Position numbers and translations under genes: made by a program. From Acidobacteriota bacterium (GTDB lineage: Bacteria; Acidobacteriota; CAIWXX01), in contig JBFMAF010000024.1 in assembly GCA_040755995.1 (NCBI GenBank), positions 1-64,000 on the forward strand: a stretch of 64,000 nucleotides of DNA, written 5' to 3'. Below, piece after piece: positions 1 through 64,000 of this stretch (position 1 is the first letter of the stretch; every line of letters begins with the position of its first letter). The notes beneath the pieces were generated by a model that worked only from the letters and a program-made list of their open reading frames with translations, was not told where the DNA came from and searched no databases.

Positions 1-93
1 GCGCTTCCCGCACGGGGGCCTCCCTACCATTATCGCCAGATTCCTCGACGGCTCAAACCCACCAACGCCCGAAACCTATCCGACGATAATGCT

Positions 94-276
94 TCAGATC
101 ACCGACGCAGAGCGCGGCGCCTGACACTTGCGGATAGCGGCTACGAATCGAGCGCGACGTTCGGGGTCGCGGGTTGACAAGTCGATGATGCAATCATTAT
201 CCAGGTAGACCGGACACGTTCCTCTCACGTCAACCACGCAAATGGGCCTACCGTGTTCTGAGTCGAATCGAATCAT
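94..276 (-). other. short hypothetical ORF or gene fragment (60 aa)
   Basis: ATG at 276 with GGAGG-like RBS upstream; MIRFDSEHGRPICVVDVRGTCPVYLDNDCIIDLS...; no family recognised. Confidence 0.25.
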
Positions 277-341
277 TCGTGTCCCTCCGGTAGCGATGCT
301 TGACGACCGCGAGGACCTCTGCCTAGTTGCATAGGGTAGGC

Positions 342-936
342 TAAATCGGACAAGGATGCCAGTGTAATTACCCCACACCTCCGCCAGGAAGAGGAGGTGT
401 GAGATGACGACGACGGGACGGGATTGGTCGAAGATCGGCGAGATCGTGAAGCAGATACGCAGGCAGGGCCTGAGCCTGAAGGTAGGAGCCAAGCAGGCTG
501 GCGTGAAGGTTGGGCTGCTGTACGAGCTCAATCGGCGCGAGCGCGAGGAGAAGCGGCGGGGCGCTGAAGGGAAAGGGCATCAGGAAGAGGCTACGAAGCG
601 CAGCGGTGGAGACGCAGCCGCACTGCCGAAGGAGGTTCGGGAACGGATCTGCGCGTATCGCCGGGCGCACCCGAAGCACGGCTTCAAGCGGATCGCGGAT
701 CTGCTGAAACAGAAGTACCTCGTGGTGGTGACGCGGAAGCAGATACGCAGGGTGCTGAAGGAGGCAGGGCTGCTGGAAACATGCGACAGCAGCTTCGACA
801 CGGAAGAGCGTGGCACGAAAGGAAGGCGGCGATTTGAGGCGAGCGGTCCCTGTGAGCTCTGGCAGATGGACGTGGCTTACGTGCGCTGGCGCAAGATAAA
901 TCGGACAAAACCGCCAGCTAATTCCCCCACACCTCC
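342..936 (+). repeat. imperfect ~40-bp direct repeat (342-382 and 897-936) bracketing the transposase fragment
   Basis: taaatcggacaaggatgccagtgtaattaccccacacctcc versus taaatcggacaaaaccgccagctaattcccccacacctcc. Confidence 0.8.
404..895 (+). pseudogene. truncated transposase (HTH plus start of rve/DDE core; IS481/IS3-like)
   Basis: GAGGAGG RBS; motifs 'HPKHGFKRIADLL...IRRVLKEAGL' and 'RRFEASGPCELWQMDVAYV' (first catalytic Asp); homology stops near 895 although the ORF runs on to 1021. Confidence 0.8.
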
Positions 937-962
937 AGTTGTTCTGACCTGCCAGGCTGCAG

Positions 963-1092
963 GGGGTAGACTGTCTCGGACATGGCCCTTTTCTTCATCC
1001 GCGTGCACTTGTCGCTCATAACACTCCGCCGGGGCATCCCCACTGAGTGTTGGGCACTTTCGCCCCACTTTCTGTCCGGAATAGTCTACCCC
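963..1092. mobile_element. 130-bp MITE-like element with ~20-bp terminal inverted repeats and flanking CTGCAG duplication
   Basis: left GGGGTAGACTGTCTCGGACA, right TGTCCGGAATAGTCTACCCC; CTGCAG at 957-962 and 1093-1098. Confidence 0.7.
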
Positions 1093-1140
1093 CTGCAGTT
1101 AATCAGCCGCTGTCGCTGTTCTCGATCTTGCGCCGGCTCG

Positions 1141-3012
1141 TCATCGTGATGGCGTCGAGAAGAGCTCCAGGAAGATGCCGAAGGTCAGGACGATCATCAG
1201 CAGATCCGTCTCGAACGTCTGATTGATCCGGAACCTGTCGTCGCGGTACATGGTCTTCAGGCGTTCAACAGTGTCGGGATTGAAATATCCCTGTCGTTTC
1301 ACCGTTTCTCTCGACAGCAGATCCTCGATCCAGTCGATGCGGCGGCGCAGCAGGTAGGGGCTTCCGGGTGCGACGAATCCGAACTTGCGGCGATCCGCGA
1401 TCTCCGCCGGCACGCGGCGCCTTGCCACCTCCCTGAGAATGCTCTTCTCGGCTCCATCCCGGATCAGGAAATCCGCCGGTATCGTGCGGGCAAATTCGAA
1501 GAGCCGGGGATCGAGAAACGGATAACGGGCCTCGACCGAATTCGCGTATCCGACACGGTCTCCGTGATCACCGACGAGGTGATCGGCGAGGCGAAGCTTG
1601 AAATCGAGATAGGAGCGCTTGTGCAAGGGGTGACGGCCGGCAAGCTTGGATGTGTCCACGATCCGGGACTGGGTGCAGTCGATTTCGTCGAGGCCCTCCG
1701 CGAGGTCCGGTGCGTAGAGCGCCTGCTTGACCTCTCGAAAGGCGTAGTAATCGCGCTCGTAGAAGAGGTCCGGGTCGTCCCAGAGATCCTGGCGCAACTG
1801 CCGCTCCAGGAGCGCGGCCGGCCCGTTATCCGTCCGCGGCGCGCAGCGGCGCTGCAAATCGAAACGATACCCTACGTATCCCGCGAAAAGCTCGTCAGCG
1901 CCTTCGCCCGTCAGGATGACCTTCAGCCCGTGCGACCGGACCAGCTCGGAGAGAGCCAGCGAGCACGTGTTGTACGACTCCTTGAGCGGGCACTCGTCGT
2001 GGCGGATGACGCGCTTCAGTCGCGTCTCGATGTCGGGCCAGTCGAAGTCGATCTCGTGGTGGCGCGAACCCGCCCGTTTCGCCATCAGCCGCTGGAAACG
2101 ACGCTCGTCGATCTCGCCGTCCCGAAACGCGATGGAGAAGGAGTCGCGGAGAATTCCCGGCGACGCTTCGGTGATAAGCGCGGCGATGAGTGAGGAGTCG
2201 ACACCGCCACTGAGGTAGAACCCAACCGGCACGTCCGCCTGCAGGCGCGCGCGCACTGAGTCCGACAAACAGGCATCCAAGCGCGCCCGGTACTCACCGT
2301 CAGTAACGCGCTCGGAAGGGCAGTCATCTATCGGATAGACCAGGTCCCAATACTCCCGCTTCCACAGTGAGCCGGCGTTCACCTCGATCATGTGCCCGGG
2401 CTCGAGGCTGGAAATACTCCGAAACATGGTCCGCGGGCTGATGAGCCCCGGGAAGGTCAGGATCTGATCGAGACCCAGCAAGTCAACCTCGCGCCTGACC
2501 GCGGGATGCTCGAGGATGGCCTTGATCTCGGAACCGAAGAGGAAGGTATCGCCGGCGGTTGTGTAGAAGAGCGGCGCAATGCCGAAATGGTCGCGGGCCA
2601 GGAGGAGTCTTCCGGTCCGCTGGTTGTAGAGCGCGCATGCGAACTGGCCGTTGAGATTCGCGAGGAAACCTGCTGATGGGTCCTCCTCGAAGAGGTGCAC
2701 CAGCACCTCGATATCGCACCGCGTCCGAAAGACGTGCCCGCGCGATTCGAGTCCCGCGCGCAGCTCGCGATGGTTGTAGATCTCGCCGTTGCAGACGACA
2801 ACGATCGTCCGGTCTTCGTTGAAGATCGGCTGATCCCCGGTCTCGAGGTCGATGATCGCGAGGCGGCGAAATCCGAGCCCGATGCGTCCATCGCGAAAGT
2901 AGCCCTCGCTATCCGGGCCGCGGTGGACGAGCGTCGCGGTCATGGCGCGAAGTAGATCAGGGTCGACACCGCGAGGCTCAGCGAGATTGTAGAGGCCGGC
3001 GATGCCGCACAT
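1141..3012 (-). CDS. asnB: asparagine synthase (glutamine-hydrolysing) family amidotransferase, cluster-associated
   Basis: N-terminal MCGIAG (Ntn Cys), HRGPD, RRLAIID, NGEIYN, LSGGVDSS, TGEGADELFAGY, RYPFLD. Confidence 0.93.
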   Translation of the reverse strand: MCGIAGLYNLAEPRGVDPDLLRAMTATLVHRGPDSEGYFRDGRIGLGFRRLAIIDLETGDQPIFNEDRTIVVVCNGEIYNHRELRAGLESRGHVFRTRCDIEVLVHLFEEDPSAGFLANLNGQFACALYNQRTGRLLLARDHFGIAPLFYTTAGDTFLFGSEIKAILEHPAVRREVDLLGLDQILTFPGLISPRTMFRSISSLEPGHMIEVNAGSLWKREYWDLVYPIDDCPSERVTDGEYRARLDACLSDSVRARLQADVPVGFYLSGGVDSSLIAALITEASPGILRDSFSIAFRDGEIDERRFQRLMAKRAGSRHHEIDFDWPDIETRLKRVIRHDECPLKESYNTCSLALSELVRSHGLKVILTGEGADELFAGYVGYRFDLQRRCAPRTDNGPAALLERQLRQDLWDDPDLFYERDYYAFREVKQALYAPDLAEGLDEIDCTQSRIVDTSKLAGRHPLHKRSYLDFKLRLADHLVGDHGDRVGYANSVEARYPFLDPRLFEFARTIPADFLIRDGAEKSILREVARRRVPAEIADRRKFGFVAPGSPYLLRRRIDWIEDLLSRETVKRQGYFNPDTVERLKTMYRDDRFRINQTFETDLLMIVLTFGIFLELFSTPSR

Positions 3013-3025
3013 TGATCAGTTCCTC

Positions 3026-3088
3026 TTAGAAATCATCGTCGACGTTCGCCAGGCGCTGCGAGAGTGATGTGTATACCCGGTTTCCCAC
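3026..3088 (-). other. 20-codon micro-ORF or remnant (MGNRVYTSLSQRLANVDDDF) resembling the NRPS C-terminal tail
   Basis: GTG start with GGAG 9 nt upstream; RLANVDDDF* versus RLAKVDEDW* at the end of the upstream megasynthase. Confidence 0.45.
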
Positions 3089-3121
3089 ATTCCATCACTC
3101 CACAATCCCGATTGCATGCTG

Positions 3122-6100
3122 TCACCAATCTTCGTCCACTTTCGCCAATCGCGCTCTGAAACGGGCCTCTTCGAGTTGTTCCTCGGCCGGGGCCAGACGC
3201 GCCAGGATCTCAGCCAACGGGATCTCCGGTCGCTCGGCGACCAGCGCGCAGGCCGCCCCGAAGTCGCGCCCAAAGCGATCCACGAGCTCCGATGAAAGCG
3301 CTTCGCCATTGAAGGTGAATTCGATGATGAGTGACGCCCCGGGATATGCGACAACGACCAGGTCGAAGTTCGTTCGTTCGAGCTCGTCGACGCCGTCGAT
3401 CCTGAAACCGAGATCACCGGCTTGCAGTGCGTTGATCAGGGAGGTCTCGAGGGGATAATTCTCGAAGACCACGGCGTGATCGATCAGGCGATTCAAGCGA
3501 CACGCTGCCATGATCTCCCCCAGCGGCGTCGATTGGCGCTCCTGGGCCGCGGTCAGCGCGGCGTGGGTCCTGGCCAGGAAGTCCGCAAATGAGATTTCGT
3601 CGTCGAGGACGTAGCGCATGGGTAGCGTGTTGATGAAGAGTCCCGCCATCTTGTCGACACCGGGGACCTCTGCGGGTCGGCCCGAGACGGTCATGCCGAC
3701 GACGATGTCGTCGAGGCCCGAGTGGCGGGCCAGTACCAGGGCCCAGGCGCACTGTACGAGCGAGCTCAGGGTCGCATGGCGCTCCCGGGTCGCGGCCAGC
3801 AGGCGTCGAGTGAGGTCCTGCGACAAGGTGACGCGGTGGCGAACCGAGGCACGGCCGCCGGCCTCGGAGCGGAGTGAATCCAGCGGCAGGCGCTCCGCGT
3901 CGAAACCCGCCAGGGTCTGCCGCCAGTATTCCAGATCGCCCTTGCCGTCGCGGCGCCGATACCACTCGATGAAGCGGCTCAGCGAGACGGGCGCTTCTAC
4001 GCCGAATACGCGCCTCCCGGCGAGCCGCCCGTAGCCTCCAAAGAGATCCCGCAAGACGGTCATGAAGGACCACCCGTCGAGGATGATGTGATGGAATGTG
4101 AAGACGACCGCATGGTGATCCGCGCCTCGGGAGACAATCCTCAGCCTCATCAACGGATCATGCTGCAAATCGAACCCGCGGCTCAGGTCCTCATTCCTGA
4201 CCCGATCGAGCGCACTGTCGGATGAATCTTCGAGGTGCGTCGTCGTGACAGCGGCTCGTCTCTGCCTGAGAACGACCTGAAGCGGTGAATCCGTCCCGTG
4301 AATGCTGAAGAGCGTCCGCAGGGCCTCGTGCCGATCGACGGTCTCCTGGAAAGCGCACGCCAGCGCGTCCGGGTCGAGTGGACCGGAGAGATGGAGGGTC
4401 ATCTGCTGAAGATACGCACGGTACCTTTCATCCGCCTGCGAGTGATAGAGCATCCCGGCCTGCAGAGGCATGAGAGGGTAAATCTCCTGTACGGCCTCCC
4501 CCGCGAGGCCGCACGACGCGATGAGGCGATCGTGATCATCCTGATCGGGAGCGGAAACGTGTGGCGGGTTCTGCTCGCGAAGATGCGCAGCGATCTCCCC
4601 CATCGCATCGCCGAAGCTCGATGCCAGTGATTCCACCGACGCGTGATCGAACTGCCGCGCGTTGTAGGTGATGGCCGTTTCGAGGCGGTCATTTCTGATC
4701 CAGACGTCGATCTCGAGCAGATGGTTTCGTCTCGAACGTGGATCGATAGTCCCTGGAGCCATCGCGACCACGGGCTCGAAGATCGAATCCTCGAACCTCA
4801 TGTCGATATCGCCCAAGTAATTGAAGACGATCTCCGGGTCCGCGTCGAGGAAGGCCGTATCAGGAGCTCGTGCTCGCATGAAACGCAGGATGCCGAACCC
4901 CGCGCCCTGGTTCGGCACGCGCTCCAACTGGCTCTTGATACTCCGGAGAAGGACGCGGCAATCCGGATCATCGGGCGTCTCCAGGCGGATCGGATACAGG
5001 CTGGTGAACCATCCGACGGTCCTCGTGACGTCACATCCCTCGACCAGATCCTGCCGGCCATGCCCTTCGAGCATGACGAGCACGCTTCGGAGATTCCGCC
5101 AGCGATGAAGTGCCCGGGACAACGCGGCCAGGAGCAGCTCCTGCGTGCGGGCCTGGCGACCATGGAGAAGAAGTCCGGTCTCCTCGCGCGGCATCTGCAC
5201 CTGCACGGCGCGGCAATCCCGAACCAGGTTTGTCTCAGCGTTTCTGTCGAGCGGCAGGCGGTCGCAGGGCCCCGAGAGGATCTCCTGCCACACAGGGAGC
5301 TCTTCCGATAGCTGCTCGGCGGCGGCGTAGCTCGAGAGGCGCGACGCCCATGTCGCAAAGGAGTCGGTGGGGGCGTCGAAGCGAATCTCTTCGTCCCGCA
5401 GCGCGTGCCGGCACGCGGTCTCGAGATCCTCGACCAGGATGCGCCAAGAGACACCATCCACCGCAAGATGATGGATGACGATCAGGAGCGTATCGCGCTC
5501 GGCGCCTCGCAGCAGCGCGGTGCGGATCAGCGGGCCGGTCTCGATGTTGAGACTCGCTTGAAGCTGCAAGATGATGCGGATCGCGTCGTCGCCGGCCGCG
5601 GTCCCCTTGATCGCGTGGACATGACAGCGCGCGGGCTCATCCGCCGCGCCGGGCATCGCGATCCATCCGGCGCCCTCGCGCCGGAACCGCGTTCGAAAGA
5701 TGTCATGAGCTCCAATCACGCGTCCGAGCGCGCGTTCGAGGATCGCTGCGTCGAGACGTCTGCGTCCTGTCAGGAGCACCGCCTGGTTGAAATGGTGCTC
5801 GGTCCCGACATGAGACGCGAAGAACCAGCGTTGAATCGGCGTGAGCGGCCACGCGCCGGTCGCACTGACGGACGCCGGCGCGGCCGCCGGCGCCCCAATG
5901 ACCTTCGCGAGAGTTGCCACGGTGTGACCGCCTAGCAGATCGGGCACCCGGATCGCCAGGTTCAGCCGCCGGCACCGGGCCACGGCCTGGATCGCCTTGA
6001 TCGAGTCCCCGCCCAGCTCGATGAAGTTGTCATGGCGGCTCACGCGCTCGACGCGGAGCAGTTCCTTCCAGATCCCGGCCAGGATCGTCTCTGACTCTCC

Positions 6101-9100
6101 CTGCGGCGCGTCATAGCTCCGGGCGGCAGCGGCCGAGTGTCCGGTCCGCGGATCCGGCAGGGCCTTGCGGTCGAGCTTGCCGTTCGACGTGAGTGGGAAC
6201 CGGTCCATACGGACGAGGTATGAGGGGATCATGTGCCCGGGCAGGACGCGACCGAGCTCCGAGCGCATCGCGGCGGTGTCGAGGGTGTCGGCAACGCAAT
6301 ACGCCGCCAGCACCTTCTCGGTCCCCTCGTCCACCGCCACGACCACGGCCTCGCGCACGCCGTCGATACGGTGCAGCGCCGCCTCCACTTCGCCGCACTC
6401 GATCCGGAATCCGCGGATCTTGACCTGCCGATCCGCGCGCCCTAGGTATTCGATATCGCCGCCGGGTAGGTATCGCCCCAGATCTCCTGTTTTATAGAGA
6501 CACACCCCGGAGCCACCCTGGAACGGATCAGGCACGAACCGCTCTCGAGTCAAGTCGGGCCGGCGATGGTATCCTCGCGCCAGCCCGCCGCCACTCACGT
6601 GAATCTCTCCCGTCGCGCCGATCAGCGCGGGCCGTGCCGACGCGTCGAGGATCTGTATGCCGAGGTCCGGCAGAGGAGTCCCGATGAGGCTCGCCCTGCG
6701 CTCCGCGTCCGACGCACGCACGCGGCGATGCGTGACGTGGACCGTCGTCTCGGTAATGCCGTACATGTTGACGAGTCGTGGGTTCTCGTCTCCGTAGCGG
6801 TCGAACCAAGGCTTCAGCATAGCGAACTCAAGCGCCTCCCCTCCAAATATGACGAGACGAAGCGGTTGGGGAACGATCGGCGCCTGCTCCATTTCCGCGG
6901 CGATGTATTGCCTGAATGCCGCCGGCGTCTGGTTGAGGACGGTGACGTGATCGCGCGCGACGAGCGCGCGGAACGCCTCTGGCGAACGGCTCGTACCGTA
7001 AGGCACGATGACCAGCGTTCCGCCATAAAGCAGCGCTCCCCAGATCTCCCAGACCGAGAAGTCGAAGGCGTAAGAATGGAACAGGGTCCAGACGTCATCG
7101 GCGCGAAAGCCGAAGAGCTCCTCCGTGCCCCGCATGAGGCGCACGACATTGTGATGGGTGATGAGGCATCCCTTGGGGTTCCCGGTCGTGCCGGACGTGT
7201 AGATGACATAGGCGAGATGCGACGGCAGGTTGATTTCGTCAGGGGAGGTGGCGGGGCCGCCGAACGGGGCGCGGACATCGATGACGGCCCTCATGGACGG
7301 CGTCTTGAGATCGAGGAAGCGCGGCTCAGCGATAAGTGCCTTCGCGCAGCTATCCTCGAGTATAAACTCGATCCGCGCGCGCGGACTCTCCGGGTCGATC
7401 GGGACGTAGGCCGCTCCGGCCTTCAGGACGGCCAGAATCGCGACGACCAGGAGTTCAGAGCGATCCAGCAACAGCGCAACCATTTCGTCGGGCTGGATAT
7501 CGCAGCGAGTCCTGAGCGCATGGGCCATTCGGTTGGCGCATTCATCGACCTCCCGGTAGCTCCACCTCTCGTCACCGCAAACGATCGCGGTCGCGTCAGG
7601 CGTCAGCGCGGCCTGCTTAGCGAAGAGAGCGTGGATCGTTGCCTCCGCCGGAATCGAACGGGAGGGGAGACGGAGCCCCTCCCAAGCCTTCCTCTCATCC
7701 TCGGAGCGTGCCTCGATACGCCCGACGGTTTCCTCCGGATTTCCGACGAAGCCTGCGAGGATCGTCTCCAGGGATCCGCTCCACCGCGCTATCGTCTCTT
7801 CACGGAACAGATCCGTCGCGAAACTGAAGTCGCAGAGGAGCTCGTCCGGGTGTTCCAGGACCTGGAGCACCAGATCGCAGATCGCAGCACGGTGATGTAC
7901 CTTCCGGTATGTGAAGTCGAGCCCGGCCGCGCGGAAGGCGGTGGCAGTGGCCACGTCCAGCTCAATCATAGTGTCGAACATCATGTTGCGGCCGGGCTGC
8001 GTCGGCGGCGCGAGCTTCTCGACAAGCGAGCTGAACGGGTAATCCTGGTTATCGTACAGTTCCAGGCAGGTCCTCTTCACCTCGCCGACAAACTTCCTCA
8101 CGCTCAGCCCTCCATTGACCTTCTGCCGCGCCACCAGAGAATTGACAAACATGCCGACAGCATGCCGCGTTTCCTTCAGGTTTCGGCCACCCACCGGTAT
8201 TCCCACAAGCACCTCCTCCTGCCCCGTGAGGCGATGGAGAAGGACCGAGTAGGCTGCGAGAAGAACCATGAAGAGCGTCGTTTCGGTTTCACGCGCGAGT
8301 TCCCTCAGGCCGGCCGTCAATTCCGGGGCGACGCGGCGGAAAACGTGGCCGCCGCCGTGCGTCGGGCGGGCCGGACGCGCCTGGTCGAGAGGAAGTTCCA
8401 GAACTGGAAGATCTCCGGAGAGCTGTTTCAGCCAGTAGTCCTGCTGACGCTCCATCCGTTCGCTACGCCCGTGAGCATCAAGCGCCCGCATGCTGTCGCG
8501 ATACTGGATGGCGACCGGCGGAAGCAACCGGCCCTCATAAAGCGCCATCATTTCCTCCATGAGTACGATGAACGATGTGAAGTCCATGATGATATGGTGG
8601 CTGTCGAGAAGCAGGAGGTGACGTTCCGGGCCGGTCTTGAAGAGGATCGCGCGAAAGAGCGGGGGGCGAGCCAGGTCGAACGGCCGGATCGCAGCCGCAA
8701 GCGCTTCATCGATCCTCGCCTCCTCCGCTTCGCGTCTCTCGATCGAGAAAGCCGGCGCGGGCTCGATCACCTGGACGAGATCCTCATCCTGGATGCGGAA
8801 CCCCGTACGCAGGCTCTCGTGCCGCGCCACAACCTCGCCCAAATAGCGCTCCACCAGGTCCGCATCAAGAGGTCCGTCGATCCAGAACGACTCGGGAAGA
8901 TGATACGCCATCTCGCCGCCGTCCTGCTGGGCAATGGCATACAGTCGACGCTGCACCGAAGTGACGGGCACGACGATCGGCTCCGCGGCGAGGGCCGCGC
9001 CCGATTTCGTACGGGCCCGCGCAGCGCTCAGGATCTCGACCTGCCGGCGGATCAACTGCCGCATCGCCTTCGCGCTCCGGTCGGAGACCTGTTTCAGAGA

Positions 9101-11932
9101 ACGATACTGGGTCTCGAGAATCGCGCGGCATTCCGGATCGCCGGCCAGGCCTCGCGCCGCCTCCGGCAGCTCGCCCAGGAGATCATCGAACGTGGCCCGT
9201 CCGTCCTTCGAAGAACGTCCATCGTAGACGCGGTCGGGATATCCGGAGAGCCAGTATGTCTTCCGCTGGAATGGATACCCGGGGACCGCGACCTTTCTCC
9301 CCTTCTCGACACCGCCCCAATCGATCTCGATCCCCTGCTCGTAGAGCCTCCCGAGCGACTCGAGCAACACCTTGCCGCCATCGCGCCCCGGTGAGAGCGA
9401 CGTGAGCCACGTGATCTCGTCCGATCCCTTCTGCGTCTGCCGGCCGAAGTTGATGAGCAAGTCGCCGGGATCGCATTCCAGGAAGAGATCGTATCCGTCG
9501 CTGATCATGGATTCGAGCGCCGGCCGGAACTGCACGGAGCTTCGGATGTGCGGAATCCAGTAATCCGGGCCGGTCACCTCTTTCGGACCGAGGACGCGGC
9601 CGAAGATGGTGGAGTAGAATGGGATTCTCATGGCCGCGAAGGTGATGCCCGGCACCACATCCCGGAATCGCGCGAGGAGCGGATCGACCAGTGCCGAGTG
9701 GAACCCGTACTTGAACGGAAGCTCGAAGCACTCGATCCGTTCGGCGGCGAGGCGTTCCGCCACGCGACGCACCGCGTCAACCGGCCCCGAAAGCGTCACG
9801 CTCCACGGCGAGTTGTTCCCGGCGATCTCCACGGGCTCGCCGAATCGATCGAGCAGCGGACGAACGCGGTCGACCGGCGCCGCGGCCACGCTGAGAAGCC
9901 CCAGCGGTCTCTTCTCGATGATCTGCTGGCTCGCCTCGCAGATCACCTGCAAGCAGTCTCGGAGCGTCATGATCCCGGCGGCGTACGCGGCCGCGAATTC
10001 GCCCAGGCTGTAGCCGCAGACAGCGGCCGGCTCGACCCCGCATGAGCGCCAGAATCTCAGGAGGCCGTATTGGATGGCAAAGAGGCACGGCTGCACATAA
10101 TCGGCCTCCCGCACCTCCTCGTCCCGGTCGCGAAGCAGCACCGTCTCGACGATGTCTCGCCCTGCGTATTCACGAACCAGGCCACGGCACTCCTCGACCG
10201 CATCGTGAAAGACCCGGTTCGATTCGTAGAGCTGCCGCCCCATCCCGGCGTACTCCGAGCCCTGCCCGGCGAACAGAAACGCGGGCTCCCGCTTGTCTGC
10301 CCGGCGCGGCGCCGGCCGTCGATCCTGCAAGGCTCGAACCATCTCTTCGCGCGTCGCGCCGATGAACGCCCTTCGATGCTCGAAATGGGTCCGGCCCAGC
10401 GCCGCTGTGAAGCAAAGATCCGGCAATGATGGATCCGGCCCGCTCACAATCATGTCGCCGTATGCCTCGGCAAGCTGCGCCATGGCCTCCGGCGCGCGCG
10501 CAGAGAGCGGCAGGATGCAGGGCGTCGTGTCGCGCGGCCCGGTGGGGTCTTCAGGAGGTGCCTCTTCGATGATCACGTGGGCGTTGGTTCCCGAGAAGCC
10601 GAAGGAACTGATCGCGGCCAGGCGGGACCGCTCCTGCCTCTTCCAGGCCACAGCGTGCGATGCGACCGCGAGCGGCGTCGACTCCCAGTCGACATGAGGA
10701 TTGGGCCGGTCGAAGTTCAAGCTGCGCGGGATCTCTTCGTGCCGGAGCGCGAGAACGGCCTTGACCAGTCCGGCGACACCAGCCGCGGCTTCGAGGTGCC
10801 CGATGTTCGTCTTGACTGATCCGACCGGGATCTTCGCCTTGCGGCCCTTGAGAACCCGGGCCAGGGCGAGGATCTCGATCGGGTCCCCCAGCTCCGTTCC
10901 CGTGCCGTGCGCTTCGAAGTAGCCGATCTCGGAGGGATCGACGCCGGCCGCGCGGCAGGCGGCCCGAATGACCGCCTCCTGGGCGGGGCCGTTTGGCGCG
11001 GTCAGCCCGTTGCTGCGTCCGTCGTGATTCACGGCGCTGCCCCGGATCACGGCGAGGATGCGGTCACGGTCGCGGTGGGCATCCGGGAGCCTCTTCAGGA
11101 CGACCATGCCGCACCCCTCCCCGCGCACGTATCCGTTCGCGCCCGCGGCGAACGCGCGGCAGACGCCGTCCGCAGAGAGGGCCTTCACCTTGCAGAGCCC
11201 CACGTAGTGGGACGGCGAGAGCATCAAGTTCACACCTCCGGCCAGGGCCAAGTCGCATTCGCGCCGCGCAAGTGCGGTCGCGGCCTGATGGAGGGTGACG
11301 AGCGACGACGAGCAGGCCGTGTCGGTCGAGAGGCAGGGCCCGTGCAAGTCGAAGGTGTACGAGAGGCGCCCGGCCGCGGTACTGCGCATCGCGCCGGTAG
11401 GGGCGAACGGCGTGATATCCGCCAGCTCCGGGGAATGGATCGTGGACTGGACGTATTCGTCGTTGGTCATGCCCACGAACACGCCCGTGTTGGAGCCGCG
11501 AATCCGCTCGGTGGCGACGCCGGCGTCCTCGAGCGCCTGCCAGGAAACCTCGAGAAGAAGCCTCTGCTGGGGATCCATCGCCTCGGCCTCGCGCGGCGTG
11601 ATCCCGAAGAAACCCGCGTCGAAATCGCCGACACAGTCGATGAAGGCGCCGTGACGTGTGTACATGGTTCCCGGCGCCTCGGGATCCGGGTTGAAATACT
11701 TCTCGACGTCCCAGCGATCCGCAGGTATCTCCGTGACCGCGCACACGCCCCGGCTAAGCAGGTCCCAGAAGCGATCAGGGTCCGAGGAGCCACCCGGAAA
11801 ACGGCAACCCATTCCGATGATCGCGATCGGTTCCTGGCGCTTCAACCACTCGATCTCGGCGGCCTGCTCCCTGATTTTTCGGGAGGCGAGCTCCAGGGCC
11901 TGGCGGTACTTCGATTCCAGGTCGCTGCTCAT
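3122..11932 (-). CDS. hybrid PKS-NRPS: KS-AT(atypical)-linker-C-A(Thr)-PCP-E-C
   Basis: KS DTACSSS/HGTGT/GHLEAAAG; AT GYSLG and YGFHS; C HHIIMDF; A YTSGTTGNPKG with code DFWNIGMVHK; PCP LGGDSI; E HHLAVDGVSW/EGHGR/RTVGWFTSLYP; terminal C HHIILDGWS. Confidence 0.95.
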   Translation of the reverse strand: MSSDLESKYRQALELASRKIREQAAEIEWLKRQEPIAIIGMGCRFPGGSSDPDRFWDLLSRGVCAVTEIPADRWDVEKYFNPDPEAPGTMYTRHGAFIDCVGDFDAGFFGITPREAEAMDPQQRLLLEVSWQALEDAGVATERIRGSNTGVFVGMTNDEYVQSTIHSPELADITPFAPTGAMRSTAAGRLSYTFDLHGPCLSTDTACSSSLVTLHQAATALARRECDLALAGGVNLMLSPSHYVGLCKVKALSADGVCRAFAAGANGYVRGEGCGMVVLKRLPDAHRDRDRILAVIRGSAVNHDGRSNGLTAPNGPAQEAVIRAACRAAGVDPSEIGYFEAHGTGTELGDPIEILALARVLKGRKAKIPVGSVKTNIGHLEAAAGVAGLVKAVLALRHEEIPRSLNFDRPNPHVDWESTPLAVASHAVAWKRQERSRLAAISSFGFSGTNAHVIIEEAPPEDPTGPRDTTPCILPLSARAPEAMAQLAEAYGDMIVSGPDPSLPDLCFTAALGRTHFEHRRAFIGATREEMVRALQDRRPAPRRADKREPAFLFAGQGSEYAGMGRQLYESNRVFHDAVEECRGLVREYAGRDIVETVLLRDRDEEVREADYVQPCLFAIQYGLLRFWRSCGVEPAAVCGYSLGEFAAAYAAGIMTLRDCLQVICEASQQIIEKRPLGLLSVAAAPVDRVRPLLDRFGEPVEIAGNNSPWSVTLSGPVDAVRRVAERLAAERIECFELPFKYGFHSALVDPLLARFRDVVPGITFAAMRIPFYSTIFGRVLGPKEVTGPDYWIPHIRSSVQFRPALESMISDGYDLFLECDPGDLLINFGRQTQKGSDEITWLTSLSPGRDGGKVLLESLGRLYEQGIEIDWGGVEKGRKVAVPGYPFQRKTYWLSGYPDRVYDGRSSKDGRATFDDLLGELPEAARGLAGDPECRAILETQYRSLKQVSDRSAKAMRQLIRRQVEILSAARARTKSGAALAAEPIVVPVTSVQRRLYAIAQQDGGEMAYHLPESFWIDGPLDADLVERYLGEVVARHESLRTGFRIQDEDLVQVIEPAPAFSIERREAEEARIDEALAAAIRPFDLARPPLFRAILFKTGPERHLLLLDSHHIIMDFTSFIVLMEEMMALYEGRLLPPVAIQYRDSMRALDAHGRSERMERQQDYWLKQLSGDLPVLELPLDQARPARPTHGGGHVFRRVAPELTAGLRELARETETTLFMVLLAAYSVLLHRLTGQEEVLVGIPVGGRNLKETRHAVGMFVNSLVARQKVNGGLSVRKFVGEVKRTCLELYDNQDYPFSSLVEKLAPPTQPGRNMMFDTMIELDVATATAFRAAGLDFTYRKVHHRAAICDLVLQVLEHPDELLCDFSFATDLFREETIARWSGSLETILAGFVGNPEETVGRIEARSEDERKAWEGLRLPSRSIPAEATIHALFAKQAALTPDATAIVCGDERWSYREVDECANRMAHALRTRCDIQPDEMVALLLDRSELLVVAILAVLKAGAAYVPIDPESPRARIEFILEDSCAKALIAEPRFLDLKTPSMRAVIDVRAPFGGPATSPDEINLPSHLAYVIYTSGTTGNPKGCLITHHNVVRLMRGTEELFGFRADDVWTLFHSYAFDFSVWEIWGALLYGGTLVIVPYGTSRSPEAFRALVARDHVTVLNQTPAAFRQYIAAEMEQAPIVPQPLRLVIFGGEALEFAMLKPWFDRYGDENPRLVNMYGITETTVHVTHRRVRASDAERRASLIGTPLPDLGIQILDASARPALIGATGEIHVSGGGLARGYHRRPDLTRERFVPDPFQGGSGVCLYKTGDLGRYLPGGDIEYLGRADRQVKIRGFRIECGEVEAALHRIDGVREAVVVAVDEGTEKVLAAYCVADTLDTAAMRSELGRVLPGHMIPSYLVRMDRFPLTSNGKLDRKALPDPRTGHSAAAARSYDAPQGESETILAGIWKELLRVERVSRHDNFIELGGDSIKAIQAVARCRRLNLAIRVPDLLGGHTVATLAKVIGAPAAAPASVSATGAWPLTPIQRWFFASHVGTEHHFNQAVLLTGRRRLDAAILERALGRVIGAHDIFRTRFRREGAGWIAMPGAADEPARCHVHAIKGTAAGDDAIRIILQLQASLNIETGPLIRTALLRGAERDTLLIVIHHLAVDGVSWRILVEDLETACRHALRDEEIRFDAPTDSFATWASRLSSYAAAEQLSEELPVWQEILSGPCDRLPLDRNAETNLVRDCRAVQVQMPREETGLLLHGRQARTQELLLAALSRALHRWRNLRSVLVMLEGHGRQDLVEGCDVTRTVGWFTSLYPIRLETPDDPDCRVLLRSIKSQLERVPNQGAGFGILRFMRARAPDTAFLDADPEIVFNYLGDIDMRFEDSIFEPVVAMAPGTIDPRSRRNHLLEIDVWIRNDRLETAITYNARQFDHASVESLASSFGDAMGEIAAHLREQNPPHVSAPDQDDHDRLIASCGLAGEAVQEIYPLMPLQAGMLYHSQADERYRAYLQQMTLHLSGPLDPDALACAFQETVDRHEALRTLFSIHGTDSPLQVVLRQRRAAVTTTHLEDSSDSALDRVRNEDLSRGFDLQHDPLMRLRIVSRGADHHAVVFTFHHIILDGWSFMTVLRDLFGGYGRLAGRRVFGVEAPVSLSRFIEWYRRRDGKGDLEYWRQTLAGFDAERLPLDSLRSEAGGRASVRHRVTLSQDLTRRLLAATRERHATLSSLVQCAWALVLARHSGLDDIVVGMTVSGRPAEVPGVDKMAGLFINTLPMRYVLDDEISFADFLARTHAALTAAQERQSTPLGEIMAACRLNRLIDHAVVFENYPLETSLINALQAGDLGFRIDGVDELERTNFDLVVVAYPGASLIIEFTFNGEALSSELVDRFGRDFGAACALVAERPEIPLAEILARLAPAEEQLEEARFRARLAKVDEDW

Positions 11933-11941
11933 CGGGCATGG

Positions 11942-14900
11942 TCAGGGGTTGCGGAGCAGAGCATCGATCTGGCCCAGCACGTACTCCGTGGACGAGGTAT
12001 CGACCGGCAGTGCCGCGGCAGGTCCGAGATCGAGCACCTCCGTGAGCATGAAAGCGCTCAGCTTGTTGAGTGTCGGATGATCGAAAAGTAGGGACGCGGG
12101 CAGCGGCTTGGCGAATGCCTTGCTCATGCGGTTGCGCAGCTCCACGGACATCAGGGAGTCGAAGCCCTGCTCGGAAAGCGGGCGGTCGCTCTCGATCGTC
12201 TCGGCGTCGCCATACCCCAGGATGCCTTTGGCCATCTTCTGGAGAAGGCTCAGCATCAACTTTGGCCTCTTGGATTCCGGTGTGTCGGCAAGCTGCTTGA
12301 GAGTATCCGCGGGCGATTCCTTGGCCTTCGCCGGCTCCTCCGCGCCGCCCCTTCCGCTCAGGCCCAGCCGCGAATAGAAGCCCGTGGCCGTCTCGATCCC
12401 GTGCCGCTCGCAGTAGGCGCGCCAGTCGATATCCATTACCCCCGCCTGCACCGGTTGATCCTCGAGCAGGCGCATCAGAACATCGAGGCAGGTCTCCGGA
12501 TCGAGAAGCCTGACCCCCTGCGCCGTCAGCTTCTGTGCAGCGACTCCCGTCGCCATTCCTTCCTCCGCCCACGGCCCCCATTCAATGCTCATGCCGGACA
12601 GTCCGGCGGCCCTCCTGAAGCGGGCGAAGCCGTCCATGAAGGAGTTCGCCGAGGCGTAGTTGCTCTGTCCCGCGTTGCCCAGCAAGGAAGCGATCGAGGA
12701 GAAGCAGACGAAGAAGTCGAGATCGAGCCGCTCCGTTTCCCGGTGCAGGTTCCATGTGCCGGCGACTTTGGGCCGCATCACCGCTTCGAAGCGCCGCTCG
12801 TCCTGCTCGCCGGCGATCCCGTCGTCGAGGAGGCCGGCGGCGTGGATGACGCCGCGCAGCGGCGGGAGCGACGAGGAGATACGCGCCACGGCGCGCGCCA
12901 CGTCGTCGCGGCTCGCGACGTCGCACTGCATCGCCTCGACCGCGCTCGCCCCTCGCATCGCATCGATGCGCGCCATCACCTCGCTGGACGGCGCGCGGCG
13001 CGACGCCAGGACCACCGCGACCGCGCCTGCACCGACCAGCCGTTCGGCGATGCGCAGCCCCAGGGCGCCCAGCCCGCCCGTCACCAAGTAGGTCCCATCT
13101 CTCCGGATCGGCCCCGCTCCACGCGCCGCCTCCCGGCGCACAACTTCTCCCTGGGAGATGATGATCTTGCCGACGTGCCTCGCCTGAGACATGTACCGGA
13201 ATGCGGCCGGAGCATCCTCGATCTCAAAGATCGTTCGCGGGAGCGGGGTGAGCTCCCCGGCCGCGAAGCCCGCGAGCAGTTCCTCCAGCATCTCGCATCC
13301 AAGATCCGGGTCGGCGGCTGCGACCGCGCTCAGGTCGAACGGGTGATACGCGATGGCCGGGTGATTCCGCGCGAGCCAGTCCGGATCGAGGATCTCCCGC
13401 TTGCCCATCTCGAGGAAGCGCCCGCCGGGGGCGAGCAGCGAGAGGCTCTTCGTGATGAATTCGCCGGTCAGCGAGTTGAGGACCACGTCCACACCTTGAC
13501 CGCTCGTGATCCTCCCGATTTTTTCCGCGAAGCTCGTGTCGCGCGAGCTGTACAGGTGCTCAACGCCCATCGAGGAGAGCAACGCCCTCTTGCGATCCGA
13601 GCCGGCCGTCGCGAAGACCTCGCACCCGAGCCGCCGGGCAAGCTGGATCGCGGCCATGCCGACCCCGCCCGCGCCGGCATGCACGAGGACGCGCTCGCCC
13701 TTCTTCAACTTGCCGATGCGCGTGAAGGCATAGTGGGCGGTGAGGAATGCGGCGGGGATCGTGACAGCCTCCTCGAAGGTGAGCGATTCCGGTTTCTTCA
13801 CCGCCTGCCTCGCGTCGGCCGTGACGTACTTGCCCATGCAGCCCGGCGCGCCGAAGAGCATGACCGCATCGCCGGCCTTCAGACGGTCGACACCCTCGCC
13901 GACCGAGGTCACCACGCCACAACAGTCGAAGCCGAGCATTGCGACGTCGCCCGGATACTGGTTCAGGGCCACGAGAACGTCCTTGAAGTTGAGCCCCGTG
14001 GCCCGGACTCGGATCTCGATCTCGCCCTTGCGGGGAACGGTTCTCGGCGCGACGGAGAAGTGAAGCTCGTCGAGGAGCCCGCGTGGGGACTTGTCGAGGC
14101 GCCAGTTCTGGTCCGGGGCGGTTGAGGGAAGGGACAGCCGCGACTCCGCCCGGAGCGCCTCGCGCATCCGCAGAAGCCGTTCGCCGAAGATGCGCCCGCC
14201 GCGGATGGCTAGCATTCGCTCGGGAGAACGGGTCGTCACCAGATCCACAATTTCCTGCACGGCGGCCTCGGATGGATCTTGCTCCAGATCGATCGCGCCC
14301 GCGTGGAGCTCCGGATATTCGATCGCGAGCGTTCGGACGAAACCCCGGATCGCGCTGGCGCGGAGCGAGACACGCGTGTCGGAAGAATCGATGGTCTCCA
14401 TGCCCGTCGTCAGAAACCAGAGGGCCGCGCGGTGCGTGGCCTTCATGCGCACAAGCGCCTGCACGATCGCGAGCGCCTCGCGTCCCATGAACTGCACGAC
14501 CCGATTCGGCAGGTCGTCCTGCGCAGTGTCCTCTCCTCCGATCGCATGGATGATCGAGAAGGAGGCATCCGGATGCACCGCACCAGCCTTCTCGATGAAA
14601 GCGGCGTCGCCATCGTGGTGCGACACGCCGATCCCGGCGCCGGCGAGCTTCGTCGCCACGGCGTCAAGCGACGGCGAACGGTCGCCACTCAGGATGACGA
14701 AGCTCGAACGCGTCTGATCGGAGCGGTGAGGCAAATCCTTCGCGGCGATCTCCTTCCACGCCGGCGCGTAGAGCAGGTTCTCGTGCCCCGCTCCGAGATC
14801 GCGGTACAGCGTCTTGCGGTCGGTGAGCTTGAGGATCATGTCGCGGATCTCGAAGACCTTCCGGTCCGCAGCGTCGCGCACGGTGATCGTGGACTGGAGG

Positions 14901-17900
14901 ATGTCCTTCCGGACCTGGATCCGGTTGTGGCAGGTCAACGGCCCTTCGAGCGGGCCCAGGGCAACGAGTGCCCCCATGGAGAGCGGAATGACGACCCGGT
15001 CGCCCGCGAACATGGTGTCCGCCCGTGGGACGCACACGGGCAGACCGGTCTGGATGAAGGAATCGATCAGGCCAGGGTGCATCAGGAATCCGTCCAGGGA
15101 ATCCGCGGCCGAAAGCTCGCAGAGGATTTCATCGCTGCCGTAGCGGATCGTCTGGATGCGCCGGAAGTTCGGCCCCAGGACATACCCAGCCTTCTCGAAG
15201 AAGCCGTAGAGCTCTTCGATGGTCATGGAGCTCGGGCAGCGCGCCTCGATCTCGGCGCGCGACGGAAGCGGCGGCGCCTCGGGAGCCGAGAAGCTGAGGT
15301 CGGCGGTGCAGTGGGTCACCCAATCATCGGAGGCCGCGTCGTCCGGCCGGCTCACCAGGCGCGCCGCGTTCCGGCCCCCGCCCGCCTCGACGATCAGCTG
15401 CACCACGCGCGCCTGGTCCTCGTCGATCACGAGCGGCTTCAGGAACTCGACGTTCTCGAGCAGGCAGCCGTTGGAAGGACGCAGCGTGCGAGCGGCCGCA
15501 GCCATCATGAAGACGTGCGCGGCGGCGGGCGAGATCATGCGCCCGAGGATCCGGTGCTCCTCGAGAAAAGCGGGGGCTCCGGCCCGGAAAACGTTTTGGA
15601 AGATGACGGCGCCCGGGGCCGCGGGCGTCGTGATGCGACTGCCGAGGACCGGAGACGCAGCCGGGTAGGACGGTCCAACCATACTCGCGGAGGGCCGGCT
15701 GATCGGATCCATGAAGAACCGTTTTCTCTGGAACGGGTAGAGTGGCGCTCTCATCGGGCGGCAGGAGAACGGGCGGTCGAACTCTTTCCAGTCGATCTCG
15801 ACACCCTGCTCGTAGAGCGCGGCGGCCGTGGTACAGATCCGCCGCCAGTCATCCTCCTTCGGCTTGAGGCAGGAGAGATAGCGGCATGACTCGTCCTTGA
15901 GCGTGCTCTGCGCCATGCCGGAGAGCGTCGGGGTGGAACCGATCTCGAGAAAGATATTCGCGCCGGCCGCGCGAAGCGCCTCGACCGTCTTCTTGAAAAG
16001 GACCGGTTTGCGGATCTGCCGGCTCCAGTACTCGGCGGAATTCATCACGCCATCGGGCGCCTCCGCGGCGGCCACGGTGGAGAAGAGCGGCAGGCGCGGC
16101 GGTGCGTAGGTCGCGCCGCGCGCGATGGACAGAAAGTCATCCGCGGCTTTCTCCATGAGCGGAGAATGAAACGCGTGCGAGACCTTGAGCCGCGTGGATG
16201 AGATCTTCCGCTGGGCGAGCGTCGCGATGATGAGCTCGACCGTCTGCTCCTTGCCGGAGAGGATCACGACGCCCGGCGCGTTGATGGCCGCGATCGAGAC
16301 CGTTGCGCGGTTTTCACGCAGCAGGTCCGCGAGCGCCTCTTCCTCGCAGAAGATCGCGGCCATGCTTCCCTTCTCCGTGACGGCCTGCATCAGGCGGCCG
16401 CGGTGAACCACGAGGCGCAGTGCCTCCTCGAGCCCCAGCACTCCCGCCTCGACCGCCGCCGCGTATTCGCCGATGCTGTGACCGGCAAGGAAATCGGGCT
16501 TCACGCCCCACGAGGCCAGCAGCCGGCAGAGCGCATGCTGGATCGAGAAGATGGCTGGCTGGTTGTTGCAGGTCCGTGCCAGTTCCTCCTCGCTGGCGCC
16601 GTCTCCGTAGATGAGGTCGAGGAGAGGACGATCGAGCTCCCTATCGAGGAGCGCGGCGCACGCGTCGAGCGTTTTTCGGAAAACCGGGTGATGCTCGTAA
16701 AGCCCACGGGCCATGCCCACGTACTGGGAACCCTGCCCGGTGAAGAGAAAAGCGATGCGCGGCGCCGGTCGCTCCGCGTCCCGAGACCGCCCGGCATCGG
16801 GCGCATTCACGAGCTCCTTCAGCCGCTCCAGGAGCTCCTCCGCAGTCGCTCCGACAAGGGCCTTGCGCAGGGAGTGATGAGCCCGGCCCGCGGCTGCGGT
16901 GTGGCAAAGATCCGCGGCGGAGAGACTCGGGTTCGACTTGATGAACGCCAGGTACCGCTCGCCAAGGCACTTGACCGCTTCCTGCTTTCGGCCCGAGATG
17001 GGAAGAACGTGAACCGGACGCGCTGGCTTCGCGGCCGCCTGCGCTTCCGGCGGAGCCTCCTCGAAGATCATGAATGCATTGGTGCCGCTGAAGCCGAAGG
17101 AGTTGACGCCGGCGCGGCGCGTCCGATCGCCGCGGGACCATGGCACCGGTTCGGCTGCGATCCTGACGTTCATGTCCTTCCATCGGATCTCCGGATTGGG
17201 GGTCCGGAAGTGAAGCGACGGCGGGATGGCCTCGTGACGGAGAGCCTCGACGATCTTGATGGCGCTGGTCACGCCGGCCGCGGCCTCCAGGTGTCCGACG
17301 TTCGACTTCACCGAACCGACGATGACAGGATGATCCTTATCGTGCCCGTCGTTCATGACCGCGCCGATCGCGTGGAGCTCGATCGGATCGCCGAGCCGGG
17401 TGCCTGTGCCGTGCGCCTCGATGTAGTCGATGTCGGAAGCCTCCAGCCCGGAGCGGGAGAGGACGGTGCGGATCAGCATCTCCTGCGCGCGCCCGTTCGG
17501 CGCCGCCAGCCCCGCACTCCTGCCGTCCTGGTTGACGCCGGATCCGCGGATCACGGCCATGATCCGGTCGCCGTCCTGTCGAGCGTCCTCGAACCGCTTC
17601 AGAACGACGAGCCCGCATCCTTCGCCGCGGCCGTATCCGTCCGCGGACGCGTCGAAAGCCTTGCTGCGGCCGTCGGGCGAGATGTTGCGGAGCTTGGTCG
17701 AGCAGATGTGGAAGATCGGAGAGAGGATGAGACTGACGCCGCCGGCCAGCGCCAGGTCGCATTCCCCGCCCTCGAGCGCGCGGCAGGCAAGATTCATCGC
17801 GACGAGCGAGGAGGAGCAGGCCGTGTCGATCGACATCGAGGGACCGTGAAAGCCGTAGATGTAGGAGAGACGTCCGGCGGCGGGAGAGAGAACGGTTCCG

Positions 17901-18361
17901 GTCAGGGTGTAGGCGTCAATGAGGCCGGGGTCGGGCGCGTGCCGGCTAGCCGCTGCATAGTCGTCCGAGGTGATACCGAGATAGACGCCGGTCTGGCTGC
18001 CCTTGAGCCGATTGATGTCGATGGCCGCGTCCTCGAATGCCTCCCAGCTCACTTCCAAGAGCATGCGATGCTGGGGATCCATCTGCAGCGCCTCGGGCGC
18101 CGGCACGTTGAAGAAGTGCGCGTCGAAATCGTACGGGGATCCAGGGAGGAAACCGGCCCTCTGCGCGTCGGTCTTGCCGGGCGCCGCCGGATCCGGGTCG
18201 TAGAAGTCCTTTGCGTTCCAGCGATCGGACGGAACCTCCGCGGCGGCATCCCGGCCGCTCATCAAGAAGCCGAAGAATGACTCCGGGTCCTCACCTCCGG
18301 GCATGCGGCATGCCATGCCGATGACCGCGATCATGTCGTGGCTGGAATTTGCGTTTTTCAA
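11942..18361 (-). CDS. type I polyketide synthase, single module KS-AT-DH-ER-KR-ACP
   Basis: KS DTACSSS; AT GHSIG plus HAFHS (malonyl type); DH HRILGRMISP; ER HAGAGGVG; KR TGGLGALG, LDD, YASAN; ACP GFDSL; TTG start with GGAGGAG RBS. Confidence 0.95.
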   Translation of the reverse strand: MKNANSSHDMIAVIGMACRMPGGEDPESFFGFLMSGRDAAAEVPSDRWNAKDFYDPDPAAPGKTDAQRAGFLPGSPYDFDAHFFNVPAPEALQMDPQHRMLLEVSWEAFEDAAIDINRLKGSQTGVYLGITSDDYAAASRHAPDPGLIDAYTLTGTVLSPAAGRLSYIYGFHGPSMSIDTACSSSLVAMNLACRALEGGECDLALAGGVSLILSPIFHICSTKLRNISPDGRSKAFDASADGYGRGEGCGLVVLKRFEDARQDGDRIMAVIRGSGVNQDGRSAGLAAPNGRAQEMLIRTVLSRSGLEASDIDYIEAHGTGTRLGDPIELHAIGAVMNDGHDKDHPVIVGSVKSNVGHLEAAAGVTSAIKIVEALRHEAIPPSLHFRTPNPEIRWKDMNVRIAAEPVPWSRGDRTRRAGVNSFGFSGTNAFMIFEEAPPEAQAAAKPARPVHVLPISGRKQEAVKCLGERYLAFIKSNPSLSAADLCHTAAAGRAHHSLRKALVGATAEELLERLKELVNAPDAGRSRDAERPAPRIAFLFTGQGSQYVGMARGLYEHHPVFRKTLDACAALLDRELDRPLLDLIYGDGASEEELARTCNNQPAIFSIQHALCRLLASWGVKPDFLAGHSIGEYAAAVEAGVLGLEEALRLVVHRGRLMQAVTEKGSMAAIFCEEEALADLLRENRATVSIAAINAPGVVILSGKEQTVELIIATLAQRKISSTRLKVSHAFHSPLMEKAADDFLSIARGATYAPPRLPLFSTVAAAEAPDGVMNSAEYWSRQIRKPVLFKKTVEALRAAGANIFLEIGSTPTLSGMAQSTLKDESCRYLSCLKPKEDDWRRICTTAAALYEQGVEIDWKEFDRPFSCRPMRAPLYPFQRKRFFMDPISRPSASMVGPSYPAASPVLGSRITTPAAPGAVIFQNVFRAGAPAFLEEHRILGRMISPAAAHVFMMAAAARTLRPSNGCLLENVEFLKPLVIDEDQARVVQLIVEAGGGRNAARLVSRPDDAASDDWVTHCTADLSFSAPEAPPLPSRAEIEARCPSSMTIEELYGFFEKAGYVLGPNFRRIQTIRYGSDEILCELSAADSLDGFLMHPGLIDSFIQTGLPVCVPRADTMFAGDRVVIPLSMGALVALGPLEGPLTCHNRIQVRKDILQSTITVRDAADRKVFEIRDMILKLTDRKTLYRDLGAGHENLLYAPAWKEIAAKDLPHRSDQTRSSFVILSGDRSPSLDAVATKLAGAGIGVSHHDGDAAFIEKAGAVHPDASFSIIHAIGGEDTAQDDLPNRVVQFMGREALAIVQALVRMKATHRAALWFLTTGMETIDSSDTRVSLRASAIRGFVRTLAIEYPELHAGAIDLEQDPSEAAVQEIVDLVTTRSPERMLAIRGGRIFGERLLRMREALRAESRLSLPSTAPDQNWRLDKSPRGLLDELHFSVAPRTVPRKGEIEIRVRATGLNFKDVLVALNQYPGDVAMLGFDCCGVVTSVGEGVDRLKAGDAVMLFGAPGCMGKYVTADARQAVKKPESLTFEEAVTIPAAFLTAHYAFTRIGKLKKGERVLVHAGAGGVGMAAIQLARRLGCEVFATAGSDRKRALLSSMGVEHLYSSRDTSFAEKIGRITSGQGVDVVLNSLTGEFITKSLSLLAPGGRFLEMGKREILDPDWLARNHPAIAYHPFDLSAVAAADPDLGCEMLEELLAGFAAGELTPLPRTIFEIEDAPAAFRYMSQARHVGKIIISQGEVVRREAARGAGPIRRDGTYLVTGGLGALGLRIAERLVGAGAVAVVLASRRAPSSEVMARIDAMRGASAVEAMQCDVASRDDVARAVARISSSLPPLRGVIHAAGLLDDGIAGEQDERRFEAVMRPKVAGTWNLHRETERLDLDFFVCFSSIASLLGNAGQSNYASANSFMDGFARFRRAAGLSGMSIEWGPWAEEGMATGVAAQKLTAQGVRLLDPETCLDVLMRLLEDQPVQAGVMDIDWRAYCERHGIETATGFYSRLGLSGRGGAEEPAKAKESPADTLKQLADTPESKRPKLMLSLLQKMAKGILGYGDAETIESDRPLSEQGFDSLMSVELRNRMSKAFAKPLPASLLFDHPTLNKLSAFMLTEVLDLGPAAALPVDTSSTEYVLGQIDALLRNP

Positions 18362-18390
18362 GACGGCTCTCCTCCGACTCGTTCTAGCCT

Positions 18391-18448
18391 CGTAGCCGCC
18401 GGCTTTGGCCTGCGCCCCACCGGACGCGGGCTAAAGCCCGCGGCTACG
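18391..18448. repeat. GTAG-type REP-like inverted doublet / long hairpin
   Basis: cGTAGCCGCCGGCTTTGGCCTGCG...CGCGGGCTAAAGCCCGCGGCTACg. Confidence 0.7.
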
Positions 18449-18505
18449 CGACCATTCGTCGCCATACCACCGCCGATGACTTCTCAGCAGTCTTGAAGAA
18501 ACGAG

Positions 18506-20122
18506 TTATCTATCGTCAAACGGGTTTCTCGGCTGGACTCCCAGACTTGGTCCCGCTTCACTCCCCTTATCGGTAGCGGCCTTCTTCCACGCATAGGTGG
18601 TTGGGCACTGATACGTCGGCCTTGTAGAGGGGTCATTGAGAAAATCGTCCATCATCTTGGCCGCACAACCGAGGTACGTTGTCGCATGACCTGCAAGGAT
18701 CGTGAAGACAAAGCTATGACTCAGGTACCTTGCAGAATCTTGAGCCCATACGGGCGGGGTGCCGGAATCGATACTGCCTGAAAGCAGCATCGTTGGGATG
18801 TTGCTGATCACGGGGTATTGGATGTCGGGAGAAACCGGAGTAACTTCCCATAGCCTCTGAATGGCAGGCTCTGAATAGATAAAGCTGTTTCTCGCCCACC
18901 CTTGGATAGCTGGATTGTCCATGGCGAGATAGATCATGGATAAGACCTTTGACGGCGTGGTGTAATGACCGTCCGATGTCGCCGCCATCGACTCGAACAT
19001 CCCGAGGCTGGGGGCATCGGTGCCAGCCTTGCCGGCAGCGAAAAGGTAGTTGGTATTCCCGATCCACGCGTCTGCGACAACTGAATAGTCCTGGGTTTCG
19101 TATATCTTCGCGATATTCAGCGGGAGGGAAGCGTCGTAAGGAGTCGAGCGCAATTGTCCCATTACGTAGGAGACAAATATCTGAGCGTCTACCGGAATCA
19201 AGGCCTGGATCGGCTTACCCTTGCTATTGGTACCATGGCCTATGGTATTCACCGGATTCCCTTGCAGCCGCGTAATAATCTCGTAGAACGCTTCTTCGGT
19301 ATCTGGAAAGTCAGTCTTGCAAGCTCGAAAAAAGGATTTTAAGGCGTACATCACGCCCGCTGGTTGCTCGTCAAAAGGATTGACCTCCGGAGGAAGAACC
19401 GAGTCAAGCACAACGGAACGAAGTATCTCCGGATACAGCTTCATGATGGTCATAGAGAGCCTTGTTCCATAGGACACCCCGAAGAGGTTTACCGTGTCAT
19501 AACCCAGTGTATCCCGAAGGTCCTTGATGTCCGCGGCGTTTTCAAAGGTGTTGTATGCTGAAAGGTCGATTCCTGAAGCACTCAATCTCTCGTAGCATGC
19601 CTCGACTGCTTCAACCCTTGCCGTGGCCTGCTCTGAAAAAGACGAGCCATACATTGACCTTCTCAACCCAGCCGTTTCCTGGGAGCAGTAAAGCGCCGGT
19701 ACCGAGTAATTAGTTCCCCGCTGGTCTACGACGATGAGGTCCCGGTTGTCCCTGAATGTGTCAACGAAAGTCTTCTTGATGTAAGGGTTGTTATCTTTGT
19801 TCTCAAATAACTCCACTGCCTGGGCTGTGGAAGCGCCGGGTCCGCCGGTGAGGAACAGCAAGGGGCCTGATTCGGAATGGCTCTTTGGGTTCTTGTAGAT
19901 CGTCAGATAAATCTTGATGCGACGGCTGTTGGCATTGTTGCGGTTTTCCGGAACGATGAGGTATCCACAAATCGTCTTGGAGTTCTCCGCAAGCTCGTGC
20001 TTACACGGGCACTCCTGGAATTTCGCATCATCCGTCGCAAATACAGGACCAGCTGATGACGCGATACAGAAAGAGACCACGGCAAGAAGCATCACATTGG
20101 TGGAAAGAAACCGGTTAGACAT
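18506..20122 (-). CDS. exported alpha/beta-fold hydrolase (TAP-like / peptidase S33 type)
   Basis: signal peptide, CGYLIVPENR, LTGGPG, DQRGT, GVSYG nucleophile, C-terminal D..TP and GH; start placed at ATG after AAGGAGGAGG. Confidence 0.88.
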   Translation of the reverse strand: MSNRFLSTNVMLLAVVSFCIASSAGPVFATDDAKFQECPCKHELAENSKTICGYLIVPENRNNANSRRIKIYLTIYKNPKSHSESGPLLFLTGGPGASTAQAVELFENKDNNPYIKKTFVDTFRDNRDLIVVDQRGTNYSVPALYCSQETAGLRRSMYGSSFSEQATARVEAVEACYERLSASGIDLSAYNTFENAADIKDLRDTLGYDTVNLFGVSYGTRLSMTIMKLYPEILRSVVLDSVLPPEVNPFDEQPAGVMYALKSFFRACKTDFPDTEEAFYEIITRLQGNPVNTIGHGTNSKGKPIQALIPVDAQIFVSYVMGQLRSTPYDASLPLNIAKIYETQDYSVVADAWIGNTNYLFAAGKAGTDAPSLGMFESMAATSDGHYTTPSKVLSMIYLAMDNPAIQGWARNSFIYSEPAIQRLWEVTPVSPDIQYPVISNIPTMLLSGSIDSGTPPVWAQDSARYLSHSFVFTILAGHATTYLGCAAKMMDDFLNDPSTRPTYQCPTTYAWKKAATDKGSEAGPSLGVQPRNPFDDR

Positions 20123-20431
20123 GATCCTCCTCCTTACGTGTAGGAGATGTGACACTGAAGCAAGATGCCTTCAAATGCTTGTTCACAGTGAACCGGCTCG
20201 TCATGGTTAGGGCGCGGAAACATAGAAGGACCCCCCTCTCGTGAAGATATCCATCGCCCCAGGCTCGGTCGTTGCCTGTTGGCTGCTGGTAACAGCTCGC
20301 CCACCCTAGCTCCGCCCAGGATGGGGAAACACCTTTATGATCCCTCTTGGGTTGGGCAGGGAGTGGATCCCTTTGCCTGGTTCAGAGCGAGGGGTTGCAC
20401 TATTACCATTCCCGGTTCACCGGGTGGAGTC

Positions 20432-20460
20432 ATACTAGCCTTTGGCCGCCGTTCTGTCAA
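20432..20460 (-). promoter_or_regulatory. sigma70-type promoter upstream of the hydrolase/PKS genes
   Basis: TTGACA-17 nt-TAGTAT on the minus strand. Confidence 0.6.
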
Positions 20461-20919
20461 GCGCTTTCGGCTTCTTGTTGGAGATTGCGAAACCACGGCC
20501 GCCCTCCTGTTCATTCATCATCCCCTTGCACGGTTGGGGATGATTCGGCGATGATCGTCGTCGGGAAGCGTATCCTTCTGCCGCTGGAAACGTACAGCTT
20601 TGTTGGATTGCGTGTTATTCATACCGGACATCTGTATGACCAAATGCGACAAGAATTTCCCGGGCTACTTCGATGGCTCAGTCGCCAAAGCCAGACGACC
20701 TATCTGTTGCCGCTGCGCTCCACTCGATCAGGCGAGGCCATAACCCAATCCTTCGAAACACACTCTTCTCAGAACCCCCGTGCCGATTGGATGAGTTCGA
20801 CGACCTGTATCGCGTCGGTGAACCTGAGGGGCAGGATGGGACTCGGTGCGATGTCCTTCCGGCGACGGTGAACCCGTCGTCAGCCCGCTAAGCGGGCCCG
20901 CGAGCAGGCTGGGAGCGAT

Positions 20920-21972
20920 CTACCTCCTCAAAGACGAGACATCGATGACGAACCGGTACCTGACGTCGCTCCTGAGCATCCTCTCATAGGCATCGTTGAT
21001 CCTCTGGATCGGGATGACCTCGACATCCGACACGATGTTGTGCCGGTCGCAGAAATCGAGCATCTCCTGCGTCTCCTTGATGCCGCCGATGAGCGAGCCC
21101 GCCAGTTGACGCCGTTGTAGTATCAGGTTCATCACGCTGGGGGACGGATGCGGCGTGGCGGGTGCGCCGACGAGGCACATGGTGCCGTCGCGCTTGAGCA
21201 GGTTGATGTAACTGTCGAGATCGTGAGCGAAGGAGATCGTGTTGAGGATGAAGTCCAGGCTGTTGGCGTGCTTCTTCACGTCATCCGGACTCTTCGTAAT
21301 GACGACCTCGTCCGCGCCCATCCGCACGGCGTCTTCGGTCTTGGAGGGCGAGGAGGTGAACAGCACGACGTGAGCGCCGAGGGCGTGCGCGAGTTTGACT
21401 CCCATGTGGCCGAGGCCGCCGAGCCCCACAATGCCTACCTTCCGGCCCTTGGACACATTCCAGTGACGCAACGGCGAATAGGTCGTGATGCCGGCGCAAA
21501 GCAGCGGCGCCACGGCGGCGAGATTCTGCTTTTCGGAAACACGCAGCACGAAGTGCTCATCCACCACTATTTGATCCGAGTAGCCGCCGTAAGTCTGCTT
21601 TCCGGTGTGAACATCCCTGCTGTTGTATGTCAGCACGGGGTTCTTGCGGCAGAACTGCTCCAGGCTATCCGCGCAATCAGCACATTCCCGGCATGAATCG
21701 ACCATACATCCTACGGCCGCAATGTCGCCAGCTTTGAATCCCCGGACCGCTGTTCCCGCTCTTGTCACACGTCCGACGATCTCGTGCCCCGGAACCACCG
21801 GGTAGTTCGTGCTCTTCCATTCATTACGCGCGATGTGCAAGTCCGTGTGGCAGACCCCGCAAAAGAGGATCTCGATCTGGACATCCCTTTGACCGGGCTC
21901 ACGCCGCTCGAACTCGAAGTACGCAAGGGGTGAGGCTGCGTTGTGCGCCGCGAAGCCGCGTGCCTTGCTCAT
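20920..21972 (-). CDS. NAD(P)-dependent zinc alcohol/aldehyde dehydrogenase (cinnamyl-ADH/YahK-like)
   Basis: CGVCHTD, GHEIVG, structural Zn cysteines, PLLCAGITTYSPL, GLGGLG, YRFVID. Confidence 0.95.
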   Translation of the reverse strand: MSKARGFAAHNAASPLAYFEFERREPGQRDVQIEILFCGVCHTDLHIARNEWKSTNYPVVPGHEIVGRVTRAGTAVRGFKAGDIAAVGCMVDSCRECADCADSLEQFCRKNPVLTYNSRDVHTGKQTYGGYSDQIVVDEHFVLRVSEKQNLAAVAPLLCAGITTYSPLRHWNVSKGRKVGIVGLGGLGHMGVKLAHALGAHVVLFTSSPSKTEDAVRMGADEVVITKSPDDVKKHANSLDFILNTISFAHDLDSYINLLKRDGTMCLVGAPATPHPSPSVMNLILQRRQLAGSLIGGIKETQEMLDFCDRHNIVSDVEVIPIQRINDAYERMLRSDVRYRFVIDVSSLRR

Positions 21973-22227
21973 TTGTGTTCTCCTCTCTCACTACCCTTCC
22001 ATTCAGAAGCGAATGGCGGATGGTCCGGGGTGCTTGGACACACCCGCTTCCTGGCTCGGAGCTCCATCCATCATTCCCGGCTCCGTCGCCCCATTGAAGG
22101 AGGATACTCTCCCGGATCATCCAGTTCAAGGTCTGTTCCGGCCGACCGCAGAACAAGGCCGTCCATTACCTTGGCACCAGCACCTCTGCGCCTTATCTTC
22201 CTCGTGTGGGGGTCGGAGGAGCTGGAT

Positions 22228-23071
22228 ATGAAGAAACTGGTTTGGGGAATTGTCATCGCGGGCGCCGTGATCATCCTACTGGCGCTCGTGGGGCGAGGCG
22301 CGGTCAAGCATGCGGACGAGACCTCGGGAGAGGCGACGAGTGTTCGAGTGACACGGCGCACCATCGAAACCACCGTCAAGGCAACGGGTGTCATCAGGGC
22401 GATGGTGGGCGCCGAGGTGAAAGTCGCAGGCGGTGGCCGCGCAAAGGCGCGTCGAGGCCGCGGCCAGCCTCGCCTACACCCGCACCCAGCTTGACTACGC
22501 GCGAATCTGCGCCCCAATTGCCGGTGTCGTCTCGTCGATCTCGACCCAGGAGGGCGAGACCGTCTCTGCGAGCCTCGCGGCCCCGACCTTCGTCACGCTG
22601 GTAGACCTGTCGCGCCTGGAGGTGCGGGCATACGTGGACGAGACCGACATCGGTCGCATCCGGACCGGCCAGGAGGCGCGCTTCACTGTCGACACCTACC
22701 CCGGCGAGGAGTTCCAGGGCCGCGTCAGCGCGGTCTATCCCCAGCCGGAGATACGCGACACCGTCGTCAACTACATAACCGTGGTCACTTTCGACGCACC
22801 ACGCGATCGAACGCTTCGCCCCGAGATGACGACGACGGTCCAGATCGCCATCGAGAGGCACGACAACGCCCTGTCCGTGCCCCGGGCGGCCGTGCACCGC
22901 GAAGGGGGACGCACGTTCGTCTACTGCATGCTCGATGGAGGCGAGATCGCCGCGCGATCGGTCACGACGGGGGCTTCGAACGACAGCCTCTGGGAGATCC
23001 GATCAGGGATTGACGAAGGCGAGACGGTCCTGGTCGGCCGAGTCGATCCGGGTGCCGGAATTCCACAATAG
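22228..23071 (+). pseudogene. MacA-like efflux periplasmic adaptor with internal deletion and frameshift
   Basis: N-terminal part MKKLVWGIV...ATGVIRAMVGAEVKV in one frame; C-terminal part ARICAPIAGVV...EGETVSASLAAPT...VDETDIG in another frame from ~22430; hairpin region missing. Confidence 0.8.
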
Positions 23072-23092
23072 ACGCAGAGGAGTCAGAGCACA

Positions 23093-23674
23093 ATGATCAG
23101 GCTAACTGGTATCAGAAAGACCTATGCGAGGCCGGGCGGCGAGGCCGTCCGGGCGCTGGACGGTGTTTCGCTTGATGTCGAGCGCGGCGAAATGGTCGCG
23201 CTCGTGGGCGCATCGGGCTCGGGCAAGTCGACGCTCATGAACGTGATGGGCCTGCTCGACCGGCCCGACGAGGGCACCTATCACCTCGATGGGCGCGACG
23301 TGGCCCGCCTCGATCTTAACCATCAGGCCGAGCTGCGCAACGAAAAGATCCGATTCGTGTTCCAGGCCTCTCACCTGCTCCCGCGCGTGAGCGCACTGGG
23401 AAACGTCGAACTGCCCTTGCTGTACTCGCGGCGCACCACGATCAACGGCCTGGGGCTGGCCGCGCTCAAGTCCGTGGGCCTCGCGGACCGCGCCCGGCAC
23501 GCGCCGGGCGAGCTCTCCGGCGGCCAGCAACAACGGGTCGCGATCGCCCGTGCGCTCGTCAACGATCCCGACGTGCTCCTGGCAGACGAGCCCACCGGCA
23601 ACCTCGATGCGCAGGCGGCGAAGGAGATCATGGATATCTTCCGTCGCCTGAGCGCTGCAGGGCGCACGATCATC
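23093..23674 (+). pseudogene. MacB/LolD-like ABC ATP-binding protein, 3' truncated
   Basis: GASGSGKST, LSGGQQQRVAIARAL, LLADEPTGNLD; homology ends at GRTII before the H-loop (VTH); ORF stops at 23716; no permease follows. Confidence 0.85.
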
Positions 23675-24003
23675 CCTCCCGCCATCCGCAACGAGAACTT
23701 GAGACTATTGACGTGATGTGCCGGTGCAAGAAGCGACGCCACGATCAGCACCAGCACGAATGCCGCAGCCGGGAGAGCAGCCGAGCGTGGAACCGGCAAT
23801 CCCGGACGCCCCATAAGAAAGACGAGGCAAGCCAGCGCGATGGCTGCCTCGGGAAGCGTCACGTTGAAAATCCCGGCCACCGAAAATAGGGGCGCCGCCA
23901 GCTCCCACGGGAGAACGAATAGCGCCATGGCGCAGGCGAAAGACAGAACCGTATTCCGCGCGGCGACGGGTGCGGGCTCCGAAGCGAGCTCCTTCTCAGC
24001 CAT
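23668..24003 (-). pseudogene. N-terminal fragment of a membrane protein (O-antigen ligase-like), 3' truncated
   Basis: MAEKELAS...FVLPWELAAPLFSVAGIFNVTLPE...SLKFSLRM; hydrophobic helices; start overlaps upstream stop; runs into antisense of the ABC gene. Confidence 0.6.
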
Positions 24004-25060
24004 CCTTCGTCCCTCCCGAGAAAAGCAGCAGCCAGAAGACCGGCCAATCCAGGTAGATCGAAACAAACATCGAATAGCACATCGCGGCGCAAACCGCGGC
24101 AAATGAGGGCGTGCGCGTCCGGAGGCTCCACACAAGCCCGCAGAACGACAGCAGCGCGGGGATTCCAGCTCCCGCCGCGATGTCCAGGAAGAGATTGTGC
24201 GGATCCAGTGCGGGTGGATCGATTCCGGACTCCCGAGCCTCCTCAGCGAACCCATCCCATCCCAGCCCGCCCCAGGGATGTCGGGCTGTGGCAGCCAGAG
24301 CGACGCGGGCATAGGCGAGCCGTGGCTCCGCCGTCCGTATCGCATCGCCCCACGTAAGCACCGCGATGAGAACCGCCACGGCAACAGAAGCGATACCGGC
24401 CGCCGCGAGCAGTGCACGGCTGGGCCGAGCTGGTCCGGTTTGTCCGCGCCGCAAGCGGTAGAGTGCCAGCGTGACCAGGCCGATGCCAAGTGAGAATAGC
24501 GCAGCGCGGGACCTGGTGAGCCCAAGCAAGACCGCACCTGCGGCTGCACCCAGCCAGCCCTGCACCGCCGGTCTGGCCGCCGCGATCACTGCAATCGGCA
24601 GCGCGGTTCCCGCAAGGAACAGGTGATAGCTGCCGGCATCCCCAAGCTTCGAGCCCCAAGCGGTGGCGGCCGGACCCTGCACGACATGTGCCGCTACTTC
24701 AACCAGCGCGCGCGAGATCGCTCCGAGTATCAGCGCTCCATCGAGGCTGTGGTGCGCGAGAACGAGTCCGGCCAGGATGGCAAGAAGGAACCGCGCGAGG
24801 AACGAGAGCGCTCCGTCTATGTCATCGGCCCTTGCCGCGCTAGCAACAATCAGCGCGGCGAAGGCGATCAGCATCACTTGACTTGTGCGGGGCAGCGGCC
24901 GCGCCCACCCCCGCCAGACTCCGACTGCGGCGACGGCTCCGAGCAGCACAATCGCGCAGGGGAAGCCGCGTGGTTCCAGGAGATGCGGTCCGGGCACGAA
25001 TACTGTAAGAAATGCGCCCGCATACGCCACCCAGGACCAGGAACCGCGTTCGGCCTTCAA
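23996..25060 (-). CDS. O-antigen ligase (Wzy_C/WaaL-like) family membrane protein
   Basis: multiple TM segments, LTRSRAA, HPWGGLGW, PHNLFLDIAAGAGIP. Confidence 0.75.
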   Translation of the reverse strand: MKAERGSWSWVAYAGAFLTVFVPGPHLLEPRGFPCAIVLLGAVAAVGVWRGWARPLPRTSQVMLIAFAALIVASAARADDIDGALSFLARFLLAILAGLVLAHHSLDGALILGAISRALVEVAAHVVQGPAATAWGSKLGDAGSYHLFLAGTALPIAVIAAARPAVQGWLGAAAGAVLLGLTRSRAALFSLGIGLVTLALYRLRRGQTGPARPSRALLAAAGIASVAVAVLIAVLTWGDAIRTAEPRLAYARVALAATARHPWGGLGWDGFAEEARESGIDPPALDPHNLFLDIAAGAGIPALLSFCGLVWSLRTRTPSFAAVCAAMCYSMFVSIYLDWPVFWLLLFSGGTKDG

Positions 25061-25063
25061 CGT

Positions 25064-26461
25064 TCAACCGTCGACACGCGACCGGTCCCGGCAGAGACAT
25101 GAGAGCAGCGCGGTAGCCGCTCTCCATGGCGCGACGCGAAGCGAGTTGGCGATGCCGGGCTGCCTGGCCTCGCGACATCCGGCGTCGGTTCGCTTTTTCA
25201 GGAACTTGTAAAAGAAACCCGGATATCGCGTCCGGAAGGACGGGGTGCCCTCGTGGTAGTCGCCAGTGGAAGCAGTGCTCGAGCTCAGGCTCGCGCTGAC
25301 GTTCTCGTAAAAGCCCGTTCCCGGCATCGGATGCACGACGCTCATCGAGATCTGGTCCGGCTGGATACGCCGGATCAGATCCAACGTCTCGAGGATTTCC
25401 GGATACTCTTCACCCGGGTATCCGTACATGATGAAGACGCCCATCTGGATGCCGAGCGCATGCATCCAGTCGGCCGTGCGCCTGACCTGATCCACTTTCG
25501 TCCCCTTTTCCATTGCGTCAAGCACCTTCTGCGATCCCGATTCCACCCCGTACGTGATACGCGAGCAGCCCGCGTCCTTCATCAGCCGGAGGATCTTCTC
25601 CGAGACCTGGTCCACACGGGCCATGCACTCGAATGACGCCGGCATGCCGGCCCTCTTGAGCTCCACGCACAACTCTTCGACCCACGTCTGCTTCACGACG
25701 AACGAGTCGTCGAAGAACCAGAAATGGTCGACCCCGTACCTGTCGATCAGCCCTCGCATCTCGGCGATCACCGGATCGACTGGCCGCAGCCTGAAGTTGT
25801 TGCCGAAGATGGGCCGCGAGCACCAGTTGCATCTGAACGGACACCCGCGAGATGCCATGATACCGGTTGTTGCGGTGCCATGCGCGCCCTTCCATGCCCG
25901 CACGTACACCGGCATGTCGAGCATATCGTAGGCGGGGATGGGCAGATCCGATAGGCTTGCGAGCGGCGGTCAGGGCACAGTTGTGACGAGATCTCCGCCG
26001 GAGATGTAGGTGATCCCCGCTATCTCATGCAGGGCGCCTTCATTCTTCAAGAAGTGCGCGAGCAGGTCGGTGAGTGTTGCTTCACCTTCCGATCGCGCGG
26101 CGACGCGTGCCCCGGCGCGCAAGTAGACCTCAGGGTAGACCGCGGGGTCCGGCCCGCCGCAAAGCACGGTGCGTCCGGACGCCGCCAGCGACCGCACGAC
26201 GGCCAGCGCCTGGGAGCGGAAACCGTTCATCGCGTACACCCCGGCGACCTTCGAGCGGGTGCCATCGAGCTCCCGGATCAGACCGCCCAGCGATGGATGG
26301 AACGTTCCATCCACGATTGCCACTCGATAGCCGCGCTGCCTGACCCATGCGGCCAGAGCAGCCAGGCCGAGAGGCGGGTAGGGCTCCATCTTCCGCAGTC
26401 GCTCGCGGCGTTCCACGAGCACAAACGGATTGACGAGCACCAGATCCAACTCGGGATTCAT
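25064..26461 (-). pseudogene. B12-binding radical SAM protein interrupted by an in-frame TGA at 25970-25972
   Basis: N-terminal PPLGLAALAA...GGPDP...EGE; same frame continues P*PPLASLSDLPIPAYD into SRGCPFRCNWC, FFDDSF, GVESGSQ, GYPGE. Confidence 0.88.
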
Positions 26462-26684
26462 CTCATGGAATGATAGCTGGTCATCATCCAGTCTGTCCAG
26501 CAGCGAGCTCAGGCTGCATGCGTGAGAACGCAGAGGGGGAGCTGGTGTTGCGATTCAGGTCGAATGCGCTGACGATTCCGCGGATAACCCGATACACGCT
26601 CCTCTCGTTCACAAGGCAGAGTCTCCGAGGATTCCTGCGTTGCCCTTCCACAAAGCAGCGCTCGATGAGGTCAGCAATCGAAGG

Positions 26685-26722
26685 CGCCCATCCCCCGTCC
26701 CGGCGGGGACGGAGGATGGGCG
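26685..26722. terminator. strong GC hairpin downstream of the ompA-like gene (putative terminator/stabiliser)
   Basis: cgcccatcccccgtccc-ggcg-gggacggaggatgggcg, 17-bp stem with one mismatch; no clear U tract. Confidence 0.5.
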
Positions 26723-26800
26723 TATGTGCCTTGACTTCCGTGCCCGACTTACTACTTTAGTAGTAATTCGGACATCCCCTCCGAAAAGCGACCCGCTGCC

Positions 26801-27655
26801 TCACTTCTGGGCCCCGCCGCCGATGCTGCTCGACACCGGCACGCCGATCACTTCTCCTGACACGATCATCTCGACCCGGCGGTTTCTCTGCCGGCCGGAT
26901 TGGGTGTCGTTGTTTGCGACCGGCTCGTTCTCGCCGAGGCCTTCATACCCGAGGCGTTCTCTTCCGATGCCAAGCGAGCTCAGGTAGTCCGACGCGGCTT
27001 GAGCGCGCTTTTCCGAAAGCGTCTGGTTGTAATCTGCCGTGCCGGTACTGTCTGTGTGCCCTTCGCACCGGACCCTCAAGTCCGGGTAGTTGAGCAGGAT
27101 CCCCGCGAAGCGCGCGAGCTTCTGTCGAGCCTCGTCGCGGAGTGTGTACTGGTTGAGATCGAAGAGCACGTCGCCGATGTTGACGACCAGACCGCGTTCT
27201 GTTTCACGCGTCGGGAGGATCTCATTGAACTGGCTGAGCAGCTTCGATCGCAATTCCGCCCGTTCCGTTTCGGCCTTCAGGCGTTGCCGGGCCTCTTCGT
27301 CCGCCGTCGCTTTGGCCCTGATGGCCTCGGCTTCAGCCTGGAGCTGCTGGGCCTGCGCCTCGCGTTCGGCTTTCAGGGCTTCCTCTTTGGCTCTGTCTGC
27401 CGCCTCACGCTCGGCCTGCGCTTTCCTGGCTTGTATCTCGGCATCAGCCTTCGCGATCTCCGCCGCAACCTGCTTTTGCTGCGCGACTTGCTTCTGCGCC
27501 TCGGCTCTCACCCGAGCCTCTTCGGCCGCCTGCCTACGTCGCGCCTCCGCCTGGATCGCTGCCTGCTTTGCCATCTCGTCCTTTTCCTCAGCCATTCGGC
27601 GCGTCGCCACCATACGCGCCTCCTCTGCGGTCTGAACCGCCGTGCGGGCCTGAGC
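26801..27655 (-). pseudogene. OmpA-family peptidoglycan-binding protein with Ala-rich coiled coil, 5' truncated
   Basis: RETERGLVVNIGDVLFD, EGHTDSTG, NQTLSEKRA, NRRVE; frame extends upstream (AQARTAVQTAEEARM) with no signal peptide or RBS. Confidence 0.8.
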
Positions 27656-28449
27656 CGTGGGGATGGAGCGTGTACCACTACGGTCACTGGATCTTCACCA
27701 ATGCGTATGGGTGGGTCTGGGTCCCCGGCTACGAATGGCGGCCCGCCGACGTCGTCTGGTCCTATGGCGACGGCTACGTCGGCTGGTGTCCCAGCTACTG
27801 CGCCCGCGCATACGGCTACAGCCCCGCCCGGGCAAGCCTCTGGGTGTTCATCGGCGCTGATCGGTTCACCTACAACGACTATGGCGGATATAGCGTTCAG
27901 CCGTCCGTCGTTCAGACTCTGTTCGTGCGGAAGACGGTGCAGTTCACCCCATCGGCGCCCAAACGAGACGCGATGGAACGCGTGACCCGCCGATCGATCC
28001 CGGTGCAATCCGTGAAGCAGCGTGAGATGACAGTGGATGGCCGGCGTGTCAAGATGGTCGTCCCGCAGGCGCATGACGCGATCGTCCTGAAGCAGGCTTC
28101 CATGACCGCGCGGAAGTCTGCCCCGGCTGCGAGCCCACATCGAACGGAGCAGCACGAGAAGGTGCAGAAGTCGACTCCGTCTGCGCCTCGAGAGAACGCT
28201 GCTCAGCCCCAGGCGATGCACCAGTCCGGCACCGCGCCCGCCAGCTCCAGGAACAGTCACGAGAGCGTGGGCCCAGCGCCGGCACAGGCCCAGCGGGCAC
28301 AGCCTCAGGGCTAGATTAAGCTCGAGCCGAGGCAGGGGAGCAAGTCATCGCATCCGGCCTCTAAGCCGGCATCGGATGCTCAGAAGCGCAAGGGCGCGCC
28401 GCCTGCCGCCGCGGACAGCCGGAAGCACGACCCCAAGAAGGACCGGTAG
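27652..28449 (+). pseudogene. DUF6600-like (PWGWxxYHYGxW) protein, 5' truncated, in-frame TAG at 28312-28314
   Basis: EPWGWSVYHYGHW...GWVWVPG.EW.PA.V.W...GYVGW.P; low-complexity tail continues in frame past the TAG to KHDPKKDR* at 28449. Confidence 0.7.
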
Positions 28450-28821
28450 GCGGCAACGCTGCGGAACAGATCTCGAGCTCGATCGCGAGAAACACCGTTC
28501 GCGTCGAGCTCGGGATCTCTCTTTCACGTTCGATGCCGGTTCCGCCACGGGCCGGATGCGTCACCCGAGCCCCCGGCTTCTATTCTGCGGCGACGGAATC
28601 GCAGATGACGCCCACAGCCCCGTACGTATCGATGTGAAACACCACGTTCGTCATCGGAGTGGTGATCGTGAACGGCAGGACGACGTGATGGGTAGCATTC
28701 GCTGCACAGGACTGCCGCAGTGGTGCCACGCGGGGCTACCCCCCACGAGGCCTGGTAGAACTTCGTCCTATCCGAGAATGAGACCCGGGCCCGATTACAG
28801 CGGGGCTCGCGATGGCTCATA

Positions 28822-29616
28822 TTGGAGTTGGACGGACACCTAGAAGATCTGGCCTTCGCGGACGACCATTTCTTCAACGACCCCTATCGCGTGGCGGACA
28901 TATGCAGGGGCCTGATATCGGTGCCGTCACACCCGACCTGGTTCGCGACGGCGCGGCCGGACGTGTTCGTCAAGAGCGCGGGCCGCTTCGTCGATCTGCT
29001 TGCCCCTGCGGGCTGCCGCAAGCTTCTCTTCGGCGTCGAATCGGGCGATGAATCGCGCCGCCGGCAGCTCGGCAAAGGGGTCTCCACCGAGGACCTTTTC
29101 CGCTGCGCACGGTTGTGCGAGGATCACGGTATCCAGGCTGATTTCACCTACATCGTCGGACTGCCTGAGGAGACCGAGGCGGAGCTGCGCGCAACCATCG
29201 AGGAGGCGGCCCGCCTCAGACTCGCCCACGACGGCGTCACCACCAAGCTGTTCTTCTACTCGCCATATCCCGGGACCAGGTTGTTCGGGAAGGCGGCCAG
29301 GCTCGGCATGGTGCACAGCCGGAGTCTGCTGGAGTGGGGCCGATACGGTGATCACGATGCCGATAAGCCATGGCTGAGCCCGGGGTACAGGCGTCGGATC
29401 AGGGTGGCCTCGTTCTATCACTCCCACATGAACGGGCGGAAGCGTGCGGGTCTAAACGAGACAGTCGCCCGGAGGGTCCTCAGAGCCCTGTCGCGCGCAC
29501 GCGGGCATGTCGGCCTGTACGGCCTGCCGCTGGAGCTCGCCGCCTCGCGCGCGATCCGATGGCTGCGCCAGCCGGGGCCGAAGTCTTTGCCGCGCGCGAT
29601 CGAGGAGGCAACGTGA
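28822..29616 (+). pseudogene. radical SAM protein C-terminal fragment (CxxxCxxC and B12 domain absent)
   Basis: FADDHFF, GVESGDE, YIVGLPEET, YSPYPGTRL; no cysteine triad in frame upstream. Confidence 0.75.
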
Positions 29617-30509
29617 GCCTTCCCACCGTGACTGTCGTCATCCCCACCCTCAACCGGCGTGCGTGGGTGCTGGAAGCAGTCGAAGCGGTGTGCTCGCAGC
29701 ACTATGGCGCCGGCATCGATATCGTCGTGCTGGACGACGGTTCGGTCGACGGGACTGCTGAAGCACTTCGCCGACGAAAGTGGTCACGACCTGTCAGAAT
29801 CATCGAGACAACCGAACGCGGGCCGGCCGCCGCGAGGAACTTGGGGGTCGTGCACGCGACGGGCGACGTTGTCGCGTTTATCGACGACGACTGCGTTCCA
29901 CAGCCCGGCTGGATAGAGCACCTCGCGCCTGCGGCGACGGCAGGCGGAGCCGGCGGCACGACGCTGATGCTGAGTGATGGAAGCCTGGTCGCCGACTTCA
30001 TCGCCTCACTCTGGCAGGAGGCCGCGGCTCCTGGTGAAGACGCATCACCCCAGATCCTGTCATGCAACTCTGCTTTCCGCAGAGACCTTCTGGGCGACGG
30101 CTTCGATGAGCATTTCCGCCGGCCCGGATGCGAAGACACCGAGCTGGCCGCGCGCCTCGGGCGACGCGGCGTAAGCCTGAGCATCGTCGAGGCGGCCGTT
30201 GTCCATCATCGCCCGCGGTCGAGCTTTGCAGGGCTGGTGATTGCGGCATTCTACTACGGGCGTGGCTGGCGCCGGTACCGTGAGAAGGACGGCCGGCCGC
30301 TCCGGCCTGCGCAACTTGTGAAGATGATCGCGGCTCTACCGTTCTTCCTGTGTCTCGCGCATCGCCATCGAGGTCGAGGTGCCGTCCGGGCGATTGCATA
30401 CGCGTTTCTCAATCGGCTCCGGCTGGCCGCAGCCGCCGCCGGAGCCCTGAGCGGGCGGTGGATCTATGCGGGCCGCGGTAGATCGACCGAAGCGGGGGCT
30501 AGCGCATGA
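29613..30509 (+). CDS. glycosyltransferase family 2
   Basis: VTVVIPTLNR, LDDGSVD, GPAAARNLG, FIDDDC, GFDEHF...EDTEL; GTG start overlapping upstream stop. Confidence 0.9.
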   Translation: MSLPTVTVVIPTLNRRAWVLEAVEAVCSQHYGAGIDIVVLDDGSVDGTAEALRRRKWSRPVRIIETTERGPAAARNLGVVHATGDVVAFIDDDCVPQPGWIEHLAPAATAGGAGGTTLMLSDGSLVADFIASLWQEAAAPGEDASPQILSCNSAFRRDLLGDGFDEHFRRPGCEDTELAARLGRRGVSLSIVEAAVVHHRPRSSFAGLVIAAFYYGRGWRRYREKDGRPLRPAQLVKMIAALPFFLCLAHRHRGRGAVRAIAYAFLNRLRLAAAAAGALSGRWIYAGRGRSTEAGASA

Positions 30510-32079
30510 GCCGGCGGCCAAAGGTGCTCCTCTTCCACCCGTGCGCGTCCAAGTCCGGGCGTTTCGTTGCGCCCCTCTGTCCATGCTGGCGATCGCCGCG
30601 CCGCTGGACGAGCACGGCTTCGACGTGGTGATCGTCGATGCGCACGTGGACCCCCGCTGGCGCGAGTCCCTGCGATCGCAGGCAGAGGGCGCCATCTGCG
30701 CGGGGATCACTGCGCTCACCGGCTACCAGCTTCGACAGGGATTGGAGGGCGCGCGGATTCTGAGGGCATCCAACCGGCTGCTCGTTCTCGTCTGGGGGGG
30801 ATACCAGCCCTCGATGTATCCGGAGCAGGCGTTGGAAGACCCACTCGTCGACTGCGTCGTCACGGGGCTGGGCGAGGAGCCTCTGCTGGAGATCTGCACG
30901 AGGCTGGCTGAGGGCAGCTCCGATCTGAGTGGAATTCCGGGTGTGGCTCTGCGCCTACCGGACGGCCGCGTCCAGTGCAATGACAGGCGGGGCATGGTAG
31001 ACATCAATCTCTTCCCCCGCTACCCGTGGCACCTGGTCGACCTGGAGCGGTACGTGGAGCATGACTTCACAGAGCGGTCGCTCTCGTACAACAGCAGCAT
31101 GGGCTGCCCTTTCAACTGCGCCTTCTGCGGCGTGATCAGCGCCCTGCCGCGCGGCTGGTCGGGGTACACGGGCGAGCGGGTGACGGAGGAAGTCGAGTAC
31201 CTCGTGCGCCGCCACTCACTGGATGGCATCGCGATGATGGACAACAACTACTTCGTGGACCGCACGCGCGCGCGGCGAATCAGCGAGATGTTTCTTCAGC
31301 GCGGTCTGGCGATCCAGTGGCTGGCGATGGGGCGGGCGCGCGACTTCATCAGCATGGGTGGAGACCAGCTCGCCCTCTTCAAGCGCAGTGGGCTCAAGTG
31401 CGTGTTCATCGGAGCCGAGAGCGGGTCGGACCGCATGTTGAAGATGATCCACAAGGAGCAGACGGTGGCCGAGGTAGTGAGGTGCACCGAGATCCTCACC
31501 GCCTACGGGGTCACACCGCACTACTCGTTCACTCTCGGCTACCCTCCGGAACCCGAAGGGGACATCGAAGCGAGTCTGGCGCTCGTCAGGCGGCTGAAGC
31601 GAATCAACCCCGAGGCGCAGATGCACCTGGGTTACTACGCGCCCTACCACGGGACACCGCTCTACCGCTGGGCGCTGCGGCATGGGTTTGAGGAGCCCGA
31701 ACGCTTCGGCGAGTGGTCCAGGCTCACTCTGGATTCCGGGCGCGCTCCGTGGATCACCGCGTCGATTCGCGCGCGCGTCGGGCGATCGGACCTCATCCTG
31801 CGAACCGCATTTCCGCACGAAGACTGGTTGAAGCGCCAGATTTCCATCACAGCGCCGGTCCGCGCCACGCTCCGCAGGCTCGCGTTGCGCCGCTGGGGAA
31901 GCGGTTCGACCTTCGTCAACGACCTGCGGGTCCTGCACAGAATGAACGCCGTCATAACAAATGCGATGAGGATCGGGAAATCAGTAGCACGGAAGCTTCG
32001 TACCCGGTCCATGCTCCCCGGCTCGGTCCCGCTCGTCACTGCAGCCGTTCGGAGGAACGCTCAAAGGAGGCACACATGA
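30506..32079 (+). pseudogene. B12-binding radical SAM protein with a frameshift near 30570
   Basis: ATG overlapping GT2 stop gives MSRRPKVLLFHP...FVAPL; rest in a different frame PLSMLAIAA...WGGYQPS...SMGCPFNCAFC...GAESGS. Confidence 0.82.
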
Positions 32080-33119
32080 AGAAGTTCGTCAGAGCACACA
32101 ATGGAGTGGCGCTGGGTCTCGTAGCCGCCCTGCTCCTCGTCCTCGGGATGATGGGCTGGCGCCTGGTGGCATCATCAGACGCCGGCTGGTCCAAGCATGC
32201 GATCAGCAAGTCGGTACATTACATCCGGATACCCGTCAAACAGTCGAAGGTCGTCTACTGCGCTACTGACGTGCTGAACTACACGAATGCCGGAGTCTTC
32301 GTTTCGACCGACGGCGGCAAGAAGTTCGCGAACGTCACGGGGACGCTCCCCGAGCGCGTCGTAAAGGGGCTCGCGGTTCATCCATCGAACACCAATAGCG
32401 CATTCGTGGCTCTACTGAACGGAGGCGTCTACCGCACATCGAACCGGGGCAAGACGTGGGTGCAGATGAACAACGGACTGACCGTCAGGCAGACTACTGC
32501 AATCCTGATGAACGAGCTGGCGCCTAGCACCCTGCTACTGGGTATCAAGGGGGGCAAGGTCTACCGCTCCACCAATGGCGCCGCGACGTGGACGAACGTT
32601 GCGACGGTCACCGGCGACGTCACGGCGCTGGCGGCGGACCCGAAGAACAAGACCGTCTACTACCTTGGCACCAGCAAGCGGATCGTCTACAAGTCCACCG
32701 ACAGCGGAACGACCTGGCAACAGAGGATCATAGGACTGACCGGCGCTGCCAACAACATAATCACTGCCATCGTGGTCGATCCCATCACCACTACCAATGT
32801 CTACCTTGGAATGTCGGCCAACGGTGTGTTCGCGTCGACGGACGGCGGCGAGAGCTGGGCTCAGAGGAAGACGGGCCTGAAGAATCTCAAGATCAATGAT
32901 CTCGTGCTGTACCGGAAGATCCCGAGCATCATTTACGCAGCCACCAAGGGATCAGGGGTGTTCAAATCGACCACGTCGGCCGCCACCTGGGTGCAGTTCG
33001 ACAAGCTGAACCTCACCGATCTCTCCGTGCTGGGCCTCGCGCTCGATCAGGTCACCGGCAAGCACCTGTTTGCAGGAGGAGCTCTTGGCATCTATGACTA
33101 CCAGCTGACGGCGCCGTAG
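32076..33119 (+). CDS. secreted BNR/Asp-box repeat beta-propeller protein (VPS10/YCF48-like)
   Basis: AAGGAGG RBS, hydrophobic N-terminus, repeated (V/F)xSTDGGxTW motifs. Confidence 0.85.
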   Translation: MKKFVRAHNGVALGLVAALLLVLGMMGWRLVASSDAGWSKHAISKSVHYIRIPVKQSKVVYCATDVLNYTNAGVFVSTDGGKKFANVTGTLPERVVKGLAVHPSNTNSAFVALLNGGVYRTSNRGKTWVQMNNGLTVRQTTAILMNELAPSTLLLGIKGGKVYRSTNGAATWTNVATVTGDVTALAADPKNKTVYYLGTSKRIVYKSTDSGTTWQQRIIGLTGAANNIITAIVVDPITTTNVYLGMSANGVFASTDGGESWAQRKTGLKNLKINDLVLYRKIPSIIYAATKGSGVFKSTTSAATWVQFDKLNLTDLSVLGLALDQVTGKHLFAGGALGIYDYQLTAP

Positions 33120-33286
33120 GCGCTGACGCGCGACATCGACGACACCGGGGCACTGCCACGCGTGATCGGTCACGCTCGGCGGAGGTGTGTGGTATCCGCG
33201 TCAGGGAATCCAAGCACGCCGGGCGAGGAACTGACCGCAGGGCGCGGACGTATCTACTTCTTTCGCCACCACCGCCTTTCTCGACG

Positions 33287-33315
33287 TTGACATCCGACAA
33301 TACCTGCGCTATTTT
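33287..33315 (+). promoter_or_regulatory. sigma70-type promoter for the FG-GAP genes
   Basis: TTGACA-17 nt-TATTTT. Confidence 0.5.
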
Positions 33316-33429
33316 CCTGGGGCCAGATTAGCGGGAGAGAAACCGCTCCTGTAGATCCGCACACTGTCGGCAGGCCGATGGTCGTAGAGCTGAGTGGCAC
33401 GGTGTGCCGATGTGTTTCTGGGAGGTGAG

Positions 33430-35091
33430 ATGCCCCCGAGGCGAAGGCTCGTGGGAGCCAAGGCTGGGGCGTTGGTGTGCCTCGCGCTGGCCTCCTTCGC
33501 GTTCTATCCGCCCGGCCCGGCGGGGGACAAGGTGGTCTTGCTAGCAGACATCGAGGCTGTCCGAGCATGGAGCCCTCACGTCGGAGTCCGCGGAGCATGG
33601 AATTCCGGGCGTCTGTTGGGGGAGGGCATCACAAAATGGGAGACTGACCGCACCAGAGCTCGCTCCGTATTCCCGCCGCCGGCTTTCCACACGTCCCTGC
33701 AGGAGAACCGTGGGGTCTTCGGTCCCCCCCATGTGTTCCCTTTGGGGGACGGTCCCGTGGCAGTGGCGATCGGAGACGTGAACGGCGACGGGCGGAACGA
33801 CATTGTCGCATCAACCTCATGGCAACCGGATCGCCCGGAAGACAGGTTCTGCGTCTTCGTGTTCTCACATAACGAATGGGGGCAGTTGGTGGGCCCCGTG
33901 CGGTACCCGGCCGGCAAAGGGAACTCCATCGACATGGCGGACCTCAACAGCGATGGGCGGGCCGACATTGCCGTCACAGCAACCAACGGGATTGGGGTCC
34001 TTATTCAAGATCAGTCGGGCGGATTGGAACCCATGGTCTTTTACCCATCAAGGCATCAGAGCGACACGAATTCGTACATCGTCAAGATCGGGGACTTTAA
34101 CCATGACGGTCGCAATGATGTCGTATCAACGGACGAGTGCAGCAACATCGGTCCCAAGGATGTCGACATCTACTTGCAGAATCAGGGGGGTACGCTGAGT
34201 TCGGCCAAGAGCTACCGCGTCGCGCACTGGGGCTCCGAGGACCTGGATGTGGGAGATCTCGATCATGACGGCCGGGATGATATCGTGATTAGCAGCGACC
34301 GCCCTGGGCCCGTGAGCATGGCAGTGTTGTTGCAGCGGAGCAACGGATTCCAGACCACGTATTATGGGTTACCCAGGGGCGGTTCCCCAGATGGCGTCGC
34401 CGTCGGAGATGTGAACGGCGATTCACTGGACGACATGGTGGCAACCTTCGGTGGTAATGACGGCAAGATCGCAGTCTTCCTGCAAGAGACATCCGGCGGA
34501 CTCGCCGAGCCGACCATCCTGCCCTCGTACGACATCCCCCAGCAGATAGAGATAGCCGATGTGGATTTGGATGGCCGCAAGGACGTTGTCGTCGTTCACA
34601 GCGGTTGGTTTGCCCTGGGAGTCTACTACCACAAGGGGGTCTCCCTGTCCCGGTACGAGCTCTACCCGGCGCCCTGGATCCAAAACAGTGAACCCCAAGC
34701 CCTCAAGGTCGCCGACTTCAATGACGATGGAGCCAACGATGTCGCGGTTGTGGATTCGCAGGTGGGCTTGAGCCTGTTTTACAACCAGTATGTCTCGATC
34801 AAGGTGACGGAACCAGGCGATGGTGCAGTCTGGCCGATCGGATCCAGCCAGAGCATCCGCTGGCAATCACGAAAGGTGAAGGGCAAGGTGAGACTCGATA
34901 TATCGCGCAACGGGGGTCTATCGTGGGAGCCCATCTGCGGAAGCGCTGCCAATACTGGTAGGAAACAGTGGGGGGTGACCGGCCCTGAGAGCGCCTACGC
35001 GAAAGTGCGCGTATGCAGCCTTTCGAGCGAGTCGGTGGTGGGTGTTAGCGATGGGTATTTCGAGATTTCGAGCGGGAGGGAATCTCGTTGA
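33430..35091 (+). CDS. secreted FG-GAP/VCBS repeat protein with C-terminal Ig-like (Kre9/Knh1-type) domain
   Basis: seven GDxNxDGxxD-type repeats; C-terminal IKVTEPGDGAVWPIGSSQSIRW...ISRNGG; GGAGG RBS. Confidence 0.85.
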   Translation: MPPRRRLVGAKAGALVCLALASFAFYPPGPAGDKVVLLADIEAVRAWSPHVGVRGAWNSGRLLGEGITKWETDRTRARSVFPPPAFHTSLQENRGVFGPPHVFPLGDGPVAVAIGDVNGDGRNDIVASTSWQPDRPEDRFCVFVFSHNEWGQLVGPVRYPAGKGNSIDMADLNSDGRADIAVTATNGIGVLIQDQSGGLEPMVFYPSRHQSDTNSYIVKIGDFNHDGRNDVVSTDECSNIGPKDVDIYLQNQGGTLSSAKSYRVAHWGSEDLDVGDLDHDGRDDIVISSDRPGPVSMAVLLQRSNGFQTTYYGLPRGGSPDGVAVGDVNGDSLDDMVATFGGNDGKIAVFLQETSGGLAEPTILPSYDIPQQIEIADVDLDGRKDVVVVHSGWFALGVYYHKGVSLSRYELYPAPWIQNSEPQALKVADFNDDGANDVAVVDSQVGLSLFYNQYVSIKVTEPGDGAVWPIGSSQSIRWQSRKVKGKVRLDISRNGGLSWEPICGSAANTGRKQWGVTGPESAYAKVRVCSLSSESVVGVSDGYFEISSGRESR

Positions 35092-35133
35092 GGACGTCCG
35101 CGCATTTCAGAATGGGAAAGGGCACCTCTTAAG

Positions 35134-36576
35134 ATGGTGATGTGTGAGTTGTCACAGCGCGTAGGCTTCGGTGTCGCCCTGCTTTTGCCTCTTGCGGTAT
35201 GCGCGACTGCCGGAAGCGCTGAAAGGGCCGATCCACGGCAGACCGGTGTAGCCTGCCATTGGTTACCGTTCGAGGCGCCCGAACCTAGGCAAGCCCACAT
35301 CGTACTGGACAGCACCCCCAGTTCGGCTCGCCCTAGCTGGTACGAGCTGGCGGACGGACATACTGAGATCATGAGGCTGCCCAGCGCGAAACCCCGGTGG
35401 TGCGGCGAATCGCCATCGACCAACCCAGACCTATTCGAACCATACCAGATCTATCAAGTAGGTTCCCGGCCAGACGCGTTGGCTGTCGGCGATGTCAACG
35501 GAGATGGCAGGAATGAGGTCGTGGTTGCCACAGGCGATTCTGGTGGCCATGGCCACCCGAACGATTACTGCGTCTTCGTTTTCCGGCAGAACGCGGCCGG
35601 GGGCTTGTCCCGCCCCGCGAGGTACCGAGGCGGCAACGGCTGCTCACTCGACATTGGAGACATCAACGGTGACGGCAGGAACGATATCGTTGTCGCAAGC
35701 GACAGCGGTATAGGTGCCTTCCTTCAGAACAAGAATCACCGGCTGGGTCGCATGGTTTCATACGGCTGTCCGGGGCCCGACCCACACAATCCGATCACCC
35801 GTGTAAGAACCGGGGACTTCAATTCGGACGGACGACAGGATGTGGTGGCGATCCATAGTTTTGACGAAACCAACGAAGTCTATGTGCTCTATCAGCGGCC
35901 CGGAGGGAAACTGCAGTTTCCCTCTATTCTCACGTTGGCTCAGGCTGGTTCCAAGGACTTGGAATGCGAGGATCTGAACAATGATGGCTTGCAGGATATT
36001 CAGGTCATGAGCAGCCGATCCTGCAGCAACTACGTCGGGGTGCTCTGGCAGAAGGCTGGTGGGGGATTCGAGTCGCCCACGTACTATGACTTTGGGGGTT
36101 GGGAGCCACTAGGAGGCATGGGGGTAGGGGATGTCAATAACGACGCTCTGAGCGACATTGTAGTCAGCATAGCGGCCAATCAACCACGTAGCAAGATCGG
36201 GATCCTGCTCCAGAAGGAGTGGGGGTTCATCCGTTCAGCTGTTCTTCTGCCGTCATACGACTGCCCTGAACCAGTCGAGATCGCGGACGTGGACGGCAAC
36301 GGCAGGAATGACATTCTGGTGGCACACGGCGGATGGGAGGCATTGGCAGTCTATCGGCAGAAGTCCGATTCGCTTCTGCCGTATGAGCTATATCCAATCC
36401 CGTATGCGTCTCACTACAACCCCCACAGCCTGGCCGTCGGGGACGTCAGCGGGGACGGTGCGCCTGATGTAGTGCTCGCTGATTACAACGGCTATATTGT
36501 GATACTCTACAATCGAACCATGGCACCCTGCTTTTCCCAGGGAAGAGCCGGAACCGCATCGAGGTTGAGGCCGTAG
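35134..36576 (+). CDS. secreted FG-GAP/VCBS repeat protein, paralogue of the preceding gene
   Basis: signal peptide; repeated GDVNGDGRN; shared segments such as CVFVF, LPSYD.P..EIADVD, YELYP. Confidence 0.85.
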   Translation: MVMCELSQRVGFGVALLLPLAVCATAGSAERADPRQTGVACHWLPFEAPEPRQAHIVLDSTPSSARPSWYELADGHTEIMRLPSAKPRWCGESPSTNPDLFEPYQIYQVGSRPDALAVGDVNGDGRNEVVVATGDSGGHGHPNDYCVFVFRQNAAGGLSRPARYRGGNGCSLDIGDINGDGRNDIVVASDSGIGAFLQNKNHRLGRMVSYGCPGPDPHNPITRVRTGDFNSDGRQDVVAIHSFDETNEVYVLYQRPGGKLQFPSILTLAQAGSKDLECEDLNNDGLQDIQVMSSRSCSNYVGVLWQKAGGGFESPTYYDFGGWEPLGGMGVGDVNNDALSDIVVSIAANQPRSKIGILLQKEWGFIRSAVLLPSYDCPEPVEIADVDGNGRNDILVAHGGWEALAVYRQKSDSLLPYELYPIPYASHYNPHSLAVGDVSGDGAPDVVLADYNGYIVILYNRTMAPCFSQGRAGTASRLRP

Positions 36577-36640
36577 ACCAACAGTGCCGTGCTGCCTCGA
36601 AGCGCCGCCGTGTCTCGGTCGGGAGTTCGGTCTCCATGGA

Positions 36641-36921
36641 GGGTGCGGCCGGCATCATCATCACTCTCATTGTGATCGATCCGGTCAACACGATGACCGC
36701 ATACCTCGGGATGTCTGCCAACGGCGTCTTCGCGTCCACAAACGGTGGCGAGAGCGGGCGTGCTCAAGTCGACCACGTCTGCGGCCACCTGGGTACAGTT
36801 CGACAAGCTGAACCTCGCTGACCTGAGCGTGCTGGGCCTGGCGCTCGATCAAGTCACCGGCAAGCACCTGTTTGCAGGAGGAACCCTCGGTATCTATGAC
36901 TACACGCTGCCGGCGCCGTAG
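36641..36921 (+). pseudogene. degenerate paralogous copy of the 3' end of the BNR-repeat gene
   Basis: aligns to ~32742-33119 (YLGMSANGVFAST.GGES; KSTTSAATWVQFDKLNL...GIYDY) with ~100 bp internal deletion. Confidence 0.85.
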
Positions 36922-37139
36922 GCGGTGGCCGCATCGAGCGCAAGGCATTCCGCGACTGACGCTCCCGATCAGAGCCGTGTGCCCCACCGCGGCCGTGCGG
37001 ATTGTCACCCTGTTCGCAGGACTCGGCGATATCGGGAACATGTCGCTCGAATTGCCGTAGACTCCGAAAGCTCGATCCCTACCCGGGGGGATCGACGCAG
37101 CAGCGCTGTCGGGGAGTCGAGTGTTCGAGCCTCCTCGTT

Positions 37140-37673
37140 CTACAGAAGCCTCCCGAACAGGAATGATGGAAGCCAGAACCCGAGCGCGAATCCGTAGAGG
37201 TGGTCCAGCCACACTACCGAGAGTATGTTGGCGATGAAGATCAGGATGACGAGGGGAAAGCTCAGGAGGGCCAGCGGATTCATCGTCTTGACTTCCATTT
37301 TCGCATGATTCCACAGGTTCCTCGCATCCTGCGTGGAAGGGAAGGCGTGCATTCCGATGGAAATGCCCAGCCACATGAGAACGTAGTTCAGAGGGCTCTC
37401 CACGCTGAAGACCTCGACGGGCAGGGAAGCGGGGAAGCAGATCAGAATGCACAAGAGCGAATTAACCGCCAGCGGTCCCACTGCGATCAAGAAGGCAGAG
37501 GTGAAATCCCTCACATCCTCATGGAGAACGTAGCCGACGGGGTTACGGAACTGGAAGAAGCACACATCCAGGATAGTCACTCTTCTCCACTTGCAGAAGA
37601 GCATGTGCGCGGCTTCGTGCACTATGACGCCCGGGAAGGTCAGCACGGCAATGATCCAGCCGGGGATGATCAT
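37140..37673 (-). CDS. membrane protein with HExxH motif (DUF3267 / zincin metalloprotease-like)
   Basis: TFPGVIVHEAAH, GYVLHE, AVGPL, MHAFPSTQD. Confidence 0.75.
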   Translation of the reverse strand: MIIPGWIIAVLTFPGVIVHEAAHMLFCKWRRVTILDVCFFQFRNPVGYVLHEDVRDFTSAFLIAVGPLAVNSLLCILICFPASLPVEVFSVESPLNYVLMWLGISIGMHAFPSTQDARNLWNHAKMEVKTMNPLALLSFPLVILIFIANILSVVWLDHLYGFALGFWLPSFLFGRLL

Positions 37674-37994
37674 GGGAGCACCTCTTCAGTCCAGCCGTTG
37701 GGGTAGCGTTTGCGGAATTCAGCACTCGATACGACCTCTCGCGTAGCCAGCCGGTACATGATCCTCATCCGGTAATCGGCGTAAGCAGGATCTTTCTCAT
37801 CTGCTATCTCTCTCCTCGATCGAACAGCTCGCAGCTGGATTGGAATCCTGGAAGCCGGCGCCAGAATAGTTCTCCGCGCGCAGCACTCTCAACTCCAGTT
37901 CCTGATGGCCCTGATGGCTCCTAGTCCGTGCGGGGCTGAGGGATGCCTGTACTGCACGGGAAGAGGGTGGAGTATGTCCATTCGTACCAAGCCT

Positions 37995-39176
37995 TCAGAC
38001 CAACCCGGCCAAAAACTGCGCAGCGGGGACGAATCGGACCCCATCCTGGACATAGTCGCGTGAGCCGTCGAGGACGACCTGATAGGCATACGGAATCCTG
38101 AGTCTCTCTCGAAAGTAGAACAGCGCGGGCTCGACGCTTTGCGCATTCACCTTGGCCTCAACCGCCAACCATGGACGTCTGCCGAGCGTGAGCAGAAAAT
38201 CCACCTCGTGCCCGGCGCGATCGCGGAGGTAGTGCAGTTGGGCATCGTGGCCCTCGCGATCTTGGAACAGATGGCATAGCTTCAGCAGGTGCAACGCGAC
38301 CAGGTTCTCAAAGCGCGGTCCGGGCGCCGGAACGAGGCTTGTGTCCCACAAGTACGCCTTTGGCATCATCTTCAGGCTGCGAACGCGAGGGGAGACGTAT
38401 GGACGGATCCGGAACGTGTGGTACAGCCGCTCCAGTATGTCCATCCAGAGAGTCACCGCGCCGTGAGTGGCGTCGAGATCCTCTCGGATCGCATTGAGCG
38501 ACAGCTGCGACCCCACTCGTTCTGGCAGCAGGTCGGCAAGAATCTGGATGGTTGAGAGATCACGAATCGACTCCAGGTCGCGCACGTCCTCACGGAAGAA
38601 ACGATCCAGGCGTTCCTTCTGCCAGCGGCGCAGGGATCGTTCTGAATGTGCCAGGAAGGGCTCCGGGAATCCGCCGTATTCCATGAGCGATGCGACCAAG
38701 TGCCGAGAGCCCGTCGGCGGGAGCCGGAGATCCCGGCCTGGCTCAGGGAGTGCAGTGTTGCCCTGGCCTTCCACCTCCGCGTACGAGAGAGGGTGCAACC
38801 GATAGTGATGATATCGGCCCTGCAGCGAGTCACCGCCTCGTCGGTAGACATCCAGCCGAGCGCTCCCCGTGACGAGGAACCTGAGTCTCTCACGGTGCTT
38901 GTCATACTCTCCTTTGATCCAGCCCTTCCACCCACGCCACTTGTGGAGCTCGTCGAACACCAGGAGCGCGTTGCCAGCGGGCCAGCATGCGGCCCGGATC
39001 TCGGAGCGATCCTGCCGGTTGTCCCAGTTGAGATACATCCCCGCACTCCACTCGGACAGGATCTGGCGCGCCATAGTAGTCTTGCCCACCTGTCGGGGGC
39101 CTGCAACGAAGACCATCTTCTCGGCCAAGTCCTCGCGTACGGAAGCCTCAAGATATCTGCGCAAAGTCATGTGCAT
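37995..39176 (-). CDS. AAA+ superfamily ATPase (AAA_14 plus DUF4143 type)
   Basis: GPRQVGKTT, FDELHK, TGSARL, GDSLQGR, GGFPEP, C-terminal EVDF...VEAK. Confidence 0.9.
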   Translation of the reverse strand: MHMTLRRYLEASVREDLAEKMVFVAGPRQVGKTTMARQILSEWSAGMYLNWDNRQDRSEIRAACWPAGNALLVFDELHKWRGWKGWIKGEYDKHRERLRFLVTGSARLDVYRRGGDSLQGRYHHYRLHPLSYAEVEGQGNTALPEPGRDLRLPPTGSRHLVASLMEYGGFPEPFLAHSERSLRRWQKERLDRFFREDVRDLESIRDLSTIQILADLLPERVGSQLSLNAIREDLDATHGAVTLWMDILERLYHTFRIRPYVSPRVRSLKMMPKAYLWDTSLVPAPGPRFENLVALHLLKLCHLFQDREGHDAQLHYLRDRAGHEVDFLLTLGRRPWLAVEAKVNAQSVEPALFYFRERLRIPYAYQVVLDGSRDYVQDGVRFVPAAQFLAGLV

Positions 39177-39433
39177 ATTTTGCCCCAAGGCGAAAAAGGT
39201 CGCAACTATTTTCGGGTACGGGCGAGAAATGCATGTCTATCGGTATCGGTACAGGCGAACACCAGCACCTTCCACTGGGCCAGCGGGCCTGCCAATGAGG
39301 TCAAGGGTGGGGCTGGGCGGGATGGCCGCGCAGTGGGGGGAGGCGGCGTCACGACGAAGACGGAGGCTGCCGGCCGGCGTGCGGAACGTGAACATGACGA
39401 TCTCTCCCTGGTGCCAGCAGCGGCAGGACCAGT

Positions 39434-41059
39434 TCACGCGTCGAGAGTCGTGTGCCTCCAACATCCGATGTGTTGCCTGAGCCAGTGGCCGGTTCTCGCG
39501 CGGCGTGGAGACGCACGTTGGAGCAATGCTCCCTGTGGCTCTCGTGCGTGACCGGGCTTCTTCTGTCCGAGGTACTCACCAGTCAAGACCGGGAATCGGG
39601 GTGGACTCGTATCGGCCCCTTTCCGGCACAACATCTCTACAGCCGCGCACTTCCCACTTGCCAGTGCCTCGTGCAGGGGCGTCCTCCCATCGGGCGCCTT
39701 GGCGTTGATCTCCGCGCCGGAATCGATGAGCTTCTCAATCTCGTCCAATTGCCCTCTCAGCGCTGCGAGATGGAGAGGAGTCAGGCCATAGCGGTCGCGG
39801 ACCTCGATCCCGCTCTCCGCCCACCCCGTGGCGTTGGTGGCGGCCCCGCTCAGACCCTTGGGTTTGAGATCCAGAACGAGGCCGGCGTCTACCCAGTACA
39901 TGTCGTTACTACCGTTGCGATCGCTGACGAAGAAGAAGTACTTGCCATCGGGCGAGAAGCCGCCGAACCAGTCGTTGTTTCTGGAGTTGATCGGCTCACC
40001 CAGATTGACGGCCGGCCCCCAGGTGCCGTCCGGTTTCTTGGCGCTCATCCAGAAATCACTCCCGCCGATTCCTCCCGATCGGAACGACTCGAAAATGAGA
40101 AGACTCTCATCCGGTGCTACATAGGTTGGCATCACGTTCGACGTGTTGAACGAGGCATCCAGTCTTTTCGGCTTCTCGAACTTCCCATCAACCAGTCTCG
40201 CAACGAATATGTTGGTGCCATCCACCGCGCCTTCGCGCCAGGAACCGAAATACATGGTTCCATCTTTGGTGAAAGCGGGCCGGGCGTCCTTGCCGGAGCT
40301 GATCTCGGGAGCCAAGAGCCTCGGCTCCGTCCATCCGCCGCCTTCGCGTTCGACTGACCACATGTTGTAGTCACCGGCCTTTCCCGCATCCCGCGCCGGC
40401 CGGCAGGAGGTGAAATAGAGTGTCTTTCCGTCGCTCGATAGGGTAGGGCAGATATCCCGAAACCGGGCCTCGGAGAAAGGGAGCTGCTTCAGCTCGCTCC
40501 ACGCGTCGCCATCCCTCTTCATACTCAAGAGAATGCCCGTGTCATCCTCGAACACGACCGCCCAGAAGACCTCCGCGCCATCTTGAGTGAATGCCGGTGC
40601 ACTGTGATCGAACAAGATCGAGGAAAGGATTTCGGGCGAGAAGAGGCGGGGCGTTGCGCCGGGGACGTCCTCTCCGACATATTCCCCCACGATGCGGGGC
40701 CATCTCCAGGGTGTCTGGTCTGCACCCTTTTCTCTAAGCAGACTCGCCACGTCCTGATGGTTGTGCTGGATGGCGATGTGGAGCGGGGTCTGCGCCAGGC
40801 GGGTCTTCTGATTGATGTCCGCGCCCCTGGCCAGCAGTAAACTAGCCATATCCCGGTGGCCCTTCAATGCGGCCCAGTGAAGGGGGCTGAGAGCATACAG
40901 ATCGCCTTGATTAAGGAGGGCAGGATCTTCGTCCAACAAGGCCCTTGTCGCTGCCAGGTCACCTCGTTTCACCGCCTCGTGGATCTCACCGCCCGCGAGC
41001 CACACCGTGCTGCATGCGAGAGCCCAAAGTGCAAGCATGGCCTTTGTCGTCTTCATCAT
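39434..41059 (-). CDS. secreted ankyrin-repeat plus PD40 (TolB-like propeller) protein, C-terminally truncated
   Basis: SPLHWAA/TPLHIAI/TPLHLAA/TPLHEAL ankyrins; SSDGKTLYFTS and FSPDGKYFFFVSDR; homology ends near 39550. Confidence 0.85.
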   Translation of the reverse strand: MMKTTKAMLALWALACSTVWLAGGEIHEAVKRGDLAATRALLDEDPALLNQGDLYALSPLHWAALKGHRDMASLLLARGADINQKTRLAQTPLHIAIQHNHQDVASLLREKGADQTPWRWPRIVGEYVGEDVPGATPRLFSPEILSSILFDHSAPAFTQDGAEVFWAVVFEDDTGILLSMKRDGDAWSELKQLPFSEARFRDICPTLSSDGKTLYFTSCRPARDAGKAGDYNMWSVEREGGGWTEPRLLAPEISSGKDARPAFTKDGTMYFGSWREGAVDGTNIFVARLVDGKFEKPKRLDASFNTSNVMPTYVAPDESLLIFESFRSGGIGGSDFWMSAKKPDGTWGPAVNLGEPINSRNNDWFGGFSPDGKYFFFVSDRNGSNDMYWVDAGLVLDLKPKGLSGAATNATGWAESGIEVRDRYGLTPLHLAALRGQLDEIEKLIDSGAEINAKAPDGRTPLHEALASGKCAAVEMLCRKGADTSPPRFPVLTGEYLGQKKPGHAREPQGALLQRASPRRARTGHWLRQHIGCWRHTTLDA

Positions 41060-41184
41060 CGAATACCTCCCCTTTCCTTGAAGTTCCTCTCCTCCTTGAG
41101 TACCACCTCATCTGTTGATCCGCCGTCCACGCCGTCTTCTCCCGCCACGAGGGCGCCGGCATAGCCCGGTCGATGGTGCCGAGC

Positions 41185-42357
41185 TCAGACGACCAGCATC
41201 TCGTTCGCGCGGATGAGCCTCGATCGCACCTGCAGACCGTAGGGACAGGCTGACTGGCAGGGGCCGCTACACGCCTGGCATGGCGCGGGCTTGCGGCTCT
41301 CGTCCAGCTCGCGATAGTACCGGGCGGCCTCGCGCTGCATGCCGTAGTGCTCGAAGTACATCGCGTAGCGCAGCACCTCGTTGATGGCCACGCGTTGGGG
41401 GCATGCCTGCAGGCACTCTCGGCAGCTCACGCGGCAGTACTGGTCCCAGGCCTCATTGCGGTAGGACGAGATGAGCTTGAGATCCGACTCCAGGAGCGGG
41501 CGGCCGGAAGCGCCGAGGTACTCGTCGACGTGCGAGTAGCTCGACATCGTGACGATGCAGGCATCGACATTCGGGTCGCTCAGGACCCATCGGATGGCTG
41601 CCTGTGGGTAGCTCTGCTTTTCGCTCACCATGCCCTTCAGGCTTCCCTGCATTCCGCCGGCGAAGACCTTCATTGCGACGGTCGCAACGCCCTTTTTGTG
41701 GAGCTGCTCCACCAGCGGCTGGATCGCCTTGCCCTCGAGGTGGTTGTAGACGAAGAGCACGACACGATACAGGTCGGAATCGAGTGCCTTGGGCAGGAAG
41801 TCCCTCGCGTTGTGCGTCGAGAAGCCTACGAACCGGGCCTTGCCTTCCTTGCGCAGTTGTCTGTAGCCGGCCTGGATCTCCGGATCGTCGAGGACGGAGG
41901 GTTCGTCGACGCTGTGCACCATGGCCACGTCGACGTGGTCGGTCTGAAGGCGCTTCAGGCTGGCCTCGGCACGCTTGACAATCTCGGCCCGGTTCCGCTC
42001 GGCGGCGTTGCGGAATACGTACTTCGTGGTGATCACCACCTTGTCGCGCACGCTCTTGAGGGCCTGCCCGATCATCGTCTCGCTCTGCTTGTTCAGGTAG
42101 CCTTCGGCGGTGTCGAAGTAGTTGACGCCGCGGTCGTAGGCGTAGCGGAGCACGTTGGCGTCGAAGAGCGATATCACGCCGAAGCTGACATCAGATATTT
42201 TCAAACCGGTCTTGCCGAAGGGCTTGTATTTCTGAACCTTGGGCGCGGCGCCCTGGCCTTCAGGCCCGGCACTTTCGCTCCGGCCCGTCCGGTCCAGGCT
42301 CATGCCGGCCACACCGGCGGAGACGCTGGTCAGGAAGTTGCGGCGGCTGATGCTCAT
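41185..42357 (-). CDS. aldo/keto reductase with Tat signal and C-terminal Fe-S dicluster
   Basis: SRRNFL, GKTGLKIS, YFDTAEGY, SLKRLQTD, CRVSCRECLQACP and CQACSGPCQSACP. Confidence 0.9.
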   Translation of the reverse strand: MSISRRNFLTSVSAGVAGMSLDRTGRSESAGPEGQGAAPKVQKYKPFGKTGLKISDVSFGVISLFDANVLRYAYDRGVNYFDTAEGYLNKQSETMIGQALKSVRDKVVITTKYVFRNAAERNRAEIVKRAEASLKRLQTDHVDVAMVHSVDEPSVLDDPEIQAGYRQLRKEGKARFVGFSTHNARDFLPKALDSDLYRVVLFVYNHLEGKAIQPLVEQLHKKGVATVAMKVFAGGMQGSLKGMVSEKQSYPQAAIRWVLSDPNVDACIVTMSSYSHVDEYLGASGRPLLESDLKLISSYRNEAWDQYCRVSCRECLQACPQRVAINEVLRYAMYFEHYGMQREAARYYRELDESRKPAPCQACSGPCQSACPYGLQVRSRLIRANEMLVV

Positions 42358-42376
42358 GGGTTCCTCCTTGTATCCA

Positions 42377-43465
42377 CTATGGCTTGCGTTTGAGGACGAG
42401 CGGGATCAGAGGCGACACGGCATCGGTCACTTTCTTGATCTCATCAGGGGGGACGGAGTAATAGAGGAGCCAACATGTGTCGCCTCGTTGGGAGTCGCAT
42501 GACAGGATCTTGGCCCCCGGGCGAAAGGCGTTCGCCGAGCTGGCCTCGGCTTCGGAGGCGTACCAGCTCACCTCGGTTTCCTGCCCGGCGAACTGGAAGA
42601 TCAGCGTCTCTCCGGACTTGAACCCGGCCTTCTCGATCCACGCGGGCGTCCAGTTGGGCACGAGGACCAGGCTGTCGTCGCCGTATGGCACGTGCATCAG
42701 CAAGTTCCCGTGCAAGGTGCCCTCATCCAGCGTGGCGAGCCCCGCATTGATCTCAAGTCTCGTGAAGAAACCATCTTCGAGCGGCGGGTTGAGCGTGGGT
42801 TCGGAGACCTGTGCGAGGTTGCCGTGTTCGCCCAAACCGCTCAGCCAGATGGACTGGGGCAGCTTGAGACCCTGAACATCCTGAGGCTGCCCGAACTGAT
42901 ACTCGTACTCCGCCCTCTCTCCTCCTTCTCCCGTTCCTTGCAGCACGATCCGCCGAATCAGGAAGCTCTTCTCGTCGACGTAGAAGCTGGCCCTGGACGA
43001 GCCCAGATCGGCGGTCAGGACATAGTGCTTCTCGGCTCCAAGATCCCTGAGCCCCTCCAAGGTGAGACTGTCCCGGAAGCTCGACAGGGTGAAGAAGCCT
43101 CCAGCCAGGCGAGCCATGAACTGAAGGCGCATCTTCTCGACGCCCCTGACCTCTGTGACCGCGTCCAGCTGGAGCTGCAGCACCTGCAGGGGCGTCACGG
43201 AGACTGATCCCATGATCACCGGACCCATCCCGCGGGTGACGACCTTCATCCGTCCGCTGGTATCGATGTGGTACCTCCGGAACTGCGTCGTGAAAGAGTA
43301 AGTCTTCGTCGACGCCAGCAGCTCCTCGCTGCCGGCCGTCTGGCGACTGCGCTCGACGATGTCGGCCACGCCGAGAGCCGCCTGCGCCCGGGAAGGCTGC
43401 GGGAGAGCGAGCCCGCAGGTGAGAGCCAGGCCGATCATGCCGAGCCGAATGTATGGCTTCCTCAT
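42377..43465 (-). CDS. hypothetical exported protein
   Basis: 362-aa ORF, signal peptide, GGAGG RBS, co-oriented with the AKR gene. Confidence 0.7.
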   Translation of the reverse strand: MRKPYIRLGMIGLALTCGLALPQPSRAQAALGVADIVERSRQTAGSEELLASTKTYSFTTQFRRYHIDTSGRMKVVTRGMGPVIMGSVSVTPLQVLQLQLDAVTEVRGVEKMRLQFMARLAGGFFTLSSFRDSLTLEGLRDLGAEKHYVLTADLGSSRASFYVDEKSFLIRRIVLQGTGEGGERAEYEYQFGQPQDVQGLKLPQSIWLSGLGEHGNLAQVSEPTLNPPLEDGFFTRLEINAGLATLDEGTLHGNLLMHVPYGDDSLVLVPNWTPAWIEKAGFKSGETLIFQFAGQETEVSWYASEAEASSANAFRPGAKILSCDSQRGDTCWLLYYSVPPDEIKKVTDAVSPLIPLVLKRKP

Positions 43466-43652
43466 GACATCCTCCGATGTGATCGATTACCTTTGTGTAT
43501 ACGCGGGCGCCCGCGGTGAGTTTCAGGCGCCACGGCTTTACCGGCGGTGCTCATTCGCCTATACTCTCCCGGAGTTGCTCGCATCATCAGGCCCAACGAT
43601 CGCGCGATGCGCCTGACATGGCGGTCAGGAGGCCGGGGTAGGGGAGAGCCCA

Positions 43653-45206
43653 ATGCCAGATCCCGAGGGCGGATCCGATTCGGCCGGAACCATCGACGAG
43701 GTGATCTCGGCGGGAGAGCAGCGGTTCGATCGCGCGCGGCGCACGGTCAGCCTGTTCGCCGGGCCTCTGCTCTTCTGCATTCTGCTGGCGCTCCCGATGC
43801 CGTCACTCGCACCCGACGCGCACCGCCTTGCGGCAGTACTTGGGTGGGTGCTCGTGTACTGGATCGGCGAGGCTATCCCGATTCCGATCACCTCGCTTCT
43901 CGCGCCGGTGCTGTGCATCGTGCTGGGAGTAGCGAGCCCGTCTGTGGCGTTCGCGCCGTTTGCCAACCCGATCATCTTCCTCTTCCTTGGCAGCTTCATT
44001 CTGGCTCAGGGGATGATCGAGCAGCGACTGGACCAGCGCATCGCGCTCGCGATCCTCTCGCTTCCCTTCGTCGGGAACAGCCCTCGGCGCCTCCTGATTG
44101 CCGTGGGGATCATCCCCGTGACGATTTCGATGTGGATCAGCGACAGTGCGACGACGGCGATGGTCTACCCGATCCTGATGGGGATCATATCGGCCGTGGG
44201 TGCCATGGCGACTGCCTCCGCTCACGCTCCGATGCCGGCGCGATTCAAGTCGGGCCTGTTTCTGACGATCTCCTACGCGGCGCTCATCGGAGGCACCGGC
44301 ACACCCGTGGGCACGCCGCCGAATCTGATCGGCATCGCCATGATCCAGAAGCTGCTCGGCGTCCACATCCGTTTCTTCCAGTGGATGCTGCTGGCCGTCC
44401 CGATCGTGCTTGCTATGTGGTTGTGCATGGTGCTCTACATGCTGAAGCTGCATCCGCCGGGTGTGAAGGCGCTCCCGGGCCTTGTCGAGTTCCTCCGTTC
44501 GCAGCGGGCGAAGCAGGGCCCCTGGACACGGGGGCAGAAGAACGCGCTGCTCGCCTTCCTCGTGGCCGTGGCGCTCTGGGTCTTCCCGGGAGTGGTCGCA
44601 TCCGTTCGAGGAACGGAGAGCACCCTGTACAAGTTCTGCGAGGCGCACATACCCGAAGGGGTGGCATCGCTCGTGGCCGCCGTTCTCCTCTTTCTGCTGC
44701 CGGTCGACTGGGCCGAGCGACGGTTCACGTTGAGCTGGTCTCGCGCGGTTCGGATCGACTGGGGGACGATTCTGCTGTTCGGCGGCGGCCTGTCGCTAGG
44801 CGGACTCATGTTCTCCACCGGCCTGGCCGGCGCGCTCGGCAGAGAGCTTGTCGCGCTGAGCGGCGCGAGCTCGCTCTGGGCCATCACCGCCATCGGCATC
44901 GCGATGGCGATCCTCACTACCGAAATGACATCCAATACGGCGACCGCCAACATGCTCGTCCCCATCATGATCGCGGTCGCGCAGGGTGCCGGCGTCAGCG
45001 CCATTCCGCCCGCCATCGGGGTTTGCCTCGGAGCCAGCATGGCGTTCATGCTGCCGGTCTCGACACCATCGAACGCCATCGTCTACGGCTCTGGCATGGT
45101 GCCGATCACGGCGATGATCCGAGCCGGAGTGCTGCTGGACCTGGTGAGTTTCCTCGTCATCATCACGGGCCTCCGTCTCCTCTGCCCGTTGCTCGGTCTG
45201 CTGTAG
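43653..45206 (+). CDS. DASS/SLC13 family sodium-coupled anion symporter
   Basis: EAIPIPITSL, SMWISDSATT, GTPVGTPPN, TEMTSNTATA, FMLPVSTPSNAIV. Confidence 0.93.
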   Translation: MPDPEGGSDSAGTIDEVISAGEQRFDRARRTVSLFAGPLLFCILLALPMPSLAPDAHRLAAVLGWVLVYWIGEAIPIPITSLLAPVLCIVLGVASPSVAFAPFANPIIFLFLGSFILAQGMIEQRLDQRIALAILSLPFVGNSPRRLLIAVGIIPVTISMWISDSATTAMVYPILMGIISAVGAMATASAHAPMPARFKSGLFLTISYAALIGGTGTPVGTPPNLIGIAMIQKLLGVHIRFFQWMLLAVPIVLAMWLCMVLYMLKLHPPGVKALPGLVEFLRSQRAKQGPWTRGQKNALLAFLVAVALWVFPGVVASVRGTESTLYKFCEAHIPEGVASLVAAVLLFLLPVDWAERRFTLSWSRAVRIDWGTILLFGGGLSLGGLMFSTGLAGALGRELVALSGASSLWAITAIGIAMAILTTEMTSNTATANMLVPIMIAVAQGAGVSAIPPAIGVCLGASMAFMLPVSTPSNAIVYGSGMVPITAMIRAGVLLDLVSFLVIITGLRLLCPLLGLL

Positions 45207-45268
45207 CGACGCCGCGCCGGACTGGCGCTGCACAGCCTGGCGCCAGGCTCTCCCGCGCTGGACTCGAT

Positions 45269-46048
45269 TCACCGGCCCAGAAGCCGAACCCGCGTTTTTT
45301 CCAATCGAGGATCATCCCCGATGAGCCTCAGGAAGTTGGCTCGGACAGTCTCGACAAGATCGTCCGCCGTCGTCGCGCGCAGCGCGGCCACTGTTTCAGC
45401 CACGCGGCCCAGCAAGGACGGCATCCCGGGACTGCCCGCCATCCATTCATAGCCACCGGGATTGTCGGTCTCCAGAAGGATCCTATCCGCAGGCACATCG
45501 CGCGCGATCTTCTGCATGTGCTTCGAGCGGAGTGCCTGGATGCCGATCGTGAAGTAAGCGCCGTCGCTCGCGAAATCGCGGAACACGTCCAACGGCCCCG
45601 AGTACCAGTGGATGATCGTCCGGCGAATCCGGCTGCGCCGGAGCAGCTCCAGCACGTCCCGCTCGGCACCCTTCGAATGCACGTTGACGATCTTGTCCTG
45701 GGCGCTCGCAGCATCGAGAAAGAACTCGAACACTTCGCTCTGAGCCGGGTAGCTCGAGGGATCTTTGATGAAGTGGTGGTCCAGTCCGATCTCCCCGAGC
45801 ATCGGGCTCTGCGCGACGGCCGCGCTCAGCTCCGTCAGGCGTCCCACGCAGGCGGGGGCGTTCCAGGGATGAATTCCGAATACCGGCAGCACCAGCTCGC
45901 ATCGCTGGGCGATCTCGAGGGTCCGCTCGTAGGAGGCCGCGTCCATCGAAACGGCCACGGTCAGTATCTTCAGCCGCTCGATCTCCTGCAGCACCGAATC
46001 GAGGTCGTCTCCATATTGATGGAGATGCGCATGCGCGTCGATGAGCAC
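45269..46048 (-). CDS. TatD family metal-dependent hydrolase
   Basis: IDAHAH, GIHPW, GEIGLD, VHS, HWYSG, LLETD. Confidence 0.92.
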   Translation of the reverse strand: MLIDAHAHLHQYGDDLDSVLQEIERLKILTVAVSMDAASYERTLEIAQRCELVLPVFGIHPWNAPACVGRLTELSAAVAQSPMLGEIGLDHHFIKDPSSYPAQSEVFEFFLDAASAQDKIVNVHSKGAERDVLELLRRSRIRRTIIHWYSGPLDVFRDFASDGAYFTIGIQALRSKHMQKIARDVPADRILLETDNPGGYEWMAGSPGMPSLLGRVAETVAALRATTADDLVETVRANFLRLIGDDPRLEKTRVRLLGR

Positions 46049-46127
46049 GATGGTCCTCTGTCGTGTTCCGGCGTTCACCTCGCCGCGCTCTGAGCTCTCA
46101 CCGATCTACCACCGGCCGCACTTCTCA

Positions 46128-46724
46128 TCATGGACGCACCATCGCAATCGCCAACCAGGTGGAGGTGCTGTCCGGATTGGCATCCTTGGGGAACTTCATG
46201 TCGGGTCTCTTCAGTTGCAAAAAAAGCCGCCACGACGGTCCCGCGATGAGAGACTTTGAGATCTGGAACTCGAACCCTTCGAGCGGCACGACCTTCTGCG
46301 CGCCGTTCTCGCTGATCAATCCGATGCTGTTGGCCGACCAGAGGGCGTTCTTGCCCCACTGGATGTCCCCCCATACGCCCGCGGCGAATTCGGCTTCGCC
46401 GAGCGCCGATGAGACGTGAAGCTTCCTGGGCGTTCCGCTGGACCCGGCCAGATAGAGGTCGATGCCCGTGTGCATCTCGCGCAGGAAACGGATTCCCAGG
46501 TACAGATAGTGCCTGTCCTGATTCAAGATGAGGAGGAGACGATCTTCTACTTCAGGCGCCCCGGTCTCATCCCATTCCCCAGACCCAAACCGGCCGTTGA
46601 TGAGCACGGGGACGGCATCCTGCGCCCTCATGCGCACCTCGACAGGTCTGTTGACTTCCCCAACTGCCAATGTGCCAGCAAGCATGAGGAGAATGGCAAT
46701 CATCGTCGGCTGCTTCGCGAGCAT
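46128..46724 (-). CDS. hypothetical exported protein (DOMON/CBM9-like start)
   Basis: AAGGAGG RBS, signal peptide, PVLINGRFGSGEW, YLYLGI. Confidence 0.65.
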   Translation of the reverse strand: MLAKQPTMIAILLMLAGTLAVGEVNRPVEVRMRAQDAVPVLINGRFGSGEWDETGAPEVEDRLLLILNQDRHYLYLGIRFLREMHTGIDLYLAGSSGTPRKLHVSSALGEAEFAAGVWGDIQWGKNALWSANSIGLISENGAQKVVPLEGFEFQISKSLIAGPSWRLFLQLKRPDMKFPKDANPDSTSTWLAIAMVRP

Positions 46725-46979
46725 CAACTGCCTCCTTGCCTATCGGGATCCCGAGATCTCGGAACCTCCCAATCATACACGAATCACTTCCGCGGGTTGG
46801 CAGCGATTCTCTCGTTTGCGAGTCCTCTCGTACACCTACACCTTCGAGTACTCCCAGGCTGTACGGCCTTGGCGTTCCTCGAATGACTCGCCCCGAGTCA
46901 CTATCTCGGGGCGCTACACCATTGCTGTCAGCGTGAGCACCAATTTTGATAGACTCGTGGTGCGCATGGAGGTGCCCAG

Positions 46980-48197
46980 ATGGCAAGCACGGCCTTCATT
47001 ACCAGGGTCATTCTCAAGAACTACAAGAGCATTGCCGCCTGCGATGTCTCGCTGGGATCATTGACGTTTCTTGTCGGGCCAAACGGTGCCGGCAAGAGCA
47101 ACTTCCTGGATTCTCTGCGCCTCGTTGCAGACTCCCTGAACAAGTCTCTGGACCACGCGCTGCGCGACCGCGGTGGGATCAAGGAGGTCCGGCGGCGCTC
47201 CGGAGGGCATCCGACGCACTTCGGAATCCGGATCGACTTCGCGCTGCCTGACGGGGCCACCGGCTTCTACGGGTTCCGTGTCGGAGCGCGGCCGCAAGGC
47301 GGTTACGAGGTGCAGTCCGAGGAATGTCGTGTCAACACGCCAGTCGCACTGGCTCCTGAGCGCCACTACAAGGTGGAAGCCGGGACTGTCACGGAAGCCA
47401 GCCTGCAGTCACCTCCCGCGGCTTCGAGCGACCGGCTCTATCTGGTGAATGTCTCCGGGATCGCCGAGTTCCGTCCTCTTTACGATGCACTCTCTCACAT
47501 GGGCTTTTACAATCTCAATCCCGATCAGATCCGCGACCTCCAACCGCCCGACGCAGGCGAAGTCCTCGCGCGGGACGGGTCGAACCTCGCAAGCGTTCTC
47601 GCGCTCCTGGAATCCGAATCTCCCCAGGTGAAGGAACGGGTCGAGAGTTATTTGGCGAAAGTGGTGCCAGGCGTGAGCGGTGTCGCGGTCAAGCACTTCG
47701 GGTCGAAGGAGACCATCGAGTTTCGGCAACAGGTGAGTGGAGCCGACAGCCCCTGGCGCTTTCTGGCCACGAACATGTCCGACGGGACACTGCGCGTCCT
47801 TGGCGTCATCGTCGCCCTTTTCCAGGCTGCCAATGGTCAGCGAAGGCGTGTCCCGCTGGTGGGGATCGAGGAACCCGAGTTGGCCCTTCATCCGGCCGCC
47901 GCTGGAATCCTGCGGGATTGTCTCCGGGATGCCAGCTCCTCTGTGCAGGTGCTGGTCACCAGTCACAGCTCCGATTTGTTGGACGACAAGAGTATACCGG
48001 ATGATTCCATCGTCCCCGTTGTCTCAGAGGAAGGGGTGACAATCATCGGCCCGCTTGATGAGGCGGGACGTAGCGCGCTGCGGGATCGTCTGTATACCCC
48101 GGGCGAGCTCCTGCGAATGAACCAGTTGACTCCCGATCCGAGTGCGTACGGCCGCGCAGCTCTCTCGCAGAAGGCGCTCTTCGGAGAGGAAGAGTGA
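46980..48197 (+). CDS. ABC-type AAA ATPase (AAA_21 / RecF-SMC-like)
   Basis: LKNYKSI, GPNGAGKSN, MSDGTLR, IEEPELALHP, VTSHS. Confidence 0.9.
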   Translation: MASTAFITRVILKNYKSIAACDVSLGSLTFLVGPNGAGKSNFLDSLRLVADSLNKSLDHALRDRGGIKEVRRRSGGHPTHFGIRIDFALPDGATGFYGFRVGARPQGGYEVQSEECRVNTPVALAPERHYKVEAGTVTEASLQSPPAASSDRLYLVNVSGIAEFRPLYDALSHMGFYNLNPDQIRDLQPPDAGEVLARDGSNLASVLALLESESPQVKERVESYLAKVVPGVSGVAVKHFGSKETIEFRQQVSGADSPWRFLATNMSDGTLRVLGVIVALFQAANGQRRRVPLVGIEEPELALHPAAAGILRDCLRDASSSVQVLVTSHSSDLLDDKSIPDDSIVPVVSEEGVTIIGPLDEAGRSALRDRLYTPGELLRMNQLTPDPSAYGRAALSQKALFGEEE

Positions 48198-48303
48198 GGT
48201 GAGAGCCGTCTCGGCGCAAGTTCATGCGTGAACGTGCCACTGCCGGCGCCCGCTCTGACATGGTGTGTGGGAGCGGGAAGAGGCCCGTGAATGGAGGTCG
48301 AGG

Positions 48304-48879
48304 ATGAAAGCGTCGATTGGACCGAGGACAATCGTCTACCCGACACCCGCTTTTCTGGTCGGCTCGTACGACCAAGAAGGACGGCCCAATCTGGTCACCG
48401 TTGCATGGGGAGGCATCTGCTGCTCTTCACCGCCGTGCGTGGCCATTTCCTTGCGCAAGGCGACATACTCGCACGGCAGCATTAGCGCGAAGAAGGCCTT
48501 CACCGTCAACATCCCCGCCGAAGGGCACGAGACCGCCGTTGACTATTGCGGGATCGTGTCAGGCAGGACAGTGGATAAGTTCAGCGCTTGCGGGTTGACA
48601 GCTGTCAAGAGCGACCTTGTCGACGCCCCGTACATCGCCGAGTTTCCCCTGATCCTCGAGTGCAGACTCTGCGGGACCTTCGAGCTCGGGTCGCACACGC
48701 AGTTCGTCGGCGAGATCCTGGATGTGAAGGCCGATACCGAGGTCCTCAACGAGCGCTCCATGCCGGACGTCGAGAGGGTGAGACCCGTCCTCTATGCCCC
48801 TGAGCGCGGGCATTACTACGGCTTGGGTCGCAACCTCGGGAAGGCCTTCTCGATCGGACTGCGACTGAAAACGCCGTAA
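48304..48879 (+). CDS. flavin reductase family protein (flavoredoxin-like)
   Basis: YPTPAFLVGSY, PNLVTVAWGG, FTVNIP, DYCGIVSGR, GSHTQFVGEI. Confidence 0.9.
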   Translation: MKASIGPRTIVYPTPAFLVGSYDQEGRPNLVTVAWGGICCSSPPCVAISLRKATYSHGSISAKKAFTVNIPAEGHETAVDYCGIVSGRTVDKFSACGLTAVKSDLVDAPYIAEFPLILECRLCGTFELGSHTQFVGEILDVKADTEVLNERSMPDVERVRPVLYAPERGHYYGLGRNLGKAFSIGLRLKTP

Positions 48880-49134
48880 CCAGGATCCATGCTGGACAAC
48901 TGAGAGCGGCGGCGTAGATCCCGGAGGATTTCGCACGGGCAGACACGCCCTACTGGTCGCCTACCGGTGACATCTAAGAAACCCTGCTGTCGCGCGTTAT
49001 GGCGACAGAAGGCGAACGGCACATCGACCGGACGCCCCGCGAAGGCTACCTCGGACGCGGCGCCCGGGTCATCGGGCCGGACTCTACGGCCGAAGGACTG
49101 TTCGCCGGCACGATCGGTACAGCAAGGAGGACCC

Positions 49135-49878
49135 ATGTTCATCGAATCGCTGATCGCGTCCCACGGGAAGCGACGCAAAGGTACGCGGCCGGTGAGCTTT
49201 ACCATTGCGATCGCTGTGCACGCGGCTGTAGTCAGCCTGCTGATCGTCATTCCACTGCTTCAGAGCTCGCCGTTGCCGAAGCCGGCGTTCGTGGTGGAGC
49301 TCCGGAGGCCGCCCGAGCCACCTCCACCGCCTCCGCCACCACCTCCTCCATTTCCAGCCAGCACGGTCTCTGAGCCGCCGAGGCCCAGCTCGAGAATCGA
49401 GGCGCCGCCCCCCGCACCGGAAAAACTCCGGGCTCCAGACCAAGTCCCGCAGGACGTTGACGTGTCCGAGATCGATCTGGGCATCGATAGCGGCGTGCCG
49501 GACGGCGTCCCAGGAGGTGTGACGGGCGGAGTCGTCGGAGGTGTGGTCGGGAGCCCGACTGGCGGCGTTGTCGCCGGGGAACAGGACCTCATGCCCGTCA
49601 GGCTCGGCCTGGACATACAGCCGCCGAAACTGATCAAGAAGGTGGAGCCCGTGTACCCCGCGATTGCGGCGGCGGCGAGGGTGCAGTGTACCGTGCTCAT
49701 AGAGGCAACCACGGACATCAGAGGGCGGGTTGTGGACGTCCGGGTGACGAGGTCGATTCCGATGTTGGACAGGGCAGCGGTGGATGCAGTGCGCCAGTGG
49801 ATCTACAGCCCGGTGATGCTGAACGGCCGCCCGCAGCCGGTGATCTTCACGGTCAGGGTAGAGTTCTTCTTGAGGTAG
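49135..49878 (+). CDS. energy transducer TonB family protein
   Basis: TM with HAAV, poly-Pro, GVPGGVTGGVVGG, TonB_C PVYPAIA...LDRAAVDAVRQWIYSP. Confidence 0.9.
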   Translation: MFIESLIASHGKRRKGTRPVSFTIAIAVHAAVVSLLIVIPLLQSSPLPKPAFVVELRRPPEPPPPPPPPPPPFPASTVSEPPRPSSRIEAPPPAPEKLRAPDQVPQDVDVSEIDLGIDSGVPDGVPGGVTGGVVGGVVGSPTGGVVAGEQDLMPVRLGLDIQPPKLIKKVEPVYPAIAAAARVQCTVLIEATTDIRGRVVDVRVTRSIPMLDRAAVDAVRQWIYSPVMLNGRPQPVIFTVRVEFFLR

Positions 49879-50199
49879 CTCCTGGCGCCGCGCGTCTCCT
49901 ATCGCCGCGGGGAAGCTCGCGTCTGCGCACGGGCGAGATGAGACGGGCCTCGCGATGCACAGACTTGAGACGCCTTGCGCGAGCTCCGAGCTGTAGAGAC
50001 GCTACCGGAGAAACATGCACCTGCGCGTGCAGCGCCCGCTGTCTGCTTGACGAGCGGCGGTCACTTCGGCAAGTCGTCAACCCATCCGGCGGACAGGCTG
50101 ACCCGGTAGCACTCCGAGTACTCCCACGGAAAGTGAGGACTCGTTGCGATTCGCGCGGAGGTCTCAAGTGGGGCCGCGCGGGGCTCCGTAACTTCCACC

Positions 50200-50769
50200 T
50201 TACTCGGCCTGTTCCAGCGTCCTGATGTCGTCGACTGCTTTCTTCAGTATCTCGACGATCTTGCGCGTGCGCTCGTCATGGGGCCCGCGGCGCCAGACGC
50301 TCCGGTACACGAGGCTCGCCAGACGGCCGAACGTCTCATTCACCTCTCCGATGTGACCGCGGCTGAAATTCTCGAACGACTCCCTCAGCCGATCCATGAT
50401 CTCCTCGATCGTGCTGCGGTTTTCTTCCAGAAACTTCTCGCCCTCGGGGGTGATGTGGTAGATCTTCTTGCCGTCCTGCTCGACGATGCGCACGTAGCCC
50501 TGATCCTCAAGCAGCTGCAGAGTCGGGTAAATGGTCCCCGCCGACGGCGTATACCATCCGCCCATCCTCTCCTCAAGAGCTTTGATGATCTCGTAACCGT
50601 GTCGCGGTTTCTCCTTCAGCAGCCGGAGGATCACGTACTTCATCTCCCCCGACTCGAACCACTGCTGTCGCCGCCGACCGCGCCCCGGAGCACAGAATGC
50701 CCAGGCCCTGGGCCCGAACCCAGCTCCAAAGACGCGCCCGAAATCGAAATCCCAGCTGTTGCGTGCCAT
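50200..50769 (-). CDS. PadR family transcriptional regulator
   Basis: ILRLLKEKPRHGYEIIKAL, PSAGTIYPTLQLLED, KKIYHITPEG. Confidence 0.93.
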   Translation of the reverse strand: MARNSWDFDFGRVFGAGFGPRAWAFCAPGRGRRRQQWFESGEMKYVILRLLKEKPRHGYEIIKALEERMGGWYTPSAGTIYPTLQLLEDQGYVRIVEQDGKKIYHITPEGEKFLEENRSTIEEIMDRLRESFENFSRGHIGEVNETFGRLASLVYRSVWRRGPHDERTRKIVEILKKAVDDIRTLEQAE

Positions 50770-50850
50770 TGGGAACCTCCTCTTGCGTCGCTTCCCACCG
50801 ATTCTCTCCCCGCGGCTCGCGCACCGCGTGTCGAGCCCGCAGATGGACGC

Positions 50851-50908
50851 TCGATATGTCGCGTCATAGCGTACGTCATATCTTATGATATATCGTGATC
50901 CTTGTCAA
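50851..50908 (-). promoter_or_regulatory. padR promoter with overlapping palindromic operator candidates
   Basis: TTGACA-17 nt-TAAGAT on minus strand; atGATATATCgt at 50885-50896 inside the spacer; cGATATGTCg at 50852-50861. Confidence 0.65.
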
Positions 50909-51005
50909 TGTCCCAATGGGCCCAATGGGTCATCGCGTGGCGGCACCTCTCGTCTCGCTCGGATCATCGCGCTTCGGTGTACAATGTCCGCAGGAGGAGG
51001 TTTGC

Positions 51006-52280
51006 ATGAGAGCAGGGGTCCGTTTCTTGATGGTGGTTGTAGCGGTCTCGGTGATCGTCCTTTTCTTGGGTCCATACGATCGGACTCTGTTCTGCTTCGA
51101 TGGCGAGCCGGCCCAGGTTCCGGGAGTCGAGGCAAGTCGGATCGACAAGGCCATCAAGGATCTGATGAGCAAGTACAGCATCCCGGGCGGCACGCTGGCT
51201 GTAATGAAAGACGGCCGTCTCACGTACGCCCAAGGCTACGGTTTTGCCGATGCGTCAACGAGGGTTCACGCGGAGCCGGGCACGCTCTTCCGCATCGCCA
51301 GCGTGTCGAAGAGCATCACGGCCGTGGCCGTGTTGAAGCTTGCGGACGAAGGCAAGCTGAGCCTGGACGACAAGATGTCGGAAATAATCTGGGACTACAT
51401 TCCCCCGACCGGTTTCGACATCAGGCTCGTTGACATCACAGTGCGCGATCTGCTCCGGCACAGCGGTGGCTGGGTCAGCGCCACCGCGGGCGACCCGCAA
51501 TTCATGAGTCTGGAGATCGCCGCTCGACTCAAGAGCCCGCCACCTCCGAGCCCGCAGACCGTTGTGAGGTACTGGTTCACTCGTGACCTGCAGTTCGACC
51601 CGGGCAGGCGCCACTCCTATTCGAATTTCGGCTACAACGTGCTGGGCCGCATCATCGAGACGCTGACCAGGCAGAGTTACGAGAGCTACGTGAATTCTAC
51701 GATTCTCATGCCGCTGGGCATCCGCAGGATGCAGATCGGCGCCTCTCTGAAGGAGCAACGGGCGAAAGGCGAGGGCGTTTACCATGCGAACGCGGGCGAC
51801 CCGCTGGTTGATTCGGTGTTCCCATCGCTTGGGAAGGTCCAGCATGCGTACGGGGGCTGGAGCCACGAGGCGCTTGATGCGCACGGCGGCTGGATCGCTT
51901 CTGCAATTGATCTCATGCGGTTCGTGCGAGGTGTAGAGGGATCAGGGGGCCAGCCAAAGCTGCTGTCCGAGAAGATCTTGAAGGAGATGGTCGCGTACCA
52001 GAATCTACCGGGGCAGTCTCCGGACCACTACTACGCACTCGGCTGGGTTGTGGACGGTGCAGGGACAGCCTCCGAACAATGGTCGCACACCGGCGCGCTG
52101 GAAGGGTCGAACGCGGCTCTGATGGTGAGGCAGATCAACGGCGTGTCCTACGCAGTGATCTTCAACGCGCTCCCGGCCGATTTCATCACCTTCTTCGATG
52201 AGCTGATAGAGGTGCTGAAGGAAGAGATTGGAAGCATCACAATGTGGCCCGATACTGATCTGTTCCCGCGGTTTCCGTGA
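51006..52280 (+). CDS. serine hydrolase, beta-lactamase/PBP-like family
   Basis: FRIASVSK (SxxK), LLRHSGG, YSNFGY, HTG; N-terminal signal; GGAGGAGG RBS. Confidence 0.92.
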   Translation: MRAGVRFLMVVVAVSVIVLFLGPYDRTLFCFDGEPAQVPGVEASRIDKAIKDLMSKYSIPGGTLAVMKDGRLTYAQGYGFADASTRVHAEPGTLFRIASVSKSITAVAVLKLADEGKLSLDDKMSEIIWDYIPPTGFDIRLVDITVRDLLRHSGGWVSATAGDPQFMSLEIAARLKSPPPPSPQTVVRYWFTRDLQFDPGRRHSYSNFGYNVLGRIIETLTRQSYESYVNSTILMPLGIRRMQIGASLKEQRAKGEGVYHANAGDPLVDSVFPSLGKVQHAYGGWSHEALDAHGGWIASAIDLMRFVRGVEGSGGQPKLLSEKILKEMVAYQNLPGQSPDHYYALGWVVDGAGTASEQWSHTGALEGSNAALMVRQINGVSYAVIFNALPADFITFFDELIEVLKEEIGSITMWPDTDLFPRFP

Positions 52281-52382
52281 TCCTGAGGCTCGCAAGAGAC
52301 ACCATGACGTGGCCAGGTGCTTGCGTTCTCGCGCCTCCGGTCCCGATCGGGGTTGCGCGTCGCGCTCCGAGGCCGCGCTTCG

Positions 52383-53303
52383 CTAGAGCTCCGGCTGCTC
52401 GCAGAGCCGGACGCAGTTGCGTCCGTTGCGCTTGGCCTGATACAGGGATGCGTCGGCCATCTGGACCAGTTCCTCAGGATCCTGCGGGCGGCAATGGCGG
52501 AAGTCGCAAACCCCCAGGCTGATGGTCACCGAGACGGGGTCGCCGTCGTGCTCGAACGACAGCGACTCGACCGCCTTCCGCAGTTTCTCAGCCAGGACCC
52601 CCGCGTTCTCGCGAGGGGTTGATGGCAGCAACACCGCGAACTCCTCGCCTCCGTATCGCGCCGCGAGATCGACCTTGCGCACGTTCTTGCGCAAGGCATT
52701 CGCGACCTCCCTGAGCACGTAGTCTCCGTAAGGGTGGCCGTAGGCGTCGTTGATCCGTTTGAAGTGATCTATGTCGATCATCACCAACGCCATGTCTTGC
52801 TTGAATCTGCGGCTGCGCTCGTACTCGACCGCCAGCGTCTCGTTGAAGCTGCGGCGATTTGGCAGCTGCGTGAGCTCGTCGATTGTCGAAATGAGCTCGA
52901 GGTGGTTGACGAGCCGCCGGAGCTCATCCTGGAGCTCCTTGATCCTCAGCATCGATTTCACGCGGGCCAGGAGCTCCTGATTGTCGAACGGCTTCGTAAG
53001 GTAGTCGTCGGCGCCCATCTCGAAGCCCTTGACCTTGCTCGCGACGTCCCCCTGGTTGGTCAGGAGTATGACCGGTGTGAACGTCTGGCCAGGGAAGGCC
53101 TTGATCTCGCGGCAGAGCGTGAGGCCATCTTTCTTCGGCAGGACTATGTCCATCAGCACGAGGTCGGGCTTTTCGTCGAGGAACTTGTCGCGCCCCTCTT
53201 CTCCATCCACGGCGATGACTGCCGTGTGACCGCCGCTGCGCAGCGCGTGCTGCACCTTGAATGCCTGCGTCGCGCTGTCCTCGACCAGCAGTATCTTGGC
53301 CAT
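52383..53303 (-). CDS. response regulator diguanylate cyclase (REC-GGDEF, WspR/PleD-like)
   Basis: REC LVEDS...LMDIVLP...KPF; DELTQLPNRR, DIDHFK, RKVD I-site, GGEEF. Confidence 0.95.
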   Translation of the reverse strand: MAKILLVEDSATQAFKVQHALRSGGHTAVIAVDGEEGRDKFLDEKPDLVLMDIVLPKKDGLTLCREIKAFPGQTFTPVILLTNQGDVASKVKGFEMGADDYLTKPFDNQELLARVKSMLRIKELQDELRRLVNHLELISTIDELTQLPNRRSFNETLAVEYERSRRFKQDMALVMIDIDHFKRINDAYGHPYGDYVLREVANALRKNVRKVDLAARYGGEEFAVLLPSTPRENAGVLAEKLRKAVESLSFEHDGDPVSVTISLGVCDFRHCRPQDPEELVQMADASLYQAKRNGRNCVRLCEQPEL

Positions 53304-53326
53304 GCCGGAATCCCCCCTAGAACTAT

Positions 53327-54352
53327 CTATGCGAGTGCGTCCACCAAGGCCCGCGGGATGTCGTCGAGCCGCACGACACGATCGACAATGCCCGCCTGAA
53401 TTGCCTGTTGCGGCATGCCGAACACTACCGATGTCGACTCGTCTTGAGCCATGGTCCTTCCCCCCATCGACTTGACTCGCGAAAGGCCGCTCACACCGTC
53501 GCTTCCCATACCCGTCAACAAGAGCGCGAGCGCCATCGGCCCGTACGATGCTGCCACCATCTCGAAGAGGCGGTTGATCGACGGTCTGGCTCCCTCCACC
53601 GGCGGCCCGTCGTCAAGGGCGATCTTGCCCTCGATGGTCACGCCCATGTGAGCGTTTTCGGGCGCCACGTAGATGTTGCCGGGACGAAGCATCTCTCCGT
53701 TCTGCCCCATCTTGACGAGATTGGCTGAATTGGCAGAGAGCCAGCGGACCATGCCGGCCAGAAATCCATGGGTCATGTGCTGAACGACCACGATCGGGAC
53801 GGGGAAGCGTGGAGGCAGGTTGGAGAAGATCGCGTTCAATGCCGCCGGGCCGCCGGTCGATGAGCCGATGGCGACTATGCGCACGCGAAAGCTAGGAGTC
53901 GTCGGCAGGAACAGCGGTGCCTTCTGACGCTTCTCCTCCCGCGCCCTCCGCTTGACCACCTTCACCTGGCTCATGAGCCGAATCTTCGTGAGCAGCTCGT
54001 CCTGGATCGTCTGGAACTCCGACCCGGCCTTCGGCTTGATCACTATGCTGAGCGCCCCGGCGGCGATCGCGTCGAATGCCAGCTGATCAGTCGGCTTGTT
54101 GACGGCGCTGGACATGATCAGTATTGGCACGGGGAACCTGGCCATGATCTGGTACGTGGCTTCGACACCATTCATCTCGGGCATCACCAGGTCCATGGTG
54201 ATGAGATCCGGCCGAAGCCGCTCGGCCAGATACACCGCCTCTTTCCCATCTCGCGCGTACCCGATCACCTGTATATCAGGCTGTCCCGAGAGCGCCTCGA
54301 ACAGGATGTGGCGCATCACCGGCGAATCATCTACGACCAGAACCCGGATCAT
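53327..54352 (-). CDS. cheB: chemotaxis methylesterase (REC-CheB; WspF/FrzG-like)
   Basis: VVDDS, GSSTGGP, VQHM, RPSI, LTGMGSDG, SVVFGMP. Confidence 0.95.
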   Translation of the reverse strand: MIRVLVVDDSPVMRHILFEALSGQPDIQVIGYARDGKEAVYLAERLRPDLITMDLVMPEMNGVEATYQIMARFPVPILIMSSAVNKPTDQLAFDAIAAGALSIVIKPKAGSEFQTIQDELLTKIRLMSQVKVVKRRAREEKRQKAPLFLPTTPSFRVRIVAIGSSTGGPAALNAIFSNLPPRFPVPIVVVQHMTHGFLAGMVRWLSANSANLVKMGQNGEMLRPGNIYVAPENAHMGVTIEGKIALDDGPPVEGARPSINRLFEMVAASYGPMALALLLTGMGSDGVSGLSRVKSMGGRTMAQDESTSVVFGMPQQAIQAGIVDRVVRLDDIPRALVDALA

Positions 54353-54446
54353 GACTGCGCCTCCGTTTCCCATCCGCGGGGCCACCCAGCTCCTTCGATG
54401 TCCGTCGTGGCCGGTCGCATGCGTTGCGGCAATCCGTTTTTGTCAT

Positions 54447-54480
54447 CGTGAACGTGAACGTCGACGTGGACGTGGACGAT
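54447..54480. repeat. short hexamer tandem repeat in the cheA-cheB spacer
   Basis: cgtgaa cgtgaa cgtcga cgtgga cgtgga cgat. Confidence 0.6.
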
Positions 54481-54572
54481 CCGCTCTCCGCCTCTCGGTG
54501 TCCCCGCGTCTCCGTGTCGCATCCGATGTGCTACTCCGTTCACTCTCTGTCCGCAGCCTCCATTGGCATCAT

Positions 54573-57050
54573 TCAATCGGTCAGGTGTTCAATCGTCTGA
54601 AGCAGTTTGTTCTGGTCGAAGCTGCTCTTGGCAATGTACGCATCGGCTCCGGCCTCGATGCCGCGTGCCTTGTCCTCCGGCGAGGCAAATGAGGTCACGA
54701 GGATGACAGGCATGTCTTTGTGTCGAGGGTCAGACTTGATCTTCCGGGTCAGGGAGAACCCGTCCAGCCTCGGCATCTGCACATCCGAAAGAACGAGATC
54801 GACTTCCTCGGTTTGCAGCGTTCCGAACGCTTCCACTCCGTCAGTGGCGAGCAGGACGCGGTATCCGGCCGTCTCCAGGATGTTCTTCTCGAGGGTGCGA
54901 GTGGTGATGGAGTCATCCACGACGAGAATTGACCTCATCGGCCGATCGACGGGCTTCCTGGTTGGAACCGGCGGCGCCGTCGGGTGCGGCTGGCTGGAGG
55001 CATTCACCAGCTCCGCGACATTCAGAATCATCACAATCATCCCATTGCCAAGGATCGTCGCGCCCGCCAGGTACCGTACCCTGATCAACGGTCTGCTGAA
55101 GCTCTTGAGGATCACCTCCTGCTCGCCCATCAGCTCGTCCACTACGAATCCCACGCGCTTCTCCGCGGATCCCAACACCACCACGACAAGCTTCTCATCC
55201 GGGTCCCTCGGCGCCTCCTGCAGGCCCAGCACGCCGGCCAGGCGGCCGAGTTGCACCGGGAGGCCGCCGAGCTGCACGGTCTCGGAGGAGCCCAGCCGGC
55301 GGATCTCCTTTGGCGGAATCCGCCGGATCTGATCGACCGACGCGATGGGAAATATGAACACCTGCCCGCCTGCCTTCACCAGCAGCCCCTGGAAGGTCGA
55401 TACCGTGAGCGGCAGCTGCATGATGAACCTGGCCCCTTGACCGGGCACCGAACTCACGTCCAGCGTACCGTTCAGACGCTCGACCGTCGTGTGAACGACG
55501 TCCAATCCGATGCCGCGTCCGGAGATATCGTCGACGATTGGCGACGTCGAGAACCCGGGCCGGAATATGAAGTTGAGGATGTCGCGCTGGCTGAGCGTCT
55601 CCGAATCCTCCGCGCGCAGCATTCCGCGCTTGATGGCCTTCTGCTTGACGGCTTCCGTGTTGATGCCCATCCCGTCGTCTTCGACTGAGATGATGATGGT
55701 ATCGCCTTTCTGCCGCGCGGACAGATGGATGTGTCCCTGCGGCGACTTGCCCTGGTCAGCCCTCGTCTGAGGCGCCTCGATTCCATGGTCGATCGCATTT
55801 CGGATGAGGTGCATCAGCGGATCTTTGAGGGCCTCGATGAGCTTCTTGTCGAGCGCGCAGTCACCGCCCTCGGTAGTCATCACCACCTGCTTGCCCTTGA
55901 CCTGGCTGAGGTCGCGGACCATCCGGTAGAAGTTGTCAAAGAGCAGACCGACGGGCAGCATGCGAATCCGCTTGATCTCCTCCTGGATCTCCCGCGACAA
56001 CGTATGCAACCTCGCGGTGTCCATGTGGAATTCCTTGCGGAAGCGCTTGACGGATCGACTCAGCGACCGGATACGCTCCTGGCACGCCTCCGCCAACCTC
56101 GCTCCGGGGCCGCCGCCGTCGCCATGGGGTTTCAGAATCTTCCGCAGTTCTGCCAGCTGCTTCTCGAGACTCGCGATGCCTGTGGAAAGGCCGGTCAGCG
56201 TCTCCTGATGCTGCGCCACCTTGATCTTGGTGATCAGGAGCTCGCCGGAGGTGGCGAGGAGAGTGTCGAGCTTTGCCGTGCTGACACGTATCGTTTCCTT
56301 GGCGAGCAGCGCGTCGTCCAGTCTTCGGTCGCGCCTCCGGCGATCCTCCTCGCCCGTGCGTCGATTTGCCCCCAGCCGTGGAGCCGCTTCCGCCTCTGCG
56401 GCTCTCAGATCTGCGCGCGCTGCGACGGCAACTGGCCGCGCCGGAGGCTCAGCAGGTGGAACCTCCGTCTTGATGGCTGCGGGCGGCGGCTGAGGCGCCT
56501 CAGGTTGAGCATCTTCAGTGCGGTCACGCCTGTGGCCCCTAGGCCTGGTCTTCTTCTCCTTCGAATGAGCCGGCAACTGTTGCGAGTCGGGCGACGGGGC
56601 CTCCGGGGTCGGGCCGCTAGGTGGCTTCAGGGCTCCGAAGCCGACTCGGGCGTTCTCCAGATCCAGCACATGGCTCCGCACCTCCTCCTGCCCGATCGTG
56701 TTCCCTGCCAGCCTGGCTTCCATTGCCTTGGTGAAGAAGTCGACGCAGCCGTACAAGATCGTGAACATGTTCGGGTCCATGGCGCGCCCCTGCTTGACCT
56801 CTGAGAGCAGCGCCTCCATTGCATGCGCGACCTCCTCGACCTCCTTCACCTCCACCGCGCGAGCCGCGCCCTTCAGACTGTGCGCCTCGCGGAAGATCTG
56901 GTCCACGAGATCCTGCGGCTCTCCCGTGCCCGCCTCGAGCTGGAGCAGGCAGCGGTTCAGCGTTTCCAGACGCTCGTCCAGCTCGACCTTGAACGTCGCG
57001 AGCAGCTGCCGGAGGAAGTCCTCGTCACTTGGAAGTATGTTAGAAGGCAT
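54573..57050 (-). CDS. cheA: hybrid chemotaxis kinase HPT-HATPase-CheW-REC (WspE/FrzE-like)
   Basis: FREAHSLKGAA, HLIRNAIDHG, DDGMG, SGRGIGLDVV, C-terminal REC VVDDSITTR. Confidence 0.95.
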   Translation of the reverse strand: MPSNILPSDEDFLRQLLATFKVELDERLETLNRCLLQLEAGTGEPQDLVDQIFREAHSLKGAARAVEVKEVEEVAHAMEALLSEVKQGRAMDPNMFTILYGCVDFFTKAMEARLAGNTIGQEEVRSHVLDLENARVGFGALKPPSGPTPEAPSPDSQQLPAHSKEKKTRPRGHRRDRTEDAQPEAPQPPPAAIKTEVPPAEPPARPVAVAARADLRAAEAEAAPRLGANRRTGEEDRRRRDRRLDDALLAKETIRVSTAKLDTLLATSGELLITKIKVAQHQETLTGLSTGIASLEKQLAELRKILKPHGDGGGPGARLAEACQERIRSLSRSVKRFRKEFHMDTARLHTLSREIQEEIKRIRMLPVGLLFDNFYRMVRDLSQVKGKQVVMTTEGGDCALDKKLIEALKDPLMHLIRNAIDHGIEAPQTRADQGKSPQGHIHLSARQKGDTIIISVEDDGMGINTEAVKQKAIKRGMLRAEDSETLSQRDILNFIFRPGFSTSPIVDDISGRGIGLDVVHTTVERLNGTLDVSSVPGQGARFIMQLPLTVSTFQGLLVKAGGQVFIFPIASVDQIRRIPPKEIRRLGSSETVQLGGLPVQLGRLAGVLGLQEAPRDPDEKLVVVVLGSAEKRVGFVVDELMGEQEVILKSFSRPLIRVRYLAGATILGNGMIVMILNVAELVNASSQPHPTAPPVPTRKPVDRPMRSILVVDDSITTRTLEKNILETAGYRVLLATDGVEAFGTLQTEEVDLVLSDVQMPRLDGFSLTRKIKSDPRHKDMPVILVTSFASPEDKARGIEAGADAYIAKSSFDQNKLLQTIEHLTD

Positions 57051-57080
57051 GCCCGTGCCTCCAACAGCCACCGAGGCGGA

Positions 57081-57111
57081 CTGCCAACTGACAACCGACA
57101 ACTGACAACTG
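57081..57111. repeat. heptamer tandem repeat (CTGACAA-like, ~4.5 units)
   Basis: ctgccaa ctgacaa ccgacaa ctgacaa ctg. Confidence 0.65.
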
Positions 57112-57141
57112 CTTGTCCCTCCCAGGGGCTCGCCCTGGGGT

Positions 57142-58911
57142 CTAGATCTTGTACTTCGCGACCAGTTCGTTCATCCAGTTGCACTGCTGCGAGAGGTTCT
57201 GTGCGATCTGCACAACCTGCTCGGCCGACTCCTGAGTCTCGCTCGCCGCCTGCTTGATCTCGGTCATCGCCACCGAGATCTGGCTCATCCCGATGGTCTG
57301 TTCCTTGACCGAGGCGACGATCTGCTCCGCCGAGTGCGCAGCAGCAGTGATCGTATCGAGGAGATGATGTATGACCTTGCCGGCCTGGTTCACCAGGAGC
57401 ACCCCGCGGTCCACCTCCTTACTTCCCTGTTCGGTGACCATGACCGCCGCGTTGGTGGCCTTCTGGATATCGTTCAGGATCGATCTCACCTGAGCCGTTG
57501 CTTGCTTGCTCTGTTCAGCCAGGTTGCGCACCTCGTTGGCCACCACCGCGAATCCCTTGCCGTGCTCGCCTGCGCGCGCAGCCTCGATCGACGCGTTCAA
57601 CGCCAGAAGGTTGCTCTGTTCGGCGATGTCGTTCACCGTCGAGATTATCTCGCCGATCTGCTGGGTCTGCTCGGACAGCGCCAGAATGTTCTCCGCTATG
57701 GACTCCACCTTTTCCTTTATCTGCGACATCCCTTTGATGGATTCCTCTACGGCCTCCTCGCCGCTCTTCGAGACCTCGATGACTTTCTTCGTGGAGTCCG
57801 CAACGGAGCTGGCCAGGTTGCTCGTGTGCTCGGATGTCAGCCGCACCTCATCCACCGTCGCGGAAATCTCGTTGATCGACGACGCCTGCTCGGTACCCAG
57901 CGTCGATTGTTGGGTCGTAGCTGTCAGGATCTGCGAGATGGCCGAGGTGATGCTGATGGTAGAGTTCTTCACCTGGCCTGTGATCGTCCTCAGGCTCTCG
58001 GCCATCTGGTTCAGGTTGCGGGACAGCGTCGCGAGCTCTGACTCTCCCGAGGTCGACAGGCCGGCCGTCAGCTCGCCACGCCCGATCCTTTCCGCAAACA
58101 CGATGAACTCTTCCACCTTGTGCTGCAGGTGCTCCTTCGCCTCTTTCTCGGAGTGCACCAGTTTCTCGAGCTGGTCCTTTCCGACCAGCGACTCCATGCT
58201 CTTTTGCAGGTTTTCTGCGAGACGGTTCACGCTCTGGCCGAGGACACCGACTTCATCATGCCACCTGACTTCAATGCGTCGAGTAAGGTCCCCCTGGGCC
58301 ATGGACTGCACGATGTGAGCCACCTGTTCGATGGGCTTCACGATCTGCTGGGCCATCAGATACGAGGCGCCGCCTCCGAATCCGAGGAAGACCAGAGACA
58401 TGCCGAGCAGAGACCACATGAGGCCACGCACCAGACGGTCATGGTCCGCAAAGCTGAGGATGATACGGGAGTAGCCGTAGAGCTTCCCGTCTTCCTTGGA
58501 GATGATCGGCATAGAGACATCCAAGAAGGCGTTCCCTTGGTAAGAGAACCGCTCCGGCGTAGGCTCCCCGGTCTGCGTATTGTAGGCGAGCTGCCGCTGC
58601 GAGCCGACCGAGCCGTCCCCCACTTCGCTCAACACCTCACGCTTCGGGCTCAGGAGACCCACATACGCCACGTCCAGCCCGAGGTGTTCACCCTTGATCC
58701 CGCGGATGGCCGCCTGCTGGACTTCAGGGTCGTTGTAAACCAGGCCCCGCAGCGCGAAGTTGCTCAGAATCTTCACCATCGTCACGCCCTTGGCCTCGAA
58801 CTCCTTCTGCATGGCCCCGCGCAGGATGAAATAGATGATCGTGGTGAAAATCAGCGAGATCGCGAGGATGATCGTCGAAGAACGCAGGACGAGCTTCCAG
58901 CGGATGTTCAT
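57142..58911 (-). CDS. methyl-accepting chemotaxis protein (2 TM, periplasmic domain, two HAMPs)
   Basis: [34 protein letters not shown] signalling tip; HAMP motifs. Confidence 0.95.
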
Positions 58912-58927
58912 CACGAGGGCCTCCAGG

Positions 58928-59482
58928 CTACGGCTGCACGACGACAGTGGCAGTATCGAGTATTGTGCGCGGTATCTCGATTCCCAAGCTCGCGGCCGCC
59001 TTCAGGTTCAGCAGCACCACGACGTTCTTCCGCTCCTCCACAACCTGCACCTCCAGTGCATAGACAGCTCCGGCCTCAACCGCAGCCCGCGAATCCCCTA
59101 TGACCGGTATCTTCTTCAGCATGCACTCGGTGATGATGTACTTCTGGTTTTCTGGCTTGGCCACGACCGGATCGGCCGTCAGCAAGATCGCTTCGGCCTT
59201 GGCCTTGTTCAGGAGATCGCGCAGGGCGCCGCCTATGTCGCCTACCTGTTTGACATTCGCATAGCGAGGCCATACCTGGTAGCTCATCGCAGCCTGGTCG
59301 ACCTCGATCTGCGACGCCTTGTTCAAATCCTGGTTCCAAAGGATCCCCAACTGCGTCTTGGCCGGGAAGACCTGCTTGAAGAAGTACACCTGCTGCCTGT
59401 AGCTCACCGAGGGGGTTTGAGAGAAGAGATGTCCCACCGACAAAATCAGCATCAATCCGGCGCTTGCGACGACCCTGGTCAT
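58928..59482 (-). CDS. periplasmic single-lobe ABC_sub_bind / YfiR-like protein
   Basis: signal peptide; KIPVIG...VEAGAV and [20 protein letters not shown]-terminal signature; 184 aa. Confidence 0.7.
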
Positions 59483-59505
59483 TGAGTCTCCTCCTTCCGA
59501 GAGCA

Positions 59506-60093
59506 TCACTCATCCTCCACAAGGAGTCTGCGGTCTGCCAGTAGTTCCTCCATATTCAAAACTGCCAGCCCATCGGCCGTCGTCCCCGAAATGTGCTCGG
59601 CCTTGATCGTGGGCAGGTTCAGCTTCACACTGTGAATGTCCGCAGGCGAATAATACGAGATCCCGATCACCTCGTCCACTAGCAATCCCAATTGCGTCTG
59701 CCCGTCCTCCACAATCAGCACGCTCTGCGAGGTCTGGCTGGCATCGTCAGGACGCACCGAGAAGAACTCGCAGAGATCCAATACAGTGTATATCATCCCG
59801 CGCACATTGACCACACCCTTGATGAACTTCGGTGTACCCGGAACGGGGGCGAACGACTCGAAAGGATGAATTTCGACCACCTTCACCAGCGGAATGGCAT
59901 ACCGCTGGTCACCCAGCCTGATGATGATCAATACGGCAGTCCGCTCTTGCGTATCCTTCTGCAGCGGTCTGGCCAGGGCGCGGGCGCGCGCCTGAAGTAT
60001 CTCCTCTATCCGCCGGGCGTCGTAGGCGGCATCCCCCTGCAACACCGCGTCAACCTTCACCAGCTGACCACGGAGTCCTTCAAACACGGGCAT
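59506..60093 (-). CDS. cheW: CheW-like coupling protein (WspD-like)
   Basis: ILQARARALA N-terminal extension, YAIPL, PVPGTP...GVVNVRG, GLLVDEV. Confidence 0.9.
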   Translation of the reverse strand: MPVFEGLRGQLVKVDAVLQGDAAYDARRIEEILQARARALARPLQKDTQERTAVLIIIRLGDQRYAIPLVKVVEIHPFESFAPVPGTPKFIKGVVNVRGMIYTVLDLCEFFSVRPDDASQTSQSVLIVEDGQTQLGLLVDEVIGISYYSPADIHSVKLNLPTIKAEHISGTTADGLAVLNMEELLADRRLLVEDE

Positions 60094-60151
60094 GCATGCC
60101 TCCACTCCCCCAGATTCTAGATTGCAGCACGGTGCAAATGCAAAAACTTCT

Positions 60152-61567
60152 TCAGCCGATCAGCCCCTTGACCGCCTCACGCATCCGCCCCACCGTCACC
60201 CCGACATCTCCTCCCAACAGCTGATCCTCCGGCAGTGACTCGATCAGCCTCGAGACGCTCTCGTGACACTTCCGGGCCTTGCGCAAATCGCCCTTTCGTC
60301 TGTACAGACACCCCAGCTGGTAAAGCGTCAACACTGAGCTCGGATCGAGAAAGAGCCCCTTTCTGGCATACTCGATCGCCTCGTCGTATTGTTCCATGGC
60401 CTCACTGATCATCGAGGACATCCTGTACGCCTCGATCTCCAACGGATCCGTCCGAAGCACCTGCTCGGTCCACCGCCTGGCGTCATCGTATCTGCCCGCG
60501 CCGGCGTAGATCTCCGCGAGCAGCAAACCCACCGCCGGCCTGGCCCGGGCCGCCTCGGGCAGCGACAGGAGGAAGTTGATGGATTCATCGCGCCTCCCTT
60601 CAGCCAACAATCCGCGCGCGGTAGCGGCTGGATCCTCGGTCGCAGCTGCCGGCTGTTGGCGCGGTGGAGGCGAAGTCGCCCGCGCGGAGGGTATCGCCTT
60701 GGAGGCCGCCGTCAGAACGCGCTCGGGTCGCTGGCAGTACACGATCCCCCTCTCGCTGATAATACGAAATCGTCTGCTCATCAGGTGCGTGGGCTCGGAA
60801 TGCCCCAGGAGAAGATAGCCGCCTTCGGCGAGCGTGTCGTGGAGTCGCCGGCTGGTCTCGCGTATGCGATCCTCGTCGAAGTAGATCAGGACGTTTCGGC
60901 AGAGGATGAGGTCCATGTCGTGGATGCCCTGGGATAGAGAGGGGTAGTCGGATGCCGTGATGTTCTGCGCGTTGAAGGAGACCATGTTGCGGACCGGCTT
61001 GATGATCTGGTACTGCGCGCCGATGGGGCGGAAATAGGACTTCAGTACGTCCGGCGGCGTCGATCGGAAGGACCACTTGCCATAGATGCCGATGCGTGCA
61101 GTCTGAAGAGAGGAGAGGTTGAGATCGGTGGCGAGCAAGAAGATCCGCCAGTCGTGGCGGTCGGGGATGGCTTCGAGCAGTGTGATCGCCAGGGAATAGG
61201 GCTCTTCGCCGGTGGAGCACCCTGCGGACCAGACTCTGAGCTGCAGGCTGCCTGAGGCCCTCTTTCGGCGTATCAACTCGGGCAGCAGGACTTGGCTCAG
61301 GAGCCTCCACTGCTCCTTGTATCGGAAAAAGTAGGTCTCTCCGACGGTCACCGCGGCGATCAGCTTCTCCTGGAGGAGAGGGCTGCTCTTTGCAGAGCGC
61401 AATGCCCGGTAGTACCCGTCGATGTCGGCGAACCCGGCCTCGATGCTCTTGCGCTTCACGATGCGCATGAGCTCCTCCCGCTTCGAGTCAGGGAATGAGA
61501 TCCCCGTGCGTTCGCGGACAAGATACTGGAATTTCCGAAAACCCTCTTCGGCGGCGAGGAGACTCAC
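60152..61567 (-). CDS. cheR: CheR methyltransferase with TPR tail (WspC/FrzF-like); start uncertain
   Basis: TVGETYFFR, WSAGCSTGEEPYSLA, CRNVLIYF, LGHSE, TPR-like C-terminus. Confidence 0.93.
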   Translation of the reverse strand: MSLLAAEEGFRKFQYLVRERTGISFPDSKREELMRIVKRKSIEAGFADIDGYYRALRSAKSSPLLQEKLIAAVTVGETYFFRYKEQWRLLSQVLLPELIRRKRASGSLQLRVWSAGCSTGEEPYSLAITLLEAIPDRHDWRIFLLATDLNLSSLQTARIGIYGKWSFRSTPPDVLKSYFRPIGAQYQIIKPVRNMVSFNAQNITASDYPSLSQGIHDMDLILCRNVLIYFDEDRIRETSRRLHDTLAEGGYLLLGHSEPTHLMSRRFRIISERGIVYCQRPERVLTAASKAIPSARATSPPPRQQPAAATEDPAATARGLLAEGRRDESINFLLSLPEAARARPAVGLLLAEIYAGAGRYDDARRWTEQVLRTDPLEIEAYRMSSMISEAMEQYDEAIEYARKGLFLDPSSVLTLYQLGCLYRRKGDLRKARKCHESVSRLIESLPEDQLLGGDVGVTVGRMREAVKGLIG

Positions 61568-61583
61568 GATGCTCCGGTACCTC

Positions 61584-62111
61584 TCAGGTTCTCTGTGAGC
61601 TGGGTTGGCCCGTGACAGGTGCCGGCAAGCCAGGTGTTGCCGTGATCTCACGCAAGTCCGGGACCCCGCTCTGAGTCAGGAGCCGTGGGAGGTCGAGGCA
61701 GAACACGATTCGGTCCTTGTGCTTCATGAGCCCCGTGACGAACGCGAGGTCCTCGTCGAACTCCCGCGGAGACTCCTTCTGGTCCGCGCTGAATTCCTCC
61801 ACTTCCGGCACTGCATCAACCACCAACCCGATCAAGTGATGGCCCGTGCGGACAACGAGGATCCGATGGTTCAGGCCGTAGTCGGACGAGGGCAACGAGA
61901 GGTAGCGACGGATGTTGAGGATCGGCAGGATGTGCCCCCGATAGTTGATGACGCCTTCCACGTGCTGATGGTGCGCAGGGGTCGGCGTCAGCGCCACCAT
62001 CCAGATAACCTCTACGATCGCGTCGGTCGAAAGCGCGTAGCGCTGGCCCGCGATGTCGAAAAGAAGGTATCTCTCGAGAATCGAGGAATCGGCGGTCTCG
62101 GGATCGCTCAT
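61584..62111 (-). CDS. cheW: CheW-like coupling protein (WspB-like)
   Basis: YAL....VEV, GVINYRG.ILP, GLVVDAV. Confidence 0.9.
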   Translation of the reverse strand: MSDPETADSSILERYLLFDIAGQRYALSTDAIVEVIWMVALTPTPAHHQHVEGVINYRGHILPILNIRRYLSLPSSDYGLNHRILVVRTGHHLIGLVVDAVPEVEEFSADQKESPREFDEDLAFVTGLMKHKDRIVFCLDLPRLLTQSGVPDLREITATPGLPAPVTGQPSSQRT

Positions 62112-62137
62112 TGTTGATGCCGCTGTTAGGCGCACAG

Positions 62138-62166
62138 ATATTAGTCGCCGCCTCCGCCAGTGTCAA
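62138..62166 (-). promoter_or_regulatory. sigma70-type promoter of the chemosensory operon
   Basis: TTGACA-17 nt-TAATAT on the minus strand, 26 nt upstream of the cheW ATG. Confidence 0.65.
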
Positions 62167-62207
62167 TGTACACGCCCCCGCCTCCCCGCCCCCGCCTCAC
62201 CCGCGGT

Positions 62208-62236
62208 TTGACTACGCGCGGGCTTCGTGCTAAAAA
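62208..62236 (+). promoter_or_regulatory. putative tRNA promoter
   Basis: TTGACT-17 nt-TAAAAA, 14 nt before the tRNA. Confidence 0.45.
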
Positions 62237-62250
62237 TCCCCTTCGCGAGT

Positions 62251-62326
<76 letters not shown>

Positions 62327-62473
62327 ACATTTGCGTGCCGCGGGCGTGATTCTGCACGCGGTCAACTCGTGCTTGCCGGCCAAGACACAGGATTTGCTAC
62401 GGACGTAGTAATTCATCGGGCTCGAACGCCGCACGCCGATCGCCCCGTCTGCGATGGCTCGGGTCGCCTGGCC

Positions 62474-63397
62474 GTGGAACAGGACGGCGTCTCCTGTCCT
62501 CCGAGATGCAGCTCCGATACGCCGGCTGCGAGGTCCGGGCATCGGGGATGTCGATGGTTCGCTCTGTTGTCCGCGTTCTGCGTGGCGCTGCTGCCTCAGG
62601 CTCGCTGCGCGAGCGCCGATGAGCGATCGGGAGAAGACGACATGCCTCGGTTCGTCCTGCGACTGGGTGTGTCCTGGACCTACGCACAGGGGCGGATCGC
62701 CGCCGGCGAGAACCTCTACCAGGTCGTGCCCGGGCCATACATCGACCTCGATGAGGACCTGGCGATCAACAGCGGATCATTCTCGGATCACCTTCTGTAC
62801 GAGGTGGAGGCCGATTGGACATTTCTCTCGCAAAACCGGCTCGGGGTGAGGTTGTGGGAAGGGAAGATGCGGTCGGAGGCGACGATGAAGCGCGATTTCC
62901 ACTATGACGACCTTGATTTTTCCGCCGGACAGCACGTGCCTACGCTCTTGCATACGGCGCAACTGGACATCCTTTACGATCGGCGGATCGTGGAGCGGGC
63001 CGGGGTCACTGTGTGGGGCGGCGCAGGAATTCGATATTCCTACTTCAACACCGGGCCCGACCTCTTGGGGAGCCGTGAGGATACCTACGCGCTGATGCCT
63101 GCCCTGCATGCCGAGGTGTGGGTGCCGCTGCGCGGGAATCTGCGCTGGGATAGCGACGTGACTGCATGCTTCTTCGCGCTCGGCGGCCTGCTCGAACAAC
63201 CCGCTGACGGCAGCTCCTACAGCATCGCTTCGCGAATCGGCTGGCGGTTCCACAGCCGCATGGGCCTCGATGCCGGCCTGCGGTATCTGAATGCCAGGCA
63301 GAGATACGCGGGCGAAGAGCCCGATCATGACTTCGGCGACAATCGTGTGGAAGCCCAGTTCCTCTCGCCGATCATCCAATTCGTGGTGTTCCTCTAG
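62474..63397 (+). CDS. hypothetical outer-membrane beta-barrel-like protein; start uncertain
   Basis: signal-like segment, alternating aromatic/hydrophobic strands (WGGAGIRY, IGWRF, AGLRYL); the listed ORF start overlaps the tRNA so was moved downstream. Confidence 0.6.
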   Translation: MEQDGVSCPPRCSSDTPAARSGHRGCRWFALLSAFCVALLPQARCASADERSGEDDMPRFVLRLGVSWTYAQGRIAAGENLYQVVPGPYIDLDEDLAINSGSFSDHLLYEVEADWTFLSQNRLGVRLWEGKMRSEATMKRDFHYDDLDFSAGQHVPTLLHTAQLDILYDRRIVERAGVTVWGGAGIRYSYFNTGPDLLGSREDTYALMPALHAEVWVPLRGNLRWDSDVTACFFALGGLLEQPADGSSYSIASRIGWRFHSRMGLDAGLRYLNARQRYAGEEPDHDFGDNRVEAQFLSPIIQFVVFL

Positions 63398-63418
63398 CCA
63401 CTAGGGAGTCTCAGACCG

Positions 63419-64000
63419 ATGAACCATGACCAGCTCCTCCGTACCCAGGCCGAAGGCCGGAACCTGCGCCCGTACGCGCGCCCGCTCGGAATCGGGATGA
63501 TGCTCGCCAGAACTGCGGCAATGATGGGCCGGCTATTTGCCCTGGCCGTTCTCCTCTCGCCGGCGCTCGTTGCACAGACGAGCTCGGAAACCCCCGTCGT
63601 CGTCGTTTCGATCGACGGATTGAAACCAGACTGCGTGCTGGAGGCGACCAAGTACGGCTTGAGGATCCCGAATCTCAGGCGGTTCTTGACCGAGGGAGCT
63701 TATGCATCAGGTGTGGCGGGTGTTCTACCGAGCTCCACCTTCCCAAGCCACACTACTCTGATGACAGGTGTATCCCCCGCGAAACACGGGATCTACGCCA
63801 ACAGGCCATTCGATCCCTTCGGCAAAAACATGGGCGGGTCGTGCTTCTACGCCGAAGACATCAGAGTGCCGGCGCTGTGGGACGCCGCCGCCAGGAAAGG
63901 ACTGACCACGGGCGCCGTCCACTGGCCCGTCACCGTCGGTGCCGACATCACCTGCAACATCCCGGCCTACTGGCGCACTGGCACCGAGGACGATATCAAG
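63419..64000 (+). CDS. ectonucleotide pyrophosphatase/phosphodiesterase (alkaline phosphatase superfamily), runs off window
   Basis: manual translation: VVVVSIDGLKPD...PSSTFPSHTTLMTGVSPAKHGIYAN...LWDAA...VHWPVTVG. Confidence 0.88.
   Translation, partial: MNHDQLLRTQAEGRNLRPYARPLGIGMMLARTAAMMGRLFALAVLLSPALVAQTSSETPVVVVSIDGLKPDCVLEATKYGLRIPNLRRFLTEGAYASGVAGVLPSSTFPSHTTLMTGVSPAKHGIYANRPFDPFGKNMGGSCFYAEDIRVPALWDAAARKGLTTGAVHWPVTVGADITCNIPAYWRTGTEDDIK

Follow-up and report, generated by a model that had tools for sequence, protein, structure and literature searches.

A PKS-NRPS locus with an ACP-less hybrid module from an Acidobacteriota bacterium, probably an incomplete variant of a beta-amino-lipopeptide assembly line

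In the colibactin pathway, the C-A-T-E-C arrangement of ClbN/ClbB makes an N-acyl-D-amino acid, which is handed over to a protein starting with A-T, and N-acyl-D-Asn prodrug lines are defined by an Asn-specific C-A-T-E-C arrangement together with a ClbP-type peptidase. In microcystin, a residue of the DxRH type is linked through its side chain, and in glutarimide lines an AsnB enzyme provides a malonamyl starter. Lines for beta-amino fatty acid lipopeptides include those with puwainaphycin PuwB and PuwE and with MycA of the iturin family, as described in one article (PMC4219810). These lines place a single fully reducing PKS in front of a hybrid of one PKS module, an aminotransferase and an NRPS module. 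In the pateamine line, module 10 consists of KS-KR without an ACP and is proposed to use a separately encoded ACP (PMC7157528).

Here, we analysed a window of 64,000 nucleotides from an Acidobacteriota bacterium (contig JBFMAF010000024.1). The original prediction described three co-oriented, closely spaced genes, and this layout was correct: three uninterrupted ORFs with the corresponding Pfam domains span positions 1141-18361 and are separated by 9 bp (PKS1/hybrid) and 109 bp (hybrid/asnB) (Table 1). It is also true that no thioesterase, reductase or PPTase lies within the locus; a single 248-aa Sfp-sized PPTase is encoded elsewhere, on contig C21. The locus contains no FAAL/ACP starter, and a promoter and terminator scan gave nothing informative. 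PKS1 lacks an N-terminal docking helix, its catalytic motifs are intact and its AT is of the malonyl type (GHSIG..HRG, VSHAFHS).

Table 1. Positions of the features discussed (window coordinates unless a contig is named).
Feature	Position	Strand	Description
PKS1	11942-18361	-	KS-AT-DH-ER-KR-ACP (Pfam), 2139 aa, TTG start
Hybrid PKS-NRPS	3122-11932	-	2936 aa, docking helix-KS-AT*-helix-C-A(Thr)-T-E-C
asnB-type glutamine amidotransferase	1141-3012	-	623 aa, GATase_7 and Asn_synthase (Pfam)
AT*	9383-10282	-	Serine kept (GYSLG); conserved Arg replaced by Ala; HAFH replaced by YGFH
Linker	8978-9232	-	Gln-rich helix, in the parent between ACP and aminotransferase; flanked by both deletions
C1	7688-8977	-	Descends from post-aminotransferase C; HHIIMDF in place of HHxxxDG
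A-T-E	4553-7627	-	A code DFWNIGMVHK; predicted product D-allo-threonine
C2	3125-4480	-	D-donor type; acidic tail like C domains preceding asnB and a separate A(DxRH)-T gene
MITE-like element	957-1098		142 bp, 26-nt terminal inverted repeats, 42 bp past the asnB stop
IS481-like transposase remnant, truncated	328-936	+	Longer copy on contig C41 (87% identity)
Contig end in collapsed repeat	1-133		Common to the ends of contigs C21 and C49
27-nt palindrome	18391-18448		Directly upstream of PKS1, at the position of the parent's starter gene
Stand-alone ACP-helix-aminotransferase	C38 26341-28197		With Asp/Glu racemase, peptide ABC exporter and SPFH gene

A larger, related cluster was found complete in four of the 35 genomes of another phylum (G1206, G1218, G1226 and G1230), and parts of such clusters sit on other contigs in G063 and G1226. 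These parent clusters start with a KS-ACP gene, not with FAAL/ACP, followed by a PKS, a hybrid protein of 5255-5737 aa with the order KS-AT-ACP-aminotransferase-C-A(Thr)-T-(E)-C-A(DxRH)-T-C-A-T-E, another NRPS, a beta-lactamase-fold hydrolase whose N-terminus is signal-like, and asnB; all four have ABC and/or SPFH genes alongside. The gene order in the window is the same, PKS1 shares 44-47% identity with its counterpart in three parent clusters and its KS clusters with the parent PKS (support 98), while the identity to the parents is 57-62% for KS2 of the hybrid, 38-48% for C1 and 44-47% for the A domain. The same Thr code is present in all parents and the E domain in three of them. The window hybrid corresponds to the front half of the parent protein and ends after its second C domain. 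The ACP and the aminotransferase, present in the hybrid of every parent, were removed by two clean in-frame deletions that spared the intervening helix, and the alignment shows the same in a second organism (P0003). Compared with the parent family, the window is without the starter gene, ACP, aminotransferase, three later modules, hydrolase, exporter and PPTase. Trees and alignment show that the hybrid descends from the parent protein. The starter gene and the docking helix of PKS1 were lost. With a larger parent in four genomes, the idea of a minimal, new system mostly falls, whereas the domain reading behind it stands, and the locus is largely what had been named as the counter-case, a deleted remnant of a larger cluster, although this cluster is uncharacterised and not a named one. 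Magnetospirillum fulvum (P0246) probably also belongs to the parent family; no Magnetospirillum genome was among the 400 alphaproteobacteria searched.

What remains of the original idea is the KS-AT*-C arrangement without an ACP, and a second organism has retained it too. P0003, the hybrid orthologue, has the ACP-less KS-AT*-helix-C arrangement of the window at about 70% identity, but no E domain, and P0243, the PKS1 orthologue (63-82% identity by domain), likewise lacks the docking helix and has relatives at at least 90% identity in further records. As P0003 and P0243 both list two contigs, the longest of 87,780 bp, the pair likely occurs together in one organism; no asnB on a contig of this length was found among the best 120 of 3776 matches. 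Since the layout is shared at such a distance, it is not a fresh break. Metagenomes screened for the AT*-C junction yielded 43 loci, none of them an orthologue (best 38%) and none from the P0003 contig, a plasmid collection gave nothing above 34% for AT*-C among the 15 matches listed, and a linker profile searched against 1.84 billion representatives retrieved at E <1e-10 only the window's own 50% cluster, besides three weak unrelated matches. For the PKS1 DH region, no orthologue was found in 400 genomes from the phylum of the window (one 27% match) or in 400 from the phylum of G063.

Pfam orders the hybrid as KS-AT-C-A-T-C-C, with no carrier domain between the AT and the first C, and the linker searched alone gave no Pfam match up to E 0.05. 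In view of this result and of the alignment with the parent, a decayed ACP was rejected as an identity for the linker, which matches G1206 with a local score of 62, reached by none of 1000 shuffles. A single-sequence fold of AT*-linker-C had a mean pLDDT of 41, too low to be of use. AT* is 56% identical to its P0003 counterpart, compared with 82% for the AT of PKS1 and its counterpart, and judging from its motifs it likely no longer loads malonyl; GYSLG per se is not the defect, as the L098 AT has this motif yet retains the Arg. C1 is sister to the G1206 post-aminotransferase C domain (support 98), by which descent from a FAAL-type starter C was rejected. In one study (PMC7804268), the Gly of HHxxxDG is described as making space for the donor. 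An HHxxxDF motif is present in 8 of 170 distinct C domains, a small tally that includes two cases retrieved using that motif: it was seen in all 4 domains after FAAL-ACP, in none of 24 after an aminotransferase and in none of 74 after an A-T module. The C1 motif is of the type found in fatty-acyl-accepting C domains and, together with the loss of the AT* Arg, suggests a natural module bypass. The Gly-to-Phe change could, on the other hand, merely impair C1. KS2 retains Cys-His-His and is 72% identical across the second organism, near the 77% of KS1, and both features look like continued condensation, against a bypass. The open-access article texts searched gave no characterised cluster of this architecture and no precedent for an ACP-to-C bypass past an idle KS-AT.

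The Thr specificity predicted for the A domain is upheld by DFWNIGMVHK, which we take to be a Thr code, and by ObiF1 and Thr1, presumably both Thr-activating, among the best PDB matches. The predicted D-configuration holds as well; the middle one of the three domains that Pfam labels C is an E domain by its position in the tree. C2 falls within the clade of post-E C domains (support 92) and its tail matches those in L013 and L015, two loci that continue with asnB and an A(DVRH)-T gene; C2 has the look of a domain that hands the chain over rather than releasing it. The AsnB of the window, a class II amidotransferase, has an intact N-terminal Cys and SGGVDSS motif, scores 445.7 bits with TIGR01536, above the NCBIfam cut-off, and is 57-59% identical to AsnB in all four parent genomes. 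NRPS genes are present at all 15 asnB loci sharing 51-58% identity with it, and for 11 of these the locus or genome holds an A domain with the code DxRHxAxxxK. By this context it is a member of an NRPS-associated clade, and a role in making a malonamyl starter was rejected. Because the clade accompanies this different A domain, the proposed amidation of the Thr end is unlikely; of the originally suggested N-acyl-D-(allo)Thr amide, the N-acyl-D-allo-Thr part remains plausible as an intermediate. By co-occurrence, an Asp/Glu-type residue on the A(DxRH) module would be the putative substrate of AsnB.

The window begins at the end of contig C24, and the 1.1 kb beyond asnB consists of insertion-sequence debris. 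The palindrome on the other side is presumably REP-like. The alpha/beta hydrolase gene upstream (18506-20155) was rejected as encoding a release enzyme due to its signal-like N-terminus, a GC3 of 0.62 compared with 0.79-0.84, and the lack of a match in the parent loci. When the window's own genome assembly (G000) was searched for the downstream modules of the parents, including the A(DxRH) module and two aromatic-type D modules, matches of up to 34% were found only in an unrelated cluster on contig C36. This cluster was rejected as the missing half, as it has its own starter and thioesterase and an orthologue in G002 without an asnB of the window clade. The parents' beta-lactamase-fold hydrolase was not found in the genome either (best match 27%), and there is no linked peptidase. 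The assembly has no contig below 10.7 kb and breaks at repeats, and downstream genes could exist unbinned. Most likely, the downstream partner and the release enzyme were lost through insertion-sequence activity.

Overall, we lean slightly towards the view that a larger lipopeptide line lost its amino-acid-forming module by deletion, and that the locus, as the front half of this line, likely passes a reduced fatty chain from PKS1 directly to Thr and likely stalls there in this genome. In this reading, PKS1 would prime from an acyl unit of primary metabolism and reduce the chain fully, and its ACP would dock onto the N-terminal helix of the hybrid. KS2-AT* would serve as a dock or acyl relay with no extender role, C1 would form N-acyl-Thr and the E domain would convert it to the D-allo-Thr form. 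In the next step, C2 would transfer the chain to an A(DxRH)-T protein encoded by a gene of its own and bearing a side-chain-linked acidic amino acid, and AsnB would amidate the carboxyl left free on that residue. Without the A(DxRH)-T partner and the release enzyme, both missing from this genome assembly, the line likely cannot complete a product. More tentatively, and with doubt just outweighing belief, we propose that KS-AT*-helix-C is a working dock with two domains cut from mid-module, fed by the upstream ACP or by a separate ACP-aminotransferase cassette, and that the parent is an undescribed lipopeptide family with an AsnB that amidates on-line.

One might also speculate that the pathway is split, with the ACP-aminotransferase from contig C38 plugging into KS2-AT*-C in trans, perhaps via the Gln-rich helix that both halves keep, and being loaded by another AT; a beta-amino acyl-D-allo-Thr would then still be made, and the later modules would be lost or unassembled. 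The C38 gene corresponds precisely to what the hybrid has lost, lies in the same genome and, in the manner of an evolved operon, overlaps the racemase stop by 4 bp. Such stand-alone forms are rare, as only one of 19 other matches has an open frame below 1,200 aa, and that one comes after a KS-AT gene. The catalytically intact KS2 would fit this reading, as do the ABC and/or SPFH genes that flank the four parents as well and the C38 racemase, which is closest to those beside the window's asnB clade. The sister genome G001 has scraps of both asnB and a C38-type aminotransferase (88-90% nucleotide identity), and G002, with a C36-type cluster, has neither. However, the tree places the C38 aminotransferase outside the clade of the parents (supports 100 and 96), and it is 57-58% identical to other clusters compared with 51-53% to the parents; forcing it into the parent clade costs 13.85 log units, which is not rejected (p-AU 0.10). 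In addition, AT*, the natural loader for the C38 ACP, is decayed, the window and C38 helices match no better than shuffles (187/1000), and the C38 piece opens with a beheaded radical-SAM gene and may be a relic of another cluster. We regard this split as unlikely.

It is improbable that the three genes suffice as a compact pathway, in which C2 would release the chain onto a free amine or an AsnB-made amino acid, or AsnB would amidate acyl-D-Thr. The genes are intact and tightly linked, and a C domain at the end of a line can release the chain onto a free amine, as reported for putrescine in glidonin (PMC10587159). In G063, too, a hybrid has C as its last domain, and asnB and transport genes come after it, without an NRPS; the A(DVRHMALLAK) gene of G063, however, lies on a different contig. 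Moreover, C2 is an internal C domain of the parent with a hand-over tail, and asnB borders debris and the contig end. Very improbable is a dead relic, crippled by the deletions and decaying without function, for although the AT is degenerate, the C1 motif altered, the starter and tail lost, mobile debris present on both sides, G001 left with scraps only and no orthologue found in the two sets of 400 genomes, the 17 kb are free of frameshifts with all catalytic motifs kept, the remodelled layout was maintained over about 30% protein divergence and close relatives of P0243 exist in further records.

If the working-dock reading is true, a beta-amino-lipopeptide line was turned into a plain N-acyl or plug-in line. 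The locus is a clean natural example of assembly-line editing for which the unedited parent is available, with exact deletion boundaries, a retained helix, a decayed AT and an altered C donor motif. It thereby allows direct tests of whether a PKS-NRPS junction can skip a module or be rescued in trans, a matter of interest for engineering. The prospect of a new small molecule from this genome is weaker than first hoped, but the locus brings to light a complete lipopeptide family, apparently undescribed, and a large AsnB clade linked to one A-domain type.

Among the known systems, the parents share the layout of the puwainaphycin and iturin lines, and the window descends from it: trees and alignment trace its KS and C to a KS-AT-ACP-aminotransferase-C module, which itself is no longer intact. 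In contrast to these lines, the window has no FAAL/ACP starter, methyltransferase, monooxygenase or thioesterase, lost the ACP and aminotransferase, has asnB in addition, and has one NRPS module, with no further module and no release or cyclising domain downstream in the assembly. It is probably an incomplete variant of a beta-amino-lipopeptide PKS-NRPS. Of the features of a G1206-type parent, it has orthologues of the PKS, the Thr hybrid and asnB, but not the A(DxRH) module, the two aromatic-type D modules or the hydrolase, in an assembly that may be incomplete. Loci L108-L119, which we take from their size and layout to be microcystin McyE/McyF, combine KS-AT-ACP-aminotransferase-C-A-T-C, ending in C, with an adjoining racemase, and their A code DPRHSGVVGK is related to the DxRH of the asnB clade; the window differs in Thr as its first residue with an E domain, in the deleted ACP and aminotransferase, in the presence of asnB and in its otherwise unrelated genes. 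The putative C-A-T-E-C and A-T split resembles ClbN/ClbB, and the parents have a beta-lactamase-fold hydrolase, but the window has a code for Thr, not Asn, a dedicated PKS as the source of the acyl chain and no linked peptidase, its genome lacks a hydrolase of this kind, and it is not an N-acyl-D-Asn prodrug line. Pateamine module 10 is similar in being ACP-less; it differs in belonging to a trans-AT system, in being a proposal only and in having no C domain fused behind. Taken together, the parent family is apparently an undescribed lipopeptide line, and the window is a variant of it whose unusual feature is the ACP-less layout.

The original prediction had described a minimal, candidate new PKS, PKS-NRPS and AsnB system that could make a short N-acyl-D-(allo)threonine amide lipopeptide. 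Its three genes and their domain order are borne out by open reading frames and Pfam, but the locus is a remodelled, truncated member of a larger family. The Cys-His-His residues are retained in both KS domains, in PKS1 and in the PKS-NRPS hybrid, and the DH, ER, KR and carrier motifs of the cluster are intact; according to Pfam, a carrier domain is absent between the AT and the first C domain of the hybrid. The hybrid A domain has the code DFWNIGMVHK, which we take to be a threonine code, and a Sfp-sized PPTase is present elsewhere in the genome. The hydrolase gene upstream of PKS1 is probably a separate insertion.

Features of the window, its genome (G000) and related genomes
Feature	Location	Strand	Remarks
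PKS1	11942-18361	-	Uninterrupted ORF; KS-AT-DH-ER-KR-ACP by Pfam
Hybrid	3122-11932	-	Uninterrupted ORF; KS-AT-C-A-T-(E)-C by Pfam
asnB	1141-3012	-	Uninterrupted ORF; glutamine amidotransferase by Pfam
Element with 26-nt inverted repeats	After asnB		142 bp
Truncated IS481-like transposase	After asnB		87% identical to copy on contig C41
Contig end	After asnB		Within repeat common to contigs C21 and C49
Alpha/beta hydrolase (TAP-like)	18506-20155	-	Secreted-looking; low GC3, 0.62; upstream of PKS1
MacA/MacB-like exporter genes	22433-23716		Shortened-looking
Three B12/radical-SAM-like frames (two short) and glycosyltransferase	25064-25924, 28822-29616, 29370-30509, 30466-32079
Beta-lactamase-family serine hydrolase and CheA/MCP/CheR chemosensory set	50895-52280 and 54573-61651		Unlinked to the cluster
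Parent clusters	G1206:C7:70500-108000; G1218:C2; G1226:C32; G1230:C3
C38 piece	G000:C38:24300-31800 (L162:9304-16776)		Beheaded B12 radical-SAM gene, Asp/Glu racemase, ACP-aminotransferase, peptide ABC exporter, SPFH, DUF697
C36 cluster	G000:C36:199481-258245		Large FAAL-PKS-NRPS cluster; two DxRH-type A domains, gene beginning with A-T, split C/thioesterase, penicillin amidase; orthologue in genome G002
ACP-KS-AT-AT gene, then stand-alone ACP-aminotransferase	G580:C11:26279-33078 (L230:11280-18079)

Traced from the closest locus, in genome G1206, a complete parent cluster was found in four of the 35 genomes of that organism's phylum. It encodes a starter protein (KS-decayed AT-ACP), a PKS (KS-AT-DH-ER-KR-ACP), a hybrid with the order KS-AT-ACP-aminotransferase-C-A(Thr)-T-E-C-A(DVRH)-T-C-A-T-E (the first E domain is absent in G1206), a C-A-T-E NRPS, a hydrolase with a beta-lactamase fold and an ABC exporter. 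We take the last two A codes to resemble those for Phe and Tyr. SPFH and PPTase genes are found within the stretches fetched for three parents, and the clusters contain asnB and no thioesterase, the hydrolase being of the beta-lactamase/fn3 type. The window asnB is 57-59% identical to that of all four parent genomes, in three of which it lies in the same locus. With three parent PKSs, PKS1 shares 44-47% identity, and its KS clusters with the G1206 PKS and the Magnetospirillum fulvum protein P0246 (support 98). This PKS-NRPS lipopeptide cluster is apparently undescribed and merits study of its own.

Alignment to the four parents revealed that the ACP and the aminotransferase are missing from the window hybrid as two separate in-frame deletions, between which a Gln-rich helix is retained; the match of this helix to G1206 scored higher than all 1000 shuffles. 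The AT of the hybrid (AT*) has lost the arginine that binds malonyl, and the parent motifs GHSIG..ERG and VSHAFHS have become GYSLG..EAS and YGFHS. The first C domain (C1), with the motif HHIIMDF, is sister to the parent C domain that follows the aminotransferase (support 98). The hybrid ends after the second C domain (C2), which belongs to a clade of post-epimerase C domains (support 92) and whose tail resembles those in loci L013 and L015, both of which continue with asnB and a separate A(DVRH)-T gene. The starter gene and the PKS1 docking helix are also lost. A search of the window genome for the later parent modules gave matches only to the unrelated C36 cluster, at no more than 34%. The window starts where its contig, C24, starts. 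As the smallest contig of the assembly is 10.7 kb and many contigs terminate in repeats, absence from the assembly is no proof of absence from the organism.

The remodelled layout is not a fresh accident. In a second organism, the hybrid orthologue P0003 has the layout KS-AT*-helix-C-A(Thr)-T-C, as in the window but without E, and the PKS1 orthologue P0243, probably of that same organism, likewise has no docking helix (both records list two contigs, the longest 87,780 bp). None of the best 120 of 3776 asnB hits comes with a contig of that length. Percent identities between the hybrids are 72 for KS2, 56 for AT*, 70 for C1, 74 for A and 68 for C2, and between the PKSs 77 for KS1 and 82 for AT1. 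Since KS identity exceeds A-domain identity by 4-14 points among the parents, KS2 is mildly and AT* strongly relaxed. The KS-AT*-helix-C layout is rare: a linker profile search recovered nothing beyond the sequence cluster of the window itself, and no PKS1 orthologue turned up in a sample of 800 genomes. The double deletion kept in a second organism and the undescribed parent are what remains of moderate interest.

The most likely reading is a bypass of the deleted module, in which PKS1 would initiate and reduce the chain and its C-terminus would dock on the N-terminal helix of the hybrid to feed C1, with KS2-AT* as a dock or relay. The product of A, T and E would be N-acyl-D-allo-Thr, and C2 would be left waiting for a partner missing here. 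The decay of AT* and the DF motif of C1 favour this reading. Among the 170 distinct C domains compared, DF was seen in 8, with 4/4 following a FAAL-ACP and 0/24 following an aminotransferase, a tally in which two of the eight were retrieved by that very motif and another two are the window and P0003. As the Gly of the C-domain motif leaves space for the donor (PMC7804268, accessible part), its change to Phe may retune or impair C1. Alternatively, a possible partner of the hybrid is the stand-alone 618-aa ACP-helix-aminotransferase on contig C38, precisely the kind of part that the hybrid lacks. A comparably short protein is found in only one of 19 other matches, and the sister genome G001 carries scraps of both asnB and the C38 aminotransferase (88-90% identity), while G002 has neither. 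However, the C38 aminotransferase falls outside the parent clade (monophyly not rejected, p-AU 0.10), its helix matches the window helix no better than chance, and the C38 piece begins with a beheaded gene. The window cluster may or may not supply core synthetases for this piece. Short asnB and aminotransferase scraps (82-90% identity) on G001 contigs C15, C267, C349 and C227 (L187, L200-L202) are set in unrelated loci, several beside a common short repeated element. No NRPS was found within the stretch fetched around the G580 ACP-aminotransferase.

The asnB genome scan kept 80 of 532 relatives, 15 of them at 51-58% identity. NRPS genes adjoin asnB in all 15 of these loci, and in 12 a C domain ends the preceding NRPS gene. 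An A domain coded DxRHxAxxxK is present in the locus or genome for 11, a count that does not extend past the contig or locus ends into which the other four run. Racemase and methylaspartate mutase genes are frequent neighbours of asnB relatives. One McyE-like A domain among the fetched loci has the code DPRHSGVVGK, and McyE links glutamate via its side chain. Based on this code, that linkage and the co-occurrence with DxRHxAxxxK, we infer that the window AsnB would amidate the carboxyl left free on an Asp/Glu-type residue that is bound through its side chain. Our literature search on DxRH-type codes found no description. A recurrent unit of terminal C, asnB, racemase and A(DxRH)-T gene (L003, L005, L007-L010, L012-L015), often with a fused methylaspartate mutase, spans Acidobacteriota, Bacteroidota and Pseudomonadota, which suggests a dedicated (methyl)isoasparagine cassette.

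Searches of the open literature, with MIBiG, supplements and subscription journals outside their scope, yielded no account of the window cluster or of an ACP-less KS-AT-C fusion, and the accessible parts of PMC10204066 and PMC13252402 hold no closer match. The parent operates in the manner of PuwB/PuwE of puwainaphycin and MycA of iturin (PMC4219810, accessible part), whereas the window cluster lacks the aminotransferase, starter and release features of that family. For pateamine, a module without an ACP of its own is proposed to act on a separate one (PMC7157528, accessible part).
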